From NCBI GenBank assembly GCA_041854745.1, contig JBHACT010000040.1, forward strand, positions 1,200 through 65,199: a stretch of 64,000 nt of DNA. The letters run 5' to 3'. The translations under genes were made by a program, and so were the position numbers. Source of the DNA: Candidatus Limimorpha sp. (GTDB lineage: Bacteria; Bacteroidota; Bacteroidia; Bacteroidales; F082). This document shows positions 1 through 64,000 of the stretch, piece after piece (positions within the stretch are counted from its first letter, which is position 1; every line of letters starts with the position of its first letter). Under the pieces are notes generated by a model that saw only the letters and a list, made by a program, of their open reading frames with translations, was not told the DNA's origin and searched no databases.

Positions 1-502
1 TATTTGCACCGCAAGCGCTCGTGTTGGGAGCACCCGGGCAAACAACATCAACCCGAGTGCTGGCTTCCATGCGGGAATAACGCTCGACATGCCCGTTGCA
101 CAGCAAATATATTTATTCACTGGTGCCGAATACAGCGTCAAAGGATTCGTGATAGATGAAAGTATGGATACCAAAGTAACGGCTTCGTACGTGCAAGTCC
201 CCTTAGCCGTCGGTATTAAAATGGACATGAACAATTGGGGATTGTATATGAATACAGGACCTTATCTGGCTTACGGAGTGGGAGGGAGAATCACCCATGG
301 AAGCACTTCGACGAACACTTTCAGCGACACGTTTATGAAGAAATTCGACTTCGGATTCGTGTACAATGTCGGCATAGACTGGCGCAAATGGCGTTTCGGT
401 TGCGGCAGCGAGGTTGGACTCCTCAATATCCTGCAAGACAATGAAAGCGACATCAGCATGGAAAACATCAACTTTGTCTTTTCGGCAGGATACCGGTTCT
501 AA
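1..502 (+). CDS. Outer-membrane beta-barrel (porin-family) protein, 5'-partial
   Basis: Frame is open from the window edge (...NPSAGFHAGITLDMPVAQQ...) into ORF 89..502; amphipathic beta-strand periodicity; C-terminal ...SAGYRF aromatic terminus typical of OM beta-barrels. Confidence 0.7.
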   Translation, partial: ICTASARVGSTRANNINPSAGFHAGITLDMPVAQQIYLFTGAEYSVKGFVIDESMDTKVTASYVQVPLAVGIKMDMNNWGLYMNTGPYLAYGVGGRITHGSTSTNTFSDTFMKKFDFGFVYNVGIDWRKWRFGCGSEVGLLNILQDNESDISMENINFVFSAGYRF

Positions 503-586
503 CCAGATATAAACAAAATGAGCGTAAACGGTTAAGAACTAAAATGCAATATGAATATAAACAATCACATTAAAATCAAAAAAAGT

Positions 587-1066
587 ATGAGAAAAGCAAT
601 TTATGCAATCCTGTTTATCGGATTAATCGGAATGTTGAGCGCCTGCGGGAGCGCCAAACTGTTGCCCGTCGACGTGAGCAATCGGGCGATAGCTCTTGGA
701 AATGTAGAAGACAAAGCTTCGGTTTATATCTACCGTACATCAATACTGGGAGGAGCCGTGGGTATGCATGTCGATTTGGATGATGTCAGGCTCACGACCC
801 TGTATCCCAAAAACTTCTATCTCTGTCTCCTGGATCCCGGCGAATACGTGTTTACGGGAAATGCCGAAAACAAAGACAGGATAACGGTGGCTGTGGAAGC
901 CGGCAAGAGCTACTATATCGAAATCGTGCCCCGTATGGGTGTTGTTATGGCTCGCTGCAAAATAGAGTCGGTGGATGCAGCCGAAGGACGGGAAAAAGTC
1001 GGCAAGTGCAAACTGGTGGGATTGAACCCCGAAGCCCAAAAAGCGCTGAACTATTTTGCCCGATAA
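587..1066 (+). CDS. DUF2846-like lipoprotein
   Basis: Lipoprotein signal MRKAIYAILFIGLIGMLSAC; body (ASVYIYR...VDLDD...LDPGEYVF...AGKSYYIEI) fits the DUF2846 pattern; ATG 587 preferred over 551. Confidence 0.65.
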   Translation: MRKAIYAILFIGLIGMLSACGSAKLLPVDVSNRAIALGNVEDKASVYIYRTSILGGAVGMHVDLDDVRLTTLYPKNFYLCLLDPGEYVFTGNAENKDRITVAVEAGKSYYIEIVPRMGVVMARCKIESVDAAEGREKVGKCKLVGLNPEAQKALNYFAR

Positions 1067-1089
1067 ACGGAGAAAAGTCCGGCTGATAA

Positions 1090-1461
1090 TATCAATCCAC
1101 CTCCGATTCTTGTTGGTTCGAAATCACCGTTACCGCTACGGGTGGCGGATGGTTTGTAAGCAAGTTTCCCGACTGGATTGACCTGAATCCCGACCGCGGC
1201 AGTGAAGGCGCCACCACCGTTGCCATTTCGGTAGAAGCCAATCCCGACACCAAGCAACGGCGCGGATACGTCAAGTTCTCCTTCGGCGACATGCTCGAAG
1301 TGGTGCAGAGCGGAAGATACACCAGCAAGCAATTACTGAGAACATCACCAGCATTAACTCCAAGGCTTGGGTTCCTGGTGAGTGTATGTCTGGAAAATGT
1401 ATATCAACGGCACCTTTGCGGAAAGCAGGAAATGGATGAAGAAATAAGCCCATTTTACTGA
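1090..1461 (+). pseudogene. BACON-domain gene remnant (no start codon, probable frame decay)
   Basis: Open frame from 1090 without ATG translates ...EITVTATGGGWFVSKFPDWIDLNPDRGSEGATTVAISVEANPDTKQRRGYVKFSFGDMLEVVQSG..., a BACON-like signature; another frame reads better after about 1320. Confidence 0.5.
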
Positions 1462-1557
1462 ACAAAGAAAGTATGTACCAACATGGAATATCATTCCGCG
1501 AGAATCCGTACTTTTTCTGTCTGTAATTTTGCTGCATCATCGTGTTCGTTTTTTTTG

Positions 1558-1565
1558 TACTTTTG
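1558..1565 (+). promoter_or_regulatory. Bacteroidota -7 promoter box (TAnnTTTG)
   Basis: TACTTTTG, 29 nt before ATG 1595. Confidence 0.5.
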
Positions 1566-1594
1566 ACGCTTCAAACCAAGAAAAAATTTCATCA

Positions 1595-2197
1595 ATGAAA
1601 GTTAAACACTTGTTTTTAGTATTATTAGCTTGTTTGATAAGTACTTGCGGATTCTCGCAGAAGTTCACGGAAGACGATGCCAAACAGTTTTACCGTACCA
1701 TGCAAGGCGATTATGTCTTGCAGGTGAACGACTCAACGACAGCGATGGTACATTTTACCCCGATTTGGGAAAACTCCGGCAATCGTTTCCAGTGGATGTA
1801 TGTGGAGGCAGAGATAGGAAAGGATGTTGTTTTTCAGAAAGTTATGGAGCTGAGGCCGAAGACGGGTAAGAAGTTTCGTGTTTATCTGTACGACCTGAAG
1901 AATCCCGAACAGTTTGCAGGAAAGTGGGGCAACCGCAACTATTTTGATGGTTTCACTGCCACCATCCTTAAGGGAGGGAAACGCATCACTTTTGTGAAAA
2001 CATCCGATTTTTCTTATCAAACGAACGATGGTCCTTCACGATACGGTGCCATTGACTGTTTCCCGAAAGGCGACCTGTTGCATATCAAGTTTGTGCAGGA
2101 GGACGAGCGTTTCTACATCAAGCGGGTGCCGAAACGGACGAACCGAATCATCATTTACCAAGGGCTGAAGGAACTGACAGACGGCCCCATCGGATAA
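1595..2197 (+). CDS. Secreted hypothetical protein (tentatively CpcT/CpeT-like lipocalin fold)
   Basis: Signal peptide MKVKHLFLVLLACLISTCGFSQ from ATG 1595; FRVYLYDLKNPEQFAGKWG resembles CpcT/CpeT-family proteins; -7 box at 1558. Confidence 0.55.
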   Translation: MKVKHLFLVLLACLISTCGFSQKFTEDDAKQFYRTMQGDYVLQVNDSTTAMVHFTPIWENSGNRFQWMYVEAEIGKDVVFQKVMELRPKTGKKFRVYLYDLKNPEQFAGKWGNRNYFDGFTATILKGGKRITFVKTSDFSYQTNDGPSRYGAIDCFPKGDLLHIKFVQEDERFYIKRVPKRTNRIIIYQGLKELTDGPIG

Positions 2198-2202
2198 ACA
2201 AG

Positions 2203-2224
2203 AAAGCGGCTATGCCGCTTTTTT
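2203..2224. terminator. Bidirectional intrinsic terminator between convergent genes
   Basis: AAAGCGGC-TAT-GCCGCTTT followed by a T-run; A-run on the other side. Confidence 0.7.
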
Positions 2225-3951
2225 CATTTCATCTTGAATACCCAAGCCGCCGTGCTGCCAATATCGCTGTGTTTCAGGCTGCTCGTGTCGATGAAGAGTT
2301 GGCCGTCCTTGTATTTCCACGGCAAGGATTTCGGACAGCCCAACAGCGCGACTTTCATGCTTTCGGCAGGCTGGTCGAGGTTCAAAACGAGTTGGTCTTC
2401 GGGATAGTCAAGCGCGATGGCATAGAGGGCGTCCTTGCCTTGGGTGTAGCATACGCTGGGCTGCACACAGGTGTAGGTGGCTTTCAGGCCTTGTGCGGGC
2501 GTCGTGGCAGCCATTTGGAAGTCTTTCATCACTTGCTTTTCCATCTTTTTCGACGACCAATACAAGGTAATCGTGGCTTCAAGCTCGTCTTCCTCATACA
2601 ACACTTCGATGTTGTGATGTCCGGCGGAGAGTTTCATCTTTCCCGTGGGCGATGTCTTGGTGTTTTCTATGACGGTCTTTCCATCGATGATGAGTTGGGC
2701 TTTGTCATCGGTTTGAATCTCAAAGGTATAGGTGTCGGCAGGGCAGGAGAACACGCCTTGCCAATGTGCTTGGAAATGGTCGCAACTGATGGCAGGGTCA
2801 GGAGAATTGCGCTTCCAGTTGAAGTTGATTTCGGTGTCGTTGCGCACCAATGAGACAGGTTTCATCTCGTAGAATTTTTTGTAAGGCCGGGTTTCGTATA
2901 TGGCTTCCCCGTTGATTTCGAGCCATTTGCCGAGGTCAAGTAGGCGTTCCTGCTGCAAGAGGGGGATTTTGCCGTCGGCGGCTGGACCCACATTGAGTGT
3001 CATGCCGCCGCCTGCTGCCACAAGGACTGCAAAATGACGGATGAGTTCGTCTGAGGTCATGTAGTTGTCTAACGGCTCGTTGCGGTTGAGTCCGAAGCTG
3101 CGGCCCAGTCCGCGGCATTCGGCCCAAGGACGGTCGGTGAGGGTGATGCCCGCGCTGTATTCAGGAGTGCGGAAACCGTGCTGCTGTCCTTCGCCCCAAC
3201 GGTCGTTGACGATGGCCTCGCTGCCCACCGTGTTGTAATACCACGAAATGAGTTCGGTGGCGTGCCATTGTTCGGCGGTGTTGCGCCATTCGCCGTCGGT
3301 GAAAAGTACGGAGGGTTTATAGCGCGTGATGAGTTCCTTGAATTGGGGAATCATGTGCGTATCTACATAAGTGCCGATGTTCTCGTCGGGGTCTTCGTAC
3401 CATCGGTGGATTTTGCTCGACCATTCGGGAAGTGAGTAATATAAGCCCATTTTAAGTCCTTGTTTGCGCACGGCTTCGGTCAGTTCGCCGCAGATGTCGC
3501 GTTTCGGCCCGACTTCCACGGAGTTCCACCCGGGAGCATACTGGCTCGGCCAGAGGCAGTAGCCGTCGTGGTGCTTCGAGACCAAGAGCACGTATTTCGC
3601 CCCTGATTTCTTAAAAAGCTCGGCCCATTCGTCGGGATTCCAAAGTTCGCCCTTAAACATCGGCGCGAAGTCCTCGTATCGGAAGTCTTTACCGTATATG
3701 CGTTCTTGGAAGGTCTTGCGTTCGTCGTTGGTGGTTAGGCCACGATAATACCATTCTGCATAGCCTTCGAGACTGGCGTATGCGGGCACGGAATACACGC
3801 CCCAATGGATGAAAATGCCTAATTTGGCGTCGGAGAACCACTGCGGATAGCCCCGCTCGTTGATGGATTCCCATGTGGGCTGCACTTGGGCGGAAAGAAG
3901 GTTGCAGAAAAGCAACGCTGCGATGAGATGGATGGTTTTCTTTGCTTTCAT
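2224..3951 (-). CDS. GH29 alpha-L-fucosidase with C-terminal PA14-like module
   Basis: Signal peptide; GH29 N-terminal signature (GIFIHWGVYSVPAY...EWYYR); C-terminal TYTFEIQTDDKAQLIIDGKTV...GHHNIEVLYEE looks PA14-like; ATG at 3951 (3960 is TTG). Confidence 0.85.
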   Translation of the reverse strand: MKAKKTIHLIAALLFCNLLSAQVQPTWESINERGYPQWFSDAKLGIFIHWGVYSVPAYASLEGYAEWYYRGLTTNDERKTFQERIYGKDFRYEDFAPMFKGELWNPDEWAELFKKSGAKYVLLVSKHHDGYCLWPSQYAPGWNSVEVGPKRDICGELTEAVRKQGLKMGLYYSLPEWSSKIHRWYEDPDENIGTYVDTHMIPQFKELITRYKPSVLFTDGEWRNTAEQWHATELISWYYNTVGSEAIVNDRWGEGQQHGFRTPEYSAGITLTDRPWAECRGLGRSFGLNRNEPLDNYMTSDELIRHFAVLVAAGGGMTLNVGPAADGKIPLLQQERLLDLGKWLEINGEAIYETRPYKKFYEMKPVSLVRNDTEINFNWKRNSPDPAISCDHFQAHWQGVFSCPADTYTFEIQTDDKAQLIIDGKTVIENTKTSPTGKMKLSAGHHNIEVLYEEDELEATITLYWSSKKMEKQVMKDFQMAATTPAQGLKATYTCVQPSVCYTQGKDALYAIALDYPEDQLVLNLDQPAESMKVALLGCPKSLPWKYKDGQLFIDTSSLKHSDIGSTAAWVFKMK

Positions 3952-3957
3952 AATGTG

Positions 3958-3965
3958 CAAAAGTA
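3958..3965 (-). promoter_or_regulatory. Bacteroidota -7 promoter box (TAnnTTTG)
   Basis: TACTTTTG on minus strand, 6 nt before ATG 3951. Confidence 0.5.
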
Positions 3966-4007
3966 GTACATTTTACCCATCCATGTAAAAACTTGCTCAA
4001 AAATTCC

Positions 4008-4015
4008 TAATTTTG
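4008..4015 (+). promoter_or_regulatory. Bacteroidota -7 promoter box (TAnnTTTG)
   Basis: TAATTTTG, 4 nt before ATG 4020. Confidence 0.5.
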
Positions 4016-4019
4016 CCGT

Positions 4020-5543
4020 ATGAACATCTACCAACTTTTTCCCAGACTCTTCGGGAACAAGCAGACGGGCTTCCACTTCAACGGCACCAAAGCCGAAAAC
4101 GGCTGCGGCACCTTCAACGATATTGACGGAACTGCACTTGAGGCCGTCAAAGGTTTGGGTATCACCCATGTTTGGCTGACGGGCATTTTGGAGCACGCTT
4201 CAGAATCGACGGGCACACATCCTGATATTACAAAGGGGAAGGCCGGTTCGCCCTACGCCGTTACTGATTATCGCGCCGTTGACCCTGATTTGGGCACGAT
4301 GGCCGACTTTGAGCGGCTTGTCGAGCGTATCCATCAGAAGGGGATGAAAGTAATCATCGACTTCATTCCCAATCACTTGGCTCGGCAGAACAAGGGATTT
4401 GATTCAAACAATTTCTGCTATTGTGAGGGACAGGCGTTTGTTTCGCCAATAAGAATCGGCGAGAAGCCATACGAGGAGTTTCCCGCCAAGGCAACGGGCA
4501 ACAACGTGTTTGCGCCCAACCCCAGTTTGAACGACTGGTACGACACGGTGAAGCTGAACTACAGCGAGCATAACACTTGGGAGAAGATGTTGGAGATTCT
4601 GCGTTTCTGGTGCGGCAAAATGGTGGATGGCTTCCGTGTGGACATGGCCGAGATGGTGCCCGTGGCGTTTTGGCAGTGGACGATTGAAAATTTGAGGAAA
4701 GATTACCGGCCTTTGATGATTGCGGAAATCTATCAACCTGAGCTTTATCGCGCTTTCTTGGACGCAGGTTTCGATTACCTTTATGACAAGGTGGGGTTGT
4801 ATGATACATTAGAGCAGGTGCTTTGTCAGGGGCACAAGGCGGAGGAGATCAGCAAGATGTGGAAAGATTTGGACGGCTTGGACGACCGCATGCTCCGTTT
4901 CATGGAGAACCACGACGAGAAGCGTTTGGCCTCGCCCCATTTTGTAGGGGACGCCTTTGCCGCTTTGCCCGGTGTGGCACTTTCCGCCTTGATAAGCAAA
5001 GGGCCATTCATGGTATACAACGGTCAGGAGAGTGGTGAGAATGCCCTTGGCGAAGTGGGCTACAGCGGCGACGACGGGCGCACCTCCATTTTCGATTATG
5101 GTCACATGCCGCGACATCAGCAATGGATGAATGGTGGCAAATTTGACGGCGGTCGGTTCGATGAAGCGCAGAAGAGGTTGTTTGGATATTATCGTAAACT
5201 GTTGCGTTTCAGGTTGGAACATGCCGCCATCAGCGATGGGCAGTTTTATGATTTGATGTGGTGCAACCCTTGGTACGCCAACTTCGATCCGCAATTTGTC
5301 TATGCCTTCCTACGCTATTCTGATACGGAGCACTTATTGGTGGTGGTTAACTTTCATCGCGCCGAGGCTCGCGATGTGGAGGTGAAAATCCCTCACGATG
5401 CCTTGGCCTTGATGGGTCAAAATAAAGCTAACAAATTTGATATGAACGACTTCGCTTCGGAGGTGGTGCTTGTGCATTTGGCAGCCTCGGAGACCAAGGT
5501 CATCGACTTAGACAGCAATAAGGTTGTTCTTGAGAACCGGTGA
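4020..5543 (+). CDS. GH13 alpha-amylase-family glycoside hydrolase
   Basis: GH13 conserved regions DFIPNH, GFRVDMAEMVP, MIAEIY, FMENHDE; adjacent to glgB. Confidence 0.85.
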   Translation: MNIYQLFPRLFGNKQTGFHFNGTKAENGCGTFNDIDGTALEAVKGLGITHVWLTGILEHASESTGTHPDITKGKAGSPYAVTDYRAVDPDLGTMADFERLVERIHQKGMKVIIDFIPNHLARQNKGFDSNNFCYCEGQAFVSPIRIGEKPYEEFPAKATGNNVFAPNPSLNDWYDTVKLNYSEHNTWEKMLEILRFWCGKMVDGFRVDMAEMVPVAFWQWTIENLRKDYRPLMIAEIYQPELYRAFLDAGFDYLYDKVGLYDTLEQVLCQGHKAEEISKMWKDLDGLDDRMLRFMENHDEKRLASPHFVGDAFAALPGVALSALISKGPFMVYNGQESGENALGEVGYSGDDGRTSIFDYGHMPRHQQWMNGGKFDGGRFDEAQKRLFGYYRKLLRFRLEHAAISDGQFYDLMWCNPWYANFDPQFVYAFLRYSDTEHLLVVVNFHRAEARDVEVKIPHDALALMGQNKANKFDMNDFASEVVLVHLAASETKVIDLDSNKVVLENR

Positions 5544-5561
5544 GGTTTGGGATATTTTTGT

Positions 5562-5569
5562 TACTTTTG
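5562..5569 (+). promoter_or_regulatory. Bacteroidota -7 promoter box (TAnnTTTG)
   Basis: TACTTTTG (second match TATTTTTG at 5553-5560), 81 nt before glgB ATG. Confidence 0.5.
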
Positions 5570-5650
5570 CTGGAAATATCTGATTGAATAAGAGCCTTGA
5601 ACTCCAAAACATAGAATACAAGCGATTTGGAAACGAAAACAAATAATACC

Positions 5651-7651
5651 ATGCTTCCCCTCGTACAAAACGACCCTTGGCTCAATCCCGTAAGCAATGC
5701 GGTGGAGAAACGCCACAACCTTTATGAACAGCGGCTGTCGGGCATCAAAAATCGTTACGGCAGTCTCAAAACTTTCGCTACGGCGCACCAGTTTTTGGGC
5801 TTCAATTACGACAAGCGTCGTCGCGGCTGGTGGTATCGCGAATGGGCGCCAGCGGCGCATTATCTCTCGCTGATGGGCGACTTCAACGGCTGGAACCGCT
5901 ACGAGTATCCTATGGAACTTGCGGGTGCCGGGCTGTGGGAGATTTTTCTGCCCGACAACGAGTTTGGCGACAAGCTGGTTCATGGCAGCAAACTGAAAGT
6001 GCTGGTGCAGTCGCAAATCGGTGAGCATGAACGCATTCCGGTGTATATCAAGCGCGTGATTCAGGACGAAGGCAATAAGGATTTTGCAGGCCAGTTTTGG
6101 AATCCACCCACACCTTATATATATAAGCACACCGTACCGCAGTTGAAAAACGAGCCATTGCTGATTTACGAGGCGCACATCGGTATGGCACAAGAGGAAG
6201 AGCGGGTAGGGACTTACAAGGAGTTTACTGAAAAGATCCTGCCCCGTATCAAGGCGGGGGGCTACAACGCCATCCAACTCATGGCCATTGCCGAACATCC
6301 CTATTATGGTTCGTTTGGCTACCATGTCTCCAATTTCTTCGCGCCGTCATCGCGTTTCGGCACACCCGAAGAGTTGAAGGAGCTCATCGACACGGCGCAC
6401 GGTATGGGTTTGTTGGTCATCATGGACTTGGTTCATTCCCACACGGTGAAGAACATCCGTGAAGGCATCAACCTGTTCGACGGCTCCGATAGCCAATACC
6501 TACATCCCGGCGAGCGTGGCAACCACAACCTTTGGGATTCCAAACTCTTCAATTACGGCAAGGAGGAGACCTTGCAGTTCCTGCTCTCCAATGTGCGTTA
6601 TTGGCTGGAGGAGTTCCGTTTCGACGGCTTCCGTTTCGATGGCGTGACTTCCATGCTTTATCTCGACCACGGTATTGGGACAAGTTTCGACACTCCTGAG
6701 AAATATTTCAATGAAAATGTGGATGACGATGCAGTTACCTACTTGCAACTGGCTAATACGCTTTGCCATGAGTTGAATCCGAAAGCCCTCACCATTGCGG
6801 AGGATGTGAGCGGTATGCCGGGGCTCTGCAACCCGATTGCCGATGGCGGCATGGGCTTCAACTACCGCTTGGGCATGGGACTGCCCGATTTCTGGATCAA
6901 GGTGCTGAAAGACGAACCCGAGGAGCAGTGGAACATGAACGAGTTTTTCTTCACCATGACCAACCACCTCCCGCAAACCAAAACGGTGGCTTACGCTGAG
7001 TCGCACGACCAAGCCTTGGTGGGTGATAAGACCATCGCTTTCCGACTGATGGATAGGGAAATGTACACCGCCATGAGTATCGACACGCCTTCTATGACGG
7101 TCGACCGAGGTATTGCCCTACACAAGATGATACGCCTCTTCACGCTCACTTTGGGCGGCGAAGCGTGGCTCAACTTCATGGGCAACGAGTTCGGCCATCC
7201 CGAATGGATCGACTTCCCGCGCCTTGACAATAGTTGGAGCTATCAATACGCTCGCCGCCAGTGGTCGTTGGCTGACAACCCAAACCTGAAATACCATTTC
7301 ATGGGTGCATTCGACAAGGCCATGCTCGGTTTCGTGAAACGCTATCCCGTGATGCAGGTTCCTCCCGCATGGATGCTTCATGCCGACGAGGAGCACAAGA
7401 CCGTCGTTTACGAGCGAGGCAACATGATTTTTGTCTTCAACTGGGGTGCACAGTCCATTCCCGATTACAAGATACCCGTTAGAGAGACAGGCGATTACCG
7501 CATTGTTTTCACTACTGACGACAAGGCTTTCGGCGGTTTCGGCAACATTGACGCGAGTGTGAAATTCCCTTCGGAGAAAAAGAAGGACAGCATCACCATG
7601 AAGGTTTACAATGTGAGCCGCGTGGCGACAGTGTATCAGCGCATTGCGTAA
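5651..7651 (+). CDS. glgB: 1,4-alpha-glucan branching enzyme
   Basis: GH13 branching-enzyme motifs DLVHSH, GFRFDGVTSM, AEDVSG, YAESHDQ; first ATG at 5651 (5627 is TTG). Confidence 0.9.
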   Translation: MLPLVQNDPWLNPVSNAVEKRHNLYEQRLSGIKNRYGSLKTFATAHQFLGFNYDKRRRGWWYREWAPAAHYLSLMGDFNGWNRYEYPMELAGAGLWEIFLPDNEFGDKLVHGSKLKVLVQSQIGEHERIPVYIKRVIQDEGNKDFAGQFWNPPTPYIYKHTVPQLKNEPLLIYEAHIGMAQEEERVGTYKEFTEKILPRIKAGGYNAIQLMAIAEHPYYGSFGYHVSNFFAPSSRFGTPEELKELIDTAHGMGLLVIMDLVHSHTVKNIREGINLFDGSDSQYLHPGERGNHNLWDSKLFNYGKEETLQFLLSNVRYWLEEFRFDGFRFDGVTSMLYLDHGIGTSFDTPEKYFNENVDDDAVTYLQLANTLCHELNPKALTIAEDVSGMPGLCNPIADGGMGFNYRLGMGLPDFWIKVLKDEPEEQWNMNEFFFTMTNHLPQTKTVAYAESHDQALVGDKTIAFRLMDREMYTAMSIDTPSMTVDRGIALHKMIRLFTLTLGGEAWLNFMGNEFGHPEWIDFPRLDNSWSYQYARRQWSLADNPNLKYHFMGAFDKAMLGFVKRYPVMQVPPAWMLHADEEHKTVVYERGNMIFVFNWGAQSIPDYKIPVRETGDYRIVFTTDDKAFGGFGNIDASVKFPSEKKKDSITMKVYNVSRVATVYQRIA

Positions 7652-7655
7652 ACAC

Positions 7656-7682
7656 AAAAGCCGCCCCGAAGAGCGGCCTTTT
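7656..7682 (+). terminator. Intrinsic terminator after glgB
   Basis: AAAAGCCGC-CCCGAAGA-GCGGCCTTTT hairpin with T-tail. Confidence 0.65.
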
Positions 7683-7685
7683 GCC

Positions 7686-7712
7686 TGTAGAGACGCGATT
7701 CATCGCGTCTCA
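7686..7712. repeat. REP-like palindrome, GTAGAGAC family
   Basis: TGTAGAGACGCGAT-tc-ATCGCGTCTCA, 10-bp stem; after the glgB terminator. Confidence 0.8.
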
Positions 7713-7730
7713 AATCCCATTCCGGAAATA

Positions 7731-8237
7731 TTAGAAATTGTAGTACAATCCAAAACCGGGAGCCGAAGTGGCAAAGTTCATGCGGAAACCTTCGTCACCG
7801 TATATGTTGCACTTGTTGTAGCCAATGAAGGCGAAACGGAAGGCAGCCGTCCAATGTTTGGTAGCCATCCAAGCAATGCCGGGTTGCAAGCCGACTCTGT
7901 AACCATTTCCATTCAATGTGGCGAAATCACCTGTCAGATCCATGAACAATGCAAATTTCTCGATGTTGCAGATACTGTAGCGAACATAGGGAGAAAGAGT
8001 CAGGGAAGGGGTGACGGCATCCGAGTTTTCAAGTTTTTCCTTTTGGTACCCATAGTTTACCGCAAGAGCGACAGTCCATTTGGTGTCGGGGATGCTGTAA
8101 CCCACTTCTGGAGCAATGGCAAAACGGGTAACACTGCTGTTGATGGTTGCATTGGTTGAACCGCCCAACCAAACTTGAGCGTTTGCAGTGAAGATGCCTA
8201 CGAATGCAATGACCAAGGTCAAAAACAATTTTTTCAT
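7731..8237 (-). CDS. Small outer-membrane beta-barrel protein
   Basis: Signal peptide ...GIFTANAQ; beta-strand periodicity; C-terminal ...GFGLYYNF. Confidence 0.7.
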   Translation of the reverse strand: MKKLFLTLVIAFVGIFTANAQVWLGGSTNATINSSVTRFAIAPEVGYSIPDTKWTVALAVNYGYQKEKLENSDAVTPSLTLSPYVRYSICNIEKFALFMDLTGDFATLNGNGYRVGLQPGIAWMATKHWTAAFRFAFIGYNKCNIYGDEGFRMNFATSAPGFGLYYNF

Positions 8238-8282
8238 TTTTTGATGATTTAATTAAACAATTTGTGAATTGGATTGATTTCT

Positions 8283-8320
8283 GTTTTGCAGAGACGCGCC
8301 ACGGCGCGTCTCTGCAAAAC
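8283..8320. repeat. REP-like palindrome, GTAGAGAC-family variant (GCAGAGAC)
   Basis: GTTTTGCAGAGACGCGCC-ac-GGCGCGTCTCTGCAAAAC, 18-bp arms; 9 nt past the OadA-like stop. Confidence 0.85.
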
Positions 8321-8329
8321 AAATCCATT

Positions 8330-10096
8330 TTATTTCTCAATGAATGCAATGGTTTCACCCTTACTGACGCGCTGGCCTTGTTCTGCCGTGGCTTCCACGA
8401 TTTTGCCGGGCCAGAGCGCATAGACGGGTTCCATGCCGTGCTCGCTGTTGATGGCGCAAAGCAGGTCGCCTTCCTTATAAACTGTTCCGGGAGCGGGCGA
8501 CACCGATTTGTCGTCAAAGTCAACCTCCCACATCACCCTGCCGCTCACGGGGGCAATAACAGGTTCGGCATTCGGATGACGCAAGGCACGCAGGTCGGGA
8601 ATCTTTACTTCGCCGCCGTTTTTCTGGAACTTCTCCTGCATCTTGGCTTCCAATTCCTGATTGAAACGGCGTTTGGCCTCGCCCGACTTAAACTCGCGGT
8701 ACTGCTTTTCGTGCATGGCGAACTCAAACAGTTCTTCATCATCTTGTCCGCGTTCCCATCCGTTCTCTTCCATCTCCTTGATGAAGCGGGGCAGCTCATC
8801 AGGGTAGTTCTCTTGCGGGTTGCCCGTGAAGAACTCGAAGCCTTTTTTCTTGGCCAACTCCACGATTTCGGGCGACAAAGTGCCGGGCAACTTGCCGGCC
8901 TTGCCGAGAATCATGTTCCACGCGGCAGGGTCGATGCTGTTCTCGTAGCGCGGCTGGTCCATGCTGAGTGAATAAAGGTTCATCAGGGCGACATTTTTGG
9001 TATATTGGCTGAACGGTGTCACCAAAGGCGGGTTGCCGAGTTTGGGCCAGATGTTCTCTACCTCGTCGAAGAGCTCCACAAGGAGTTCGTCCTCGCTGAG
9101 TGCGGGCAGACCTTTCTTCTCGCGGTTCATGTTGATGGCCGCATGGACACCCTTCAGGTCGGCCATCAGCGAGCCAAACATGCCTCCGGGCAGGCCGCAG
9201 CCCACCAGCAGTGAGTTGAGGTAGCGGTTGCGCGGGTCAATCCAATAGCCGAGGAAGTCGTCGATAAAGCTTTGGGTCATGCTGCGGGCGGCCATGTAAG
9301 CCTTCATGTTGATGTCCTTGACGAGGAAACCGGCATCTTTCAGCATGGCAACAACAGAGATGACATCGGGGTGGACAGTGCCCCACGACAGCGGCTCCAT
9401 GGCCACATCGAGGTAGTCGCAGCCCGCCTTGGCCACTTCAAGCATAGAAGCCATCGAGAGGCCCGGCCCCGTGTGACCGTGGTATTGCACCTTGATTTCG
9501 GGGTGCTGGGTCTTGATGTGGTTTACGATTTTGCCCAATGAGGCGGGACGGCCCACACCGGCCATGTCTTTCAGGCAGATTTCCTTGGCACCGGCGGCAA
9601 TCAGCTCATCGGCCATCTTGATATAATACTCCGCCGTATGCACCTGCGAATAGGTGATACTCATGGCGGCTTGCGAGACCATGCCGGCTTCGTTAGCCCA
9701 CTGGATGGAAGGAATGATGTTGCGCACATCGTTCAGTCCGCAGAAAATACGGGTGATGTCAACACCTTGGGCTTTCTTCACCTTGTACATCAGTTGGCGC
9801 ACATCGGCGGGCACGGGGTTCATTCTCAAGGCGTTGAGGGCGCGGTCCAGCATGTGGCACTCAATGCCGCCCTTGTGCAGGGCAGCAGTGAAAGCACGGA
9901 CTGACGGATTCGGGTTCTCGCCATAAAGCAGGTTGACCTGCTCGGCGGCGCCGCCGTTGGTTTCCACGCGGTCGAAGCAGCCCATGTCAATAATCAAGGG
10001 AGCGATTTGCTCCAATTGGTCCTTGCGTGGCACATATTTGCCTGACGACTGCCACATATCGCGGTAAACCAGGCTGAATTTCACTTCTTTTTTCAT
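8330..10096 (-). CDS. Oxaloacetate decarboxylase alpha / pyruvate carboxylase subunit B-like carboxyltransferase
   Basis: Carboxyltransferase TIM-barrel region (RVETNGGA, QYHGHTGPG) followed by a C-terminal biotinyl/lipoyl-like fold that lacks the AMKM lysine. Confidence 0.8.
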   Translation of the reverse strand: MKKEVKFSLVYRDMWQSSGKYVPRKDQLEQIAPLIIDMGCFDRVETNGGAAEQVNLLYGENPNPSVRAFTAALHKGGIECHMLDRALNALRMNPVPADVRQLMYKVKKAQGVDITRIFCGLNDVRNIIPSIQWANEAGMVSQAAMSITYSQVHTAEYYIKMADELIAAGAKEICLKDMAGVGRPASLGKIVNHIKTQHPEIKVQYHGHTGPGLSMASMLEVAKAGCDYLDVAMEPLSWGTVHPDVISVVAMLKDAGFLVKDINMKAYMAARSMTQSFIDDFLGYWIDPRNRYLNSLLVGCGLPGGMFGSLMADLKGVHAAINMNREKKGLPALSEDELLVELFDEVENIWPKLGNPPLVTPFSQYTKNVALMNLYSLSMDQPRYENSIDPAAWNMILGKAGKLPGTLSPEIVELAKKKGFEFFTGNPQENYPDELPRFIKEMEENGWERGQDDEELFEFAMHEKQYREFKSGEAKRRFNQELEAKMQEKFQKNGGEVKIPDLRALRHPNAEPVIAPVSGRVMWEVDFDDKSVSPAPGTVYKEGDLLCAINSEHGMEPVYALWPGKIVEATAEQGQRVSKGETIAFIEK

Positions 10097-10133
10097 TATT
10101 TTGTAGTATTTTAGACGGTGTTTATTGGGACGG

Positions 10134-10141
10134 CAAAGATA
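10134..10141 (-). promoter_or_regulatory. Bacteroidota -7 promoter box (TAnnTTTG)
   Basis: TATCTTTG on minus strand, 37 nt before ATG 10096. Confidence 0.55.
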
Positions 10142-10147
10142 GGCATT

Positions 10148-11326
10148 TTATCTGAAATCTTTTCCTTCCTGCATAGCAAAGATTTCTTTTTGATGTTCGA
10201 TTTCAAGGAGCAATTGTTTTTTGTCGGGGAGATAAGTCAGATATTTTGCCGCAAACAGTTGCTGATGGTCTTTCAAAATGCTGTATCTGGCTAAGTCCTT
10301 GCTGGTTTCGGCGCAGAGCAATAGTCCGATGGTCGGATTATCGCCTTCGGTGCATTTGAGTTCGTCGTACATCCGAATATACATATCCATTTGCCCAATG
10401 TCTTGATGTGTTATCTCGTTTGTTTTCAGGTCGATGAGAAGGAAACATTTCAAGATGTAGTTGTAGAAAACCAAATCAACATAATAGTCTTTCAGGTCGG
10501 TGCGGATAAGTTGTTGGCGGGCTACAAAAGCATAGCCTTTGCCCGATTCCATAATGAACTTTTGCAAAGGGTCAATGATGGAGGCTTCCAATTTGGTTTC
10601 GCTGAACGCCATATTTTGGGAAAGTCCAAGGAACTCGGCAATGACAGGATTCTTTATGAAAGCGTATTTGTCTTTCTGATAATCCGCAGTCAGTTTTTTC
10701 ATTTCATCCACCACCTCGTGTTTCATATCATCGGGCGTTTGCAGCGGACGATAATAATATTGGGAGTTGATGTTGCGGTCAAGAGTACGATAACTCCATT
10801 GTTGTGTTGCCGCTTCGTGCATATACCAATGACGGGCTTGTTCGTCATCAATGCGCATAAGGCGTTCATAATGAGTCCAACTCAATTGGGCAGGCAGCGC
10901 CTGCCCTTTTTGGATGTTCGATTGGGCAGACGGTGTCTGCCCTTTTTCGGATGTAGCAGACGGTGTCTGCTGAATCATCTTTTTCAATTGGGCAGGCACT
11001 GCCTGCCCAATCTCTAAGTCGCTGAAAGTCAGGTAAAATTTTCTGAAACTTTTGATGTTCGTCTCCGAATATCCCTTGCCAAATTCAGCCGTCAGCACTT
11101 CCGATGCCAATTTGATGATATATGCGCCGTATTCAGCGCGGTTTTTGCCTTGTTGCTCTTGTTCTACAATGCGCCAGCCCAAAAGCCAGTTGCTCGTCAC
11201 TTGCATCAGGTTGGCGGTACGATAGGCTTGGGTCTTCGCCGAAGCGACGATTTGTTTGATGTCCTTAACAAATCCATTGTCTTCCGTGCGGACTTGTTGT
11301 TCATTATTGTTTGTCCTTAGTTCCAT
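10148..11326 (-). CDS. DUF1016/YhcG-family PD-(D/E)XK nuclease-like protein
   Basis: WLLGWRIVEQEQQGKNRAEYG, LSWTHYERLM, C-terminal DLVFYNYILKCFLLIDLK core; contains an internal 12-aa repeat block. Confidence 0.8.
   Translation of the reverse strand: MELRTNNNEQQVRTEDNGFVKDIKQIVASAKTQAYRTANLMQVTSNWLLGWRIVEQEQQGKNRAEYGAYIIKLASEVLTAEFGKGYSETNIKSFRKFYLTFSDLEIGQAVPAQLKKMIQQTPSATSEKGQTPSAQSNIQKGQALPAQLSWTHYERLMRIDDEQARHWYMHEAATQQWSYRTLDRNINSQYYYRPLQTPDDMKHEVVDEMKKLTADYQKDKYAFIKNPVIAEFLGLSQNMAFSETKLEASIIDPLQKFIMESGKGYAFVARQQLIRTDLKDYYVDLVFYNYILKCFLLIDLKTNEITHQDIGQMDMYIRMYDELKCTEGDNPTIGLLLCAETSKDLARYSILKDHQQLFAAKYLTYLPDKKQLLLEIEHQKEIFAMQEGKDFR
10888..11008. repeat. Four palindromic units (~36-nt period) inside the DUF1016 coding sequence
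   Basis: GGGCAGGC-agc-GCCTGCCC (10888), GGGCAGAC-ggt-GTCTGCCC (10924), GCAGAC-ggt-GTCTGC (10956), GGGCAGGC-act-GCCTGCCC (10990). Confidence 0.85.
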
Positions 11327-11330
11327 AGCG

Positions 11331-11338
11331 CAAAATTA
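11331..11338 (-). promoter_or_regulatory. Bacteroidota -7 promoter box (TAnnTTTG)
   Basis: TAATTTTG on minus strand, 4 nt before ATG 11326. Confidence 0.5.
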
Positions 11339-11399
11339 CATTATTTCCAGCGAAAAAGAAAAAAATCTACTCGTTTTGTTTGGCAATCCAAAAAAGTTG

Positions 11400-11407
11400 T
11401 ATATTTG
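11400..11407 (+). promoter_or_regulatory. Bacteroidota -7 promoter box (TAnnTTTG), orphan
   Basis: TATATTTG; no ORF follows for about 290 nt, precedes the candidate structured RNA. Confidence 0.4.
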
Positions 11408-11412
11408 TGGCG

Positions 11413-11625
11413 TTCTTATGGCGGAATTGTCCGCCAACATAAATGGAACACGAAGCGTTATGCTCGTCTTGTTTGTAGAAACGTGAGAAATTTCTAAAAG
11501 GTAGCAAGAGGGTGTAATAGTTCACGCGTATAGGCGTGGGCTGTTTACATTTTTCTCTACCAAAGGTAATTCTCACGACCTCTACAAAAGAAAGGTATAT
11601 CAGTGCCACGCTTCTTTTGTTCAAA
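11413..11625 (+). ncRNA. Candidate structured RNA or 5' leader (rod-like, unclassified)
   Basis: Follows the orphan -7 box; 5' hairpin GGCGGA-attg-TCCGCC (11420-11435); nested helices 11446-11458/11608-11622, 11475-11489/11570-11585, 11500-11504/11557-11561, 11513-11517/11545-11549, 11523-11527/11534-11538. Confidence 0.3.
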
Positions 11626-11693
11626 GATTATCCTTTGAGGTGCTGGGAGGGAAAACTAAAGGTTGCGCCCGACACGGATTTAGGGATTACATC

Positions 11694-12248
11694 ATGAGAA
11701 TAATTTTAAAAACCAAAAACACAGTACTCATCGCTTTGGCGGTATTCCTTGGAATTTCCTTTGCTTCATGTACAAAAGAGAATGGAGGAGGAAACAATGA
11801 CAGCACAGGTATTGAGGTTCGAATAATAAACAGCGCCAATGGCGGTTATTTGGTAGAAATGGTTTGGGAAGAAAAAGTTCTGTTTGTGCATTATCAAGGC
11901 AACTATTATGGCGAAGGAAGTGCTGATCTAGGTATCGACGATTCCAACAATTTCTATTTAAGACAGAATTCGAATTACATAACATCAGGCCACCCCAAGG
12001 CCAATGCAACTATTGCATCTATCGGAAGCGTTAGTGGTCTGAGTAAAATAAAACAAATTCCCCACTCTGGATGGACAGATCGAGTAGCCGTTAATCCTGG
12101 AAATGGATATGTCATTAGATTTGAGGGGAGTTGTGAATCAGGTACATTTTGCCACTATGCTCGAGTATATGTAGAAGAATGGATAGAATCAACTTCAGGT
12201 GGAATTATAGGAGCAATTGTTAGATATGAAGGAAATTGGAAACCATAA
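11694..12248 (+). CDS. Hypothetical lipoprotein (AT-rich gene)
   Basis: Lipoprotein signal ...LGISFASC from ATG 11694; no catalytic motif recognised. Confidence 0.6.
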   Translation: MRIILKTKNTVLIALAVFLGISFASCTKENGGGNNDSTGIEVRIINSANGGYLVEMVWEEKVLFVHYQGNYYGEGSADLGIDDSNNFYLRQNSNYITSGHPKANATIASIGSVSGLSKIKQIPHSGWTDRVAVNPGNGYVIRFEGSCESGTFCHYARVYVEEWIESTSGGIIGAIVRYEGNWKP

Positions 12249-12319
12249 GTAGATTGTATGGGGCAATCCGAAAGCCTTGAATATCAGCATTTGCAAAGCG
12301 AAACGAAGAAAAGGTAGAA

Positions 12320-12349
12320 AGAGGGCGCGGCTGGATGGCTGCGCCCTCT
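12320..12349. terminator. GC-rich hairpin (possible terminator)
   Basis: AGAGGGCGC-12 nt-GCGCCCTCT, T-rich on both flanks; lies between convergent genes. Confidence 0.4.
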
Positions 12350-12419
12350 TCGCTTCTCTATGTGAAATTTTTGACAAAAATGTCAATTATTTGAAATAGG
12401 AATTGGCTGAAGAAAAACG

Positions 12420-12456
12420 AAGGCTGTGCTGGTTTGCAGCACAGCCTTGTGTTTTT
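12420..12456. terminator. Bidirectional intrinsic terminator downstream of hutU
   Basis: 12-bp stem AAGGCTGTGCTG/CAGCACAGCCTT, loop GTTTG, then GTGTTTTT; A-rich on the other side. Confidence 0.7.
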
Positions 12457-12463
12457 AGACCCA

Positions 12464-12489
12464 TAGAGACGTAGCGCGCTACGTCTCTA
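12464..12489. repeat. REP-like palindrome, GTAGAGAC family
   Basis: TAGAGACGTAGCG|CGCTACGTCTCTA, perfect 26-nt palindrome; 17 nt past the hutU stop. Confidence 0.85.
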
Positions 12490-12506
12490 CAAATGTCCAA
12501 TTCAAA

Positions 12507-14507
12507 TTAGAATAGGTTATCCAAAATTTTGTCTTCCACCAAATTCGGCAAAGTAACCTTCAGTTTGGGCTCCGCTTCCATAGCACGTTTGATGGCGAAG
12601 GTGGCGCCTTCATTACGGGCCCAGTTGCGGCGGGCGATGCCGTTGTTCACGTCCCAGTGGAGCATGCAGTGGAGCCTTCTGTCAGCGTCGGCAGTGCCGT
12701 CAAGTACCATGCCGAAGCCGCCGTTGATGACTTCGCCCCAACCTACGCCGCCGCCGTTGTGGATGCTCACCCAGGTGGCGCCACGGAAACCATCGCCGAT
12801 GACGTTCTGCACGGCCATGTCAGCAGTGAATGAAGAGCCATCATAAATGTTGGAGGTCTCACGGAACGGGCTGTCGGTGCCAGAGACGTCGTGATGGTCA
12901 CGGCCAAGGACGACGGGACCGCTCAAGCGGCCATCGGCAATGGCCTTGTTGAACTCGGCGGCAATCTTGGTACGGCCTTCGCAGTCGGCGTAGAGGATAC
13001 GCGCCTGCGATCCGACGACGAGGTGGTTCTCTTGTGCACCGCGAATCCACTGTATGTTGTCGTGCATTTGTTGGCGGATTTCCTCAGGCGCGGTCTTGGC
13101 GATGGTCTCCAACACATGGCAGGCGAGGTCGTCGGTCATGGCAAGGTCTTCAGGCTTGCCCGAAGCACACACCCAACGGAAGGGGCCGAAGCCGTAGTCG
13201 AAGCACATTGGGCCCATGATGTCCTGTACGTATGAAGGATAGCGGAAGGTGCCGTCAGCCTTCATGATGTCGGCACCAGCGCGGTTGCTTTGCAGCAGGA
13301 AGGCATTGCCGTAGTCGAAGAAGTACATGCCTTTTTCTGTCAGCTTGTTGACGGCAGCCACATGGCGGCGCAACGAAGCCTGCACTTTCTCTTTGAACAG
13401 ATCGGGGTTCTCGGCCATCATGGTCTTCGACTCTTCAAACGACAGCCCGACAGGATAATAACCGCCTGCCCAAGGGTTGTGGAGCGAGGTTTGGTCGGAT
13501 CCGAGGTCGACATGGATATCGTGCTTGGCAGCATATTCCCAAAGGTCCACCACATTGCCTTGATAGGCGTAGCTTCGGGCTTCCTTTTTGGAGATACTCT
13601 CGTTGACATGCTTGAAGAGCACCTCAATGTTGTCGTGCACCTCATCGACCCAGCCTTGTGCAAAGCGTTTTTGCGTGGCGGCAGGGTTGATTTCGGCGGT
13701 GATACTCACCACACCGGCGATGTTGCCGGCCTTGGGTTGGGCACCGCTCATGCCGCCCAAACCGGCGGTGATGAACAGCTTGCCTGCCGTGCCGCCACCC
13801 TGTTTGCGGGCTGCGTTAAGCACGGTGATAGTGGTGCCATGGACGATGCCTTGAGGCCCAATATACATATAGGAGCCGGCGGTCATTTGGCCGTATTGCG
13901 TCACGCCCAAGGCATTGTAACGCTCCCAGTCGTCAGGTTCGGAGTAGTTCGGAATCATCATGCCGTTGGTGACCACCACGCGTGGGGCGTCCTTATGCGA
14001 TGGGAAGAGTCCCATAGGATGACCGCTGTACATGGCGAGGGTCTGGTCTTCCTCCATGTTGGCGAGGTACTGCATTACGAGACGGTATTGGGCCCAGTTC
14101 TGGAAGATGGCACCATTGCCGCCGTAGACGATGAGCTCGTGGGGGTGCTGTGCCACGGCATGGTCGAGGTTGTTCTGAATCATCAGCATGATGGCTGCGG
14201 CCTGCTTGCACTTGGCGGGATATTCCTCAATTGGGCGGGCATACATCTTGTAGGACGGACGGAAACGGTACATGTAGATACGGCCGTATTCCTCCAGTTC
14301 CTTGGCAAATTCGGGAGCCAAAGTGGGGTGGAACTTGGCGGGGAAGTAACGCAAAGCATTACGGATGGCCAGTTTCTTTTCTTCTTTCGTCAAAATGTCC
14401 TTGCGTTTGGGCGCATGGTTGACATTGAGGTCATATTCCTTCACTTCTGGCAGCTCGTTGGGAATGCCGGCGAGAATCTCTTTTTGGAAATCGTTGAGTG
14501 CTTTCAT
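12507..14507 (-). CDS. hutU: Urocanate hydratase
   Basis: Full-length urocanase pattern incl. ITAGLGGMSGAQPKAG NAD-binding stretch; ATG 14507 lies downstream of the -7 box, unlike the track start 14555. Confidence 0.9.
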   Translation of the reverse strand: MKALNDFQKEILAGIPNELPEVKEYDLNVNHAPKRKDILTKEEKKLAIRNALRYFPAKFHPTLAPEFAKELEEYGRIYMYRFRPSYKMYARPIEEYPAKCKQAAAIMLMIQNNLDHAVAQHPHELIVYGGNGAIFQNWAQYRLVMQYLANMEEDQTLAMYSGHPMGLFPSHKDAPRVVVTNGMMIPNYSEPDDWERYNALGVTQYGQMTAGSYMYIGPQGIVHGTTITVLNAARKQGGGTAGKLFITAGLGGMSGAQPKAGNIAGVVSITAEINPAATQKRFAQGWVDEVHDNIEVLFKHVNESISKKEARSYAYQGNVVDLWEYAAKHDIHVDLGSDQTSLHNPWAGGYYPVGLSFEESKTMMAENPDLFKEKVQASLRRHVAAVNKLTEKGMYFFDYGNAFLLQSNRAGADIMKADGTFRYPSYVQDIMGPMCFDYGFGPFRWVCASGKPEDLAMTDDLACHVLETIAKTAPEEIRQQMHDNIQWIRGAQENHLVVGSQARILYADCEGRTKIAAEFNKAIADGRLSGPVVLGRDHHDVSGTDSPFRETSNIYDGSSFTADMAVQNVIGDGFRGATWVSIHNGGGVGWGEVINGGFGMVLDGTADADRRLHCMLHWDVNNGIARRNWARNEGATFAIKRAMEAEPKLKVTLPNLVEDKILDNLF

Positions 14508-14552
14508 TTTATGGTGTTTTTGTTGTTGTTTCAAATCATTTCTTAGGATTTG

Positions 14553-14560
14553 CAAAGGTA
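14553..14560 (-). promoter_or_regulatory. Bacteroidota -7 promoter box (TAnnTTTG)
   Basis: TACCTTTG on minus strand, 45 nt before hutU ATG 14507. Confidence 0.55.
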
Positions 14561-14751
14561 ATAATAATATGGTGATGTTTATATTGTTTTTCGCTTTTTG
14601 GGTGAAAAAACGATAAAAAGTTTCTTTTGTATTTCACCGCCTGCATGTCATCCACTACCCCTACGGCGCTTGGCGGTAGGTGGATTCAATCCCCCGCAGA
14701 AAACAACCCAGAAAAATCTTTGTTTTTTTTGCCGCTACCAGCGATTATTGC

Positions 14752-14759
14752 TATTTTTG
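14752..14759 (+). promoter_or_regulatory. Bacteroidota -7 promoter box (TAnnTTTG)
   Basis: TATTTTTG, 20 nt before ATG 14780. Confidence 0.55.
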
Positions 14760-14779
14760 CCGCGATAATTGAATTGACC

Positions 14780-16519
14780 ATGAAAATCAAAATCTTGTTA
14801 TTGACCGTCTTGATGTTATTGCCTTTTATTGCAAAGGCACAAACCTTTTATAAATCCGCATTCGAAGCCGCCTACCAAGCCCATCCCGACATTCCAAGAG
14901 GTATGCTTGAGGCCATTTCATATACCAACACGCAATGCCACCATCTCACCGATGACAATTATTTCCACAACGGTGCCGAGGCTATGCCGCGTGCCTACGG
15001 CTTGATGGGTTTGGTGAAGAACGGAAAGGGCTGTTTCCGTGAGAACCTACATCTTGTGGCAGAATTGTCGGGCATTTCTGAGGCAGAGATTTTGGATAGC
15101 CCCGATAAAAATGTGCTCGCCTACGCCAAGGCTTTTTCTCGTTTAAGCAAAGAAAGCAAAGTTGTTGAAATCAATGGCTATCTATATGTAATACAGCAGC
15201 TTTCGGAACTTCCGATAGGGGAGAGGAAAGATGTTTATCCCATGCAGTCCATGCTTTATTCGGTGTGCACTTTCCTTAACGATACCCAAAAAGCCGAGCA
15301 ATTTGGCTTCCCGAAATACGGTATAGACATGGCAAAGGTTTTTTCTGAGCATTATGATTTGCTCCATGCCCCCGAACTCAGTATCACCCGAGGCCCTGAC
15401 TATCCTATGGCCATCTGGGACCCTGCGCCCGAATGCAACTGGGGACCGCGTACCACGCCTGTGAAAGCCGTTGTAATTCATTATACGGAAGGCTCTTACG
15501 CGGGTTGTATCAGTTGGTTCAAGAACTGCCAATCGAGTGTTTCGGCGCATTATGTCATCCGCTCGTCCGACGGTCAGGTAACGCAGATGGTGCATGAGGC
15601 CGACAAGGCGTGGCATGCCCGATCGGCAAATGCCTACACTATCGGTATCGAGCATGAGGCTTACGGCAATATCTGGAGTTTTTTCACGGAGGAGATGTAC
15701 CGGTCTTCTGCCGATTTGGTTCGCAATATCTGTTCACGACATGAAACCATCAGCGGGCACCGCACCTTTTATCGTGACACTTTGGACAACGGCACCTGCC
15801 TCAACAAAGGCGTTCATGACCTCGGCGGAGAAGATGCCTGCACCAAAATCCGAGGTCACCAACATTATCCCAACCAGTCGCACACCGACCCAGGACCGTA
15901 TTGGGACTGGAATTACTATTACAAGCTCATCAACGAAGGCACGCCCGTTACCGTATTGGAAGGCACGGAAGGGCGGCTCGACCATTTGAACTATGGCGAC
16001 GATGAGCGCAAGATTTGGGTGGTTCGTGGACCTGAAGAATCGACTATCCAATTGGATTTCAGCAGTTTTAGCGTTGAAGCCAATTACGACTTCCTGTGGA
16101 TTTACGATGGCGACAATGTCTATGCACCAAAAATTGGCAGGTGGAACACCCGCAATCCGGGCTTGGTGCAGGCTTCCGGCAATGCGATGTGCGTGGAGTT
16201 TCGCTCCGACTGCGCCACCAACTCGACGGGTTGGGAAGCCTCATGGAAGGTCGTCATGCCTGCACCCGGCGAACCTGAAACCCCAGAGGTTGATCCCGGT
16301 GTATTCCCCAATCCAACTAATGGCAAGTTTACGGTAAAGTCAGATGCCGAAAGCTTCACGGATTTGGTTGTGTTCGATGTTTGTGGCAACATTATGACAA
16401 CAGTTCGTTTTTTGAAAACGATTGAGATTGATGCAAGTGAATGGGCTTCAGGTGTTTATGTGGTTCATTATGGTCAACCTGTCCACATGGGCAAAGTGGT
16501 TAAGCTGATCAAGATGTAA
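14780..16519 (+). CDS. T9SS-secreted N-acetylmuramoyl-L-alanine amidase with CUB-like domain
   Basis: Signal peptide MKIKILLLTVLMLLPFIAKAQ; Amidase_2/PGRP-type region (VVIHYTEG...SAHYVIR...AWHA...IGIEHE); CUB-like module (FLWIYDGDNVYAPKIGRW); type A T9SS CTD (VFPNPTNGKFTV...GVYVVHY). Confidence 0.8.
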   Translation: MKIKILLLTVLMLLPFIAKAQTFYKSAFEAAYQAHPDIPRGMLEAISYTNTQCHHLTDDNYFHNGAEAMPRAYGLMGLVKNGKGCFRENLHLVAELSGISEAEILDSPDKNVLAYAKAFSRLSKESKVVEINGYLYVIQQLSELPIGERKDVYPMQSMLYSVCTFLNDTQKAEQFGFPKYGIDMAKVFSEHYDLLHAPELSITRGPDYPMAIWDPAPECNWGPRTTPVKAVVIHYTEGSYAGCISWFKNCQSSVSAHYVIRSSDGQVTQMVHEADKAWHARSANAYTIGIEHEAYGNIWSFFTEEMYRSSADLVRNICSRHETISGHRTFYRDTLDNGTCLNKGVHDLGGEDACTKIRGHQHYPNQSHTDPGPYWDWNYYYKLINEGTPVTVLEGTEGRLDHLNYGDDERKIWVVRGPEESTIQLDFSSFSVEANYDFLWIYDGDNVYAPKIGRWNTRNPGLVQASGNAMCVEFRSDCATNSTGWEASWKVVMPAPGEPETPEVDPGVFPNPTNGKFTVKSDAESFTDLVVFDVCGNIMTTVRFLKTIEIDASEWASGVYVVHYGQPVHMGKVVKLIKM

Positions 16520-16573
16520 TTGCCCGATTGAACAATATTCGCTGTCTTGTTGCGTTCATCAAGGGAAATTTCT

Positions 16574-16581
16574 TATTTTTG
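16574..16581 (+). promoter_or_regulatory. Bacteroidota -7 promoter box (TAnnTTTG)
   Basis: TATTTTTG, 19 nt before ATG 16601. Confidence 0.55.
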
Positions 16582-16600
16582 CAACCTATTTCTATAAGGA

Positions 16601-17812
16601 ATGAGAAACACCACTATTATAAGCAAAGCCCTGCTGCTTCTTTTGGCTATGAGCTACTCGGTTTTCGCGAAAGCGCAGGAGCCTTGCGAGATTACCTGTA
16701 GTGCCGATATGCCCGTTTGCAGCGAGTCGGCCGTAACACTAAGCGTACCAAACAATTACTTGTATTCTTTCTTGTGGTCGCCGGGTGGACAGACTACCAG
16801 CAGCATTACCGTGCGTCCTTATGCGACCACGACCTATCGCGTTGAGGTACGCGAGACAGAGAGCGACAATCTTGTGTGTCAAAACGAAATCACCGTGGAG
16901 GTAAAACCGCGTTTTGAAGTCAATTTCCGTCAAGTGAAACTGACTTGTAGCAACCGCGATGCGGAAAACGGCAGGAATGCCCAAGTGATTGCTTTAGTTG
17001 ACAGTCTTTCAAGTGTTTATGAGCCACCCTTTAACTACCAATGGGAAGTGAGTCCATTGCATATCGCGCCTAACGACCCCTCTTGGGCTATCGGCTTGGA
17101 GGCTTACAAGTACTATCACATCAAAGTAACCGACAACCGTGGCTGTATGCAGCGCGACAGTGTCTCGTTGAAGGCGTATCCCAATCCCAGGGTGGAAATC
17201 ACGACCGCACCTAAAGACACCGTTTACCTGCAAAACCCGCATGTAACATATTTCTTCGATAACCTCTCTGCTGATACGCTGGAAATCAGCAATTTCTATT
17301 GGATACTCAACCAGCAGTACAACATCACTTCCACTTCACCCGAGCCGCGTTTCACCTATGTGGAGACAGGTGATTTCAGCACCGAACTGAAAGTTTATAA
17401 TCCTCAAGGGTGCGACACTTCCTATTTCCATACCGTAAGAGTGGAGCCGGTGAAATTGAAGATTCCGAATGTGTTTACTCCTAACAGCGATGGCACCAAT
17501 GACTATTTCATCATTTCCCTTGACAGAGGTAGTGACACCCCAAATAACAATGCAGGAGGCAAGCGCGGCCACCGCGATTCCGGATTGGAATACGAGAACT
17601 ATGAACCTTTGAGCAGCTATTATGAAAGGGCAGATCTGACCGTTTTCAACCGTTGGGGCCGTATTGTTTACCAGTCGAGCAATTACCAAAACGACTGGGA
17701 CGGCGGTGACTTGTCGGACGGCACCTATTTTTATGTTTTGAAGTGCCACGGCTTGAAAAATGACGCCACCTACCATGGATCAGTCATGATCATCAAATCC
17801 AGAAGACAATGA
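16601..17812 (+). CDS. T9SS type B (gliding-motility-type) C-terminal-domain protein
   Basis: Signal peptide; Cys-rich Ig-like repeats; PKD-like module; CTD IPNVFTPNSDGTNDYF...FNRWGRIVYQS...DGTYFYVLK. Confidence 0.8.
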   Translation: MRNTTIISKALLLLLAMSYSVFAKAQEPCEITCSADMPVCSESAVTLSVPNNYLYSFLWSPGGQTTSSITVRPYATTTYRVEVRETESDNLVCQNEITVEVKPRFEVNFRQVKLTCSNRDAENGRNAQVIALVDSLSSVYEPPFNYQWEVSPLHIAPNDPSWAIGLEAYKYYHIKVTDNRGCMQRDSVSLKAYPNPRVEITTAPKDTVYLQNPHVTYFFDNLSADTLEISNFYWILNQQYNITSTSPEPRFTYVETGDFSTELKVYNPQGCDTSYFHTVRVEPVKLKIPNVFTPNSDGTNDYFIISLDRGSDTPNNNAGGKRGHRDSGLEYENYEPLSSYYERADLTVFNRWGRIVYQSSNYQNDWDGGDLSDGTYFYVLKCHGLKNDATYHGSVMIIKSRRQ

Positions 17813-18279
17813 GAAAAGCGTTGAATATTAAGCATTTGTTTGCTCTTGCCATCTTGGCCTTGTGTGTGATGACGGCCTGCGAGGAGAAGAAAGAAGGCAA
17901 TCTTCCTACCGATTTGGTAACCAACCCCAAGTCGGCCATCGAGACCTCCAATAAACAGGCGGTCATCAATTTCAACAAGAAAGAACACGACTTCGGCACT
18001 TTGCTGCAAGGCGAAGTGGTGAGTTATACTTTTCATTTTACCAATGCGGGAAATATACCGCTGATTATCAGTGAAGTGGGTTCGAGTTGCGGCTGCACGG
18101 TGGGTGACTATCCCCGACAACCTATCGCTCCGGGTGAGTCGGGCGATGTCAAGGTAACCTACAACAGCAAGGGCCATCATGGCTTCCAAAGCCGTTTCCT
18201 GACCGTCATGTCGAACACCAACCCCGCCAAGACTACCTTGCGTATCAAAGGCATGGTGCAAACCCCAGACCAATACTAA
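17809..18279 (+). CDS. DUF1573-domain lipoprotein
   Basis: Lipobox LALCVMTAC; HDFGTLLQGEVVSYTFHFTNAGNIPLIISEVGSSCGCT core; ATGA overlap with the upstream gene. Confidence 0.8.
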   Translation: MRKALNIKHLFALAILALCVMTACEEKKEGNLPTDLVTNPKSAIETSNKQAVINFNKKEHDFGTLLQGEVVSYTFHFTNAGNIPLIISEVGSSCGCTVGDYPRQPIAPGESGDVKVTYNSKGHHGFQSRFLTVMSNTNPAKTTLRIKGMVQTPDQY

Positions 18280-18420
18280 ATCAGTTGATAGTTATGAATT
18301 GGAAGTTAGGAGCCGGGAGACACGCTTTGCGTTACTGGCAAAGTACGAGGTAGTCCAGAGTTATAAATCTTAAATATTGAATTATAATTTTTTATTTCTT
18401 AAATCTATAAATTACACAAA

Positions 18421-18756
18421 ATGAACAATTTACTTGTTTTACTCGATGGTGCTGCTCAAGCAGCAGGACAAGAAGGTACCATTATGCAAAAGTATGGAAG
18501 CCTGTTTTTCATCCTCATCCTCGTCGTCGTTTTCTGGCTGTTCTTCATTCGACCGCAATCGAAGAGAGCCAAGGAAGAACGGAAATACCGCGATAGCCTC
18601 CAAAAGGGCGACAAGGTTGTTACCATCGGCGGCTTCCACGGCAAGGTGGTCGAAGTGAAGGATACCACCGTGATCATTTCCATTGCACCCAACACCGAAG
18701 TGGAAGTGGAGAAGAGCGCTCTCGTTCAGGGTGCCAGCCGTGTCGGACAATCCTAA
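18421..18756 (+). CDS. yajC: Preprotein translocase subunit YajC
   Basis: Single TM then FFIRPQSKRAKE...GDKVVTIGGFHGKVVEV, the YajC signature. Confidence 0.9.
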   Translation: MNNLLVLLDGAAQAAGQEGTIMQKYGSLFFILILVVVFWLFFIRPQSKRAKEERKYRDSLQKGDKVVTIGGFHGKVVEVKDTTVIISIAPNTEVEVEKSALVQGASRVGQS

Positions 18757-18774
18757 TCATCGGAGCGGTTTGTC

Positions 18775-19737
18775 ATGACGGACGAACTGAATCGTATCAA
18801 GCAGAAGGTGGAACGCAAAAACAAGCGTTCTGCCTTCACTTTTCTCATTTTTTTGGCCATCTCCACTGCGGCGTGGTTCTTAGTCAAATTGTCGGAGGGT
18901 TATGTTACTCAGACCACATTCCGCTTGCAGCTGGAGGAGGTGCCTGCCGACAAATGGGTTTCGTCGGATGTGCAGTTTGTGAAGATGTCGCTCAACATCG
19001 ACGGCTTTCATACTTTGAAATATAAGATGATTCGCGACCGTTTTGTCTCCATCCACTTGAATGAAGTGCCCTACCGCCTCGAAAATGGCAACGCCTATTC
19101 CTTTAGCAGCCAATATGTGGCCGAGAAGGTGGCCGAGAGGCTCAATATCAACGCGTCCGATATCATGATAAACGATGCGAAGATATATTTTACTATGGAT
19201 GCCCTGAAGTCGAAGGTTGTGCCTGTGGTTTTGCAGTCCAACATCATGACGGCTCGCCAATACGATATCTATGGCGTACCCATGCTCGATCCTTCGTCAG
19301 TAACCATCTTCGGGCCACAGGATGTTATCGATACGATTAAGACGGTGAAAACAGAATGGCTTTCCTTGACCAATGTGAGTCAGGATTTTGCGACCACCAT
19401 ACCCCTTGACATGCTCGGCGGTCAAATCCGCTCCAACATCAAGGAGGTGAAAGCCGAGGTGCGGGTGGAGAAGTTCACCGAGATGGATATGGAAGTGCCC
19501 ATCCATGTGAACGATAGCCTGAGGGTGCGTTTCTTCCCTGAGACGATGTCGGTGAAATGCCTTGTGGCCATGAAGGACTATTCTTCTATCTTGCCTGAGC
19601 ATTTCAGTGTGGCCGTCGACAAGCAACAGTTGAAGGATAGGCAGCCTCTTTTGGATGTTCGTCTCGCATCGTGGCCTCCAACCGTCCAAATCCTCAGCAC
19701 CCGCCCTGACAAGGTGGAATACCTCATCGTGCAATGA
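18775..19737 (+). CDS. YbbR-like domain membrane-anchored protein
   Basis: N-terminal TM helix, beta-rich repeated modules; position between yajC and coaE as I recall for Bacteroidales. Confidence 0.55.
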   Translation: MTDELNRIKQKVERKNKRSAFTFLIFLAISTAAWFLVKLSEGYVTQTTFRLQLEEVPADKWVSSDVQFVKMSLNIDGFHTLKYKMIRDRFVSIHLNEVPYRLENGNAYSFSSQYVAEKVAERLNINASDIMINDAKIYFTMDALKSKVVPVVLQSNIMTARQYDIYGVPMLDPSSVTIFGPQDVIDTIKTVKTEWLSLTNVSQDFATTIPLDMLGGQIRSNIKEVKAEVRVEKFTEMDMEVPIHVNDSLRVRFFPETMSVKCLVAMKDYSSILPEHFSVAVDKQQLKDRQPLLDVRLASWPPTVQILSTRPDKVEYLIVQ

Positions 19738-20318
19738 AGAAGATCGCCATAACAGGCAATATTGGCAGCGGCAAGTCGTGGGTTTGCATGCTGTTTGAAC
19801 AGCATTTCGGTATCCCTGTATACAATAGCGATGATGCCGCCAAACGAATGTATTTTCTGCCTGAAGTGCGCAAAAAACTGGTCAATCGTTTTGGCGAAAC
19901 CATCTACCTGTCTGATACTGAAATTGATAGGAAGTATCTCGCAGACTTAATCTTTCATGATGAGACTGCCCAAAGCGACTTAGAAGGCATTCTCTATCCC
20001 GCCTTGTTCGTCGACTTCAATCAATGGGCCGAAAAACAGTCTGCACCCTATGTGTTGTTTGAATCGGCTTTGGTTTTTGAGAAGCGTCTGGAAAAGCGGT
20101 TTGATGTCGTGGTGATGGTTTCGGCTTCCGAGTCCACACGCTTGCGCCGCGCCATACGCCGCGAACATTGTGATGAAGCGGACATAAGGGCAAGGATGGC
20201 AAAACAATGGCCTGAAGAAGGCAAACGCCTGTTGTCCGATTATGTCATTTGGCATGAAAAGGATGATGAGGATGAGGTACTTATGGAACAGATTGAGTGT
20301 TTGCATAAGTTATTCTAA
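19734..20318 (+). CDS. coaE: Dephospho-CoA kinase
   Basis: P-loop ITGNIGSGKS and CoaE-like layout; ATGA overlap with upstream gene. Confidence 0.85.
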   Translation: MKKIAITGNIGSGKSWVCMLFEQHFGIPVYNSDDAAKRMYFLPEVRKKLVNRFGETIYLSDTEIDRKYLADLIFHDETAQSDLEGILYPALFVDFNQWAEKQSAPYVLFESALVFEKRLEKRFDVVVMVSASESTRLRRAIRREHCDEADIRARMAKQWPEEGKRLLSDYVIWHEKDDEDEVLMEQIECLHKLF

Positions 20319-20348
20319 ACTTTTTCTTGCTGGTAAGTTTTTTTTCCG

Positions 20349-20356
20349 TATCTTTG
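20349..20356 (+). promoter_or_regulatory. Bacteroidota -7 promoter box (TAnnTTTG)
   Basis: TATCTTTG, 30 nt before iorA ATG. Confidence 0.55.
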
Positions 20357-20386
20357 TGCCAAATCATAAAGTACAAGATATAATTT

Positions 20387-21967
20387 ATGGAGAAATTATT
20401 GCTATTAGGCGATGAGGCCATTGCACAGGGCTTCATCGATGCTGGCGGCTCGGCCGTTAACAGCTATCCGGGCACACCTTCAACCCAAATCACAGAGTAT
20501 GTCATCAATTCAAAACAGGCCAAGGAGCTTGGCGTGAAAGCCAATTGGTGCGCCAACGAGAAAACGGCTCTCGAAGCTTCCATCGGCGTGGCCTATGCCG
20601 GCAAGCGTGCCATGAGCTGCATGAAGCATGTGGGGCTCAATGTGTGTGGCGACCCCTTTATGAACGCTGCCATCATCGGCACCAAGGGCCTTCTCATCGT
20701 GGTGGCTGACGACCCGAGCATGTTCTCGTCGCAGGACGAGCAGGACAGCCGCTTCTACGGTCACTGGGCCATGATTCCCATGCTGGAGCCTTCCAACCAA
20801 CAAGAAGCCTACGACATGGTGCACTACGGCTTCGAGTTGAGTGAGAAGCTCGGCACGCCGGTGCTCTATCGTATCCCGACCCGTTTGGCACACAGCCGTG
20901 CAGGTGTGGTGCGCAAGCCCGTCCGTCCGCAGAACGAGCTCACTGAGCCTGCCGACGCCAAGTCGTTCGTGCTGCTGCCCGCCAATGCCAAGCGTCTCTA
21001 CCGCGACCTCATCGACAAGCAGCCCGCTTTCACTGAGGCTTCGGAGACATCTGGCTTCAACAAATACATTGACGGCCCGAAAAAGAACATCGGTATCATC
21101 ACCACGGGTATCGCCTACAACTACCTGATGGAGAATTTCCCCGACGGCCAATGCCCCTATCCCGTTGTCAAGGTTACGCAATACCCGTTGCCTTACGATA
21201 TGATTAACAAGCTGTACGACGAGTGCAATGAAATTTTGGTACTCGAAGACGGTCAACCTTTCGTGGAAGAGAAGATCAAGGGTTTCCTCGCCAAGGGCAA
21301 GAATGTCATGGGCCGTTTGGATGAGACCATCCGCCGCGATGGTGAGCTGAATTCCGAGAAGGTGGCCAAGGCCCTCGGCATGGATGTGCCTACGATGTTC
21401 AGGGTGCCGGAGGTGGTTACCAACCGTCCGCCCGCGCTTTGCCAAGGCTGCCCGCATACCGATAGCTACAATGCTCTGAATGCAGTCATGGAAAAATATA
21501 AAGGAGGCAAGGTGTTTGGCGACATCGGCTGCTACACATTGGGCTTCAACATGGGTGCCATCAACACGACAGTGTGCATGGGTGCCTCCATCACCATGGC
21601 CAAGGGCGCCAGTGAGGTGGGTGTTTTCCCGAGCGTGGCTGTCATCGGAGATGGAACCTTCGGCCACAGCGGTATGACGGGCCTGTTGGACTGTGTCAAC
21701 GAAAAGGCCAATGTTGTGGTTATGATTCTCGACAACGACATCACCGCCATGACGGGTGGCCAGCCTTCATCGGCCAACAACAAGATCCGTCGCATTTGCG
21801 AAGGCCTTGGCGTTGAACCCGAGCATATCCGCGACATCGTTCCGTTGCCCAAAAACCTCGAAGAGAATATCAAGATCATCGAGGAAGAGGTCAACTACAA
21901 CGGCGTGTCGGTTATCATCCCGCACCGCATCTGCATCGTGGAATTGAAGAAACACATGAAAAAATAA
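20387..21967 (+). CDS. iorA: Indolepyruvate:ferredoxin oxidoreductase subunit alpha
   Basis: LLGDEAIAQG, SYPGTPST, CQGCPH, GDGTFGHSG (TPP-binding) motifs; followed by iorB. Confidence 0.85.
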   Translation: MEKLLLLGDEAIAQGFIDAGGSAVNSYPGTPSTQITEYVINSKQAKELGVKANWCANEKTALEASIGVAYAGKRAMSCMKHVGLNVCGDPFMNAAIIGTKGLLIVVADDPSMFSSQDEQDSRFYGHWAMIPMLEPSNQQEAYDMVHYGFELSEKLGTPVLYRIPTRLAHSRAGVVRKPVRPQNELTEPADAKSFVLLPANAKRLYRDLIDKQPAFTEASETSGFNKYIDGPKKNIGIITTGIAYNYLMENFPDGQCPYPVVKVTQYPLPYDMINKLYDECNEILVLEDGQPFVEEKIKGFLAKGKNVMGRLDETIRRDGELNSEKVAKALGMDVPTMFRVPEVVTNRPPALCQGCPHTDSYNALNAVMEKYKGGKVFGDIGCYTLGFNMGAINTTVCMGASITMAKGASEVGVFPSVAVIGDGTFGHSGMTGLLDCVNEKANVVVMILDNDITAMTGGQPSSANNKIRRICEGLGVEPEHIRDIVPLPKNLEENIKIIEEEVNYNGVSVIIPHRICIVELKKHMKK

Positions 21968-21977
21968 TCGTTCGATT

Positions 21978-22042
21978 TGTAGAGACACGGCGTGCCGCGT
22001 CTCGATATCGCGTCTTGAGACGCGGCACGCCGTGTCTCTACA
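21978..22042. repeat. Composite REP: two inverted GTAGAGAC units, 26-bp perfect arms
   Basis: TGTAGAGACACGGCGTGCCGCGTCTC-13 nt-GAGACGCGGCACGCCGTGTCTCTACA between iorA and iorB. Confidence 0.9.
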
Positions 22043-22046
22043 GAAC

Positions 22047-22072
22047 CGAATTTTGAATATTAAATCTTAAAT
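22047..22072 (+). repeat. AT-rich leader motif, copy A (before iorB)
   Basis: CGAATTTTGAATATTAAATCTTAAAT; 25/26 identical to 34096-34121. Confidence 0.85.
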
Positions 22073-22080
22073 CCAGAAAA

Positions 22081-22650
22081 ATGAAAAAAGATATAGTACT
22101 TTGCGGCGTGGGTGGCGATGGAATCGTTTCGGTGGCCAAGATCATCTCCGACGCAGCCTTGAACATGGGCATGAACCTGAAACAATCCGAAATCCACGGC
22201 ATGTCGCAGCGTGGCGGCTCGGTGTTTTCGCACCTCCGCATTTCCGACAATGAGATTTTCGCCGATGTCATCCCCGAAGGTCAGGCCGACATCATCCTCT
22301 CTTCCGAGCCTATGGAAGCCTTGCGCTATCTGCCTTGGCTGGCTAAGGAAGGTTGGGTCATCACCAACACCGATCCCTTCGTCAACATCGGTAACTATCC
22401 CGATATGGAGAAGATCAACGCCGAGCTGGGCAAACTTGAGCATATCGTTTCCTTCGACGCCAACGAGATTGCCAAGAAACTGAAAGCCCGTTCCAACATG
22501 GTGCTGCTGGGGGCCACAGTGCCTTATCTCGGCATCGAGATGGATAAGGTGGAAGAAGCCATCCAGCACATCTTCGGCAAGAAAGGCCAAGAGGTCGTCG
22601 ACCTCAACATACAGGCCGTTCGTGCCGGTTACGAGCAGGCCACGAAATAA
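22081..22650 (+). CDS. iorB: Indolepyruvate oxidoreductase subunit beta
   Basis: CGVGGDGIVS...HGMSQRGGSV pattern of the gamma-type 2-oxoacid oxidoreductase domain. Confidence 0.85.
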   Translation: MKKDIVLCGVGGDGIVSVAKIISDAALNMGMNLKQSEIHGMSQRGGSVFSHLRISDNEIFADVIPEGQADIILSSEPMEALRYLPWLAKEGWVITNTDPFVNIGNYPDMEKINAELGKLEHIVSFDANEIAKKLKARSNMVLLGATVPYLGIEMDKVEEAIQHIFGKKGQEVVDLNIQAVRAGYEQATK

Positions 22651-22663
22651 TTCCTTTTTGTAT

Positions 22664-22740
22664 GTAGAGACGCGATTCATCGCGTCTCTCATTACATTCA
22701 TCGCGTCTCTCATCACAATTCATTGTGTTTCTCATCGCGA
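22664..22740. repeat. REP-like palindrome plus tandem solo right arms
   Basis: TGTAGAGACGCGATTCATCGCGTCTCT matches the 7686 copy across its first 26 nt; followed by ATTCATCGCGTCTCTCAT again and a degenerate third copy. Confidence 0.8.
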
Positions 22741-22770
22741 TTTATTCATCCCACAGCAATCCATAACACG

Positions 22771-22812
22771 AAAAATGCCCGATTGAAAAAATCCCAATCG
22801 GGCATTTTTTTT
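22771..22812. terminator. Bidirectional intrinsic terminator between iorB and cstA
   Basis: AAAAATGCCCGATTG-loop-CAATCGGGCATTTTTTTT. Confidence 0.75.
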
Positions 22813-22823
22813 GCATTCGGTCC

Positions 22824-24278
22824 TTATATCGTTTTCTTGTTTCTCTTTAAGAATAGTGCAAACAGCAGCAATCCCAACAAGGTGATGGTTGCACCAATGC
22901 CGTAGCCCACTGAGGTGGGTAGGATGGAGCCCAAACCGCCGTCGGCAGCTTTGGCCACGAAGAGGAAAGAGCCAGTTACCATCGTCATAAACAAAGCTGG
23001 AATCAAGGTGATGAGATACCAAAGTTTGCCTTTGTTTTTGGCAAGATACACCGAAATAGCCCAAAGCGTGACCGTGGCCAAGAGTTGGTTGGCCCAAGCG
23101 AAATAACGCCAGATGAGTTGGAAACCATTCTTGTCGGAAATGCTGTAAACCAAGATGATGGCCATGACGACAAACATCGGAACGGCGATAACCAAGCGGT
23201 TTTTGATTGGTTTTTGGTCGTAGTGCATGAAGTCGGCAATGATGAGTCGGGCCGAGCGCATGGCCGTGTCGCCCGAGGTGACGGCGGCACTGATGACACC
23301 CAGAATGGTGATGGTGGCGATGATGGGCGTGAACCAAGTGCCGGCGATGATACCCACGATGGCAGCGCCACTTTTGCCCGTTACATCGACCACGCTATCA
23401 GGACCGAAGAAATAGGCTGCTGCGGCAGCCCAAATCAAGGCGACGACACCTTCAGTAATCATGGCTCCGTAAAAAATCGGGCGCCCCTGCTTCTCATTCA
23501 CCATGCAACGCGCCATCAGTGGCGACTGCGTGGCATGGAAACCTGAGATGGCACCACAGGCAATTGAGATGAACATCATTGGGAAGATGGGGTTGTTGGC
23601 CGCTTCGGGATGACGGTTTTGCAGCCCGCTCCAAAGCTCCGGAATCTCTGGCTTGTAAATGAGGAAGGCAATGAAAATGGCCACCGCCATGCCCAATAGC
23701 AGGATGCCGAAGATGGGATAGATTTTGCCGATGAGTTTGTCGATGGGCAACAAGGTGGCGATAAGGTAATATGCGATGATGATGACAATCCAAATGTAAG
23801 GGTTCCAGCTTTGGGTGAATTGTGCGTTGAGCAGTGTGGCGGGTGTGTTCACAAACACCACGCCGACCAAGATCATCAAAATGACGGTGAAGCCGCGCAT
23901 GACTTGCTTCGCGCCTTTGCCCAAGTAAGTGCCGTGTATTTCGGGCAGACTTGCACCCTTATCGCGCAAGGAAACCATGCCTGCGAGATAGTCGTGAACG
24001 GCACCGGCGAAAATACTGCCCAGTACAATCCACAGGAAAGAAGCCGTTCCGAATTGGGCTCCCATGATGGCACCGATGATGGGCCCAACGCCCGCTATGT
24101 TCAAAAATTGAATCAGGAAGATACGCCAAGGCTTCATCGGTACATAGTCGACACCGTCGGTCATGGTCGTTGCTGGCGTGGCGCGCTGCGGGTCGGCGCC
24201 AAAAAACCTCTCAACGAGTTTTCCGTATACGAAATAGCCGAGAATGAGCACGGCCAATGCGATAAAGAAAGTAATCAT
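22824..24278 (-). CDS. cstA: Carbon starvation protein A (peptide/pyruvate transporter family)
   Basis: N-terminus ...YGKLVERFFG...FLNIAGVGPIIGAIMGAQFG and polytopic layout typical of CstA. Confidence 0.9.
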   Translation of the reverse strand: MITFFIALAVLILGYFVYGKLVERFFGADPQRATPATTMTDGVDYVPMKPWRIFLIQFLNIAGVGPIIGAIMGAQFGTASFLWIVLGSIFAGAVHDYLAGMVSLRDKGASLPEIHGTYLGKGAKQVMRGFTVILMILVGVVFVNTPATLLNAQFTQSWNPYIWIVIIIAYYLIATLLPIDKLIGKIYPIFGILLLGMAVAIFIAFLIYKPEIPELWSGLQNRHPEAANNPIFPMMFISIACGAISGFHATQSPLMARCMVNEKQGRPIFYGAMITEGVVALIWAAAAAYFFGPDSVVDVTGKSGAAIVGIIAGTWFTPIIATITILGVISAAVTSGDTAMRSARLIIADFMHYDQKPIKNRLVIAVPMFVVMAIILVYSISDKNGFQLIWRYFAWANQLLATVTLWAISVYLAKNKGKLWYLITLIPALFMTMVTGSFLFVAKAADGGLGSILPTSVGYGIGATITLLGLLLFALFLKRNKKTI

Positions 24279-24300
24279 GGGTCTTTGTGTTGAATTGCCG

Positions 24301-24308
24301 CAAAATTA
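24301..24308 (-). promoter_or_regulatory. Bacteroidota -7 promoter box (TAnnTTTG)
   Basis: TAATTTTG on minus strand, 22 nt before cstA ATG. Confidence 0.55.
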
Positions 24309-24350
24309 CGGTTTTTGAAACACAAAACGCATTATCATGGTCAAAAATGC

Positions 24351-24384
24351 AAATAAAAAAACGGCTTGGACAACTCCAAGCCGC
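24351..24384 (-). terminator. Intrinsic terminator after the PepSY-like gene
   Basis: Minus strand: CGGCTTGG-AGTTGT-CCAAGCCG followed by TTTTTTTATTT. Confidence 0.7.
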
Positions 24385-24409
24385 TATAATTCAAGGGGCG
24401 TATTGACAG

Positions 24410-24880
24410 TTAATCGTCTATTTTGGTTACATTGAAGTTCTTGTTGAACTTGATTCCAAGCTCCCTGTTCAGCTCAATCTCCCAGCCTTTGCGCTTTTTC
24501 TCGATTTTGGTGATGCCTTGATCGGCAAAATCGGTCTTCACGCATGCGACAATTTGTTCGGGAACGAGTTCGGCGGGCACACGGGTGTAGGTGGTGGAAT
24601 GCTCACAGTCGATTTTTTTCCATTCAAAGCTGCGATTGAATTCGAGTTCCGTGCCATCGGTCAACTTCACTTCGTATTCGTCCTTTTTGGATTTCACCAT
24701 GAGGACATTGGCTTTTGGAAAATAGGTCTTTGCAAATTCGGTAATAGCGGGGGTGGGGTCTTCGGTGATGGGGTTGGTGCTTTCAATGACCGTTTGTTTT
24801 TCGGTGTTGTTGGCCATTGCGTTGGTTGCGCCGAAGCAAACCAATGCTGTAAAAGCGGCGATGATGGCTAATTTTTTCAT
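24410..24880 (-). CDS. PepSY-like (beta-lactamase-inhibitor-like) secreted protein
   Basis: Signal peptide; two EYEVKL.DGTELEF / GWEIELN..LGIKFNKNF repeats typical of PepSY-like proteins. Confidence 0.65.
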   Translation of the reverse strand: MKKLAIIAAFTALVCFGATNAMANNTEKQTVIESTNPITEDPTPAITEFAKTYFPKANVLMVKSKKDEYEVKLTDGTELEFNRSFEWKKIDCEHSTTYTRVPAELVPEQIVACVKTDFADQGITKIEKKRKGWEIELNRELGIKFNKNFNVTKIDD

Positions 24881-24972
24881 CTTTTTTCGGTTTGTTTTAG
24901 TTGTTATTAATGCGTTGGTTGGTTTGTCTCAAAGGTTTTGGCTGTGCTTGTATCGGTCATCAGCCATCGGTT

Positions 24973-26089
24973 TTATTCTTTCTTTCCACCAAATTCCATC
25001 AGATAGGCTTTCAGAAATTCGTCGATGTTTCCGTCCATAACGGCTTGCACATTGGAAGTCTGATGGTTGGTACGGTGGTCTTTCACCCGGCGGTCGTCAA
25101 AGACATAGCTGCGTATTTGGCTTCCCCATTCGATTTTCATCTTGCCCGCCTCAATCTTGTTCTGCTCTTCCATGCGGTGGCGCATTTCGCGGTCATAGAG
25201 TTGCGATTTCAGGAGGCGCAGGGCGTTTTCCTTGTTCTTGGGTTGGTCGCGGGTCTCGGTGTTCTCTATGAGGATTTCCTCTTCCTCGCCCGTGTAGGGG
25301 TCTTTGTATTGGTAGCGCAGGCGCACGCCCGACTCCACCTTGTTCACATTCTGACCACCGGCACCGCCGCTGCGGAAGGTGTCCCACGAGAGGCGCGACT
25401 GCTCCACCACAATCTCGATGGTGTCGTCGATGAGCGGTGTGACGAATACCGAGGCGAACGAGGTCATGCGTTTGCCTTGGGCGTTGTAGGGACTGACACG
25501 CACCAGTCGGTGCACGCCGTTCTCGCCTTTCAGGTAGCCGTAGGCGTATTCACCCTCAAGTTTCATCGTTACCGATTTGATGCCGGCGTCGTCGGCTTCA
25601 AGCAAATCGCTGATGGTAACTTTATATTTGTGTGTTTCGCCGTAGCGCATGTACATGCGCATGAGCATTTGTGCCCAGTCTTGGGCCTCGGTGCCACCCG
25701 CGCCTGCGTTGATTTTCAGCACGGCACTCATTGGATCGGCCTCTTCGCGCAACATGTTCTTAAATTCCAAGTTCTCCACGATTTCAATCGTGGCGGCGTA
25801 CTGACAATCCACCTCGTCTTCGGTGGCTTCGCCTTCCTTGGCGAAATCGAAGAGTACGCTGAGGTCGTCGTAAGCCTGAACTGCTTCCTTGTAGCCGTTG
25901 AGCCAGCCCTTCACTTCGCGTACTTTCTTCATCGTGGCTTCGGCGGCCTTGGGGTCGTTCCAAAACTGTGGGTCTTGTGTCTTTTCTTCTAATTCTTGGG
26001 CTTCAATGGTTCGACGATCCACGTCAAAGATACCTCCTCAAGGCCTCAATCCTCTTACATAATTCTTTTTGTTGGTCAACTGTGATCAT
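24973..26089 (-). CDS. prfB: Peptide chain release factor 2 (programmed +1 frameshift)
   Basis: Frame 0 MITVDQQKELCKRIEALRRYL-TGA (26089..26024); +1 frame continues DVDRRTIEAQ... to 24973; GGQ motif (GGAGGQNVNKV) present. Confidence 0.9.
26023..26038 (-). promoter_or_regulatory. prfB: RF2 programmed +1 frameshift site (AGGAGG-N3-CTT TGA C)
   Basis: Minus strand reads AGGAGGTATCTTTGAC: SD-like AGGAGG 3 nt before the slippery CTT and in-frame TGA. Confidence 0.9.
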
Positions 26090-26120
26090 ATTAATTAAAA
26101 AGGTGTATGTTTTCGGGCTG

Positions 26121-26128
26121 CAAAAATA
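26121..26128 (-). promoter_or_regulatory. Bacteroidota -7 promoter box (TAnnTTTG)
   Basis: TATTTTTG on minus strand, 31 nt before prfB ATG 26089. Confidence 0.55.
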
Positions 26129-26542
26129 CAGAAAAGTTTTGATAATGCGAAGTTAGATGTCTGGAGTTTTTGTGGTTTGTCCATCGTTGTATGTTTTTGG
26201 ACTTAAAGGATAAACATGGCGTAAATTTTGGAATTATACTGAAATAGCTTGTAGTTTTGTGGAGAATATCATCTGCCCACCCACGACGGGAAAGGAGTTG
26301 ATTTGTTAGTTGAATTACAAGACGGTTATTTCGCTTTCAAAATCAAGATGGTGGAGCATGTAGATAAAACCGATGCCTGACATCTCATGGGCTTGGAATC
26401 CATTCTTGACAAGCCGTTGCTTCACGCTTTTTTATTGTCGAACGACTTGGAAACCAAGCAATTTACGGATAAAATCACTGCCGTCAATGTAACGGCGTTC
26501 CTGAGTTGAATGGAAATTTGTGCATCGGCTGTAATATTTCCC

Positions 26543-26550
26543 TACCTTTG
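26543..26550 (+). promoter_or_regulatory. Bacteroidota -7 promoter box (TAnnTTTG)
   Basis: TACCTTTG, 40 nt before sigma-factor ATG. Confidence 0.55.
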
Positions 26551-26590
26551 TTGTCTAACATAATGAACGTTGCAACGAAACTAACGCATT

Positions 26591-27079
26591 ATGAACAATG
26601 ACAAAGAGCATCGGTTTGAACTTTTGGTGCGGCAGCACAAGCGGACCATTTACACGGTGTGCTATATGTTTTCCAAAGACAAGGACGAAATCGACGACCT
26701 GTTTCAGGAAATCCTCATCCGGCTGTGGAACGGCTTCGACAATTACGAAGGTCGCAGCACTGCGCAAACTTGGATATACCGCATTGCGCTCAACACGGCC
26801 ATCAACCAAGACAAAAAGGAACGCCGCCGCATTGAGACCGTTCCGCTGACGGTGGACATCGACCCTTACGAGGCGGACGACCCTTCAACCCATCAAATCC
26901 GTGAGTTGTATGACCGCATCTCGCGCCTCGACCTCATCGACCGAAGCTTAATCCTGCTTTGGCTCGAAGGGGTGAGTTACGACGAAATCGGAGCGATTAT
27001 CGGCATCACGCCCAACAATGTGGGGGTGAGGCTGGCACGCATCAAGGACAAATTGGTGAAAATGTCGAAAAATCAATGA
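26591..27079 (+). CDS. ECF-type RNA polymerase sigma-70 factor
   Basis: Region 2 (DDLFQEILIRLW...TWIYRIALN) and region 4 (SYDEIGAIIGITPNNVGVRLARIK) motifs. Confidence 0.85.
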   Translation: MNNDKEHRFELLVRQHKRTIYTVCYMFSKDKDEIDDLFQEILIRLWNGFDNYEGRSTAQTWIYRIALNTAINQDKKERRRIETVPLTVDIDPYEADDPSTHQIRELYDRISRLDLIDRSLILLWLEGVSYDEIGAIIGITPNNVGVRLARIKDKLVKMSKNQ

Positions 27080-27091
27080 AAGGAAATCATT

Positions 27092-28372
27092 ATGGAAAAT
27101 CAGGAAAACAATAATTTAAGCGAACTCGACCAACTGAAAGCGCAGTACGAAACGCTGAAACAAAAGTTTGACGAACAGGAAATCGTCAATGAACGGATGA
27201 TGAAGTCCGTTGTCCAAAACAGCACCGAGTATTTTACGAAATACAGGAAGTCGCTACTGATAATCTATCCCATTCTTGCCGTTTTGGGATTCGTTTTTCT
27301 CGCACATTATGTGGGTGTGTGGGCGCTTGGTTTTTACTTCTTTCTTTTTATGGCAATTGCAACCGTTGTGGAACTTTGGCTGACACGCAATGTGCGTAAG
27401 CAGGTGGTGGAAAATTCCGATTTACTCACACTTTCCAAAAATATGAAGAAACTGAAAAATAGTTATGCCATTTATGTCGTATTGTTTTTGGTCGTTTTTG
27501 CGGTTTTCATATTGTTTGCAACAATTATGCGTCAATTTTCCATCTATCAGTCTGTAACGAATGAAATGATTATTAGTACGATGTTTATTATGTGCGTGGC
27601 AGGTATGGGGTTGCTGATTGCGGCGGTTTTGATTTATTATTACTTTGTGAGCCATTGCAACAATGTGCTTAGGCAAATTGATGCCCTTACCGAAAATCAT
27701 ATCGTTAGGAATAATCGTTCGTTTTGGCTCATCTTGGGTGCGGTGTCGTTGTTGTGTGTCATTGGTGCGTTTGGGCTTTACAAAGCGTATGACCGTGTTG
27801 AGTATGTGCGCTCCGATACCGATTTGTCGAGTGAAGGCAAGTTGGCGATTTGGGAGATTTATGCCGATACAACTGTTTTCGAAAAAGATGTTCCCGCCTT
27901 TATGGAACAATGGCAACAAAATGATTCTCTTGTTCTTATGACAGGAAAGCAAGGGCAAGTCTTTATGGAAATGGAAGGTCTAAAAGTTATTTCAAGGAAA
28001 GAGGAAGAAAAGCAACAAGTAAAACTCTATACGCTGAGAAAGACTACACCCGAAGGTCCTGTCATCAGTTCGGCGGTACTGGGTGGAAAGCCGATGGTGG
28101 AAGAAGTGAGTCACGGTCATTTCAGGAACAGAGCCTCTGAGAATTTAGGTGTGTTTGTGTATCTGACACCTGATGCCGCCCAACTTTGGTCGGATTTCAC
28201 CAGAAAGGGAGCAACGGAAAAAACAAAGTGTCGTGCAGCCTTGTGCCTCGATGGAGTAGTTTATCAGGAATGGATGATTACGGGAGAGATTTCCTTGGGG
28301 ATGTTTTTCGTAATGAACAACTGGACAAAAGACGAAGTGAAAGCCTTCTGCGAACGTATAATCAGGCAGTAG
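27092..28372 (+). CDS. Membrane protein, putative anti-sigma factor partner
   Basis: Starts 12 nt after the sigma gene; coiled N-terminus, about 5 TM helices, soluble C-terminal domain; stop TAG lies inside a REP hairpin. Confidence 0.5.
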   Translation: MENQENNNLSELDQLKAQYETLKQKFDEQEIVNERMMKSVVQNSTEYFTKYRKSLLIIYPILAVLGFVFLAHYVGVWALGFYFFLFMAIATVVELWLTRNVRKQVVENSDLLTLSKNMKKLKNSYAIYVVLFLVVFAVFILFATIMRQFSIYQSVTNEMIISTMFIMCVAGMGLLIAAVLIYYYFVSHCNNVLRQIDALTENHIVRNNRSFWLILGAVSLLCVIGAFGLYKAYDRVEYVRSDTDLSSEGKLAIWEIYADTTVFEKDVPAFMEQWQQNDSLVLMTGKQGQVFMEMEGLKVISRKEEEKQQVKLYTLRKTTPEGPVISSAVLGGKPMVEEVSHGHFRNRASENLGVFVYLTPDAAQLWSDFTRKGATEKTKCRAALCLDGVVYQEWMITGEISLGMFFVMNNWTKDEVKAFCERIIRQ

Positions 28373-28441
28373 AGACGGTGCACGCACCGTCTCAAATTCG
28401 GGTTGGTTTATTGTTGGAGACGGAGCACGCTCCGTCTCTAC
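28369..28441. repeat. Composite REP: two different self-complementary units in inverted orientation
   Basis: GTAGAGACGGTGC-ac-GCACCGTCTC ... 23 nt ... GAGACGGAGC-ac-GCTCCGTCTCTAC; the first unit contains the TAG stop of the upstream gene. Confidence 0.85.
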
Positions 28442-28496
28442 AAACAAAAAAAATCCAAAAAATCTCATTTTTTTCTTGACATATCCAAAAAAGTCG

Positions 28497-28504
28497 TACT
28501 TTTG
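28497..28504 (+). promoter_or_regulatory. Bacteroidota -7 promoter box (TAnnTTTG)
   Basis: TACTTTTG, 44 nt before ATG 28549. Confidence 0.55.
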
Positions 28505-28548
28505 CAGTGTTCTATTAAACCAATACACCGAAACAAAAATAATCTATC

Positions 28549-31101
28549 ATGGAAAACATTTCAATTATTGATTCAAACTGCAACAATTCAGTTTCATCAC
28601 CATCATCCATGCCAAAAACTCCTAAAAATCAACTTTACCAACGCCTTGGCAATGTGAACAAGCGCATTTTTTTGCTTTTTGCACTTATCGGGTGCTTCAT
28701 TGTGCCTGCCTTGGCGCAGAACAAGATTACAGGAACCATCGTCGAGGAAGCCAACAGCAAGGTCATTCCTTTTGTCAATGTGGGTTTGTTCCGTCAGGCC
28801 GACAGTGTCTTCGTGAGCGGTGCGGCTTCCGACGACAAAGGCCGTTTTGAACTTTTGGCTCCCAATGGCGACTATCGCTTGGCTGTGTCAGCCATTGGTT
28901 TCCAGACCTTTGAGCAGATGATGACGGTGAAAGGCAACCAAGACCTTGGCCAATTGAAACTCAAGGAAGGTTCCATCCAACTTAACGAGGCGGTTGTTGC
29001 GGAGAAACGCCCGCTTTTTGCGGTGGAAGGGGAGAAAACCATGTATAATGTGGCAGAAGACCCCAGTATTCAGACGGGTACGCTGTCGGATGCCTTACAG
29101 AATGCGCCCGGGGTGCAGGTCGATGTGGAAGGCAACATCAGCCTGCGCGGCACTTCGAGCGTGGAGGTGTGGATCAACGACAAGCCTTCGCACCTGAGCA
29201 GTGAGAACTTGAAAACCTATATCCAGCAACTACCGGCCAACAGTATCGACCGCGTGGAGGTCATCACCAACCCCTCGGCGCGCTACGGTTCCAAAGCCGA
29301 CGGTATCATCAACATCGTAACCAATGCCAAGGTGCAGAAAAACGAGTTCTTCAGTTTCGGCGTGAATGCCTCCACAAATCCATACATAGGGCCTTGGGCG
29401 TCATACGTTTGGTCGAATGAGAAGTTGACGGTCAATGCCTACATCAACGGTGGCTATTCCCATTGGAAGGGCAACAGAAGTGTGGAACAATCCTTGTTCA
29501 CCGAAAATGGCCTCCTTGCCAGCCACGAAATTGCTTCGGGCAAATACAGCAACAAGGGTTTCAATACGGGTGGTTTCTTTAGTATTGATTATGAGATAGA
29601 TACGGCTAATAGCTTGAATATTTGGCTCAGCGGATGGCCGAATTGGTACAACAATACCAACAGCACTTCCTTGATTAGGGAAACATTTCTGGACGACACC
29701 ATCATCACTTCCATTACGGAAAACATCAGTGCCTTCAACCGTAGCTATTTTGCCAATGGCGGCGTGTACTATCAGCACAAGTTCGACAACAAGGGCCACA
29801 ACCTATCCGTCAGTGTCAACGGTATGGGTTGGGGTGGCAGCAATGGCGGTGAGGTCAGTAGGCAATTCAGTTTGCCTACGGAATACACCCGAGTGAAGAA
29901 ACAGTACGGCGAATACGGTTCTATGGGCGCGGAGGCCGAAATCGTTTACAACCGTCCTTATTCCGAAAACGGCGAGATTTCGGTGGGTTTGAATTCGGGC
30001 TACGACCCTGAAAAGCAGTATCTTGTAACCGACACGATTGCCAACGGCGAATGGGTGAGCGATGTTTACCGTTCTTATGACGCCAAGTTCACCAATCTGA
30101 ACAATGAGCTGTTTTTCACCTTGCAGCACAAGTTCGGTGGCTTTACCGTAAAACCCGGTATCCGTTTTTGCAGCGAGTTAGTGAGCGGTGAATATCCTTA
30201 TACCTTCCCTGAGGATACCACCAATTATGACTTCACCAAATCCTTCTTCAGCTTGCGGCCATCGCTGCACCTCTCGTATCGCACCAAGTCAATGCACAAC
30301 CTCAGCCTGAGTTATACCCGCCGTATCGCAGCCCCCGAGGCAGAGCAATTGAGCGAGTTCCCCATGTACGACGAAGACAACTACAGCAAGGGCAATCTCG
30401 ACTTGGAGCGTATCTATACCAATGCCATCGAAGCGGGTTGGACCAAATATTGGAACAACTTCGGCTCTGTCGGTCTTTCGGCCTATTATCGCGGCAAGAC
30501 AAATGAGGTGAATATGATACAACTTTCTCAATATCACTGGCTTTATGGGCGTGTTGTGAACTATTCCTATCCTGTCAATGTGGGGCGCAGTTATACGGCT
30601 GGCTTGGAATACAACATGATGTACCGTCCGAGTGGTTTCTTCAACCTGCGTTTCTATGCCAACCTTTATGACTCTTATATCTGGACGGAGTATAAAGGGA
30701 AACCCTACGAATATGACAAGTGGTCGTACAGTTTTCGCCTGAACATGTGGGCCAAGCTCTGGAACAAACTGGAGCTGACGGCCTCGGGCTATTACAGTTC
30801 CCCGACACAGTCCCTGTTCAGCGAGCGTCATGCCCGATACGCCATCAACGCGGGTTTGCGTGCCGACTTTTTCGACCGCAAGATGTCGGTGTATGTCAAC
30901 GCGAACGACATCTTCAACTGGAATAGCTTCGGGCAGTCGAACAGCAGCCCTGATGTGCAATCCTCTTCCAATTTCAAGTACAACAGCCGCAGCATTTCCG
31001 TCGGTCTCACTTTCCGTTTCGGCAAGATGGAATTGGAGCAGCGGGCCCGTCAAGGAACCGATGGTTCGCAAGGAGCCCCGCAAGGTATGGGCGGAATGTG
31101 A
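28549..31101 (+). CDS. TonB-dependent-receptor-like outer-membrane beta-barrel with carboxypeptidase-regulatory-like N-domain
   Basis: ITGTIVEEANSKVIPFVNVGLF... CarbopepD_reg-like domain, plug-like region (ISLRGTSSVEVWINDKP), long barrel ending ...SVGLTFRFG; start may be 28609 (MPKTPK). Confidence 0.75.
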   Translation: MENISIIDSNCNNSVSSPSSMPKTPKNQLYQRLGNVNKRIFLLFALIGCFIVPALAQNKITGTIVEEANSKVIPFVNVGLFRQADSVFVSGAASDDKGRFELLAPNGDYRLAVSAIGFQTFEQMMTVKGNQDLGQLKLKEGSIQLNEAVVAEKRPLFAVEGEKTMYNVAEDPSIQTGTLSDALQNAPGVQVDVEGNISLRGTSSVEVWINDKPSHLSSENLKTYIQQLPANSIDRVEVITNPSARYGSKADGIINIVTNAKVQKNEFFSFGVNASTNPYIGPWASYVWSNEKLTVNAYINGGYSHWKGNRSVEQSLFTENGLLASHEIASGKYSNKGFNTGGFFSIDYEIDTANSLNIWLSGWPNWYNNTNSTSLIRETFLDDTIITSITENISAFNRSYFANGGVYYQHKFDNKGHNLSVSVNGMGWGGSNGGEVSRQFSLPTEYTRVKKQYGEYGSMGAEAEIVYNRPYSENGEISVGLNSGYDPEKQYLVTDTIANGEWVSDVYRSYDAKFTNLNNELFFTLQHKFGGFTVKPGIRFCSELVSGEYPYTFPEDTTNYDFTKSFFSLRPSLHLSYRTKSMHNLSLSYTRRIAAPEAEQLSEFPMYDEDNYSKGNLDLERIYTNAIEAGWTKYWNNFGSVGLSAYYRGKTNEVNMIQLSQYHWLYGRVVNYSYPVNVGRSYTAGLEYNMMYRPSGFFNLRFYANLYDSYIWTEYKGKPYEYDKWSYSFRLNMWAKLWNKLELTASGYYSSPTQSLFSERHARYAINAGLRADFFDRKMSVYVNANDIFNWNSFGQSNSSPDVQSSSNFKYNSRSISVGLTFRFGKMELEQRARQGTDGSQGAPQGMGGM

Positions 31102-31242
31102 TTTTGAACGGATTTTTTACGGTCATACAGTTTTTTGTTCTTTTTTCACCACAAAAAACTGGGATTTTCGCCCCAAATTGCCGATTTTCGCCCCAAAACC
31201 CTCGTTTTGGACACATTTTTCGCACGGCTTGGCATGTTAGCG

Positions 31243-31250
31243 TACTTTTG
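31243..31250 (+). promoter_or_regulatory. Bacteroidota -7 promoter box (TAnnTTTG)
   Basis: TACTTTTG, 46 nt before fabH ATG 31297. Confidence 0.55.
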
Positions 31251-31296
31251 CAGCGTTTTTCAAACTGAAAACGAGTTTTATTTAATCGACAACGAA

Positions 31297-32250
31297 ATGA
31301 AAATTATTGGAACAGGAAGCGCACTGCCAAGACTTACGGTGACCAACGACGATTTGGCCACCTTTTTGGACACCAACGATGCGTGGATTACTACCAGAAC
31401 GGGAATTCAATCCCGTCACCTCTTATCTACTGAAGATTTGTATGACTTGTCCGTTGACGCCGCCAATAAGGCCATCCAAGCGTCTGGGCTGCGTCCCGAA
31501 CAAATCGATTTCTTCTTGGTCTCGAATGTGGCCAACCGTCACGTCACTCCGGGACTGAGTTGCATTGTGCAGAAGCGTATCGGCCTCACTTGTGCCGGCC
31601 TCGACATCAATGTGGCCTGCGCTGGTTTCGTGTACGCTCTGATGCTTGCCGAAGGCATGATGAAAGCCGGTCGCGCCAAGAACATCCTCATCCTCTGCGC
31701 TGAAGAACCCACCAAATATTGCAACTGGGAAGAAAGAGACTCCAGCGTGCTGTTTGGCGATGGCGCTGGTGCGGTGGTGCTGACCGAGGGCAATGCCTTC
31801 AAAGATGTACATCTCACCATGATCTCCGACCGTGATGTGTTGTATTACGAACGCGGCTTGGAGAAAACACCTTTTGAAAAGAATTATATCAAAGGACAGC
31901 CCTTAGTGATGAAAGGCAAAGAACTGTTCCGCACGGCTGTGTCAAAGTCGGTGGTCGACATCGATGCCGTCTTGCAACGCCAAGGATTACAGTCCTCGGA
32001 CATCAACTATTTTTTGTTGCACCAAGCTAACAAACGCATTATCGAAGGCATTCGCAACATTATCGGCGGACCTGAAGAGAAGTTCCCGACCAACATTGAG
32101 AAATACGGTAACACCTCTTCGGCCAGCATCCCGCTTCTTTTGGATGAAATGCTGAAAGAAGGCAAGATCCGCAAAGGCGACAAGATTGTCATGAGTGCCT
32201 TTGGCGCAGGATTTGTGTCGGGTGCCTGCTTGTGGGAGTGGGATATGTGA
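31297..32250 (+). CDS. fabH: Beta-ketoacyl-ACP synthase III
   Basis: MKIIGTGSALP start; Cys (VACAGF), His (LLHQAN), Asn (GNTSSAS) triad; ATG 31297 is downstream of the -7 box at 31243. Confidence 0.85.
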   Translation: MKIIGTGSALPRLTVTNDDLATFLDTNDAWITTRTGIQSRHLLSTEDLYDLSVDAANKAIQASGLRPEQIDFFLVSNVANRHVTPGLSCIVQKRIGLTCAGLDINVACAGFVYALMLAEGMMKAGRAKNILILCAEEPTKYCNWEERDSSVLFGDGAGAVVLTEGNAFKDVHLTMISDRDVLYYERGLEKTPFEKNYIKGQPLVMKGKELFRTAVSKSVVDIDAVLQRQGLQSSDINYFLLHQANKRIIEGIRNIIGGPEEKFPTNIEKYGNTSSASIPLLLDEMLKEGKIRKGDKIVMSAFGAGFVSGACLWEWDM

Positions 32251-32261
32251 TAAAAAAAACT

Positions 32262-32289
32262 GCGAGGCGGACTAAGTCCCGCATCTCGC
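32262..32289 (+). repeat. fabH-fabF spacer hairpin (GGAC/GTCC core)
   Basis: GCGAG-GCGGAC-taa-GTCCCGC-at-CTCGC. Confidence 0.6.
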
Positions 32290-32328
32290 TTCAAATTATT
32301 TAATTCAGGAAAATAAACTATTAGAAAT

Positions 32329-33567
32329 ATGAGCAATAGAAAAGTAGTAATAACAGGCATGGGCGCTGTTTCGCCGATTGGCAACGACCTTGCCACCATT
32401 TGGGATAACCTGATGAAAGGTTATTGCGGCATAGATTTCATCAAATCGTTCGATACCACCAACCTTCCCGTTAAGATTGCCGCCGAGTTGAAAGACTTCA
32501 ATCCTGAGGCTATGGGTGTGGAAAAGGCTTTCGTTAAGCGCAATGACCGTTTTGCGGTTTACACCTTGGCCGCCGCCTATCAAGCCATGCAGGGCAACGA
32601 AGACATGCAGATGGATCCCTCACGCTTGGGTGTGTATGTCGGCTCCGGTATCGGTGGCTTCGACACCATCATGAATGGGGTCACAAGCTTTAATGAGGAA
32701 GGTGCACGTTGGATTTCGCCCCTCATGATTCCGACCATGATCGCCAACATGGCTTCGGGCAGTGTGGCCATCCGCTACAACGCCCAAGGCCCCTGCGTGC
32801 CTATCGTGACGGCTTGCGCCACGGGAACCCACTCTATTGGCGAAGCCTATCGCGCCATCAAGCACGGCTATGCCGATGCCATCATTGCAGGCGGATCTGA
32901 GGCGGGTATCAACCCCGTTTCCATCGCCGGCTTTGCCAATGCCAAGGCCTTGACGAAATCGGAAGACCCGCTCCGCGCTTCCCTGCCGTTCAACAAGAAC
33001 AGGGGTGGTTTTGTCATCGCCGAAGGCTCAGGTATCCTTCTCCTTGAGGAATATGAACACGCCAAGCAACGCGGTGCGAAGATTTATGCTGAAATTTGCG
33101 GATACGGCAACTCGTGCGATGCCTATCACAGCACGGCTCCGCGCCCCGATGGCACCACCCAAAGCATGGCCATCAAGCAGGCACTGGAAGAAGCCCAGTT
33201 CAAGGCTGGCGAGCGCATCTACATCAACGCTCACGGCACAGGTACTCCCATGAACGACAGCGGCGAGACCTTGGCCATCAAGATTGCGATGGGTGAAGAA
33301 GAAGCCCGCAAAGCTTATATCAGCTCCACCAAGTCAGAGATGGGTCATGCCCTCGGCGCGGCAGGTGCTATCGAGTTGATTATTAGTGTAATGGCGTTGA
33401 ATAACGGAATTATTCCGCCCACCATTGGCTTGGATGAGCCCGATCCGGAATGTGACCTCAATTACACACCGAATGTGGCCGTCAAAGCCGATATAGACAT
33501 CGCCATTTCCAATTCATTGGGCTTCGGCGGACATAATGGGTGTTTGGCCATCCGTAAAGTGAAATAA
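32329..33567 (+). CDS. fabF: Beta-ketoacyl-ACP synthase II
   Basis: VVITGMGAVSPIG; active-site TACATG, DAYHSTAP, NAHGTGT, GFGGHN. Confidence 0.9.
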   Translation: MSNRKVVITGMGAVSPIGNDLATIWDNLMKGYCGIDFIKSFDTTNLPVKIAAELKDFNPEAMGVEKAFVKRNDRFAVYTLAAAYQAMQGNEDMQMDPSRLGVYVGSGIGGFDTIMNGVTSFNEEGARWISPLMIPTMIANMASGSVAIRYNAQGPCVPIVTACATGTHSIGEAYRAIKHGYADAIIAGGSEAGINPVSIAGFANAKALTKSEDPLRASLPFNKNRGGFVIAEGSGILLLEEYEHAKQRGAKIYAEICGYGNSCDAYHSTAPRPDGTTQSMAIKQALEEAQFKAGERIYINAHGTGTPMNDSGETLAIKIAMGEEEARKAYISSTKSEMGHALGAAGAIELIISVMALNNGIIPPTIGLDEPDPECDLNYTPNVAVKADIDIAISNSLGFGGHNGCLAIRKVK

Positions 33568-33570
33568 ATT

Positions 33571-33611
33571 GACATGGGACAAAAAGTTACAAGCTCGTGG
33601 CTCGAAGTCCC
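33571..33611 (+). repeat. fabF-fabZ spacer element (GACATGGGAC ... GTCCC)
   Basis: GGGAC (33576-33580) and GTCCC (33607-33611) bracket 26 nt; GACATGGGAC also occurs at 35225. Confidence 0.5.
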
Positions 33612-33660
33612 TCCTCAAACAACAATTTGAATGTTCAATAATCAATAACTCAACAATACA

Positions 33661-34092
33661 ATGACAAGAGACGAAATCAAACAGTATCTCCCACACCGCG
33701 AGCCTATGCTCTTGGTCGACGAGATGACCCTCGACGAAAATCATGTGGCGCATTCCAAGTACCATGTGACGGGTGAAGAATTTTTCCTGCAAGGCCATTT
33801 TCCGGGCGAACCCGTTGTTCCGGGTGTCATCCTTTGCGAAATTATGGCCCAAAGTTGCGCCCTGCTGATGAAGGATGACCTCATCGGCAAGCTGACCTTC
33901 TATACAGGTATCGACAAGGTGCGTTTCAAGAACAGTGTGAAGCCGGGCGACACTGTTGAGGTGGAAGCCACATTGACTTATCACTGTGCCAACATCTACA
34001 TTTGTTCGGCCATGCTTAGCGTGGGCGGCAAGATGTGCGTCAAGGGCGAATTGTCCTTTGCCCTGCTGCCTGATACGAGAGATAAACAGTAA
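33661..34092 (+). CDS. fabZ: Stand-alone 3-hydroxyacyl-ACP dehydratase
   Basis: LPHREPMLLVDE...GHFPGEPVVPGVILCEIMAQ hot-dog signature. Confidence 0.85.
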   Translation: MTRDEIKQYLPHREPMLLVDEMTLDENHVAHSKYHVTGEEFFLQGHFPGEPVVPGVILCEIMAQSCALLMKDDLIGKLTFYTGIDKVRFKNSVKPGDTVEVEATLTYHCANIYICSAMLSVGGKMCVKGELSFALLPDTRDKQ

Positions 34093-34095
34093 ATA

Positions 34096-34121
34096 CGAAT
34101 TTTGAATATTAAATCTGAAAT
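34096..34121 (+). repeat. AT-rich leader motif, copy B (before acp)
   Basis: CGAATTTTGAATATTAAATCTGAAAT; begins 4 nt after the fabZ stop. Confidence 0.85.
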
Positions 34122-34130
34122 TTGATATTT

Positions 34131-34367
34131 ATGGCAACGATTCAAGATAAGGCGCGGGCATTTATCTCTACCAAGCTGAATGTCAGTGAGAGTGAGGTTA
34201 CGCCAGAGAAGAACCTTTTCAACGATTTGGGTGCCGACTCGTTGGATTTCGTGGAGCTCTCCATGATCTTGGAACGCGAATTTAACCTGAAATTTGCCGA
34301 GGCCGACACCGAGAAGGTCAAGACCGTTGGCGATATGTACGAACTGATTGAACGATACACCAAATAG
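34131..34367 (+). CDS. Acyl carrier protein (divergent, cassette-specific)
   Basis: LGADSLDFVEL phosphopantetheine-attachment motif; ATG 34131. Confidence 0.85.
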   Translation: MATIQDKARAFISTKLNVSESEVTPEKNLFNDLGADSLDFVELSMILEREFNLKFAEADTEKVKTVGDMYELIERYTK

Positions 34368-34380
34368 TTATAAGGCACGA

Positions 34381-34427
34381 GACTGCGGGACAGGTGACAA
34401 AAATCTCCCGTCCCAAAGTCCCCAGTC
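34381..34427 (+). repeat. acp-fabG spacer hairpin (GACTG-C-GGGAC ... GTCCC-C-AGTC)
   Basis: 5+5-bp interrupted stem closing a 26-nt loop that holds another GTCCC. Confidence 0.55.
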
Positions 34428-34441
34428 AATACTGAAAAACA

Positions 34442-34463
34442 TTGAATTTTAAATCTTTAAATC
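34442..34463 (+). repeat. AT-rich leader motif, related copy C (before fabG)
   Basis: TTGAATTTTAAATCTTTAAATC; looser relatives at 18365-18383 and 55339-55355. Confidence 0.6.
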
Positions 34464-34474
34464 TTAACTCTGAA

Positions 34475-35221
34475 ATGGGACTTTTAGACAATAAAGTGGC
34501 TCTGATTACGGGAGCCGGTCGTGGCATTGGCAAGGCCATCGCCATGCGTTTTGCCCAAGAAGGCTGCAAGATTGCCTTCACCGATATCGCCTTGAACGAT
34601 GTCGTTATGGAAACCGAAAAGGAACTGAAAGCTATGGGCGTTGAGGCCAAAGCTTATGCCTCCAACGCCGCGAACTTTGAGGAAACACACAAGGTGGTTG
34701 ATGAAATCGTCAAGGACTTTGGCCGCATTGACATCCTCGTCAACAACGCGGGTATCACTAAGGACACTGCCCTTAAGCGCATGACTGAGGACCAGTGGGA
34801 TGCTGTTATTAATGTGAACCTCAAGTCGGTGTTCAACTTCACCAAGGCCGTGCAGCCCGTCATGTGGAAGCAGGCCGGCGGCAGTGTCATCAACATGAGC
34901 TCGGTGGTGGGTGTTTCGGGTAATGCCAACCAGTGCAACTACTCCGCTTCGAAGGCCGGTATCATCGGCTTCACCAAGAGCGCGGCCAAGGAGATGGGTT
35001 TGCGTGGTATCCGCCACAACGTCATCGCCCCCGGCTTCATCGTTACCGCCATGACCGACGCCCTGCCTGAGGATGTCCGTAAGGCTTGGGAGAGCCAAAT
35101 TCCATTGCGGCGCGGTGGAACGCCCGAAGATGTGGCCAATGTTGCCCTCTTCCTCGCTTCCGACCTCTCCTCGTATGTTACGGGTCAGGTCATCCACTGC
35201 TGTGGTGGTATGAATTGCTAA
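34475..35221 (+). CDS. fabG: 3-oxoacyl-ACP reductase
   Basis: SDR motifs TGAGRGIG, NNAG, S...YSASK; ATG 34475 (34442 is TTG). Confidence 0.85.
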   Translation: MGLLDNKVALITGAGRGIGKAIAMRFAQEGCKIAFTDIALNDVVMETEKELKAMGVEAKAYASNAANFEETHKVVDEIVKDFGRIDILVNNAGITKDTALKRMTEDQWDAVINVNLKSVFNFTKAVQPVMWKQAGGSVINMSSVVGVSGNANQCNYSASKAGIIGFTKSAAKEMGLRGIRHNVIAPGFIVTAMTDALPEDVRKAWESQIPLRRGGTPEDVANVALFLASDLSSYVTGQVIHCCGGMNC

Positions 35222-35224
35222 GAA

Positions 35225-35254
35225 GACATGGGACTGCGAGACTTTGGGACACGG
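35225..35254 (+). repeat. Post-fabG element (GACATGGGACTGCGAGACTTTGGGACACGG)
   Basis: Shares GACATGGGAC with 33571 and GACTGCG(A/G)G with 34381 and 32258. Confidence 0.5.
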
Positions 35255-35339
35255 AACAATGTCGCCTAAGTTTCCTGTCTTGAGAATATTTTGAAAACGA
35301 TTGCAGATGAAAGTGCCTCGCGTGTCGGGGCATTTTCTA

Positions 35340-36218
35340 TTATTTCTTGTTGAACGCCTCCAAAACCTTTGCCGAATAGGTCTTGGAAACGGGAATTGAC
35401 TCCAAGCCCTCGCGCTCGAAGTCGATGACGAAACCGTCGGTCTCATTGTGGAGCACGCTCACCTTATTTATATTGACGATATAGGAGCGATGGCATCGCA
35501 TCAAACTGCTGGAATCCAAGCAGTTGTCTTCAATTGTCTTCATCTTGCAGCGCAGCATATAGCTCGCAATGGCACCGCTGCGTTGGTAGAACACATTGAT
35601 GTAGTTGTCTTCCGCCTTGATGTAATACAGGTTGTCGAGCTTGACGGACAGCTTCAAGTTGCCGTTGTTGTCCATCAGGTTGATGATTTCGGTGTGCTCG
35701 GGCATTACTTCATCATCCGACTCCACGGTATCGCTCTTGGTGAGCATAAGTTTCTGGCGTGTGTCCTGCAACAGCATAATGAGGTCGGTGATGGTATAAG
35801 GTACCGCCAAGGCAATAAAGGTGATAAGCAGGCTCTTGGCGAAGATATAGGCGAAGCTGTAGTCCGTGGCCATAATCTGGAAATAGGATATGCAGGTATG
35901 GAAGACGGCAATGAGCACGATCTCAAGGAACAGCCATAGGATATAGACCCCCATGGGGAAATGGCGCAATCTCTTGACAGCTAAGGTCATCAGCACGCGG
36001 CTACAGGCCAAGAAGAAAGTGCCTATGCCGACAAAAGCCACAGTGTTCAAGAAGCGGCTGTTGGCTCCAAGCTCGAACCACGAAGTATCGGAGAAGGGCG
36101 TGTAGGCCGTCAGAAACACCAAAGCGAACAGAGTGGAGATAATCACATTCAGCGACTGACCGACAGGTTCTGTCAGACACTCAGGGGTTTGCGTTATCAG
36201 TCGTTTTGGGAATCTCAT
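35340..36218 (-). CDS. Membrane-anchored LytTR-family DNA-binding protein
   Basis: 4-5 N-terminal TM helices plus C-terminal LytTR domain (YIKAEDNYINVFY...CHRSYIVNINKV). Confidence 0.8.
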   Translation of the reverse strand: MRFPKRLITQTPECLTEPVGQSLNVIISTLFALVFLTAYTPFSDTSWFELGANSRFLNTVAFVGIGTFFLACSRVLMTLAVKRLRHFPMGVYILWLFLEIVLIAVFHTCISYFQIMATDYSFAYIFAKSLLITFIALAVPYTITDLIMLLQDTRQKLMLTKSDTVESDDEVMPEHTEIINLMDNNGNLKLSVKLDNLYYIKAEDNYINVFYQRSGAIASYMLRCKMKTIEDNCLDSSSLMRCHRSYIVNINKVSVLHNETDGFVIDFEREGLESIPVSKTYSAKVLEAFNKK

Positions 36219-36240
36219 AGATGTTCGTCAAAATTCGCGG

Positions 36241-36248
36241 CAAAGATA
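36241..36248 (-). promoter_or_regulatory. Bacteroidota -7 promoter box (TAnnTTTG)
   Basis: TATCTTTG on minus strand, 22 nt before ATG 36218. Confidence 0.55.
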
Positions 36249-36358
36249 CAAAAATAACTGAATTGTGATTTTGGGATTGCCTTTGGCAAGATTTTTTGAA
36301 AATCTAATCAAAAATCCGTCAATGCTTGTTTTTCTAAGCCTTTAAAATGGGTTTTTAT

Positions 36359-36847
36359 TCAGTTTTCTCGCGAAACAATTTCTTTCAAAACTTCCCACAC
36401 CAAAGAACCTTCGAAGCCTTTCTGCATGGCATAGGCGGCCAATTTGCGCTTTTTCTCGAAATCGTTTTCCGCCTTTACGGTCTTTGACTTTGCCTTGAGG
36501 GTGTCGATGAGCCGTTGGCGATAGACTTCTTCGTCAGTCTGTCCGAGAGCTTCGTCGATAAGTTCCTTGGCGATGCCTTTCTGCATGAGGCGGAAACGGA
36601 TTTTGTTCATGCCCCAGCCGCTTTGGTTGACCTTGCCCCTGACAAAACTTTTGGCAAACCTTTCATCGTTGACGAAACGGTTATCCAACAGATAATCAAG
36701 GATTTTGCTTCTTTCTTCTTGAGGGAGGTCGAAAGTTTTCAGCTTGTCGTGCACCTCTTTTACGCAGCGTTCCTGATAGGCGCAGTATTTGGCCATTTTG
36801 TCAAGAATCTGGTCGGGGGTGAGCGGCTTGGCAGGACTTTTGGGCAT
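36359..36847 (-). CDS. recX: Regulatory protein RecX
   Basis: YCAYQERCVKEV...NDERFAKSFVRGK...KIRFRLMQKGI RecX repeats; TGATG overlap with upstream gene. Confidence 0.8.
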   Translation of the reverse strand: MPKSPAKPLTPDQILDKMAKYCAYQERCVKEVHDKLKTFDLPQEERSKILDYLLDNRFVNDERFAKSFVRGKVNQSGWGMNKIRFRLMQKGIAKELIDEALGQTDEEVYRQRLIDTLKAKSKTVKAENDFEKKRKLAAYAMQKGFEGSLVWEVLKEIVSREN

Positions 36848-37866
36848 CAGCAGTCGATTTTGAGGTCGCCTTCTTTAATCCATCCCATCTGTCTCATAAT
36901 CAGTCCAAAGAGCCATGTGAGCACGGCGGGCAGGACGAAACACACCAATGCTATGCCGGTCCACATGTTTGTGCCGCCGTTGGGCATGGCGGTGTAGATT
37001 CCGATGGGGCCGACGAGGCCGCAAGTTCCCATGCCGGAGCCTATGGGGATGTTCTCGAGATGGAAGACACAGGTGGCGATGGGGCCTGTGATGGCGGCGG
37101 TGAGTAGCACGGGAATCCAGATACGGGGATTTTTCACGATATTGCCCATTTGCAGCATGGAGGTGCCCAGCCCCTGTGCTACCAGTCCGCCCCAACGGTT
37201 TTCCCTGAAACTCAAGATGGCGAAACCGATCATCTGGGCGCAGCAGCCGGCCGTGGCAGCGCCTCCAGCGATGCCGCCCAAGCCTATGGCAAGGCAGATG
37301 GCTGCCGAACTGATGGGCAGGGTGAGCACCATGCCGATGACGACGGAGACGATAATGCCCATGAGGAGGGGCTGCATTTGTGTGGCGTTTTCGATGAAAG
37401 TGCCGAGCGCGGTCATCACTTTTTGGATGGGCGCACCGATGAGATAGGCCACCAACACGCCGCTGATGATGACTACGGCAGGTGACACCAAAATATCGAC
37501 TTGGGTCTCCTTGTAAACCATCTTGCCCAATTCGGCGGCGGCGATGACGGCGACATAGGCACCCATCGGGCCGCCCAATTCGTTGCCGGCAATGCCGACG
37601 GCGATGGCACTGAACAGCACCAAGCCTTCGCAACGCAATTTATAGGCGATGGCAACAGCGATAGCAGCACCGGTGGCGTCTTTGGCGTATTTGGCGATGG
37701 TAGCGAAAGCCTCAACGCCCGTCTTGTCGCCCAAGGTCTGAAAGATTGTTCCAATCAGCAGGGAGGCAAAGAGGCCCAAAGCCATAGCACCAAGAGCGTC
37801 GACAAAATAGGCCTTCCATGTCATGTCGACGCCCTTGCGTTGGCAAAAAGCTTTGAATTTGCTCAT
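36847..37866 (-). CDS. PTS EIIC_2-family polytopic membrane protein (transporter-like)
   Basis: DALGAMALGLFASLLIGTIFQTLG and Gly/Ala-rich TM helices as in stand-alone EIIC_2 proteins; ATG 37866 (37884 is TTG). Confidence 0.65.
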   Translation of the reverse strand: MSKFKAFCQRKGVDMTWKAYFVDALGAMALGLFASLLIGTIFQTLGDKTGVEAFATIAKYAKDATGAAIAVAIAYKLRCEGLVLFSAIAVGIAGNELGGPMGAYVAVIAAAELGKMVYKETQVDILVSPAVVIISGVLVAYLIGAPIQKVMTALGTFIENATQMQPLLMGIIVSVVIGMVLTLPISSAAICLAIGLGGIAGGAATAGCCAQMIGFAILSFRENRWGGLVAQGLGTSMLQMGNIVKNPRIWIPVLLTAAITGPIATCVFHLENIPIGSGMGTCGLVGPIGIYTAMPNGGTNMWTGIALVCFVLPAVLTWLFGLIMRQMGWIKEGDLKIDC

Positions 37867-37873
37867 GCTTTTA

Positions 37874-38599
37874 TCAGAACTCAATGCCTTCGATACCGTT
37901 TTCTGTCATCAGGTCGGACAGTTTGGTGTCGGAGTCATCGACGGCGGCAAGGCAGTTGGTGACGACACGGATCTGATTGGCGGGATAGAAAGCCATCAGG
38001 TCTTTGGTGGTCTCAAAAACACAGTAGTCGGTGGCGATACCGCAAATGTCGATGCCTTCAAAGCCTTTTTCCTTGATGACGGAACTGAGTTTTTCTCCGC
38101 TTTGTGCATTTTGGAATATGCTGAATTCCTCTTTTTCGGCGAGGTCGCCTTTTTGCATGTAATAGACGTTAGGGATGTTGGGCATGATGGTTTTCAATGC
38201 TTCCTGAAGGGCAGGGTAAACCTCCATGCCTTCGGTGCCTTGCACGCAGTGAGGCGGGAATATGCCACCTTGTTCTATGAAAGAGCTGTGGTTGGCGGGG
38301 TGTGCGTCTTGTGTGACGATAATCCATGAGTAGTCTTTCCATGCGCCTTCATTCAAGGCCTTGGCGAGATAGTCCATGGCGGCAGGACCGTTGGCGGTGG
38401 CTAAGCTGCCCGTGGTGAAGTCAACCTGCGGGTCAACGATGATGAGCAGGCGGTTGGGAAGTGCGACTTCCTCAACAGCAGCTTCGGTCTCGGTTGCGTT
38501 GTTGGCTTCTTTGTTCTTTTGGTTGTTGTTGTCGCAGCCGGTAAAGGCAATGGCGGCAAAGAGCACGATGGCTCCGAGCAAATGTTTTTTCATATTCAT
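37874..38599 (-). CDS. Lipoprotein of the isochorismatase/nicotinamidase (PncA-like) family
   Basis: Lipobox AIAFTGC; LLIIVDPQVDF, VTQDAHPANHSSF, PPHCVQGT, catalytic-Cys motif ICGIATDYCV; ATG 38599 lies downstream of the -7 box. Confidence 0.75.
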   Translation of the reverse strand: MNMKKHLLGAIVLFAAIAFTGCDNNNQKNKEANNATETEAAVEEVALPNRLLIIVDPQVDFTTGSLATANGPAAMDYLAKALNEGAWKDYSWIIVTQDAHPANHSSFIEQGGIFPPHCVQGTEGMEVYPALQEALKTIMPNIPNVYYMQKGDLAEKEEFSIFQNAQSGEKLSSVIKEKGFEGIDICGIATDYCVFETTKDLMAFYPANQIRVVTNCLAAVDDSDTKLSDLMTENGIEGIEF

Positions 38600-38619
38600 A
38601 GAAGTTTGAAAATTTGCTG

Positions 38620-38627
38620 CAAAAGTA
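38620..38627 (-). promoter_or_regulatory. Bacteroidota -7 promoter box (TAnnTTTG)
   Basis: TACTTTTG on minus strand, 20 nt before ATG 38599. Confidence 0.55.
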
Positions 38628-38640
38628 CGCATTTTTGTTG

Positions 38641-39120
38641 TTATATGACAAACATTAGCTCTGTGTCTGGCCCGAAAACGACCTCAAACTGGAAATAGTT
38701 ACGCCCATCCTTCTTGATGTTGACCATGTAGGTTTGTCCCGACTTCAGGTTTTCGATGGTAAGGTCCACATGGTAGCCGCAAATGCAGTCGGCGAACGAA
38801 TCCTCATATAGGAGGGAGAGGGAGATGTTTTGTCCTTGTGCGATGGTTTCATGCCAGATAGTGTCCGTTCCACAGAAGAACGGCGTGTTCGTAGTGCTGA
38901 TTTTCAGCTTTGTTTCGTCAACGGCGGTAACATAAATCGTGTCGTTCCAGTCTTCATGGCGCACTTCTTTTGTGTCTAAGGTGATGCCGTTGCATCCTGA
39001 AACGCAGAAGTCGGAAACTTTGGGCGATAAAGCCGCTTTCTTGTTGCATCCTCCCAAGGTGAGGAATCCAACGACCAGAAGTGCCGTTAGGGCGAGAATG
39101 ATGTTGCTTAATTTTTTCAT
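38641..39120 (-). CDS. Hypothetical lipoprotein
   Basis: Lipobox FLTLGGC; Cys-rich mature part; no family recognised. Confidence 0.55.
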   Translation of the reverse strand: MKKLSNIILALTALLVVGFLTLGGCNKKAALSPKVSDFCVSGCNGITLDTKEVRHEDWNDTIYVTAVDETKLKISTTNTPFFCGTDTIWHETIAQGQNISLSLLYEDSFADCICGYHVDLTIENLKSGQTYMVNIKKDGRNYFQFEVVFGPDTELMFVI

Positions 39121-39282
39121 AACTTTGAAAAGGGACTTCTAATGATACTTGATTTTCATGTTTTGGGTTGTCAGAAAGCCGAAGTCCCATTAGGGCAAAT
39201 CTTTCAACTCGGTGCAAAAATACACTTTTTTATTCTATTCTGCAAGTGTTTTGTCCATTTTTTTGTTCAGCCATTCCGTTTT

Positions 39283-41109
39283 TCAACCGAATAACTTCTT
39301 GATCCAATCCGCGTGCCCGATTCTTCTCAGTGCGCTCTTCACCCACTCGCGGTTTTCGGGCTTGTACCAGAAGAAAAAGCGTTGCTGCGCGAGTTTTTCT
39401 TCCTTGGTTTTGGCCACAAAGACCGGCTCAAGCGTGTAAGGATCGTAACCCGAATAGTAAATCTCGGTGGCCAAGGTCATGGGGGTGGGGGTGAAGTCCT
39501 GTACTTGTTCCAGACGATAGCCTAAGGCTTTGGTTTTCACGGCCAAGTCAGCCATGTCTTCGAGGTAGCAATCGGGGTGCGAGGAGATGAAATAGGGGAT
39601 GAGTTGCTGGTTCAAGTGTTCTTTCTCGTTGATGAGGTCGAATTTCTTCTTGAGCAGGGCAAACATCTCAAACTTGGGCTTGCGCAGGAGCTTCAAAACG
39701 GCATCGCTGGTGTGTTCGGGCGCTACTTTCAACCGTCCGCTCACATGGCGTGTAACCAATTGACGGAAGTATTCGTCGTAGCCCAAGGCCTTGTTCTCCT
39801 CAGGCGAGCAGTCATGCAAAAACAAGTCGTAGCGTATGCCCGAGCCGATGGTGGCTTTTTTCACTTTCGGGTTCTTGTCCACCTCTTTATATATCTCGAT
39901 GAGCGGGTGGTGGTCGGTGTTGAGGTTTTTGCACACGGTGGGTTGCAGGCAGGTGGGTCGGGCACATTTTTCGCAAAGGCGTTCGTCTTTGCCTTTCATG
40001 CGATACATGTTTGCCGAAGGTCCGCCCAAGTCGCTGATATAACCTTTGAAATCTTCCATCTCGGTTACTTTTTCCACCTCTTTTAATATGGACTCCTTGC
40101 TGCGCGAGGCCACAAATTTGCCTTGATGTGCCGAAATGGTACAAAAAGCGCAGCCGCCGAAGCAGCCACGGTGCAGGTTGACCGAATGCCGTATCATCTC
40201 GTAAGCGGGAATCACGCCTCGCTTGTTGTATTTCGGATGTGGCAGGCGGGTGTAGGGCAGGTCAAAGGAGGCGTCAATTTGGGCTTCAGTGAAAGTGGAT
40301 AAAGGAGGGTTGATTATAAGTCTTTGGCCGCCAATGTTTTGAATTAACCTTGCTGCATGTTTCTTGTTGGATTCTTCCTCGATGTGGCGGAAATTGGAAG
40401 CGTATTTTTTCTTGTCTTTCAGGCAGACCTCATGCGAGACGAGTTCGATGGTATCGCCCTCAAAATCTGGTAGGGGTTGTTTTTTGTCTTGCAGGAAGAA
40501 AGTTTGTTGTATGCCTGTCATTTTGTTGACATTCATGCCATTTTGTATGGCTTTGGCGATTTCCACCATGGTGATTTCACCCATGCCATACACGCCCATG
40601 TCGGCCTTGCAATCGGACAAGATGCTGGGTTTCAGGCAGTCGTCCCAATAGTCGTAATGTGTGACACGCCTTAGCGAAGCTTCGATGCCGCCTACGATGA
40701 CAGGCACATCGGGGTAGAGTTGTTTGAGGATGTTGCAATAGACCACGGTGGCACGGTCGGGGCGGAAGCCCGCCTCGCCGCCGGGCGTGTAAGCGTCGTT
40801 GCTTCGCAGGCGTTTGTTGGCGGTGTAGTGGTTCACCATCGAGTCCATGCAGCCTGCCGACACGCCGAAATAAAGTCTCGGTTTCCCGAACTTCTTGAAA
40901 TCGCGTAGGTCGTCGCGCCAATTGGGCTGTGGGATGAGCGCCACGCGGAAGCCTGCGTGTTCCAAAACCCTTCCGATGACGGCTGCCCCAAAAGCGGGAT
41001 GGTCGACATAGGCATCGCCGGTAACGAACACCACATCCACCTCGTCCCAACCGCGAAGGTCGGTCTCTTTCTTGGTAATGGGAAGCCAGTCGAGAAGGTT
41101 GTGTTGCAT
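39283..41109 (-). CDS. ygiQ: YgiQ-family radical SAM protein
   Basis: N-terminal VTGDAYVDHPAFG domain, CFGGCAFC (CxxxCxxC) cluster motif. Confidence 0.9.
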   Translation of the reverse strand: MQHNLLDWLPITKKETDLRGWDEVDVVFVTGDAYVDHPAFGAAVIGRVLEHAGFRVALIPQPNWRDDLRDFKKFGKPRLYFGVSAGCMDSMVNHYTANKRLRSNDAYTPGGEAGFRPDRATVVYCNILKQLYPDVPVIVGGIEASLRRVTHYDYWDDCLKPSILSDCKADMGVYGMGEITMVEIAKAIQNGMNVNKMTGIQQTFFLQDKKQPLPDFEGDTIELVSHEVCLKDKKKYASNFRHIEEESNKKHAARLIQNIGGQRLIINPPLSTFTEAQIDASFDLPYTRLPHPKYNKRGVIPAYEMIRHSVNLHRGCFGGCAFCTISAHQGKFVASRSKESILKEVEKVTEMEDFKGYISDLGGPSANMYRMKGKDERLCEKCARPTCLQPTVCKNLNTDHHPLIEIYKEVDKNPKVKKATIGSGIRYDLFLHDCSPEENKALGYDEYFRQLVTRHVSGRLKVAPEHTSDAVLKLLRKPKFEMFALLKKKFDLINEKEHLNQQLIPYFISSHPDCYLEDMADLAVKTKALGYRLEQVQDFTPTPMTLATEIYYSGYDPYTLEPVFVAKTKEEKLAQQRFFFWYKPENREWVKSALRRIGHADWIKKLFG

Positions 41110-41128
41110 GGTGTGTTCTATCGAAAGG

Positions 41129-41136
41129 CAAAAATA
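41129..41136 (-). promoter_or_regulatory. Bacteroidota -7 promoter box (TAnnTTTG)
   Basis: TATTTTTG on minus strand, 19 nt before ygiQ ATG. Confidence 0.55.
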
Positions 41137-41194
41137 GGAGTTTTATCGCGAATACAAGCAAAACTCCTATATATTATTGATTGCCGGTGAAAAA

Positions 41195-42319
41195 CTATCT
41201 CACATGAAATCCCTGTCCGTTGGTTTCCAAGCCCTTGAAATAGTTGTATTTCTCTTGGTCCAAAGGATAGTCCCAGCAGCCCAACCCGTGGTGCATTCTG
41301 CCTCCAAAACCAATCTTGAACTTGTACAACCCATACAAGGGATGATTGGCATCGGGGCCGGGCGAAACACCGAACATGTCGTATTCATTGCACCCCATAG
41401 CTTTCGACATCTTGATGGCTTCCCACTGCAAGGCGTATGTAGCCATGCAGTTCCTGTTGACCGACGAAGAGGCACCATAAAGATAGGATCCGCGTTTCCC
41501 TGTGATAATCAGGAACATGGCGGCAATGGGCTTGCCTTCGTATTCAGCCAGCAAAAGATGTACATCGGCCGGCGACAACCCTTTGCAGGAACGGGCGGAA
41601 AAAACGGTTTCAAAATAACTTATATCGTTCAGATACAAACTGTTTCGCATAGCCGTCTCCTTATACAACTCATACCACACATCAAGGCTTTCCATGCCCA
41701 TAGACCGCACTTCAACGCCTTTCCTTTGAGAAAGATGGATGTTGTAACGGGTTTTGGGCTTCATGCGCATCAAAATCGTATCCAAATCGTCCTGAAGGTT
41801 GATATAAATGGTGCTCGACGGCAAGATGTTAAACTGCGCCTTCTGGAAGTTCCAGTTGATGGTGTTGCAGTTGAACCTCAGGTTTTGCAGGTTCATATCG
41901 GGCAGCGCCTGAAAAATGCCGTTCTCATCGTAACAATCGGGGTTGTTTGCCCAATACGATTCCCAACTCAAATCGTAACGGATCAGGATACAATTCTTGG
42001 GAAGAAAAGGGCGGATGCATTCCGATATTTCTTCGAGAAAAACACCCTGATACTGCTCGTCCGGCTCCAATTCGGGTCCATAGGGCACGTATGCGACCGA
42101 CATGTCGCTGCCGAGATGACGCACAATGACCAAGAAATCGGAATGGATGTACTTGTCGTATTCCACATTGGCAAACAGATCCGATTTCCTCGACTTGAAG
42201 TCGATGGCGATGGGACTGGCGCCTTGCTTTTTCTTCACAAGCGACCAAAAGGAGGTCTGCTGTACAATAGGGGTTTTGTAGAGGTCTTCCACCTCTTTTC
42301 TATAAACATTCGTAAGCAT
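41195..42319 (-). CDS. FemAB-family (aminoacyl-tRNA-dependent peptidoglycan bridge) transferase-like protein
   Basis: SYLYGASS...ATYALQWEAIKMSKAMGCNEYDMFG...GLYKFKIGFGG pattern. Confidence 0.75.
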   Translation of the reverse strand: MLTNVYRKEVEDLYKTPIVQQTSFWSLVKKKQGASPIAIDFKSRKSDLFANVEYDKYIHSDFLVIVRHLGSDMSVAYVPYGPELEPDEQYQGVFLEEISECIRPFLPKNCILIRYDLSWESYWANNPDCYDENGIFQALPDMNLQNLRFNCNTINWNFQKAQFNILPSSTIYINLQDDLDTILMRMKPKTRYNIHLSQRKGVEVRSMGMESLDVWYELYKETAMRNSLYLNDISYFETVFSARSCKGLSPADVHLLLAEYEGKPIAAMFLIITGKRGSYLYGASSSVNRNCMATYALQWEAIKMSKAMGCNEYDMFGVSPGPDANHPLYGLYKFKIGFGGRMHHGLGCWDYPLDQEKYNYFKGLETNGQGFHVR

Positions 42320-42435
42320 GTCGGAGGATTATTGTCAACAAATCATATCTCGTTTACACCTGTGATGTAAACTTTAGGAAAACGATATGCCGTTGATAGG
42401 GATTTCATTGCAATAAAATAACCTGAATTCGGCTG

Positions 42436-42443
42436 CAAAGATA
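42436..42443 (-). promoter_or_regulatory. Bacteroidota -7 promoter box (TAnnTTTG)
   Basis: TATCTTTG on minus strand, 116 nt before ATG 42319. Confidence 0.45.
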
Positions 42444-42677
42444 CCCAATTATTACATACAAAACTGATTTTCCGATAAATAATGTCGCTTTCTTCCTAAT
42501 CGGTATGTTTCCGCCATGCCGTTTCATTGGTAACAACCTATTGCGACTTTTCAACGGCTTTCCGACAAGTAAGATTTATTTCTCTTTTTGCTTCTTTATC
42601 TCAAAAAGAATTCCGACCTTTACAGCCGCAAAAACCAAATGCAATTTGTAAATCAAATTATTATAAATCAATAATAT

Positions 42678-43676
42678 ATGAGTAAGTTCAACGATACAAT
42701 GAAGGTAATTGGCCAAGCTTTGGCCGGCAAAAAGTTCTGGGTCGAGTTGCTGATCATGACTTTTGGCATGTTCATGACCGGTGTTTGTGTTTACTATTTC
42801 CTTGTTCCCAGCAAGCTGATTGTGGGTTCCATTTCCGGCTTGTCCATCGTGCTGACCAACATTTTCCAAGGTATGGGCGTCAGTATCAGTTTGTCAATGA
42901 TGATTTCGATCATCAATGCCATCCTGCTGATTTTGGCTTACCTGCTGATTGGCAAGGAGTTTGGCCTGAAAACAGTGTACTGCGCCATGATTCTCGGTCC
43001 CATGACCAAAGTCTGCGAATGGATTTATCCTTGGGAGAAACTCGCCACGGCCAACGAATACCTGTCAAAAATGCCGGGCGCTGATTCAACAGCGGTTTAT
43101 CAATCCGTGATGGGTAACCCATGGTTCGACCTTCTTTGTTGTGTGCTGATTTTGAGTGCGGCACAGACGCTGATGTTCTCCATCAACGCTTCTACCGGCG
43201 GTTTGGACATCTTGGCCAAGATTGTCAACAAGTACTTGCATTTCGACATTGGCAAGTCGGTGAGCGTGGCGGGTGCTATCATCTGCCTGACGGCTTTCGC
43301 CATCAATCCTTTCCAGATGGTGGTCATCGGTCTCATCGGCACATGGATCAACGGTATCATCGTCAACTATTTCACGGCCAACCTCAATAATCGGAAACGG
43401 GTTTGTATTGTGTCGAAAGATTATGACCGTATTCGGCGCTTTATTATTGATGATCTGAATCGCGGCTGTACCCTTTACGAAGTGATTGGCGGTTACACCA
43501 ATGAGAAGTCCATCGAATTGGAGGCCTTGCTGAAAAAAGATGAATTTTCGGCACTGATGGAATTCCTTAGTAAGAACGAAATCAAGGCGTTTACTACTGC
43601 TGGCAATGTCAGTGAAGTGTATGGATTGTGGGCAAAAGATCGACACCGCACACGAAAACACGCAGAAAGGCGTTAA
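42678..43676 (+). CDS. YitT-family membrane protein (DUF2179 C-terminal domain)
   Basis: Five-TM YitT core plus C-terminal ...GCTLYEVIGGYTNE... domain. Confidence 0.75.
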   Translation: MSKFNDTMKVIGQALAGKKFWVELLIMTFGMFMTGVCVYYFLVPSKLIVGSISGLSIVLTNIFQGMGVSISLSMMISIINAILLILAYLLIGKEFGLKTVYCAMILGPMTKVCEWIYPWEKLATANEYLSKMPGADSTAVYQSVMGNPWFDLLCCVLILSAAQTLMFSINASTGGLDILAKIVNKYLHFDIGKSVSVAGAIICLTAFAINPFQMVVIGLIGTWINGIIVNYFTANLNNRKRVCIVSKDYDRIRRFIIDDLNRGCTLYEVIGGYTNEKSIELEALLKKDEFSALMEFLSKNEIKAFTTAGNVSEVYGLWAKDRHRTRKHAERR

Positions 43677-43772
43677 TATAAAAGTAAGATTGTTTTTTTC
43701 ATGGTACCGCGGCTTGGAGCAATCCAGTCGCGGTTTTTTTGTTCTATCCTTGCTGGTTATTGGGGAAATTCT

Positions 43773-43780
43773 TATTTTTG
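43773..43780 (+). promoter_or_regulatory. Bacteroidota -7 promoter box (TAnnTTTG)
   Basis: TATTTTTG, 24 nt before pepT ATG. Confidence 0.55.
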
Positions 43781-43804
43781 CGCCTTTGTTAGTGACCCGA
43801 AAGA

Positions 43805-45028
43805 ATGGAAAAACTGTTGGACAAGTTCCTGAGATATGTTTCCGTAGAAACCACCTCTGATGAAAACTCCGAATCACAGCCCAGCACCGCCAAACAACTG
43901 AACCTGTTGAAGATGTTGCGTGATGAGCTGCAAACACTTGGCATTCAGGCCGAATTGGATGAATACGGCTATGTGATGGCCTCCATTCCCTCTAACGTGG
44001 ATAGAGAGATTCCGGCCATCGGTTTCATTGCCCATGTTGACACCTCTCCTGATGCTTCAGGTGCCAATATCAAGCCTAAGATTATTCCAAATTATGACGG
44101 TGGCGACATCGTTCTAAACGAGGAAAAGAACATTGTCCTGCGCGTTGCAGAATTTCCTGAAATGCAACAATATAGGGGTCAGACGATGATTACTGCCAAC
44201 GGCACGACCCTTCTCGGCGCCGACGACAAGGCGGGCGTGGCCGAAATCATGTATGCCGCCCAGTATATGATGGAACACCCCGATTTCAAGCACGGCGAAA
44301 TCAAGATTGGATTCACGCCGGATGAGGAAATCGGGCGCGGTGTGGTGAAATTTGATGTGAAGAAATTTGGAGCGAAATATGCCTATACCATGGACGGCGG
44401 TGAAATCGGCGAACTGGAGTATGAAAATTTCAATGCCGCCGCCGCGAAGATCCATATCCAAGGCAGTAACATCCATCCCGGTTACGGCAAGGACAAGATG
44501 GTAAATTCAATGCTTATCGCTATGGAACTCAACGGAATGTTGCCCGTGGAGCAGCGTCCACGCTTCACGCAAGGTTATGAAGGATTTTTCCATCTGACCG
44601 AAATCAGCGGCACGGTGGAGGAGACCAACTTGACATACATTATCCGTGACCACGACCACACCAAGTTTGAGGAGAAGAAGGCCTTGATAGCTGCGGTGGC
44701 CGATTTTTTGAACAAGAAATATGGTGATGTAGTGAATTTGGAGTTGAAACACCAATATTACAACATGCGTCAAAAAGTGGAACCACATTTCTTCATAGTC
44801 GAAAAAGCGATTAAGGCGATGGAAATGGCCAACATCAAGCCGAAAGTGCAGCCCATTCGTGGCGGCACCGACGGCGCCAATCTTTCGTTCATGGGCCTGC
44901 CTTGTCCCAACATTTTCGCTGGCGGTCATAATTTCCACGGTAAGTTGGAATATGTGCCGCTTGAGAGCATGATGAAAGCCTCCGAGGTGATTCTGAATAT
45001 TGTCACTTTGTTTCAAGCAGAGGATTGA
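43805..45028 (+). CDS. pepT: Peptidase T (tripeptide aminopeptidase, M20B)
   Basis: FLRYVSVETTSDE, HVDTSPD, GADDKAG, PDEEIG metal-ligand motifs. Confidence 0.9.
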   Translation: MEKLLDKFLRYVSVETTSDENSESQPSTAKQLNLLKMLRDELQTLGIQAELDEYGYVMASIPSNVDREIPAIGFIAHVDTSPDASGANIKPKIIPNYDGGDIVLNEEKNIVLRVAEFPEMQQYRGQTMITANGTTLLGADDKAGVAEIMYAAQYMMEHPDFKHGEIKIGFTPDEEIGRGVVKFDVKKFGAKYAYTMDGGEIGELEYENFNAAAAKIHIQGSNIHPGYGKDKMVNSMLIAMELNGMLPVEQRPRFTQGYEGFFHLTEISGTVEETNLTYIIRDHDHTKFEEKKALIAAVADFLNKKYGDVVNLELKHQYYNMRQKVEPHFFIVEKAIKAMEMANIKPKVQPIRGGTDGANLSFMGLPCPNIFAGGHNFHGKLEYVPLESMMKASEVILNIVTLFQAED

Positions 45029-45044
45029 TTTATAACAGATTAAT

Positions 45045-46502
45045 ATGAAGTCACTACCTTTAAGCAAACGGCAGAAAAACATCACTTTGGCAACGGTTAT
45101 TTCCCTTGCCGGCGTGTTGTATGCCCTCATTTCTTTGGTCAACCATTATCTTTTCAAGACCTACGCACTCGATTTGGGATTTTACACCCACATCATGTAT
45201 GATTATGCTCATTTCCGTATCGACGACTGTTTTATGTTCAGTTGGGGGCCGCGTAGTGTTTTGAGTGACCACTTCGGCCTATACCTAATGCTCCTGTCGC
45301 CTTTGGTCTATGTGTTTGGGAGTTATACCTTGCTTGTCGTGCAGATTGCAAGTGTCTTGCTTGGCGGATGGGGCATTTATAAATTGATATGCCTCTATAC
45401 AGATGACAACCTGTTGCCTGTTTTAGCGATGGCCACTTTCTTCTTCTCTTTTGGGATTATCCATGCACTCTCTTATGATTACCATTCCAATGTGCTGACA
45501 TCCATGATATTGCCGTGGCTGTTGTATTACTTGAAGCGAGGGCGTTTTGGGCTTGCAGGCTTGTTTGTGGTACTTTTCGTCATCGGGAAAGAGAACATGT
45601 CGTTGTGGCTTTTCTTCATCGCCTTGGGCTTGATGTGGGACTACCGCAAGAACAAGAAGACGCTTTGGTATTTGGTGGGCTATGCGGCTTTTTCTATGGC
45701 TTATTTCTTAATTATCAATATGATAGTAATGCCTGCCTTGGGCAGTTCGGGGGCTGGTTTTTCGCGTTATGCCCATTTGGGCGACAATTATCTTGACATA
45801 GCCAAGAATTTGCTGCTGAATCCGGGAGAAACCTTGCGGCTGCTGTATGCCAACACCAGTGGATCGCCGAGCTTCGATGGGGTGAAAGAAGAGTTCTATC
45901 TTTGTGCCTTGGCCACAGGACTGTTGCTTACATTATTGAAACCCAATTACTTGATTATGCTTGTTCCATTGATAGGGCAAAAAATGTTGGCTGTCGATAC
46001 TAATTTTTGGGGCATTTCTTTCCAATACTCTGTGGAGTTTATGCCCGTTCTCATCATCTCTTCTTTTTTGGTGATTGCCAAGTTGAGGAAGCAAATGTGG
46101 CGGTTGGTCTTGTCGGGTGGCTTGCTTCTATCGGTGCTGCTTACCACTTTTTACACTATCGGTGTGCCCAAGTCGACAGTTTTTCTTGACCAGCTTTGTG
46201 TCTATCAGGGACGGCATTACGAGCAGAAAAAGTTCGATGCGCGCTATGCTCGCGAGCTTATCCGCCAAATTCCCAACGATGCCACGGTATGCGCTGCTTC
46301 AATGTTTGTTCCCCATTTGGCCATGCGAGACTGGATTGAGGATTTCGCATGGACCACCAATACGAGTGCGGAATATGTGCTCATCACAGACCATTATTTC
46401 GGTTTTTCGAGGAAAGGCAAATTAGTATTCGGCAACCGCGATGAGTTTGAGGTGGTTGACACCGATGGCACTGTGTTCCTCTTGAAACGGATTCGGGAGT
46501 AG
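45045..46502 (+). CDS. DUF2079-like polytopic membrane protein (GT-C-like)
   Basis: ALDLGFYTHIMYDY...LSDHFGLYLMLLSP pattern and more than 10 TM helices. Confidence 0.55.
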   Translation: MKSLPLSKRQKNITLATVISLAGVLYALISLVNHYLFKTYALDLGFYTHIMYDYAHFRIDDCFMFSWGPRSVLSDHFGLYLMLLSPLVYVFGSYTLLVVQIASVLLGGWGIYKLICLYTDDNLLPVLAMATFFFSFGIIHALSYDYHSNVLTSMILPWLLYYLKRGRFGLAGLFVVLFVIGKENMSLWLFFIALGLMWDYRKNKKTLWYLVGYAAFSMAYFLIINMIVMPALGSSGAGFSRYAHLGDNYLDIAKNLLLNPGETLRLLYANTSGSPSFDGVKEEFYLCALATGLLLTLLKPNYLIMLVPLIGQKMLAVDTNFWGISFQYSVEFMPVLIISSFLVIAKLRKQMWRLVLSGGLLLSVLLTTFYTIGVPKSTVFLDQLCVYQGRHYEQKKFDARYARELIRQIPNDATVCAASMFVPHLAMRDWIEDFAWTTNTSAEYVLITDHYFGFSRKGKLVFGNRDEFEVVDTDGTVFLLKRIRE

Positions 46503-46504
46503 AT

Positions 46505-47980
46505 TTAAGGGCGCATATAACGGCAGATAAAATAGGGGTTCACTTCTTGGGAGTGTTCTAAACGAAATCCACTGTTTTCCAAGTATTCGTGTAATCCGTT
46601 GATGGGTAATGATTTGTGGTATGCAAATACGATTTCGGAATACGGTGTCAAGTCAGCACTGGGATAGCTGTAGTCGTAATAATAGCCTTGGCCGTGCAGG
46701 TAATTTTGGAAGACATAGTAGTTGGTGGGTTGGCTTTGTGTGAGGAAGATTTCGTGGTTTTCGTCCAAATAATAGGTGAACTGTTTGTCGAAATACTCTG
46801 GCAGGATGACGAGGGCGTTCCTCTTTTCCTTAGCTTCAACCAATTGATTTACAATGGCTTTAATCTCTGGGTGATTTCCGCTGAAATGTTTGGTCGAACT
46901 GTTGGGCGAACAGGAAACGACCATCGCTAAGGCAAAAGCTCCCATGAGAGACAGTCCGAGGACCTTTCTTTTGGGAAGCAAGTATGTGCAATAGGCGGCC
47001 ATGGAAAGATAGAAAACGGGAAAAAGGAAATAGAAATACCTGTCGAGGAAAAAACCGGTGAAGTAGGAGAGGACGAAAGAAACGAGCAAAGGGAATGCCC
47101 AAAGCAGGCTGAGGATGGAGGTGCTACTGAAGGTGTGTTTTTTCTGCAAGATATTGATTATCATCTTGATGAATGTGGCAAACAAAAGAATGATGGCCAA
47201 TACCGTCGTGACGGGGACATTGCACATACGCCAGAGGAAATCGTAAAGGGCTTCGGGGTTTGTGGTCTTCTCAATCCAAGTACCATGTAGGCCAGAGTCA
47301 AAAAAGCGCGTGAACAACACGGGAAACATGGGCGCGAACAAAATGATGAGCGCGGCGGCATGAATCAAGTAAGATTTCCAGATTTTTTCTCTTATCGGTT
47401 TGACAATCAATGCAATGAGAAATTCCATCACGATAATCCAAACAGAAAGGTAGTGGCCGTACATCAACATCAGGTTGACAAGGGTTAACAGAACGAATTT
47501 GAAGCGTTTAGGCTCATTGATGGCACTGATGAACAGCCAAACCGAACTCGCCGTGCAAAACCCGATAAGGCTATAAACGCGGCATTCGTGGGCCATATAG
47601 ATGGAAAATGTTGAGAAACAATAATACAGGGCGGCTGCCAGACCTGCGAACCGATGGATATGCCTTTCTCCGAGAAAATACAGTGGGATGATGGTTAATG
47701 CGCTGAAAATAAGGGATAATGAGCGGATGGCAACTTCAGAGATACCAAAAATCTTGGTCCAAAAATGTAGCAGCAGCTCCCAAAGTGGTGGATTGTCGCC
47801 TTTGCAAAGCAGGCGCACGATGTCGGGTAGGCTTTGCAGCGACATGTAAAGGGAGAAACTTTCGTCGCCGCCAAGGTCAGTCTTGCCCACGAACAGCACC
47901 CGAAGCACGGTGGCTACGACAAGCAACAGCAGGCATTCTATGAGGGCTTGGCGGCGACTGGGTGTTTGTAGTGCGTTCAT
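46505..47980 (-). CDS. GT-C fold (ArnT/PMT_2-like) membrane glycosyltransferase
   Basis: More than 10 TM helices; first-loop acidic motif LGGDESFSLY; soluble C-terminal domain; ATGA overlap with upstream gene. Confidence 0.65.
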   Translation of the reverse strand: MNALQTPSRRQALIECLLLLVVATVLRVLFVGKTDLGGDESFSLYMSLQSLPDIVRLLCKGDNPPLWELLLHFWTKIFGISEVAIRSLSLIFSALTIIPLYFLGERHIHRFAGLAAALYYCFSTFSIYMAHECRVYSLIGFCTASSVWLFISAINEPKRFKFVLLTLVNLMLMYGHYLSVWIIVMEFLIALIVKPIREKIWKSYLIHAAALIILFAPMFPVLFTRFFDSGLHGTWIEKTTNPEALYDFLWRMCNVPVTTVLAIILLFATFIKMIINILQKKHTFSSTSILSLLWAFPLLVSFVLSYFTGFFLDRYFYFLFPVFYLSMAAYCTYLLPKRKVLGLSLMGAFALAMVVSCSPNSSTKHFSGNHPEIKAIVNQLVEAKEKRNALVILPEYFDKQFTYYLDENHEIFLTQSQPTNYYVFQNYLHGQGYYYDYSYPSADLTPYSEIVFAYHKSLPINGLHEYLENSGFRLEHSQEVNPYFICRYMRP

Positions 47981-49596
47981 GGCTCGGTGGTGCTTTGTTT
48001 GGCGGCTTTACGCTCGGAGATTAATTCGGAGATGTTGGGTTGCATGTAAATCAAGCCTTTGCAAGCGTAAACAAAGAAGTTTTTGGCAGGTTTGCCGCCA
48101 CGCTCGATGGTGATGGTGTCGATAAGTTCAATGGTCTCGAAGCCGCTTGGATAAAGGACCTCAGGGTTTTTCAGATAGCGGCTGTCGGTCAGAAACCAGA
48201 AGTCCTCGCCTTTTTTGAAGCCACCTCGTTCCTCATTGATCCATAGGTATTTATGCAGATTGTGCGGCCATCCCAAGCCCATCACTTTCATGTTCAATGG
48301 GCGTGCCACATAGTAGTCCAAATTGGCTAAAGGAAACCATTCATCGGCTACAATGCCCGCTTCCGCTTTCATCATTCCCTCAGCGATTTTCTGTTCGCGC
48401 AAGGCGGCAAATTTGGTCTCCAATTGTTTCCAACCATACATGTCGAGAGTGAAATCATTGCGCCCCAGCATTTCAGGCTCAGTATGTCGGTCAAGAGGGA
48501 TGAATCCCGTCTGGATTTCCACACTGCCCGCCACGACAACAAAAAGCATGACGCTTATCGCAGCAATAATGCTTTTGGGAAGTCTAAACATACCTTTTTG
48601 GTTCGGTTTTTTGTCTCTTAACATACAGGCTGCCAAGATGATAAGTAGATTGTAAGCAGGCGCGTTCCAGTGCGGCAAGGTGGGGCGTGTCAATGAAATG
48701 GCCAAGAAAGCCAAAATTAAAGGAAGAGCGGAGCAAAGCACAAGGCGCTGTGTGGTTTTTCCTATGCTAAGGCTTCCCTTGAATGCGGCAACGACCGCCA
48801 CGATTGCCAAGACAAAATTCACGGGGTTGTTGTATAGAAACTCTCCTGCCAACTCCGTCCCGAAGGCACTGAGATTGAGGGTTCCGCCGCCCACTCGCTC
48901 GCCATGAAAACTGAAACTGATGAAGTCGTATTGCAGGTTCCATTTCAGGATGGGCAAAACGGCGACGAAGGAAATGAGCAAGGCACAATAGAAAGCCCAA
49001 GTTTTGAGCGGCCTGCGGTCGAAAATCAGGATGTAGAGCATCATCCCGACCCAAAGGAAAACGCCAGAGTATTTGGAAAGCATGGCCAAGCCTGCAAACA
49101 CACCGAATAAGACCAAATAGGAGACCGAATGCTGTTGGGTTGGTAGCCGCTTGAAATAGAGGATGGCCATCCAAAACGCTAGCAGCCAAAACAACATCAG
49201 CGGTGTGTCGGGCATGATGAAGATGCCCGTGATGACGAAGGCATAAATCGAAGCAGTGTAGAGCAATGCGGCGTATAAACCTGTCTGAGCGTCTTTTATC
49301 TCTTTCCCAATGCGGTATATAATATAGGTGTTGGCAGTCATAAAGACAACCGAAGCCAAACGGATGAATAATTCGCTATCAAACAATAAGTTAAGGCTGA
49401 ATAGTTGAATCACCCAACCCACCATAGGCGGATGGTCGAAGTGGCTCCAGTCGGGGTAGAGAGCATAAGTCCAGTAATAGACCTCATCGTTTCCGAACTC
49501 CATCCAAGCGGCCAAAGCACCTCGCACGAGGGCACTGATGGCTAAAAGCCAAACCATCGTCCGTTTGATATTCAGTTCTTTGGTTTGCATACTCAT
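47977..49596 (-). CDS. GT39/ArnT-like membrane glycosyltransferase
   Basis: FGNDEVYYWTYA...FDHPPMVGW signature; ATG 49596 gives an ATGA overlap with the upstream gene. Confidence 0.75.
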   Translation of the reverse strand: MSMQTKELNIKRTMVWLLAISALVRGALAAWMEFGNDEVYYWTYALYPDWSHFDHPPMVGWVIQLFSLNLLFDSELFIRLASVVFMTANTYIIYRIGKEIKDAQTGLYAALLYTASIYAFVITGIFIMPDTPLMLFWLLAFWMAILYFKRLPTQQHSVSYLVLFGVFAGLAMLSKYSGVFLWVGMMLYILIFDRRPLKTWAFYCALLISFVAVLPILKWNLQYDFISFSFHGERVGGGTLNLSAFGTELAGEFLYNNPVNFVLAIVAVVAAFKGSLSIGKTTQRLVLCSALPLILAFLAISLTRPTLPHWNAPAYNLLIILAACMLRDKKPNQKGMFRLPKSIIAAISVMLFVVVAGSVEIQTGFIPLDRHTEPEMLGRNDFTLDMYGWKQLETKFAALREQKIAEGMMKAEAGIVADEWFPLANLDYYVARPLNMKVMGLGWPHNLHKYLWINEERGGFKKGEDFWFLTDSRYLKNPEVLYPSGFETIELIDTITIERGGKPAKNFFVYACKGLIYMQPNISELISERKAAKQSTTEP

Positions 49597-50822
49597 TCGG
49601 CTCGTTTTTCTTTCATTTTCTTGATGAGGTACCAGATAAGGGCCGCGAAAGCCACGACATAAACCATCCAATAGAGGCCGGTTTGCGCGTAGTTGATACT
49701 GTCTAAACGGCGGTCCTCCACGCTGGAAGAGGGATGACGGGTAACGGGATTCAAATAAAGGAAATTTCGTCCGTTGATGTTGATTCGTGTCCGCACATAG
49801 TGGTCGTCTGGCTGTATAACATAATAGGCCGTTCCAACGCCTTCCTCGGTTTTCAGCACCTTGCCGCCTTGACCGATGAACTGGACTTGGTTCATGGTCT
49901 CTGCTGAGGTCTCAATAAATAAGGTATCGCCGACCAACTGCGCTTGGGTCAGATAGTCAAGGGCTTGGACTTCCTTTGCTTTTTGTTCGAGTGTGAGGGG
50001 GAAATAGTAGTAGTTGTCGAACTCCACGGCGTAGCACAAGCCTTTGTCTAAAGCATGGTAGATATGTTTTGGAGTAAGGTCGGGCGTGTTGACCATAGTC
50101 AGGTTGCGGCACACCTCGTGCACATTGGTGATGTTGTGCGTGTCGTCGTCGCCGAGGGCATACACGCGATGTCCATTGGAAAGGGCCATGTCCCAGTGTT
50201 CCATTGCGTTGCCATAGGGGTTGAGTACCTCAAGAAGGCGGTAGTTGCTCAACAATTGCATGTCGCTTACCTTATAGCCTTTCGTAAACGACGCATGGGC
50301 AGGCATGACAAAACGGCTCCTTTCGCCCAACTTGTTGATCATGTGCTGCTTCATGTTGAGGTTCTGAAAGAAAGGGAAGTCGGGCCAATACACCGACTCG
50401 GCTCCAATGCAGATTTGGTGCGTCTTGCGGATGAGACCGTAACCGTGTTCGTATGCAGGGATATAGTCTTCTCTGTCGGCCCCATGCGGGTTGATACTCA
50501 TGTAGTCCGAAATGCCGTAATGGTCGTAGCCCAAGGCCCGATACACGCTGTCAATGTCCCTTTCCTTGCTCTTTCGCCCGTTGGTCAAACCGGAATATTT
50601 ACGCGAATGGCAATGGAAATGGTACTTCTTCCATTGGTCGGGCTTCATGTCCTGATAGGGGTTGTAAAGGTATTCGCCGCTGAAGGGTTTCGGCTCTTTG
50701 AAACTATAGGTGGGCACGGAGAGATATACATACAATATCAGCAGCAGCAAAGCAAAGCCTATGCCCGCCATCACCCTGACAATATATAGCCAAAAGCCTT
50801 TTTTATGATTCTTGTTTTGCAT
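49593..50822 (-). CDS. Membrane-anchored PHP-like metal-dependent phosphoesterase
   Basis: N- and C-terminal TM helices; ordered His/Asp/Glu motifs YHFHCHS, GISDYMSINPHG, AYEHGYG, VMPAHAS, GDDDTHN resemble the PHP motif series. Confidence 0.55.
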   Translation of the reverse strand: MQNKNHKKGFWLYIVRVMAGIGFALLLLILYVYLSVPTYSFKEPKPFSGEYLYNPYQDMKPDQWKKYHFHCHSRKYSGLTNGRKSKERDIDSVYRALGYDHYGISDYMSINPHGADREDYIPAYEHGYGLIRKTHQICIGAESVYWPDFPFFQNLNMKQHMINKLGERSRFVMPAHASFTKGYKVSDMQLLSNYRLLEVLNPYGNAMEHWDMALSNGHRVYALGDDDTHNITNVHEVCRNLTMVNTPDLTPKHIYHALDKGLCYAVEFDNYYYFPLTLEQKAKEVQALDYLTQAQLVGDTLFIETSAETMNQVQFIGQGGKVLKTEEGVGTAYYVIQPDDHYVRTRININGRNFLYLNPVTRHPSSSVEDRRLDSINYAQTGLYWMVYVVAFAALIWYLIKKMKEKRAE

Positions 50823-50844
50823 TCGAGAGGTCGTTATCGGCCTG

Positions 50845-50852
50845 CAAAATTA
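50845..50852 (-). promoter_or_regulatory. Bacteroidota -7 promoter box (TAnnTTTG)
   Basis: TAATTTTG on minus strand, 22 nt before ATG 50822. Confidence 0.55.
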
Positions 50853-50925
50853 ATGGAAAAAAATGGAAAGCCAAAAAAGATGGTTGTTTTTTGTTGAAGA
50901 ACGTCTTTCAGAAAATATAAAATCG

Positions 50926-50933
50926 TAAATTTG
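50926..50933 (+). promoter_or_regulatory. Bacteroidota -7 promoter box (TAnnTTTG)
   Basis: TAAATTTG, 35 nt before sufB ATG. Confidence 0.55.
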
Positions 50934-50968
50934 CAGCCTAATTTGAAATCATTCTTAATAAGAAAAAA

Positions 50969-52420
50969 ATGGAGTCAGATCCGAAAGACAATATCATCAG
51001 CGAAGTCACAAGCAAAGAATATGAATATGGATTTGTGACCGACATCGAGACCGATTTCGCGCCAAAAGGCCTGAACGAAGACATCGTCCGCCTAATCTCC
51101 AAGAAGAAGGAAGAGCCGGAATGGCTATTGGAATTTCGCTTGGAGGCCTTCCGCCATTGGCAGACCTTGAAACAGCCCAATTGGGCGCATCTCGACATTC
51201 CCGAAATCAACTATCAGGACATCATATATTATGCCGCACCACGCAAACGGCAGCAGAAGCAGAGTCTCGATGAGGTGGATCCTGAGTTGTTGGCAACCTT
51301 CGACAAACTCGGCATCTCCTTAGACGAGCAAAAGAAACTCTCAGGCGTGGCCGTTGACGCGGTAATGGACTCGACCTCAGTGAAGACGACCTTCCAAGAC
51401 ACGCTCTCCAAACACGGTGTCATCTTCATGTCGTTCAGCGAGGCCGTCAAACAGCACCCCGACCTTGTCAGGAAATACCTCGGCAAGGTGGTGCCTTATA
51501 CGGACAATTTCTTTGCCGCGCTCAATTCGGCGGTGTTTAGCGACGGCTCGTTCTGCTACATCCCGAAAGGTGTGCGCTGTCCCTTGGAACTATCCACTTA
51601 TTTCCGCATCAATGCTGCCAATACAGGCCAGTTTGAGCGCACCCTCATCGTGGCTGATGAAGGCGCGTATGTGAGTTACATGGAAGGCTGCACAGCGCCG
51701 CAACGCGATGAAAACCAGCTTCATGCCGCTATCGTGGAAATCATTGCCGAGACTGCTGCCGAGGTGAAATATTCTACTGTTCAGAACTGGTATCCGGGTG
51801 ATAAGGAAGGCCGTGGCGGCGTGTATAACCTCGTCACCAAGCGTGGGCTTTGTCGTGGCGACCGCTCCAAAATCTCATGGACACAGGTCGAGACGGGATC
51901 GGCTATTACGTGGAAATACCCAAGTTGTGTGCTGATGGGCGACAATTCGGTGGGTGAGTTCTATTCCGTTGCCGTAACCAACAACTACCAGCAAGCCGAC
52001 ACGGGTACCAAGATGATTCATTTGGGCAAGAACACCCGTAGCACCATCATCTCGAAAGGCATCTCCGCAGGTCACAGCCAAAACGGCTACCGTGGCTTGG
52101 TGAAAGTTGTCCCAAGAGCCGAAAATGCACGCAACTACTCGCAGTGCGACTCGCTGCTGCTCGGCGACCAATGCGGCGCGCACACTTGGCCTTATGTGGA
52201 ATGCGGCAACGAGTCGAGCATCCTCGAACACGAGGCTACAACCTCGAAAATCTCAGAGGATCAACTGTTCTACTGTCAGCAGCGCGGCATCCCAACGGAA
52301 AAAGCCATCGGATTGATTGTCAATGGCTACGCCAAGGATGTGCTGAACAAACTGCCCATGGAATTTGCTGTTGAAGCACAGAAACTGCTGTCAATAACTT
52401 TGGAAGGTAGTGTAGGCTAA
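50969..52420 (+). CDS. sufB: Fe-S cluster assembly protein SufB
   Basis: Full-length SufB pattern (...YMEGCTAP...GAHTWPYVE...). Confidence 0.92.
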
Positions 52421-52421
52421 A

Positions 52422-53375
52422 ATGGAAATATTTGCTGAAATATTATATGGTGATTGTGCGGAACAATTAAAGTATCTGCCTGATAACTCAGTGGATTTGA
52501 TTGTTACATCACCGCCGTATGCCGATCAGCGAAAGAATACTTACGGTGGAGTTTCTGTAAATCACTATGTGGAATGGTTCCTTCCTATTACAAAGGAATT
52601 GTTGCGAGTATTGAAACCCACTGGAACATTTATCTTAAACATCAAGGAAAAAGTTCAAAACGGAGAAAGAAGCACGTATGTTCTGGAACTTATTCTTGAA
52701 ATGAGAAAGCAGGGATGGCTATGGACGGAAGAGTTCATTTGGCATAAGAAAAACTGCTATCCTGGAAAGTGGCCCAACCGTTTCCGTGATGCATGGGAAA
52801 GACTTTTGCAGTTCAATAAGAGCAAGAAATTCAACATGTATCAGGATTCTGTAATGGTACCTACGGGAGATTGGGCTAAAACAAGGCTTAAAAAACTAAG
52901 CGAAATAGATAAGATGCGTGATAATTCCAAAGTTGGAAGTGGATTTGGCAAGAATATTTCTAACTGGGAAGGGAGAGATAAGGCTTATCCTACCAATGTT
53001 CTACATCTTGCAACAGAATGCAGTAACAAGAATCACAGTGCGGCTTTTCCTGAATCATTGCCAGAGTGGTTCATCAAATTGTTTACGAAAGAAGGCGACA
53101 CTGTTTTGGATCCTTTTATGGGCAGTGGAACAACAAATTATGTCGCTCAGCGAATGCATAGGAATAGTATTGGAATAGAGATTAAATCAGAATATTATCA
53201 ACAAGTTAAGGAACAGTTGCAGTCATGTGGCTTACTGCTTTTTGAACAACCTCAACCTTATGGAAAAGAATCTAATAATTCAGGTGAAGAACTATGTGGA
53301 ACAGAATATAGATCAGTTCCACCAGAACCGTATAAAAAAAGTAGAAAACTTAAAACTAAAGACCATACTAAGTAA
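52422..53375 (+). CDS. Beta-class amino DNA methyltransferase (SPPY, probably N4-cytosine)
   Basis: Motif IV DLIVTSPPY near the N-terminus, HSAAFPESLP, motif I VLDPFMGSGTT near the C-terminus (IV-before-I order = beta class); AT-rich. Confidence 0.85.
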   Translation: MEIFAEILYGDCAEQLKYLPDNSVDLIVTSPPYADQRKNTYGGVSVNHYVEWFLPITKELLRVLKPTGTFILNIKEKVQNGERSTYVLELILEMRKQGWLWTEEFIWHKKNCYPGKWPNRFRDAWERLLQFNKSKKFNMYQDSVMVPTGDWAKTRLKKLSEIDKMRDNSKVGSGFGKNISNWEGRDKAYPTNVLHLATECSNKNHSAAFPESLPEWFIKLFTKEGDTVLDPFMGSGTTNYVAQRMHRNSIGIEIKSEYYQQVKEQLQSCGLLLFEQPQPYGKESNNSGEELCGTEYRSVPPEPYKKSRKLKTKDHTK

Positions 53376-54009
53376 AAAGAATCCATATCTGTTCAAAGCG
53401 AAGTATAATGTGACAGCCTATGATATATTGAAGTCATTGGCCGATGCTTTTCTGTCTTCCGCCGAAGAAACTGTTTTTGGTGACTGGATGGAAGGCTTGG
53501 CTATATTTGTCAATCAACAGGTTTATGGTGGTTGGAAGTCTTCCGCAAAGGGCGTTGATTTAGAGTTTGATAAGGAAGGTGTCCGTTATATTGTTTCAAT
53601 AAAATCAGGGCCAAATTGGGGAAATAGCAGTCAGGTCAATAAACTCAAGGAAGATTTTAAGTCTGCAAAAAGGACTTTACGAACAAGTAAATCAAATCTG
53701 ACCATTGAAGCCATAAACGGTTGTTGTTACGGTAAAGACAATAACCCGGATAAAGGTGATTATATAAAGTATTGTGGTCAGGATTTTTGGTATTTCATTT
53801 CAGGAGAAAAATCGCTTTATGTTGACATTATTGAACCATTGGCGACAAAAGCGAAAGAAAGAAATGAGGAATTCCAAAAGCGTTATGCTCAAATGATCAA
53901 TGTTTTCACCAAGGAGTTTATTGATGAGTTTTGTAAGGAAAATGGTGAAATAGATTGGGAAAAACTGGTAAAGTATAATTCGGGAAGTGTTTCATTAGAA
54001 AAGCAATAA
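53260..54009 (+). CDS. Type II restriction endonuclease-like protein (PD-(D/E)XK; reminiscent of Eco47II-type enzymes)
   Basis: KKNPYLFKAK, SSAEETVFGDWMEGLA, GVDLEF...YIVSIKSGPNWGNSSQ; follows and overlaps the methyltransferase; start 53260 (ATG) or 53227 (GTG). Confidence 0.6.
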   Translation: MEKNLIIQVKNYVEQNIDQFHQNRIKKVENLKLKTILSKKNPYLFKAKYNVTAYDILKSLADAFLSSAEETVFGDWMEGLAIFVNQQVYGGWKSSAKGVDLEFDKEGVRYIVSIKSGPNWGNSSQVNKLKEDFKSAKRTLRTSKSNLTIEAINGCCYGKDNNPDKGDYIKYCGQDFWYFISGEKSLYVDIIEPLATKAKERNEEFQKRYAQMINVFTKEFIDEFCKENGEIDWEKLVKYNSGSVSLEKQ

Positions 54010-54012
54010 TAA

Positions 54013-55350
54013 ATGTCACAAGCGATCCGCTCAAATAACCTGCCTTTTTGGTTGCTCCTCATCGGAATGTTCCTCATTTTGGTGAGTGGCAGCCTGTTGA
54101 CCGAAGGCATGTTCTTTGATGGCGTGACCTATGCCTCCATCTCGCGCAACATGGCGGAAGGGCAGGGGACATTCTGGAATCCGCACTACACGCAGACCTT
54201 GTATCCCGAGTTCCGTCAGCATCCGCCTTTGGCCTTGGGCTTGGAAGCCCTCGCGTTCAAGGCTTTGGGTGACTATTGGTGGGTGGAAAAGGCCTATTCC
54301 GTGCTGACTTTCCTTCTCACAGCTTTGCTAATTGGGTTGATTTGGAAACGTACCACCAACAACCTCCGTTGGGCTTGGCTTCCGCTGCTGTTCTGGTTGG
54401 CCATGCCTTTGGTCACTTGGTGCGCCACCAACAACATGCTTGAAAACACCATGTCGGTTTTCGTGCTGTCGTCGGTTTATCTGATGATTATTAGTTATCA
54501 GCGCAACCATAAGATTTGGCTGGTTTTGTCGGCCTTTACCCTGCTTATGGCCTTTCTTTCCAAAGGATTCACGGGGCTGTTTCCCTTGGTGTTCCCCGTC
54601 CTGTATTGTATCTTCGATCCAAAGCGAAAATGGATTAAAGGACTGATTGACAGTCTGTTGCTGTTGATTTTCGTAGCGGTCTTTGCAGGTGTCATGTTCT
54701 TGGTGTTTCCGCAGTCTTTTTCTTATTTTAAAGACTATATCCAACTCCAAGTCATTGGCGGCGGACTGCACGAAGCCACAGCCTCGTCAAGGTCGTACAT
54801 CGTTTTCAGCCTGTTGCAGCAATTGATAATTCCGTTTCTGATGGCCATGACACTGGTAATCTGCAAAACCAAAAGCAAGGGCAACCAAAAGGTCTTCGAG
54901 TTCCCGACCGACAAGGCTTGGTTCTATGTTTTCTTAGTTTTGGGTCTCGCGGGCGTGCTGCCCATCATGTTGAGCGTGAAGCAACGGGATTTTTATATGC
55001 TGGCTGCTTTGCCTTTTTTTGCCTTGGCTTGTGGGCATATCACCATTTCCATGATTAACACATTGATGTTGAGGATAATGCCCAAAGTGCGCAATTGGAT
55101 GACAAGGGGAGCGATAGGAGCCGTGTTGATAGGGCTTGTACTGAATATCACTCATATTGGGGAATACGGCCGCGATGAAGTGTTGATTGAAGATGTGAAA
55201 AAGCGGATGGCAGAAGCGGATGGCAAGAATAGTATCGAGATTTCATCTGAAGAATACACACAATGGGCTGTTCATGCTTATTTTATGCGTTATGGAAAAA
55301 TCAGCCTGAACCCAAACCAAATAACTGAATATGAACAATTGAATAATTAA
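54013..55350 (+). CDS. GT39/ArnT-like membrane glycosyltransferase embedded in the suf operon
   Basis: FFDGVTYASISRNMAEGQG...RQHPPLALGL signature, about 11 TM helices. Confidence 0.7.
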   Translation: MSQAIRSNNLPFWLLLIGMFLILVSGSLLTEGMFFDGVTYASISRNMAEGQGTFWNPHYTQTLYPEFRQHPPLALGLEALAFKALGDYWWVEKAYSVLTFLLTALLIGLIWKRTTNNLRWAWLPLLFWLAMPLVTWCATNNMLENTMSVFVLSSVYLMIISYQRNHKIWLVLSAFTLLMAFLSKGFTGLFPLVFPVLYCIFDPKRKWIKGLIDSLLLLIFVAVFAGVMFLVFPQSFSYFKDYIQLQVIGGGLHEATASSRSYIVFSLLQQLIIPFLMAMTLVICKTKSKGNQKVFEFPTDKAWFYVFLVLGLAGVLPIMLSVKQRDFYMLAALPFFALACGHITISMINTLMLRIMPKVRNWMTRGAIGAVLIGLVLNITHIGEYGRDEVLIEDVKKRMAEADGKNSIEISSEEYTQWAVHAYFMRYGKISLNPNQITEYEQLNN

Positions 55351-55355
55351 ATATC

Positions 55356-56102
55356 ATGTTACTGAATATCAAAAATTTACATGTCTCCATCGGAGGCAAA
55401 GAAATCCTAAAAGGATTGAATCTGGGTGTCAATGAGGGTGAAACTCACGCCATTATGGGCCCCAACGGAACTGGGAAAAGCACCTTGGCAGCGGCCGTTA
55501 CAGGGCGGGAGGGCTATGAGATTACCGAGGGTGAAATCTGGTACAAGGGCAAAAACATCGTCGGGATGTCGCCCGAAGACCGCGCCAACGAAGGCATCTT
55601 CCTAAGTTTCCAATATCCTGTCGAGATTCCCGGCGTGAGCATACAAAATTTCATCCGGACTGCCGTCAACTCGAAGCGTGAGTATCAAGGACTTCCGCCT
55701 ATGAACACTGTCGATTTCATAAAGATGATGAAGGAGAAGCAGGCCATGGTGGAAATCACCGAAAAATTGCAGAACCGTTTCGTCAATGTGGGTTACTCAG
55801 GTGGCGAGAAGAAGAAAAACGAGATTTTCCAGATGGCCATGTTGGAACCCAGCCTTGCCATCCTCGACGAGACCGACTCTGGTCTCGACATTGATGCACT
55901 GCGCATTGTGGCGCATGGTGTCAACCAGCTGCACAATGCCGAGAATGCCTTCGTGGTCATCACTCACTACCAGCGTCTGCTCGACTACATCGTCCCCGAT
56001 TTCGTCCATGTGATGTATGACGGACGCATTGTCAAGACGGGCGGCAAAAACCTCGCCCTCGAACTCGAAGAAAAAGGTTACGAATGGATTAAGGAACTTT
56101 GA
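55356..56102 (+). CDS. sufC: Fe-S cluster assembly ATPase SufC
   Basis: Walker A GPNGTGKST, ABC signature YSGGEKKKNE, Walker B LAILDETDSGLD. Confidence 0.92.
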   Translation: MLLNIKNLHVSIGGKEILKGLNLGVNEGETHAIMGPNGTGKSTLAAAVTGREGYEITEGEIWYKGKNIVGMSPEDRANEGIFLSFQYPVEIPGVSIQNFIRTAVNSKREYQGLPPMNTVDFIKMMKEKQAMVEITEKLQNRFVNVGYSGGEKKKNEIFQMAMLEPSLAILDETDSGLDIDALRIVAHGVNQLHNAENAFVVITHYQRLLDYIVPDFVHVMYDGRIVKTGGKNLALELEEKGYEWIKEL

Positions 56103-56104
56103 TT

Positions 56105-56932
56105 ATGGCCAACCAACTTATCATAGCCGCCAACCAAAGCCGCGAAATCATTGAGTATGACGATGACGCACACTTGTCGGCAGAGCCGAGGGCTTCAGAA
56201 ATCGTCCTTAACGAGAATGCCAGCCTTGAGTTGTATGTGCTTCAAAATGTGAGCAACGAGGCTTCCATGCAGCGGGAGTTCAAGATCAGGCAGCTGGCCA
56301 ACAGTCGGCTGAAAATTGTGTTCATCACCTTCAACAGTGGCCATATCCGCAATACTTTTCATGTGGATTTGGACGGCGAAGGTGCTGATAGTCAGGTACA
56401 CGGACTCTATCTCATAGACAAGACCCAACGTGTAGAGAACTACCTGAAAGTGAACCACAATGTACCTAATTGCACCAGCAACGAGAAGTTCAAAGGCATC
56501 ATCGACGACTCGGCCTCTGCGGTGTTCAACGGTCATGTTTATGTGGCTCCGAATGCCCAAAAAACCAATGCCCAACAAAACAACAGTAACATCATCCTTA
56601 CCCCAACGGCCAAAATCAACAGCCAGCCGTTTTTGGAGATTTATGCCGATGACGTGAAATGCGCTCACGGCACTACCACGGGCCAACTTGACCAAGAGGC
56701 CATGTTCTATATGCGACAGCGAGGCATCAGCAAGGCCAATGCACGGATTCTGCTGATGTATGCCTTTGCCGCAGAGGTGAGCAACCACATCGGTAATGAG
56801 ATGCTGCACGAACATATCGACGACATGATTAAGCGCCGCTTGCGGGGCGAATTGTCGAGTTGCGAAACCTGCGTTTTGCGCTGTAGCCACCCGAAGGAAT
56901 ACAATTTTGACATTGATTATTCGAAAATATGA
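56105..56932 (+). CDS. sufD: Fe-S cluster assembly protein SufD (short form)
   Basis: SufB/D beta-helix core (...LEIYADDVKCAHGTTTGQLD...FYMRQRGI...); ATG 56105. Confidence 0.8.
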   Translation: MANQLIIAANQSREIIEYDDDAHLSAEPRASEIVLNENASLELYVLQNVSNEASMQREFKIRQLANSRLKIVFITFNSGHIRNTFHVDLDGEGADSQVHGLYLIDKTQRVENYLKVNHNVPNCTSNEKFKGIIDDSASAVFNGHVYVAPNAQKTNAQQNNSNIILTPTAKINSQPFLEIYADDVKCAHGTTTGQLDQEAMFYMRQRGISKANARILLMYAFAAEVSNHIGNEMLHEHIDDMIKRRLRGELSSCETCVLRCSHPKEYNFDIDYSKI

Positions 56933-56990
56933 CTATGGCTAATGGCCACTTCCTCAATATGTTGAAGTGGCCATAGTCAAGGATGTTTTT
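56930..56990 (+). terminator. Strong hairpin plus T-run between sufD and sufS (attenuator/partial terminator?)
   Basis: TGACTAT..GGCCACTTC-11 nt-GAAGTGGCC-ATAGTCA nested stems starting at the sufD stop codon, then GGATGTTTTT. Confidence 0.45.
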
Positions 56991-57014
56991 AGAAAACGGT
57001 GAAGTTTAACTACG

Positions 57015-58232
57015 ATGTTAAGTATTAAAGAAATAAGAAATCAATTTCCTGCCCTTGACCAACAGGTCTATGGCAAACCCTTGGTTTATCTCGACAATGC
57101 AGCCACCACGCAGAAGCCATTGTGCGTTATTGAGCGTGAGCGTGACTATTACCTGAACGAGAACTGTAATATCCACCGTGGGGTGCATTACCTGAGTCAG
57201 AAGGCTACTGAGGCCTACGAAAAAGCCCGTCAGACCGTGGCGCATTTTGTCAATGCCAAGGAGCCTCGTGAAATTGTCTTCACCCGAGGCACTACGGAGT
57301 CATTGAACCTACTTGCCACTGCCTTTGAGCATCATTGTATCGAAACAGGCGACAAGGTGCTGGTCACGGCTATGGAGCACCATTCCAATCTCGTGCCTTG
57401 GCAACAGATGATACAACGGCACCGGGGGCAGTTGCTCGTTGTGCCGATGGACGATAAGGGGGTGTTGGACATGGAACAATATGAAAAGCTGCTGAAGGAA
57501 AGCCCGAAGGTGGTGTCCATCGCGCACATTTCCAATGTGTTGGGTACTATTAATCCCGTGAAGGAAATGGTAGCGATGGCACATCAGTATGACATACCTG
57601 TAGTAATTGACGGTGCCCAGTCCATTGCCCATCATTCTATTGATGTTCAAGACCTTGACTGCGATTTCTTTGTCTTCTCTGGCCACAAGATGTATGCTCC
57701 GATGGGTATTGGCGGCTTGTACGGCAAGGCGGAGTGGTTAGAGAAGTTGCCTCCCTATCAGTTTGGCGGCGAAATGGTTGACACGGTGAGTTTCGAGAAA
57801 ACCACTTTCAATGTGTTACCTTATAAGTTCGAGGCGGGAACGCCCAATGTGGGGGCAGCTTTGGGCTTGGAGGCCGCTGTTCAATTCCTGCAAAGCATTG
57901 ACAGAAAAGCAGTTGAAGAGCATGAGGCGCAACTGTTGCAGTCTGCCATAGGGCAACTTTCGGATATTGAAGGTATACGGTTCGTTGGAGAGGCGGAACA
58001 GTGCAGTGGTCTGGTGTCGTTTGTCATTGACGGCATTCACCCTTACGACCTTGGCACCATCATCGACAAGATGGGCGTGGCGGTGCGTACGGGACACCAT
58101 TGCGCTGAGCCGGTGATGACACGTTTCGGAATCCCTGGTACGGTGCGGGCTTCGTTTGCCTTGTATAATACGATGGAAGAGGTGGGCACTTTTGTCAATG
58201 CGGTGAAGAAGGCTGCGACGATGCTGCGTTAG
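57015..58232 (+). CDS. sufS: Cysteine desulfurase SufS
   Basis: HHSNLVPWQ, PLP-Lys FSGHKMYAPMG, catalytic Cys RTGHHCAEP. Confidence 0.9.
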   Translation: MLSIKEIRNQFPALDQQVYGKPLVYLDNAATTQKPLCVIERERDYYLNENCNIHRGVHYLSQKATEAYEKARQTVAHFVNAKEPREIVFTRGTTESLNLLATAFEHHCIETGDKVLVTAMEHHSNLVPWQQMIQRHRGQLLVVPMDDKGVLDMEQYEKLLKESPKVVSIAHISNVLGTINPVKEMVAMAHQYDIPVVIDGAQSIAHHSIDVQDLDCDFFVFSGHKMYAPMGIGGLYGKAEWLEKLPPYQFGGEMVDTVSFEKTTFNVLPYKFEAGTPNVGAALGLEAAVQFLQSIDRKAVEEHEAQLLQSAIGQLSDIEGIRFVGEAEQCSGLVSFVIDGIHPYDLGTIIDKMGVAVRTGHHCAEPVMTRFGIPGTVRASFALYNTMEEVGTFVNAVKKAATMLR

Positions 58233-58746
58233 GCGTTTCTATAATTTCGGCCTCTGTTGACGGCTCTTCTGCTTTCTTGTCTTCTTTCTCAACAGTTTCC
58301 AATGTGATTTTTCCGTCCTTCAGCTTGATTTTCTTTTTCAATCTGATGGGCGCAATAATCAGCACAAGCAACGCCTCAAGGGCATATTTCGTCATGGGGA
58401 TAACCCCAGTCGTTACGACTTGGAAAACGATGAGTAGGATGGAGGCAACCACAAAGATGGCTTTGCCGTGGATTTTCTTTCTGAATATTTGTATCAAACT
58501 GAATACCAGCAATATAAGTAGTAGTAATTGGAGAATCGGGATGAGAAGCTCTGATTGGTCTTGCTGGAAGGTTGTTATTTTGTAATAGTAGTGGTCAATG
58601 TAATATTGACTGAAAACAATTGTGATGATGGCGAAGATGAGCAGCAGCCCGTAATAGGTGATGGCGAAACTGGCCGCCAACTTCATCAGTAGTGTCATCT
58701 CGGGCTTTAGGTTAAATATCTTTCCTTCGCGCTGTTCCATGGTCAT
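58195..58746 (-). CDS. Hypothetical membrane protein
   Basis: Four predicted TM helices, Lys/Glu-rich tail; 3' end overlaps sufS 3' end by 38 nt. Confidence 0.5.
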   Translation of the reverse strand: MTMEQREGKIFNLKPEMTLLMKLAASFAITYYGLLLIFAIITIVFSQYYIDHYYYKITTFQQDQSELLIPILQLLLLILLVFSLIQIFRKKIHGKAIFVVASILLIVFQVVTTGVIPMTKYALEALLVLIIAPIRLKKKIKLKDGKITLETVEKEDKKAEEPSTEAEIIETPNAASSQPSSPH

Positions 58747-59243
58747 TCGGGGTTTTGTGTTTGTTGCAACATCTCTATGCGTTTGAAATGAAGGTAATAC
58801 AACAAGATAAAGATGGCGGTGAGCATCAGGTCGGAGAAAAATGGAGATGGTTTTTGCAGGGGGTAGACATACATGGATTTGTCAATCAACATGCAGATTT
58901 GGGCGATGGCATAGATATGGAAACCGCGCTTGTCGCCTCTGAACATCCTAATGACTCCCATCAACGATGCAATGAACAACACCATCAGAATGAGATAGAA
59001 TTTGGAATCGATTTGGTTGACGAAATACATCGCCTCGCTCATGGCCTTGGCGAAATCTCCACCTAAAATGGAAAACGGTTGCATCATCTCCTCGAATTGC
59101 CCATTGTTGAACAATTCGGTTATTTGTGGTTTCATTATTAGCGAAATCATTGAACTGAAGATGTTCCAACAGGCGTTTATGAATGACAATACAAGGAGGA
59201 AGGTCATTCCTACGGGGCGTTTTTTCTGATTGGTGGTTTCCAT
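58743..59243 (-). CDS. Hypothetical membrane protein
   Basis: Four predicted TM helices; ATG 59243 preferred because the 59282 extension is a translated repeat unit; ATGA overlap with downstream gene. Confidence 0.5.
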   Translation of the reverse strand: METTNQKKRPVGMTFLLVLSFINACWNIFSSMISLIMKPQITELFNNGQFEEMMQPFSILGGDFAKAMSEAMYFVNQIDSKFYLILMVLFIASLMGVIRMFRGDKRGFHIYAIAQICMLIDKSMYVYPLQKPSPFFSDLMLTAIFILLYYLHFKRIEMLQQTQNPE

Positions 59244-59256
59244 TCTATTTTTTTTT

Positions 59257-59533
59257 GTATGGCTGTCGTACCACGGCAGCATTTATTTGTATGGCTGTCG
59301 TACCGCGGCAGCCTATTATATTTGTAGGGCCATCACACCACGGCAGCATTTATTTGTAGGGCTGTCACACCGTGGCGGCGTTTATTTGTAGGGCTGTCGT
59401 ACCACGGCAGCATTTATTTGTAGGGCCATCACACCACGGCGGCGTTTATTTGTAGGGCTGTCACACCGTGGCAGCCTTACCTGTGGCAGCCGTGATACGA
59501 CATGCCGGCTGCCGTAATACGACAGTCCTACAG
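59257..59533. repeat. Tandem array of 7 direct (32-35 bp) plus 2 inverted TGTAGGGCTGTCG...CGGCAGC hairpin units
   Basis: Units start at 59257, 59289, 59324, 59356, 59388, 59420, 59452; inverted copies at about 59487-59507 and 59509-59533; no unique spacers. Confidence 0.9.
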
Positions 59534-59537
59534 TGAA

Positions 59538-61049
59538 TTATTCATTTTTCAAATCATCAAATGCCAGCGGATAGTCCTTCACGAACTGTACGCTCTTGGC
59601 AATTTCGGTGTACATCACCTTGTCGGTACGCACAAATTCCACCTGTTTGCGGTATTCGGCAACAAACTCTTCGATGATGGGTGAAGACTTCAACGGACGG
59701 CGGAATTCAAGTGCTTGAGTGGCGTTGAACAGCTCGATGGCGAGGACGCGCTCTATGTTCTCTGCCACGCGCAAAGCCTTCGTTGCAGCGTTGGCTCCCA
59801 TACTGACATGGTCTTCCTGTCCTTGCGACGACTCAATGCTGTCGACTGAAGCAGGTGTGCAAAGTTGTTTGCTCTGGCTGACAATGCTGGCGGCGGCATA
59901 TTGCGGAATCATGAAGCCGGAGTTGAGGCCGGGCTCGGCGACGAGGAAGGAAGGCAGATTGCGTTTGCCACCAATGAGCTGATAAATACGGCGTTCGCTG
60001 ATGTTGCCCAACTCAGCCATGGCGATGGCTAAGAAATCTAAGGTGATGGCCAAAGGCTGACCGTGGAAGTTGCCGGCGGAGATGACCAGGTCTTCATCGG
60101 GGAAGATGGTTGGGTTGTCGGTGACGGCGTTGATTTCCTTGCTGAACACAGAGGCCACATAGTCGATGGCATCTTTCGAGGCACCATGTACTTGGGGCAT
60201 GCAACGGAAGGAGTATGGGTCTTGAACATGTTTCTTTTCCCTGACAATCAGCTCGCTGCCCTTGGTGAACTCGCGCACGCGTTTTGCTGTGACGATTTGT
60301 CCGTTGTGGTGGCGAACCTGATGTACTTGGTCGAAGAAAGGCTCAATACGGCCGTCGAAGGCTTCCAAGGAAACGGTGCCGATGAGGTCGGCGAGATAGC
60401 TGAGGCGGAAGGCCTTCAGCAACACATAGGTGCCATAGCTGTTCATAAACTGCGTGCCGTTGAGCAGGGCCAGACCTTCTTTCGACTGTAAGGTGATGGG
60501 CTGCCAACCGAACTTGTCAAGGACCTGTTGCGACGGGACGATTTTGCCCTCATAATGCACTTCGCCCAAGCCGAGCAGCGGCAGCATGAGGTTGGCCAAA
60601 GGAGCCAAATCGCCGGAGGCACCGAGCGAGCCTTGGTTGTAGACCACGGGCAGCACATCGTTGTTGAAGAAGTCGATGAGGCGTTGGACAGTCACGACCT
60701 GCACGCCGCTATTGCCGTAGCTGAGGCTCTGCACTTTCAATAACAGCATGAGGCGGATGATTTCCTCGGGCACCATCTCGCCCGTGCCGCAAGCGTGCGA
60801 CATGACGAGGTTTTTCTGCAAGGTGCTCAGGTCTTCTTTCGAGATGCTATGGTCGCAGAGGGAGCCGAAGCCGGTGGTTACGCCGTAGATGGGCTTCTCT
60901 TGGTTCTCCATCTTCTTGTCGAGGTAGTCGCGGCATTTCTGAATGCGTTGGATGGCGTCGTCCGATAAGGCCAGTTTGTAACCTTTGGTGATTATTTCAT
61001 TTACCTGTTTGAAGGTCAATTCTTTGGATGAGATTTTGTGGATTTCCAT
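59538..61049 (-). CDS. hutH: Histidine ammonia-lyase
   Basis: MIO-forming GASGDLAPL; selectivity position reads MSH (Ser-His, HAL-type). Confidence 0.9.
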   Translation of the reverse strand: MEIHKISSKELTFKQVNEIITKGYKLALSDDAIQRIQKCRDYLDKKMENQEKPIYGVTTGFGSLCDHSISKEDLSTLQKNLVMSHACGTGEMVPEEIIRLMLLLKVQSLSYGNSGVQVVTVQRLIDFFNNDVLPVVYNQGSLGASGDLAPLANLMLPLLGLGEVHYEGKIVPSQQVLDKFGWQPITLQSKEGLALLNGTQFMNSYGTYVLLKAFRLSYLADLIGTVSLEAFDGRIEPFFDQVHQVRHHNGQIVTAKRVREFTKGSELIVREKKHVQDPYSFRCMPQVHGASKDAIDYVASVFSKEINAVTDNPTIFPDEDLVISAGNFHGQPLAITLDFLAIAMAELGNISERRIYQLIGGKRNLPSFLVAEPGLNSGFMIPQYAAASIVSQSKQLCTPASVDSIESSQGQEDHVSMGANAATKALRVAENIERVLAIELFNATQALEFRRPLKSSPIIEEFVAEYRKQVEFVRTDKVMYTEIAKSVQFVKDYPLAFDDLKNE

Positions 61050-61180
61050 ATTGTTGATTGTTTAATCGTTTAATCGTTGTGTAGAGATGTGGCGTGCCGC
61101 GTCTCGTGAATATTATATTGTTGATTGTTTGATTGTTTAATTGTTGTGTAGAGCCGTGGCACGCCGCGGCTCTACATGGT
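61048..61180. repeat. 67-bp tandem duplication, each copy carrying a REP hairpin
   Basis: ATATTGTTGATTGTTT(A/G)AT(C/T)GTTTAAT(C/T)GTTGTGTAGAG... twice; hairpins 61084-61105 and 61148-61175. Confidence 0.85.
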
Positions 61181-62538
61181 CATTTCAATATTGTTTCTAC
61201 CAATCTGTTTGCGCTCACGGTTTCTTGTGTGCCTTCCTTCATCCGTTTCACGGTGAATTTCTGTTCGGCCACCTCTTGTTCGCCAGCAATGACAACGATT
61301 GGTATGGCGCGTTGGTTGGCGTATTTCATCTGTTTCTGGATTTTGGCGGCATCGGGATAAATTTCCGCGTTGATGCCGTGTTTGCGCACTTGGTTGAGGT
61401 ATTTCAGGCAGTATTTTTCTTCGTTCATGCCGAAATTGAGGAAGATGACCTTGGTGCTTTCCGACATGGTTTCGGGGAAGAGGTTGAGGCCTTCCAACAC
61501 ATCGTAGATGCGGTCGGCACCAAAACTGATGCCTACGCCTGAGACATTCGGCAGACCGAAGATGCCCGTCAGGTTGTCGTAGCGGCCACCGCCCGAAATA
61601 CTGCCGATGGCGAAGTCCTTGGCCTTCACCTCGAAGATGGCGCCGGTATAGTAGTTCAGGCCACGGGCAAGGGTGAGGTCAAGCTCGGTGTCGATACCCA
61701 ATTCCATGTTGTCTACATAATCGAACAAAGTCTCGAGTTCCTCAAGGCCTTTTTGTCCTACTTCGTTATTTAGCAAAGGCTTCAGTTGCGCGATTTTCTC
61801 TCGTATGTTTCCTTTCATAAAGAGGATGGGCTGTAGCTTATCGATGGCGGTCTGCCCCAAGCCTTTTTCGGCGAGTTCCGCGTTGACGGCCTCAATGCCG
61901 ATTTTGTCGAGCTTGTCGATGGCAATGGTGATGTCGACCAAGGCATCCGACTTGCCGATATATTCAGCAATGCCCGCCAACACCTTGCGGTTGTTGATTT
62001 CCAGCGTTACATTGATTTTCAGCGCACCAAAAACCGCATCAACGATTTGCACCAACTCGGCTTCGTTGAGCAAAGAATCGCTGCCGATGATGTCAACATC
62101 GCATTGGCAGAATTCGCGATAGCGGCCTTTCTGCGGACGGTCGGCACGCCAAACGGGCTGGATTTGGTAGCGTTTGAAAGGGAAAGCGATTTGGTCGCGG
62201 TACATGGTAACAAATCTGGCGAAGGGCACGGTCAGGTCATAGCGCAGGCCTTTTTCGCTGATTTTGCCAGCTATCTTCGAGGATTCAAGTGGTTCGCCGT
62301 TCTGTTCCACGCCCGACATGAAGTCGCCAGAGTTGAGCACACGAAAAAGCAGTTTGTCGCCTTCATCGCCATATTTGCCAAGAAGGGTGCTGAGGTTCTC
62401 CATCGAAGGGGTTTCAATAGGCAGGAAACCAAAGCGTTTAAACACCGATTTGATGGTGTCGAAGATATAATTGCGGCGCACCATGACCTCGGGCAAGAAG
62501 TCGCGTGTGCCTTTAGGAATGCTGGGTTTTTGTGCCAT
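61180..62538 (-). CDS. hisS: Histidine--tRNA ligase
   Basis: [27 protein letters not shown] class II motifs; ATG 62538 lies downstream of the -7 box. Confidence 0.9.
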
Positions 62539-62553
62539 TTTTGAAAATTTTTG

Positions 62554-62561
62554 CAAAAATA
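62554..62561 (-). promoter_or_regulatory. Bacteroidota -7 promoter box (TAnnTTTG)
   Basis: TATTTTTG on minus strand, 15 nt before hisS ATG 62538. Confidence 0.55.
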
Positions 62562-62692
62562 AGAAAAATGTCAAGAGGAAAAGAAAACCCTGACGAAAAA
62601 AGCAGGATTTGCTTTCCCCCTTTGACCGATGTCGTGAAGCGCAGACTCTCGTTCTGTCCTATTTCAGATGATACAAGGTGTGCGTTTTTGGT

Positions 62693-64000
62693 TTATTTGA
62701 GCTCAAACTCCTCTCCCGGTTCAGGGATGACGATGTTGTCCCATTCTTCCTTGCGCAGTTGTCGTTTGTAGAATTGTTGGGCTTCGATGTCGCCGTGCAC
62801 GATGAAGGTCTTCTTTACCTTGCTTGGGTCTTGGCAGCTCAGGTAGTGGATCATTTCCTTGTAGTCGCCATGTCCGCTGAAGGCATCAATTTCGTAGATG
62901 TCGGCCAGCACGGGATGTTCCATGCCGAAGATGGAAACCGATTGCGGTTTGGGGTCAGCCAAAAGCTTGGCACCCAAGGTGGTCGGGGCGCAATAGCCGA
63001 TGGCAAGAATGCTGTTTTTGGGGTTTTCGATACTGTTGGCAATGTGGTGTTTCACCCGTCCGGCCTCCATCATGCCTGAGGCGGAAATGATGATGCAGGG
63101 TTCCTTGCGGGCGTTGAGGGCCTTCGATTGGTTGACATCGCGGACAAAGGTGAGTCCGTTGAAGCCGAAGGGGTCGGGGTCGTATTCGATGCCGTCTTTC
63201 ACATCATCGTTGAAGAGGTCGACGTGCATACGGAAGATTTCGGTGGCGTTGACGGCCAATGGGCTGTCCACATAGACCGGAATCTTTTCGGGCAGCTTGC
63301 CTTCGTTGTAGAAGTTGTTCAGCAGATAGACGATTTCCTGCGTGCGGCTTACGGCAAACGAAGGAATAATGAGTTTGCCGCGTTTCTCCACGCAGGTGTG
63401 GTAGATGATTTCCAACAACTGCTGTTCGGCGTTGGCGCGGTCGCTGTGGAGGCGGTTGCCGTATGTGGCCTCGGTGATGAGGTAGTCGCAATGCGGGAAA
63501 GGTTCAGGCGAGCGCAGCAGATAGTTGTGCTCACGACCGATGTCGCCCGTGTATCCGATACGGGTCATTTTGCCGCCTTCATCAATTTCGAGGACGGCGC
63601 AACCACTGCCCAGCAGGTGTCCCGTATTGTTGAATTTCACTTTTATGTTGTTGTCCAAATAGAGGTAGCGGTTGTAGCTGACGGTAACGAAGAGGCCTAT
63701 ACAAGCACGCGCATCTTTCTCCGTATAAATGGGTTGCAATGCGGGTAAACCCTGTTTGCGGCGTTTCTTGTTGAACCATTCCATATCGTTCTCCTGTATG
63801 AAGCCCGTGTCGGGGAGCATAATGCTGCACAGGTCCTTGGTGGCAGGGGTGCAGATCACTTGCCCACGGAAGCCCAGCTTGTGGAAATAGGGGATGAGGC
63901 CGCTGTGGTCGATGTGGGCGTGAGTGAGGATAATGTAGTCGATTTCCTCTGGGTCGACCATGATGTTGCGGTTGGCGGCATCGGTCTCGAGGCCCTTGCC
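62693..64000 (-). CDS. MBL-fold/beta-CASP RNA-metabolising hydrolase, 5'-partial
   Basis: ILTHAHIDHSG motif, beta-CASP layout; frame stays open to the window edge. Confidence 0.8.
   Translation of the reverse strand, partial: GKGLETDAANRNIMVDPEEIDYIILTHAHIDHSGLIPYFHKLGFRGQVICTPATKDLCSIMLPDTGFIQENDMEWFNKKRRKQGLPALQPIYTEKDARACIGLFVTVSYNRYLYLDNNIKVKFNNTGHLLGSGCAVLEIDEGGKMTRIGYTGDIGREHNYLLRSPEPFPHCDYLITEATYGNRLHSDRANAEQQLLEIIYHTCVEKRGKLIIPSFAVSRTQEIVYLLNNFYNEGKLPEKIPVYVDSPLAVNATEIFRMHVDLFNDDVKDGIEYDPDPFGFNGLTFVRDVNQSKALNARKEPCIIISASGMMEAGRVKHHIANSIENPKNSILAIGYCAPTTLGAKLLADPKPQSVSIFGMEHPVLADIYEIDAFSGHGDYKEMIHYLSCQDPSKVKKTFIVHGDIEAQQFYKRQLRKEEWDNIVIPEPGEEFELK

Follow-up and report, generated by a model that had tools for sequence, protein, structure and literature searches.

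The hairpins dispersed through the 64-kb stretch of uncultured Bacteroidales DNA analyzed here (the window) are best explained as GTAG-tagged REPs of the GTAGAGAC...GTCTC(TAC) class, with double-foot and inverted-pair forms, i.e., as the cognate DNA of a clade in subclass 2.4 of the RAYT/TnpA_REP enzymes; we give this reading a probability of about 0.8. The hairpin family is real. The motif GTAGAGAC occurs eight times on the two strands of the window versus 0.55 expected, a count that none of 100 shuffles reached, and seven of the eight matches sit in hairpins; the one at 20994 (-, inside iorA) was rejected as a family member because it is a lone arm without a hairpin, i.e., a chance match. 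A covariance model, searched against the window with filters off, recovered 10 units, all at E<=1.4e-5, and no further match scored below E=2. These units occupy 7 sites. The window contains 15 perfect hairpins whose stems reach 9 bp or more, and 8 of them are members of the family. All 10 units are intergenic; in this respect, and in the existence of a palindrome family as such, the preliminary description of this DNA was right.

The units are 25-28 nt long, with a stem of 9-10 bp and a loop of 2 nt, and nine of the 10 have GTAG at the 5' foot, the exception being the unit at 8288, with GCAG on both sides. They occur as singles, as inverted pairs with GTAG outside (21978-22042 and 28369-28441), and as double-foot forms. 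The copies are unevenly distributed, with none from 28.4 to 61.0 kb; in close relatives, stretches of 12-22 kb contain 1-5 units each. The features are as follows (bit scores are those of the covariance model).

7687..7711, plus strand: single REP unit GTAGAGACGCGATTCATCGCGTCTC, a perfect hairpin (10-bp stem, 2-nt loop) whose only GTAG foot is on the left (38.8 bits, E=7.6e-10), flanked by the convergent glgB-like gene (stop at 7651) and by ORF 7731-8237(-).
8282..8321, unstranded: palindromic variant, detected as inverted repeat I2 (100% complementary; 29.5-29.9 bits, both strands) and having a stem of 19 bp, 8 nt past the stop of the OadA-like gene 8330-10096(-); its core at 8288-8315 reads GCAGAGACGCGCC-AC-GGCGCGTCTCTGC, with GCAG/CTGC in place of GTAG/CTAC at both feet.
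12463..12490 (core 12466-12490), minus strand: REP unit GTAGAGACGTAGCGCGCTACGTCTC (38.4 bits on minus, 29.6 bits on plus), nearly double-footed, with ATAGAGAC on the plus strand; its position is 16 nt past the hutU stop (12507), with a bidirectional terminator (12420-12448) on its other side.
21978..22042, unstranded: inverted REP pair with GTAG outside, 21979-22003(+) and 22017-22041(-), with a 13-nt spacer (inverted repeat I1; 29.5 bits each), in the iorA-iorB spacer, 11 nt past the iorA stop; there is one A-C mismatch per unit, and jointly the two form a perfect 26-bp inverted repeat.
22664..22736 (unit 22664-22688), plus strand: REP unit GTAGAGACGCGATTCATCGCGTCTC (38.8 bits) with a tandem repeat (TRF period 21, 2.9 copies), in which the right arm of the unit is re-duplicated in a 21-nt tandem at 22675-22736; it lies 13 nt past the iorB stop, upstream of a conserved terminator at 22771-22809.
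28369..28441, unstranded: inverted REP pair with GTAG outside, 28369-28393(+) GTAGAGACGGTGCACGCACCGTCTC and 28417-28441(-) GTAGAGACGGAGCGTGCTCCGTCTC, with a 23-nt spacer (37.0 and 38.6 bits); the inner stems differ by a compensated pair (T-A versus A-T), and the TAG (28370-28372) of the left GTAG is the stop codon of ORF 27092-28372, previously called an anti-sigma gene, for which no Pfam match was found.
61081..61105, plus strand: REP unit GTAGAGATGTGGCGTGCCGCGTCTC, whose GTAG strand has two T-G wobbles (26.3 bits, E=7e-6), preceded by an 8-nt tandem repeat at 61060-61078 (TRF); the start codon of hutH (61049) and the stop of hisS (61180), both genes being on the minus strand, lie on either side of it.
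61148..61175, unstranded: double-foot REP GTAGAGCCGTGGCACGCCGCGGCTCTAC (25.4 bits on plus, 25.3 bits on minus; inverted repeat I16), with the clamp altered on both sides (GAGCC/GGCTC), preceded by an 8-nt tandem repeat at 61117-61145 and lying 4 nt downstream of the hisS stop; together with the 61081 unit, it constitutes a direct duplication of about 64 nt of flank plus REP.

The inner stem covaries strongly. The sample was a scan of IMG/VR for GTAGAGACG-N10-CGTCTC, in which the inner 10 nt were left free, i.e., pairing was ignored. At least 3 of the 4 inner pairs were Watson-Crick in 207 of the 232 matches, compared to about 5% expected, and 162 of the 232 copies end in TAC. Among the 74 distinct variants, there were 124 double-sided changes compared to 39.1±8.2 in shuffles (0/500), and 93% of cells were paired versus 23-61% when the partners were slid. 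This covariation shows that the constraint is on pairing, not on a sequence-specific duplex site. The covariance model and the covariation test had both been proposed in the preliminary description and support it; the inner stems that it quoted are correct, and its statement that both sides always change together holds for nearly all copies, the exceptions being the A-C mismatch in each of the units at 21979 and 22041 and the two T-G wobbles at 61081.

In other genomes, the GTAGAGAC REP class is associated with one RAYT clade. Such hairpins lie at most 400 nt away from the gene or inside it in 55 of 80 metagenomic RAYT homologues; the REP is inside the gene in 47 of the 80, with a stop-free matched region in 43 of these 47, and the six in-gene examples that were translated are read through in frame, yielding VETxHAxSL-like peptides. 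The RAYT of Tannerella (Bacteroidales) contains GTAGAGACAACGCATGCGTTGTCTCTAC in frame, and that of Fulvitalea axinellae pFA2 (L124 2249-2851) has inverted pairs of GTAGAGAC REPs on both sides. The homologues match NCBIfam REP_Tyr_transpos (E=4e-18), and their sole PDB match is 4ER8, TnpArep; their score of 65 bits, compared to the curated NCBIfam cut-off of 80, indicates that they are divergent from the characterized enzyme. The GTAGAGAC foot is invariant across contigs of 30-64% GC, and the same REP class is found in true phages, directly after head and tail-sheath genes. Using phmmer, we found no RAYT gene in the window (as had been noted before), in two Logan contigs of the same organism (L001-L002), or, across 80 related genomes, in the roughly 1.2 Mb surrounding iorA. 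An enzyme of this clade is presumably encoded by this organism, or once was.

In related rumen Bacteroidales MAGs (89-95% relatives), the orthologous sites are filled, empty, decayed or compensated. The iorA-iorB spacer of these relatives is empty or contains unrelated repeats, a dimer, a decayed REP, or a single double-foot REP whose inner stem differs. After iorB, the identical REP is present in two relatives (L158 and L128), a compensated variant in a third (L126), and a decayed copy in a fourth (L157), and the REP stays put in species in which IorA is 94-95% identical. Comparison of filled and empty orthologous sites yielded no clean insertion boundaries or target duplications; therefore, it is the turnover at these sites that suggests that the units are possibly mobile. 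The after-iorB copy persists in several species, for which long-term vertical descent is at least as good an explanation as recent transposition. As expected of dispersed repeats, one metagenome contig from the same organism breaks off within the REP dimer. Taken with the covariation, the inverted pairs, and the RAYT genes of one clade that are flanked or interrupted in frame by the same REP type, this turnover bears out the earlier proposal of a REP/BIME-like, structure-constrained, possibly mobile 3'-end family with a link to RAYT.

The following mechanism would be compatible with these observations. A unit in single-stranded form would fold into a 10-bp hairpin with GTAG at the 5' foot, and a monomeric HUH/Y1 nuclease would recognize GTAG together with the invariant basal stem GAGAC/GTCTC, by analogy with the E. 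coli TnpA_REP (PDB 4ER8), whereas the upper stem would need pairing alone. The clamp may be conserved while the inner stem varies with compensation because the nuclease would read the former and the latter would only have to pair. Cutting and rejoining by this nuclease would allow units to spread, duplicate or be replaced, mostly as inverted pairs, and copies would survive where they are harmless, i.e., in the short stretch from the stop codon to the intrinsic terminator or the next promoter. Surviving copies would be transcribed into the 3' UTR, and a secondary effect on the stability of the mRNA 3' end or on translation termination is possible.

The placement of the units relative to genes agrees for the most part with the preliminary description, in which all copies began within about 35 nt downstream of a stop codon. 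From the 7687 unit through the 61148 unit, the distances to the closest stop are 35 nt (19 nt from the convergent gene), 8, 16, 11 and 13 nt, an overlap, and 4 nt; five units lie at most 15 nt from a stop codon. The gene names given (glgB-like, OadA-like, hutU, iorA/iorB, hisS, hutH) also stand. The only unit outside the range of 0-35 nt is that at 61081, which is 74 nt from the hisS stop. This unit had been assigned to the end of hutH; it is upstream of hutH, and the hutH stop is followed by a different GTAG hairpin family (59257-59531).

The REP units are not the terminators but adjoin them, given that three of the sites have a hairpin-plus-T-run terminator of their own (about 7655-7683, 12420-12448 and 22771-22809), with the REP positioned between it and the stop codon. 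The first of these, a plus-strand match of the terminator scan, is a hairpin with T runs between glgB and the 7687 REP, and the last is kept in relatives. The idea that the units themselves are ordinary intrinsic (Rho-independent) terminators that resemble each other by convergence, in line with the terminator role considered in the preliminary description, draws on the presence of GC-rich hairpins shortly past stop codons and on the 8282-8321 variant, the only unit flagged by a terminator-consensus scan. However, the flanking genes are on the other strand from this match, no T run follows the units on the transcribed strand (the 3' flanks are AAATCC, GATATC, TCATTA, AAATTC, GTGAAT, etc.), and one dimer sits within the iorA-iorB operon. 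Furthermore, convergence cannot account for a foot that is invariant at 30-64% GC or for the tie to one transposase clade, and we consider this explanation very improbable. Even less credence is due to the possibility that the units are what is left of another mobile element (a MITE or IS200/IS605 ends) or are sites for a regulator or restriction enzyme. The units are indeed palindromic and repeated, IS200/IS605 ends likewise have subterminal hairpins, and CGTCTC in the stem is the BsmBI/Esp3I site. However, a MITE is 50-500 bp long, with terminal inverted repeats around internal sequence and target-site duplications, whereas in these units of 25-28 nt the hairpin is the whole unit, with no internal sequence, separate terminal inverted repeats or target duplications. 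There is no tnpA or tnpB nearby in the window, the neighboring genes are functionally unrelated, which makes a common operator unlikely, and the inner-stem covariation, being a constraint on pairing, argues against a duplex binding site.

A rival of more weight, albeit an unlikely one, holds that the units are orphan or relic REPs, i.e., that they originated through RAYT, the enzyme has been lost or is inactive, and the copies are now inherited vertically under selection on the transcribed hairpin, which could shield 3' UTRs against exonucleases or, if within about 15 nt of the stop, modulate the termination of translation. The failure to find a RAYT in the sequences of this lineage that were searched is consistent with relic status, as are the retention of the after-iorB REP and its compensated variant in L126, the position between stop and terminator at three sites, where the REP would be transcribed, and the proximity of five units to stop codons. 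However, the RAYT result means little because the sequence searched is a small part of any genome of the lineage, and the exact-copy pair at 21978-22042, the 64-nt duplication at 61.1 kb and the differing variants at one orthologous site suggest recent activity. In addition, the wobbles of the 61081 unit are on the GTAG strand and would become C-A mismatches in the hisS/hutH transcript, which argues against RNA-level selection for this copy. One could go further and regard the GTAGAGAC REPs of this rumen Bacteroidales lineage as long-lived, RAYT-independent 3' UTR modules, with phages both using the hairpins and ferrying the class between phyla. Under this speculative scenario, to which we assign a low probability, selection on the folded transcript would keep the REPs in place between stop codon and terminator, whence their orthologous persistence with compensated stems, and the foot would be invariant at 30-64% GC because phages carry the class between phyla.

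With the units read as REPs of the subclass 2.4 clade, an uncultured rumen/gut Bacteroidales lineage is added to the hosts of a REP class that has so far been documented mainly in a supplementary table. The window and its relatives provide clear examples for this class, namely, covariation without ascertainment bias, turnover at orthologous sites, and placement between stop codon and terminator. Such repeats also break metagenome assemblies, as in the case of the contig ending in the dimer, and are open to misannotation as terminators or small RNAs.

Several known systems resemble these units. The subterminal hairpins of IS200/IS605, the substrates of TnpA_IS200, are likewise single-stranded DNA hairpins with an adjacent guide tetranucleotide, recognized by a related HUH/Y1 enzyme (PMC6006769), whereas the window units do not bound a gene-carrying element and have no tnpA/tnpB between or beside them. 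The REP/BIME elements of E. coli, with RayT (YafM, TnpA_REP; PDB 4ER8), share GTAG 5' of an imperfect palindrome, extragenic location past stops, inverted pairs, and an HUH/Y1 enzyme homologous to the clade tied to the GTAGAGAC class. They differ in the stem sequence, the GTAGAGAC-type hairpin being shorter and bulge-free with a loop of 2-4 nt, and the clade is divergent from E. coli RayT (32% identity across roughly half the length, with scores under the NCBIfam equivalog cut-off), with the REP often inserted in frame. The GTAG REPs of Di Nocera et al. 2013 (BMC Genomics 14:522, PMC3733652) and the Pseudomonas REPINs are similar in the terminal GTAG, the stem of 6-13 bp, subfamilies defined by complementary stem changes, the predominance of inverted dimers with GTAG outside, and a position downstream of coding regions, where the neighboring genes are either unidirectional or convergent. 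However, in that survey Bacteroidetes yielded only CGTC-tagged repeats and no GTAG REPs, the latter being reported from Proteobacteria, Cyanobacteria, Chloroflexi and the PVC group, whereas the window is from Bacteroidales.

The closest counterpart is in Quentin et al. 2018 (BMC Genomics 19:475, PMC6006769), where 'double foot' REPs are tied to subclass 2.4 TnpA_REP (RAYT), Bacteroidetes included. The suggestion that the family lacked a formal description therefore falls: this exact GTAGAGAC REP type, with GTAGAGAC...GTCTCTAC listed in Table S1, is already in the literature, and the principle is not new. The differences are that the window lineage is one of uncultured rumen/gut Bacteroidales, unsampled in that study, and that the window units are mostly single-footed or inverted pairs, with no RAYT gene in the window. 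The similarities are extensive. The foot and basal stem, GTAGAGAC[G/A]...GTCTCTAC, are identical, units measure 25-28 nt, their upper stem varies but remains paired, and short tandem repeats adjoin the REPs. Both double-foot forms (61148-61175 fully, 12463-12490 nearly so) and inverted dimers are present in the window, and, according to that study, a double foot can arise from a deletion within an inverted dimer. In-gene REP insertions, defined there for subclass 2.4, were found in other genomes, i.e., in the metagenomic homologues of the clade and in Tannerella. Finally, the class is known from both Bacteroidetes (Aequorivita, Emticicia) and Chloroflexi, and the Table S1 rows for REPs beside tnpA_REP genes, GTAGAGACGCACGGCCGTGCGTCTCTAC (Chloroflexus aggregans, CaggA01), GTAGAGACAAGGCATGCCTTGTCTCTAC (Aequorivita, AesuA01) and GTAGAGACAGGGCATTGCCCTGTCTCTAC (Emticicia, EmolA01), match the window units in sequence.

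The octamer GTAGAGAC, which joins the GTAG foot to the GAGAC clamp, occurs eight times in the window, counting both strands, compared to 0.55 occurrences expected from dinucleotide-preserving shuffles (n = 100), none of which reached eight. Perfect hairpins with stems of 9 bp or more number 15 in the window, and eight of them belong to one family, GAGAC...GTCTC with a GTAG foot. A covariance model built from 74 unrelated copies, and run over the window with filters off, returned 10 units (E = 7.6e-10 to 1.4e-5) and no further match below E = 2; Rfam gave no match at gathering thresholds over the whole window. The octamer excess and the model matches indicate that the repeated-hairpin family of the preliminary description is real. 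Each unit consists of GTAG followed by a hairpin, the final G of GTAG being the first stem base, with a stem of 10 bp (GAGAC-NNNNN / NNNNN-GTCTC) and a loop of 2 nt. The repetitive extragenic palindrome (REP) units found by the model are the following:

7687-7711, plus strand: single-footed unit
8288-8315: palindromic unit with GCAG/CTGC feet, inside the hairpin 8282-8321, which is double-footed but with GCAG
12466-12490, minus strand: unit nearly double-footed (GTAG...CTAC) as 12463-12490
21979-22003, plus strand, and 22017-22041, minus strand: inverted pair
22664-22688, plus strand: single-footed unit
28369-28393, plus strand, and 28417-28441, minus strand: inverted pair
61081-61105, plus strand: single-footed unit
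61148-61175: unit with both feet (GTAG...CTAC)

Both inverted pairs have GTAG on the outside; the spacer is 13 nt in 21978-22042, which forms a perfect 26-bp inverted repeat, and 23 nt in 28369-28441. The right arm of unit 22664 is tandemly re-duplicated (period 21, 2.9 copies, 22675-22736). The two units at 61.1 kb (61081, 61148) represent a direct duplication of about 64 nt, each preceded by an 8-nt tandem repeat; the 8-mers GTTTAATC and ATTGTTTG directly adjoin the REP units (61060-61078 and 61117-61145). The GTAGAGAC match at 20994, within iorA, consists of a single arm and was discarded as a chance occurrence.

All 10 units are intergenic, as had been claimed, and the flanking genes are those named in the preliminary description. 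Units lie 35 nt (19 nt from the convergent gene), 8, 16, 11, 13, and 4 nt from the nearest stop codon, and the stop codon of ORF 27092-28372 overlaps a unit, being the TAG of GTAG at 28370-28372. The suggested limit of 35 nt from a stop codon holds for all sites except unit 61081, which lies 74 nt from the hisS stop codon, upstream of hutH.

A T run after the REP is absent in all 10 units. Separate hairpin and T-run terminators adjoin REPs at approximately 7655-7683, 12420-12448 (found on both strands), and 22771-22809 (kept in related genomes). For hutU, iorB, and ORF 7731-8237, the stop codon comes first, then the REP, then the terminator; REPs in this position are therefore expected in the transcribed 3' UTR. 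One REP dimer is internal to the iorA-iorB operon. Given the missing T runs and the canonical terminators standing beside the units, the proposed terminator role was rejected; readings of the hairpins as MITEs, operators, or restriction sites were also weighed and rejected. Three similar terminator-like hairpins (GGGCAGRC-NNN-GYCTGCCC, then TTTTT) at 10885-10972 sit in a 36-nt tandem repeat within a reading frame, the mechanically listed ORF 10148-11326(-).

The pairing of the stem was analyzed in IMG/VR using the pattern GTAGAGACG-N10-CGTCTC, in which the inner 10 nt are free, so that pairing was not selected for. The scan yielded at least 120 stretches, and the contigs of the listed matches range from 35 to 64% GC. 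At least three of four inner pairs are Watson-Crick in 207 of the 232 listed matches, compared to about 5% expected by chance, and 162 of the 232 have the TAC end, i.e., are double-footed. For 74 distinct inner sequences, the fraction of paired cells is 93.2%, versus 79.4% in shuffles and 23-61% with partners slid; the covariation score is 0.357 versus 0.098; and there are 124 double-sided changes versus 39.1±8.2 in shuffles, with none of 500 shuffles reaching 124. These statistics point to two constraints: the upper stem has to pair, and the foot and basal stem have to keep their sequence. The compensatory inner-stem variation described earlier is thus confirmed by a covariation test.

The listed IMG/VR matches include true phage genomes with GTAGAGACG...CGTCTCTAC double-foot hairpins, at least in contigs L016 (3972-3999, 10978-11005), L050 (7789, 8350), L007, and L041. 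Proteins of the phage contigs match tail sheath (E = 3e-191), major head protein, large terminase, and Mu-like transposase, and some of the hairpins lie 6-10 nt downstream of head and tail-sheath genes.

The window has the Bacteroidota hallmarks Por_Secre_tail and CHU_C, and the closest IorA proteins (94-95% identical) are encoded in MAGs of uncultured rumen/gut Bacteroidales, one of them a Candidatus Limimorpha sp. GAGAC-type REPs are present in the closest relatives and a few distant ones, not in most.

Content of the iorA-iorB spacer in the window and in iorA loci of related rumen Bacteroidales MAGs (L numbers)
Window: inverted dimer
L158: single double-foot REP with a different inner stem (GTAGAGACGTAGCGCGCTACGTCTCTAC)
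L135: another REP variant (GTAGAGACGTTTCATGAAACGTCTGTAC)
L157: decayed copy
L128, L130-L133, L136: empty, bare spacer of 20-30 nt
L126, L127, L129: unrelated repeats

The unrelated repeats, found about 10-160 nt past the end of the iorA match, are a long hairpin of CAGCYATCAGC-like units (L126), a CCATAGGCCATAAGCC-type hairpin (L127), and a tandem array of the 8-mers GTGGACAA/TTAGACAA (L129); the iorA-iorB spacer is a hot spot where repeats of several kinds occur. At the post-iorB site, an identical REP is common to the window, L158, and L128, while L126 carries a compensated variant (GAGACGCAA-TGC-TTGCGTCTC) and L157 a copy without GTAG. The orthologous sites combine hot-spot turnover with long persistence elsewhere, both typical of REPs. 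Sites 12464 and 28369 are not informative in this comparison, as the relatives have lost synteny there. One Logan contig from the organism of the window breaks off within the iorA-iorB dimer, the kind of break that repeats cause.

A second family of GTAG hairpins, unlike the first, is clustered at 59257-59531, starting 6 nt past the stop codon of hutH, with no other copy in the window. It comprises seven head-to-tail 32-nt units, TTTATTT-GTAGG-GCTGTCGT-ACC-ACGGCAGC-A, of which units 1-2 read GTATGG; variants occur, among them GCTGTCAC/GTGGCAGC, in which pairing is retained, and an inverted unit on the minus strand, GTAGGACTGTCGTATTACGGCAGC, comes next. The cluster probably consists of REPs of the GTAGGG class.

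With E. coli RayT (100% identical to annotated rayT) as the tblastn query against plasmids, we found a 'transposase' on the Bacteroidota plasmid pFA2 of Fulvitalea axinellae (L124, 2249-2851), with the motifs NHIH, WQ, and YIRTNP. On either side, this REP-associated tyrosine transposase (RAYT) gene is bordered by GTAGAGAC REPs in inverted pairs, and its stop codon is the TAG of one flanking GTAG. It has 5638 homologues at E<=1e-5, several of them named 'REP element-mobilizing transposase RayT' by JGI; homologues of this type match NCBIfam REP_Tyr_transpos with E = 4e-18, but at 65 bits, below the 80-bit cut-off, and their sole PDB match is 4ER8 TnpArep. When 40 homologues were aligned and the alignment was used to scan metagenomes, 80 loci were obtained. 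GTAGAGAC hairpins lie within 400 nt of the RAYT gene or inside it in 55 of these, and near variants (GTAGGGAC, GTAGATAC, GTAGAAAC, or GTAGAGGC) in about 15 further loci. The REP is inside the gene in 47 of the 80, the matched region being stop-free in 43 of the 47, and the six examined in translation all read through it in frame as VETRHALSL-like peptides. A RAYT of Tannerella (Bacteroidales) likewise carries an in-frame REP. The proposed REP/RAYT interpretation is thus upheld for the class by Fulvitalea, Tannerella, and the 55 metagenomic loci.

In the RAYT genes of L210, L213, and L218, repetitive peptide runs adjoin the in-frame REP on both sides, e.g., NDIPDTNDIPDT...VETRHALSL...REIPEIREIPEIR. 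The Tannerella gene (MAG GCA_030528505.1, L286 1-3597) has no flanking REPs and shares 4 nt with the end of a DUF4917 gene, itself preceded by a gene for type I restriction specificity (Methylase_S). Such surroundings are unusual for a RAYT. A Bernardetia plasmid RAYT was rejected as a GTAGAGAC partner because its REP differs (GTAGGCTTTAGCCTTCG); RAYT-REP pairing is thus clade-specific, and the GTAGAGAC class is not universal among Bacteroidota RAYTs. A Chlorohelix match was rejected, its flanks being unrelated tandem repeats.

Searches by motif and phmmer (queries: RayT of E. coli and the RAYTs of Fulvitalea and Bernardetia) detected no RAYT in the window, in agreement with the preliminary description, nor in two contigs of the same organism, 120 IMG/VR loci, and 80 related genome loci. 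The units could be 'orphan REPs', with selection acting on the RNA hairpin, which we consider improbable. In unit 61081, two wobble pairs on the GTAG strand correspond to C-A mismatches in the transcript of hisS/hutH, which argues against RNA-level selection at this copy. We assign a probability of about 0.8 to the window units being REPs of the GTAGAGAC class, and we infer a host organism with a cognate RAYT. If it acts like E. coli TnpA_REP, the enzyme would recognise GTAG together with the basal stem on single-stranded DNA in its folded form, and would then cut and rejoin DNA, so that units spread or are replaced; copies would survive at innocuous positions, after a stop codon and before a terminator or promoter.

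Di Nocera et al. 2013 (PMC3733652) defined GTAG-tagged REPs, their inverted dimers, complementary subfamilies, and position after coding regions, and did not find them in Bacteroidetes. A full-text literature search for GTAGAGAC gave primer matches alone. The family cannot be called undescribed, since the class appears in the text and Table S1 of Quentin et al. 2018 (PMC6006769): 'double foot' REPs (5' GT[AG]G and 3' C[TC]AC) of subclass 2.4, short repeats mentioned for subclass 2.4 genes, frame-keeping REP insertions within tnpA_REP genes, and, next to tnpA_REP genes, GTAGAGACGCACGGCCGTGCGTCTCTAC in Chloroflexus aggregans, GTAGAGACAAGGCATGCCTTGTCTCTAC in Aequorivita, and GTAGAGACAGGGCATTGCCCTGTCTCTAC in Emticicia. 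The REP class is already known from the literature, and the window units add another member to it.

Follow-up and report, generated by a model that had tools for sequence, protein, structure and literature searches.

A Type II restriction-modification pair that looks functional, nested between two suf genes of an uncultured Bacteroidales bacterium

The window (the whole 64,000-nt stretch of DNA analysed, from contig JBHACT010000040.1 of Candidatus Limimorpha sp.) encodes a suf operon in which sufB and sufC are separated by genes for a DNA methyltransferase (M), a restriction endonuclease (R) and a membrane glycosyltransferase. The features are listed below.

50926..50933, + strand: TAAATTTG, candidate -7 box of the suf operon promoter (pattern search), 43 nt before the sufB ATG
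50969..52420, + strand: sufB, 483 aa (NCBIfam SufB, 6e-271; Pfam SUFBD_core, 2.2e-77)
52395..52402, + strand: TAACTTTG, candidate internal -7 box in the 3' end of sufB (codons I-T-L), 27 nt before the methylase ATG
52422..53375, + strand: predicted beta-class DNA methyltransferase, 317 aa (Pfam N6_N4_Mtase, 3e-48; PADLOC MTase_II, 2.1e-51)
53260..53375, + strand: 116-nt overlap of the methylase 3' end and the endonuclease 5' end
53260..54009, + strand: predicted Type II restriction endonuclease, EcoO109I/PmeII family, 249 aa (Pfam RE_EcoO109I, 3.9e-88)
53502..53509, + strand: TATATTTG, a -7 consensus match within the endonuclease coding sequence (A-I-F-V codons)
54010..54012, + strand: second in-frame TAA, the entire endonuclease-to-PMT_2 spacer
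54013..55350, + strand: PMT_2-family membrane glycosyltransferase, 445 aa (Pfam PMT_2, 4.9e-9)
55356..56102, + strand: sufC (NCBIfam SufC, 2.4e-107)
56099..56932, + strand: sufD, short form, 277 aa (TIGR01981, 1.6e-63, profile positions 45-274)
57015..58232, + strand: sufS cysteine desulfurase (TIGR01979, 3.2e-173)

A single base (A) separates the sufB stop TAA (52418-52420) from the methyltransferase ATG at 52422, and the endonuclease TAA (54007-54009) is followed by the second TAA (54010-54012) and directly by the ATG at 54013, leaving spacers of 1 nt on the 5' side of the pair and 3 nt on the 3' side. This stop-to-start fit had been described in an earlier note on the locus and was borne out when the coordinates were re-read, as was its placement of the resumption of sufC-sufD-sufS at 55356 (starts at 55356, 56099 and 57015); in a full-length alignment with 80 relatives, sufB has kept its normal C-terminus intact. 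The TAAAATG and TAAATG strings said to be shared by the two junctions are merely stop and start codons, unconserved in relatives, where the sufB/methylase junction reads TAG-ca-ATG, TAATG or TAA-17 nt-ATG and spacers across lineages are -1, 1, 2 and 17 nt. The TAA TAA/ATG junction of the endonuclease and PMT_2 genes is identical in the related loci L183 and L184, and junction folding was no better than that of shuffled sequence (z -0.29, +0.94 and +1.55). An assembly artefact was rejected as the source of the arrangement because independent assemblies share these junctions (two NCBI MAGs, giving L183 and L184, and also L083-L088). The short form of sufD is common to the whole clade.

The overlap of M and R, which the earlier note had not mentioned, measures 116 nt because the endonuclease start is the ATG at 53260; it has the same length in L103, L183 and L193, and is 8-20 nt in relatives with methylases of 264-285 aa. 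The window methylase has lost its stop codon and gained a tail of ~35 aa by read-through, a by-product of conserved endonuclease codons; the methylases of relatives measure 282-285 aa. Its motif IV (SPPY) lies near the N-terminus and motif I (FMGSGTT) near the C-terminus, and its best solved relative is M.PvuII (PDB 1BOO; 4.9e-32 over residues 8-259), with which it shares the permuted motif order and the S-P-P-aromatic catalytic motif. M.PvuII is a beta-class N4-cytosine methyltransferase with the target CAGCTG. Judged from its sequence, the window enzyme probably makes N4-methylcytosine, but M.PvuII has another endonuclease partner and another target, and the likeness says little about the target here.

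The endonuclease match to RE_EcoO109I (PF14511) spans profile positions 2-198 of 198, and "PmeII family" is the NCBI name for relatives at 69-71% identity. An AlphaFold2 model (pLDDT 88.8) had EcoO109I (1WTE/1WTD) as its top Foldseek matches (TM 0.63-0.68, E 6e-8), a shared fold despite ~15% identity in the structural alignment and no phmmer match between the two. All 76 of the 76 residues invariant in a 48-sequence family alignment are retained, including E69, E70, D100, E102 and K115, and, L083 aside, every contig has the two ORFs at full length. The Pfam, NCBIfam, PADLOC, PDB sequence and fold matches are concordant and uphold the original identification of a Type II pair; M and R thus appear to form an intact, orthodox Type II restriction-modification module that looks functional.

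EcoO109I recognises RGGNCCY and is paired with an m5C methylase. PmeII, which recognises GGWCC, also pairs with an m5C methylase (PMC8112702), whereas the partner in the window is PvuII-like (beta class, SPPY) and not of the m5C type. By analogy with these enzymes, the target is most likely a GGNCC-type palindrome, for example GGWCC or RGGNCCY. The observed/expected ratio of GGWCC is 0.47, a depletion no stronger than that of several unrelated palindromes (CTAG 0.03, CCWGG 0.15, GATC 0.28), which therefore does not pin the target down.

No other coding DNA in the window is as AT-rich as the pair, in agreement with the earlier description of a cassette richer in AT than both flanks. Its GC is 0.372, against 0.513 in the 1.5 kb upstream and 0.471 in the 1.5 kb downstream, and the GC3 values of the methylase (0.33) and endonuclease (0.35) are the lowest among 38 window ORFs of at least 200 aa, for which the host range is 0.45-0.73 (median 0.63). 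The composition is foreign. Across lineages pair GC3 is 0.22-0.38 versus 0.55-0.84 for the host, the AT bias being kept even in a host with GC3 of 0.84.

The PMT_2 gene, by comparison, is host-like (GC3 0.61). The ORF at 54013 was rejected as a suf gene on the grounds of its Pfam match. It is missing from the site in most relatives: the window, L183/L184 and L185 alone have it at sufB|sufC, and it is absent from L103, L193, L091, L186 and L188. Rather than the single cassette first proposed, the insert is, as far as these occurrences indicate, a compound one, with the restriction-modification genes earlier and PMT_2 added later.

That suf genes are normally contiguous was confirmed: sufC directly follows sufB in 62 of 80 GTDB Bacteroidota loci, and M, R or PMT_2 was found at this junction in none of the 80. 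Other single genes at sufB|sufC in other Bacteroidota include PnuC, 23S_rRNA_IVP and an ORF without assigned function. Among closer relatives, the site holds the pair plus PMT_2 in the window, L183 and L184; the pair only in L103, L193 and L091-L098; PMT_2 only in L185; and nothing in L186, L187 and L188-L192. The empty sites that the earlier note had suggested seeking thus exist, the pair being missing from three related lineages (L185, L186 and L188). It is present, however, in at least five diverged lineages whose SufB proteins are 90-97% identical, with synonymous sites saturated between copies; suf-context copies are monophyletic, and the pair tree mirrors the SufB+SufC tree. These comparisons contradict a recent splice and indicate that the pair is probably a long-standing suf resident, sometimes lost and sometimes exchanged. 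Since it is old at the site and still AT-rich, AT-richness is no evidence of recency here. Long residence would be expected to shift GC3 hostward, and the lack of any such shift is a puzzle.

M and R are under strong purifying selection, with dN/dS or pN/pS of 0.01-0.12. Endonuclease dN/dS is 0.014-0.09; methylase pN/pS is ~0.12 versus L183, and its pN is 0.06-0.07 where pS is saturated. Under such saturation, pN of M and R together spans 0.04-0.10, similar to SufB and SufC. One recent exchange of the pair is visible between the window and L183, where dS is 0.049 for M and 0.085 for R but 0.48-0.83 for sufB, sufC and sufS, a synonymous divergence about 10 times lower in the pair than in its flanks. 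A second, independent identity island limited to the pair is seen between L089 and L104, where the context is argS|rsmE (pS 0.016-0.098 versus 0.38-0.40). Identity falls off within 5 nt to the right of the pair and ~22-100 nt to the left; why exchange tracts stop at the pair's edges is puzzling. In most lineage pairs, divergence of the pair equals or exceeds that of the flanks.

It is conceivable, though on balance somewhat unlikely, that the pair lives as a minimal mobile element, inherited vertically only to a small extent and repeatedly gained, lost and replaced by recombination through the highly conserved suf flanks, its tree congruence reflecting no more than preferential exchange among close relatives. 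The four alternative site contents, the lack of mobility genes or repeats, the two independent pair-limited islands, the unameliorated GC3 and the different single genes that other Bacteroidota carry at sufB|sufC would all fit, and there is a precedent in Neisseria, where restriction-modification genes occupy the pheS|pheT junction as MMEpheST (Saunders and Snyder 2002; Bentley et al. 2007, PMC1797815). Both the Neisseria elements and the suf insert consist of whole genes without integrase, transposase or terminal repeats, sit between conserved housekeeping genes with alternative contents in related genomes, and carry restriction-modification systems, the typical Neisseria cargo. The suf insert lies in another phylum and another operon (suf of these Bacteroidales, in which natural transformation is not known), and differs in lacking a promoter, in its 1-3 nt spacers, and in tracts that end at its edges, whereas those of Neisseria run into the flanks. 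That flanks next to the pair were not co-transferred, and that the pair is mostly no less diverged than they are, argue against this alternative.

In Bacteroides, consensus promoters have 19-21 nt between the -33 and -7 elements. The candidate suf box TAAATTTG sits in a 146-nt divergent intergenic region and fits TAnnTTTG, the -7 consensus of Bacteroidetes sigma-ABfr; Bacteroides 5' UTRs are typically ~23 nt (PMC7366714). As the earlier note reported, no terminator-like hairpin was found inside the pair on the + strand. Its statement that the cassette holds no TAnnTTTG box was wrong in detail, since TATATTTG lies in the endonuclease gene, downstream of its start codon and 504 nt short of the PMT_2 ATG, and TAACTTTG lies in the sufB 3' end; the window has 50 such matches where 36.9 would be expected, so that an isolated match is nothing unusual. 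Ten autonomous relatives have TAnnTTTG 28-42 nt before the methylase ATG, and none was found upstream of the methylase in the suf, argS, purM|prfA and cysS copies examined alongside them. Given that a 1-nt spacer leaves no room for a promoter and that embedded relatives lack the box, read-through from the suf promoter is the best inference, and it is plausible that the pair is co-transcribed with suf. Iron and oxidative-stress control of its dosage, as the earlier note envisaged, would be an extrapolation from E. coli.

An internal promoter of this strain's own at TAACTTTG, making expression at least partly independent of suf, is unlikely. The box is a perfect -7 consensus at a distance (27 nt) close to that in autonomous relatives, and it fits the typical 5' UTR length, but it is missing in 4/4 other suf-context lineages (L183, which has TTACTTTG, and L103, L091 and L193). 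Synonymous codon choice at I-T-L gives rise to it, the closest TTTG on its upstream side lies 27 nt off, outside the 19-21 nt spacing, and matches are common in the window.

A recent single acquisition in this organism, held by addiction and by polarity on sufCDS, is very improbable. Foreign composition, empty sites in relatives, tight junctions and a pair far younger than its flanks in the comparison with L183 all suit it, but its account of origin is largely refuted by the pair's occupancy of this junction in five or more lineages, with saturated synonymous sites and a host-congruent tree, by spacers that vary by lineage, and by an AT bias that lasts even in the host of GC3 0.84. The earlier note had set presence at the site throughout the family with host-like composition against its own proposal; the pair is indeed old there, but it is polymorphic and still AT-rich. 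We likewise give little credence to a decaying remnant with an inactive endonuclease and a methylase kept as an orphan epigenetic enzyme or tolerated: one MAG (L083) has a methylase nonsense codon beside an intact endonuclease (difficult to square with endonuclease activity, barring an error or protection by some other methylase), the window methylase has lost its stop and GGWCC avoidance is unspecific, but no other contig has a truncated ORF, the 76 invariant residues and low endonuclease dN/dS persist, and the tail is accounted for by conserved endonuclease codons.

The context is less unusual than first supposed, for the M-R module also occurs, co-directional and tightly packed, at argS|rsmE, purM|prfA, cysS and other housekeeping junctions; nesting in housekeeping operons is a repeated habit of this restriction-modification family. 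Searches for mobility signatures found no flanking repeats around the pair, no tRNA genes and no IMG/VR viral contigs carrying it. The same gene order is found on ColE1-type mobilizable plasmids of 5-7 kb from Enterobacter, Klebsiella, Salmonella and Aeromonas (for example NZ_AP022470.1), where M is 75% identical to that of the window (Enterobacter plasmid), R ~50%, and the M/R overlap is 8 nt. On these plasmids the module is free-standing, behind an upstream region of 180 nt, whereas the window copy is chromosomal, within an essential operon, with no promoter of its own seen. Besides the Neisseria elements (PMC1797815), the context has a precedent in Type II units inside operon-like, co-directional gene clusters, read as mobile selfish units whose insertion at a start/stop site leaves target genes unharmed (Furuta, Abe and Kobayashi 2010, PMC2853133). 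Those cases were linked with long duplications of the target or with flanking repeats, of which there are none at the suf pair; here, moreover, residence is old and the habit is common to a whole family over many operons.

Our preferred reading, with a probability of about 0.7, is that an intact Type II module is an old passenger of the suf transcript, sometimes lost or replaced, and that PMT_2 came later. The module would be without promoter or terminator of its own, whether by loss or from the outset, and would be carried in one transcript, sufB-M-R-PMT2-sufC-sufD-sufS, probably starting at TAAATTTG upstream of sufB. A methylase that comes first and overlaps the endonuclease start may tie endonuclease synthesis to that of the methylase and cap it at the same level; the M-then-R order with overlap is kept from ColE1-type plasmids to Bacteroidales. 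Entry at sufB|sufC would have occurred in an ancestor of this uncultured Bacteroidales clade, with later losses in some lineages, at least one replacement in which a related species supplied a near-identical allele, and the glycosyltransferase gene joining behind the pair afterwards. The pair may serve in defence or addiction, and an essential, conserved operon may offer it steady expression, a shield against imprecise deletion and homologous arms through which to spread.

The restriction-modification (R-M) pair sits at the junction between sufB and sufC, and the coordinates given for it in the earlier note were right when checked directly on the sequence. The locus is laid out as follows.

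50969-52420, + strand: sufB, ending in TAA
52422-53375, + strand: methylase ORF, 317 codons, starting one base past sufB
53260-54009, + strand: endonuclease ORF, ATG at 53260, stop TAA at 54007-54009, then a second TAA at 54010-54012
54013-55350, + strand: PMT_2 membrane glycosyltransferase gene inside the suf operon, 3 nt past the endonuclease ORF and 5 nt before sufC
55356 onward, + strand: sufC, sufD and sufS, 3' of the PMT_2 gene

The methylase and endonuclease genes overlap by 116 nt on the same strand. The earlier note had described a cassette joined stop to start into the operon, more AT-rich than both flanks and lacking a terminator hairpin. The junctions stand, the GC content of the 1.6-kb pair is 0.372 and that of the neighbouring 1.5 kb is 0.513 upstream and 0.471 downstream, and no terminator-like site was found within it on the + strand; the ORF at 54013, however, is the PMT_2 gene and no suf gene, and the TAA(A)ATG shared by the two junctions is merely a stop and a start codon, and varies among relatives. 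The GC3 values of the pair (0.33 and 0.35) are the lowest among the 38 window ORFs of at least 200 aa, host ORFs of that size ranging from 0.45 to 0.73 with a median of 0.63. RNA folding at the pair junctions showed nothing unusual, and no extra ORF was found within or beside the pair. An assembly chimera was ruled out by identical junctions in independent MAGs and contigs, a count from which the Logan contig L001, 100% identical to the window, was left out. Further along the operon, SufD (56099-56932) is a short, 277-aa form without the N-terminal ~170 residues found in most Bacteroidota, and the sufD start overlaps the sufC stop in the window; this short form is common to the related loci L183, L185, L186, L193 and L091, and SufD has 466 aa at L188 (SufB 87% identical).

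The methylase matches Pfam N6_N4_Mtase (PF01555, 3e-48) and the PADLOC MTase_II model (2.1e-51), and among solved structures its best match is M.PvuII, an N4-cytosine enzyme (4.9e-32). In its translation SPPY occupies residues 30-33 and FMGSGTT occupies 231-237; the motif order is permuted, catalytic motif IV preceding AdoMet motif I, and SPPY stands in place of DPPY, features that class it as a predicted beta-class N4-cytosine DNA methyltransferase. The endonuclease matches Pfam RE_EcoO109I (PF14511) at 3.9e-88 over profile positions 2-198 of 198 and retains every invariant residue of a 48-sequence family alignment. A phmmer search against PDB sequences gave no match and a fold search was required, in which EcoO109I crystal structures were the sole strong matches to the AlphaFold2 model (pLDDT 88.8; TM 0.63-0.68, E 6e-8), the next match being weaker by five orders of magnitude. 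Strong purifying selection acts on both genes. With a separate methylase and an adjacent endonuclease of known fold, the pair is by its predicted gene content securely an orthodox Type II R-M system, and the Type II identity first assigned to the two ORFs is borne out by the Pfam, PADLOC, M.PvuII and EcoO109I-fold matches. C-protein-controlled R-M systems have a small helix-turn-helix controller gene and a C-box upstream of the endonuclease; the pair differs in having no controller ORF and in starting its endonuclease inside the methylase gene. In one MAG, L083 (GCA_041849745.1), GGA is replaced by TGA at the equivalent of window position 53127, within the methylase's FxGxG AdoMet motif, with the endonuclease intact. 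This nonsense codon either truly inactivates the gene or is an error of the consensus; the methylase is intact in L084, L086, L183 and L184, which belong to the same lineage.

The recognition site of PmeII is GGWCC (PMC8112702). Relatives 69-71% identical to the endonuclease carry the NCBI name 'PmeII family type II restriction endonuclease'. EcoO109I recognizes RGGNCCY. A GGNCC-type target is therefore probable for the endonuclease here. Against a maximal-order Markov expectation over the whole 64 kb, observed/expected ratios were 0.47 for GGWCC and 0.60 for GGSCC, and unrelated palindromes were depleted equally or more (CTAG 0.03, CCWGG 0.15, GATC 0.28, CAGCTG 0.34, CCGG 0.43); reading the recognition site from word avoidance was dropped as the signal was too unspecific. 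The strong palindrome depletion hints at further restriction or repair pressures in the genome. There are zero GGWCC sites between 49712 and 60521.

With SufB as probe, sufC lay at most 300 nt from sufB in 62 of 80 GTDB Bacteroidota loci, and neither gene of the pair nor the PMT_2 gene was found at the suf locus in any of the 80, which are distant genomes with SufB at most 81% identical to that of the window. Closer relatives, metagenome contigs or MAGs throughout, were obtained by protein searches, and among them four junction states were found (pair plus PMT_2, pair only, PMT_2 only, and empty).

Arrangement of the sufB/sufC junction in closer relatives (locus handle: identity to the window; arrangement)
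L183/L184: SufB 97%; sufB, 1 nt, methylase, endonuclease, 3 nt, PMT_2, sufC; junctions as in the window
L185: SufB 96%; sufB, 39 nt, PMT_2, sufC; no R-M pair
L186/L187: SufB 94%; sufB, 65 nt, sufC
L193/L194: SufB 94%; sufB overlapping methylase (TAATG), endonuclease, 13 nt, sufC
L103: last 92 aa of SufB on contig, 99%, SufC 92%; sufB, 2 nt, methylase, endonuclease, 11 nt, sufC
L091-L098: SufB 90%; sufB, 17 nt, methylase, endonuclease, 12 nt, sufC
L188-L192: SufB 87%; sufB, 24 nt, sufC

Sites without the pair, which the earlier note had proposed looking for in relatives, are thus present at L185, L186/L187 and L188-L192. In a post-segregational-killing (addiction) module, gene loss is lethal through the residual endonuclease. 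L185 and L186 are related to the window yet have no pair, which shows that over evolutionary time lineages can live without it or survive losing it. The PMT_2 gene, with a host-like GC3 of 0.61, is restricted to the window, L183/L184 and L185 lineages and, judged by this distribution over the junction states, is a later arrival than the R-M pair, 3' of it, in the window/L183/L185 group. Its origin as a local duplicate of upstream PMT_2 genes was rejected, as a tblastn search of the window gave no paralogue of it; the opposite strand just upstream carries two further PMT_2 genes and a DUF2079 gene. The 39-nt spacer between sufB and PMT_2 in L185 (8453-8491) holds a GC-rich hairpin with a perfect 8-bp stem, GGACGCAT tga ATGCGTCC (z -2.0); it is not followed by a T-tract, and it is missing from the window. 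Elsewhere in Bacteroidota this junction is occupied by other single genes, co-directional and very closely spaced, including one for a 243-aa protein without a Pfam match (L062, 9446-10177) and further inserts at L081 (9425-10048), L070 (7289-7684) and L071 (9483-9905); products at these junctions include PnuC, a transporter of nicotinamide mononucleotide, and four-helix-bundle proteins of the 23S_rRNA_IVP type. The sufB/sufC junction therefore tolerates inserts in general.

In neighbour-joining trees of few taxa, the suf-context copies of the pair form one clade, ((window, L183), L103), (L091, L097), whose sister is a clade of copies between argS and rsmE. The SufB+SufC tree has the same lineage order as the pair tree, and the pair-less lineages are nested among carriers. 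Between the window and L103, L193 or L091, the pair has a pS of 0.71-0.84, saturated like that of the suf genes, and a pN of 0.04-0.10. A recent splice into suf is unsupported, given the saturation of synonymous sites between lineages and a pair tree that follows the SufB+SufC tree; the simplest history for the pair at sufB/sufC would be a single old insertion that some lineages later lost. A similar picture would arise if close relatives exchanged the pair often. From dS (Nei-Gojobori, which saturates quickly) a recent exchange event between the window and L183 is clear: values are 0.049 for the methylase and 0.085 for the endonuclease, and 0.48-0.83 for sufB, sufC, sufS and PMT_2. The resulting island of near-identity has its left edge within ~100 nt of the sufB stop and its right edge 5 nt into PMT_2, and it includes a 516-nt stretch with zero differences. 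A second, independent island, limited to the pair, was found in the argS/rsmE context between L089 (7064-8774) and L104; there pS is 0.38-0.40 in the flanks, 0.098 in the methylase and 0.016 in the endonuclease, and the island ends 5 nt into rsmE.

The GC3 of the pair is 0.22-0.38 in every suf lineage, compared with 0.55-0.84 for the suf genes (0.84 in sufC of L103). Synonymous sites have fully turned over between lineages, and the AT bias has nonetheless been kept, either held by selection, perhaps for low translation, or renewed as copies from an AT-rich pool replace resident ones. How AT-rich a gene is says little about when it was acquired.

Matches to the TAnnTTTG box occur at TATATTTG (53502-53509), inside the segment that the earlier note had described as free of such boxes, and at TAACTTTG (52395-52402) in the 3' end of sufB, 27 nt 5' of the methylase ATG. 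Among 63 related loci, 10 autonomous copies with a long upstream spacer have TAnnTTTG 28-42 nt before the methylase ATG, a position consistent with the Bacteroidetes -7 box and its usual short 5' UTR (PMC7366714), and no such box was found upstream of the methylase in the suf, argS/rsmE, purM/prfA and cysS copies. With no box in the embedded copies and a candidate suf promoter box at 50926-50933, a plausible reading, and the best inference, is that the pair would be expressed by read-through from the predicted suf promoter. The main caveat is a possible internal promoter at TAACTTTG, -27 from the methylase; this match is missing from L183, L103, L091 and L193, and as a conserved promoter of the pair it was rejected in general as window-specific. 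The order of methylase then endonuclease, with the endonuclease start inside the methylase gene, is conserved between plasmid and Bacteroidales copies. Most copies overlap by 8-20 nt, and those that have lost the methylase stop overlap by 116 nt. This arrangement suggests that translation of the endonuclease depends on that of the methylase. A subgroup of autonomous copies (L134, L139, L140, L165, L166 and L171) has in common a conserved region 5' of the methylase that resembles a sigma-70-type promoter (TTGA..., 17 nt, TGgTAgAAT) and not the Bacteroidetes box, suggesting hosts outside Bacteroidota.

A phage or tRNA-linked island was rejected, since there are no tRNA genes or Rfam matches in the window, no IMG/VR viral contig was matched, and phage records gave one distant match, 36% identical. 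The neighbours of the pair are suf, PMT_2 and metabolic genes. No direct or inverted repeats flanking the pair and no attC-like structure were found, and an integron cassette, a transposon and a target-duplication insertion were rejected on these grounds. Integron gene cassettes have at their 3' end an attC site, an imperfect inverted repeat of 60-140 nt; the pair differs in having only 3 nt between the endonuclease stop and the next ATG, with no inverted repeat and no fold. Minimal mobile elements move by homologous recombination in conserved flanks after DNA uptake. In Neisseria, such elements place R-M genes between conserved housekeeping genes, with alternative contents per site and no mobility genes (PMC1797815). 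The pair is alike in lying between conserved housekeeping genes, in the alternative contents at sufB/sufC, and in having no recombinase or terminal repeats. It has been exchanged recently, in high-identity tracts that stop at the edges of the insert. Insertion of a Type II R-M system into an operon-like cluster has already been reported (PMC2853133), and a literature search found no paper on R-M genes in a suf operon. What goes beyond these precedents is the long residence of the pair inside an essential operon, the family-wide nesting of methylase-endonuclease modules in housekeeping operons, the AT-richness of the pair without drift towards the host, and its edge-limited exchange tracts.

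The endonuclease belongs to a very large family: of 8000 candidates scored, 7963 were matches. In 80 metagenome loci, whose neighbour ORFs were called by a crude longest-ORF rule, the methylase lay 5' of the endonuclease in 80/80, and the pair was usually AT-richer than its flanks and often flanked on both sides by co-directional genes, at gaps of 0-20 nt. Tight housekeeping junctions were purM/prfA, cysS/thioesterase, ?/queA, ?/sua5, 2-oxoacid oxidoreductase TPP-binding subunit/gamma subunit, uvrA/? and coaD-like/?. ColE1-type mobilizable plasmids, 5-7 kb in size and found in Enterobacter, Klebsiella, Salmonella, Raoultella, Citrobacter and Aeromonas, carry the same module; on one of these (L195, NZ_AP022470.1, 180-1725) the methylase is 75% and the endonuclease ~50% identical to the Bacteroidales pair. 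For the methylase, 75% is very high conservation across phyla.

We tentatively propose, with a probability of about one in four, that this cosmopolitan module has a distinct 'operon-passenger' lifestyle in Bacteroidales, defined by four traits jointly. Promoterless copies may settle at stop-to-start junctions of the suf, argS-rsmE, purM-prfA, cysS and 2-oxoacid oxidoreductase operons; they may stay long in essential housekeeping operons; they may keep an AT-rich, rare-codon make-up, which might be selected because it keeps the yield of a toxic enzyme low from an abundantly transcribed mRNA; and they may be exchanged between species in tracts that end at ORF boundaries.

Gene callers and defence-system finders overlook such overlapping pairs. 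Because of the 116-nt overlap, public gene calls leave out the methylase in L001 and shorten the endonuclease in L183 (199 aa) and L193 (79 aa), and these truncations were rejected as signs of decay because the ORFs are intact and the short calls are an overlap artefact. PADLOC 2.0 has no model matching the endonuclease, so automated defence finders would report an orphan methylase at most. A defence or selfish gene pair would be able to persist long as the silent passenger of an essential operon, borrowing the operon promoter and shielded by flanking genes that are intolerant of damage. If true, edge-bounded exchange would imply either a precise mechanism of cassette exchange that has escaped recognition or a typical outcome of recombination and mismatch repair, and if edge-limited tracts are general they would offer small gene inserts a transfer route without mobile-element machinery. 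Highly conserved operons may act as landing pads, and as homology arms by which genes pass between species of gut Bacteroidales.
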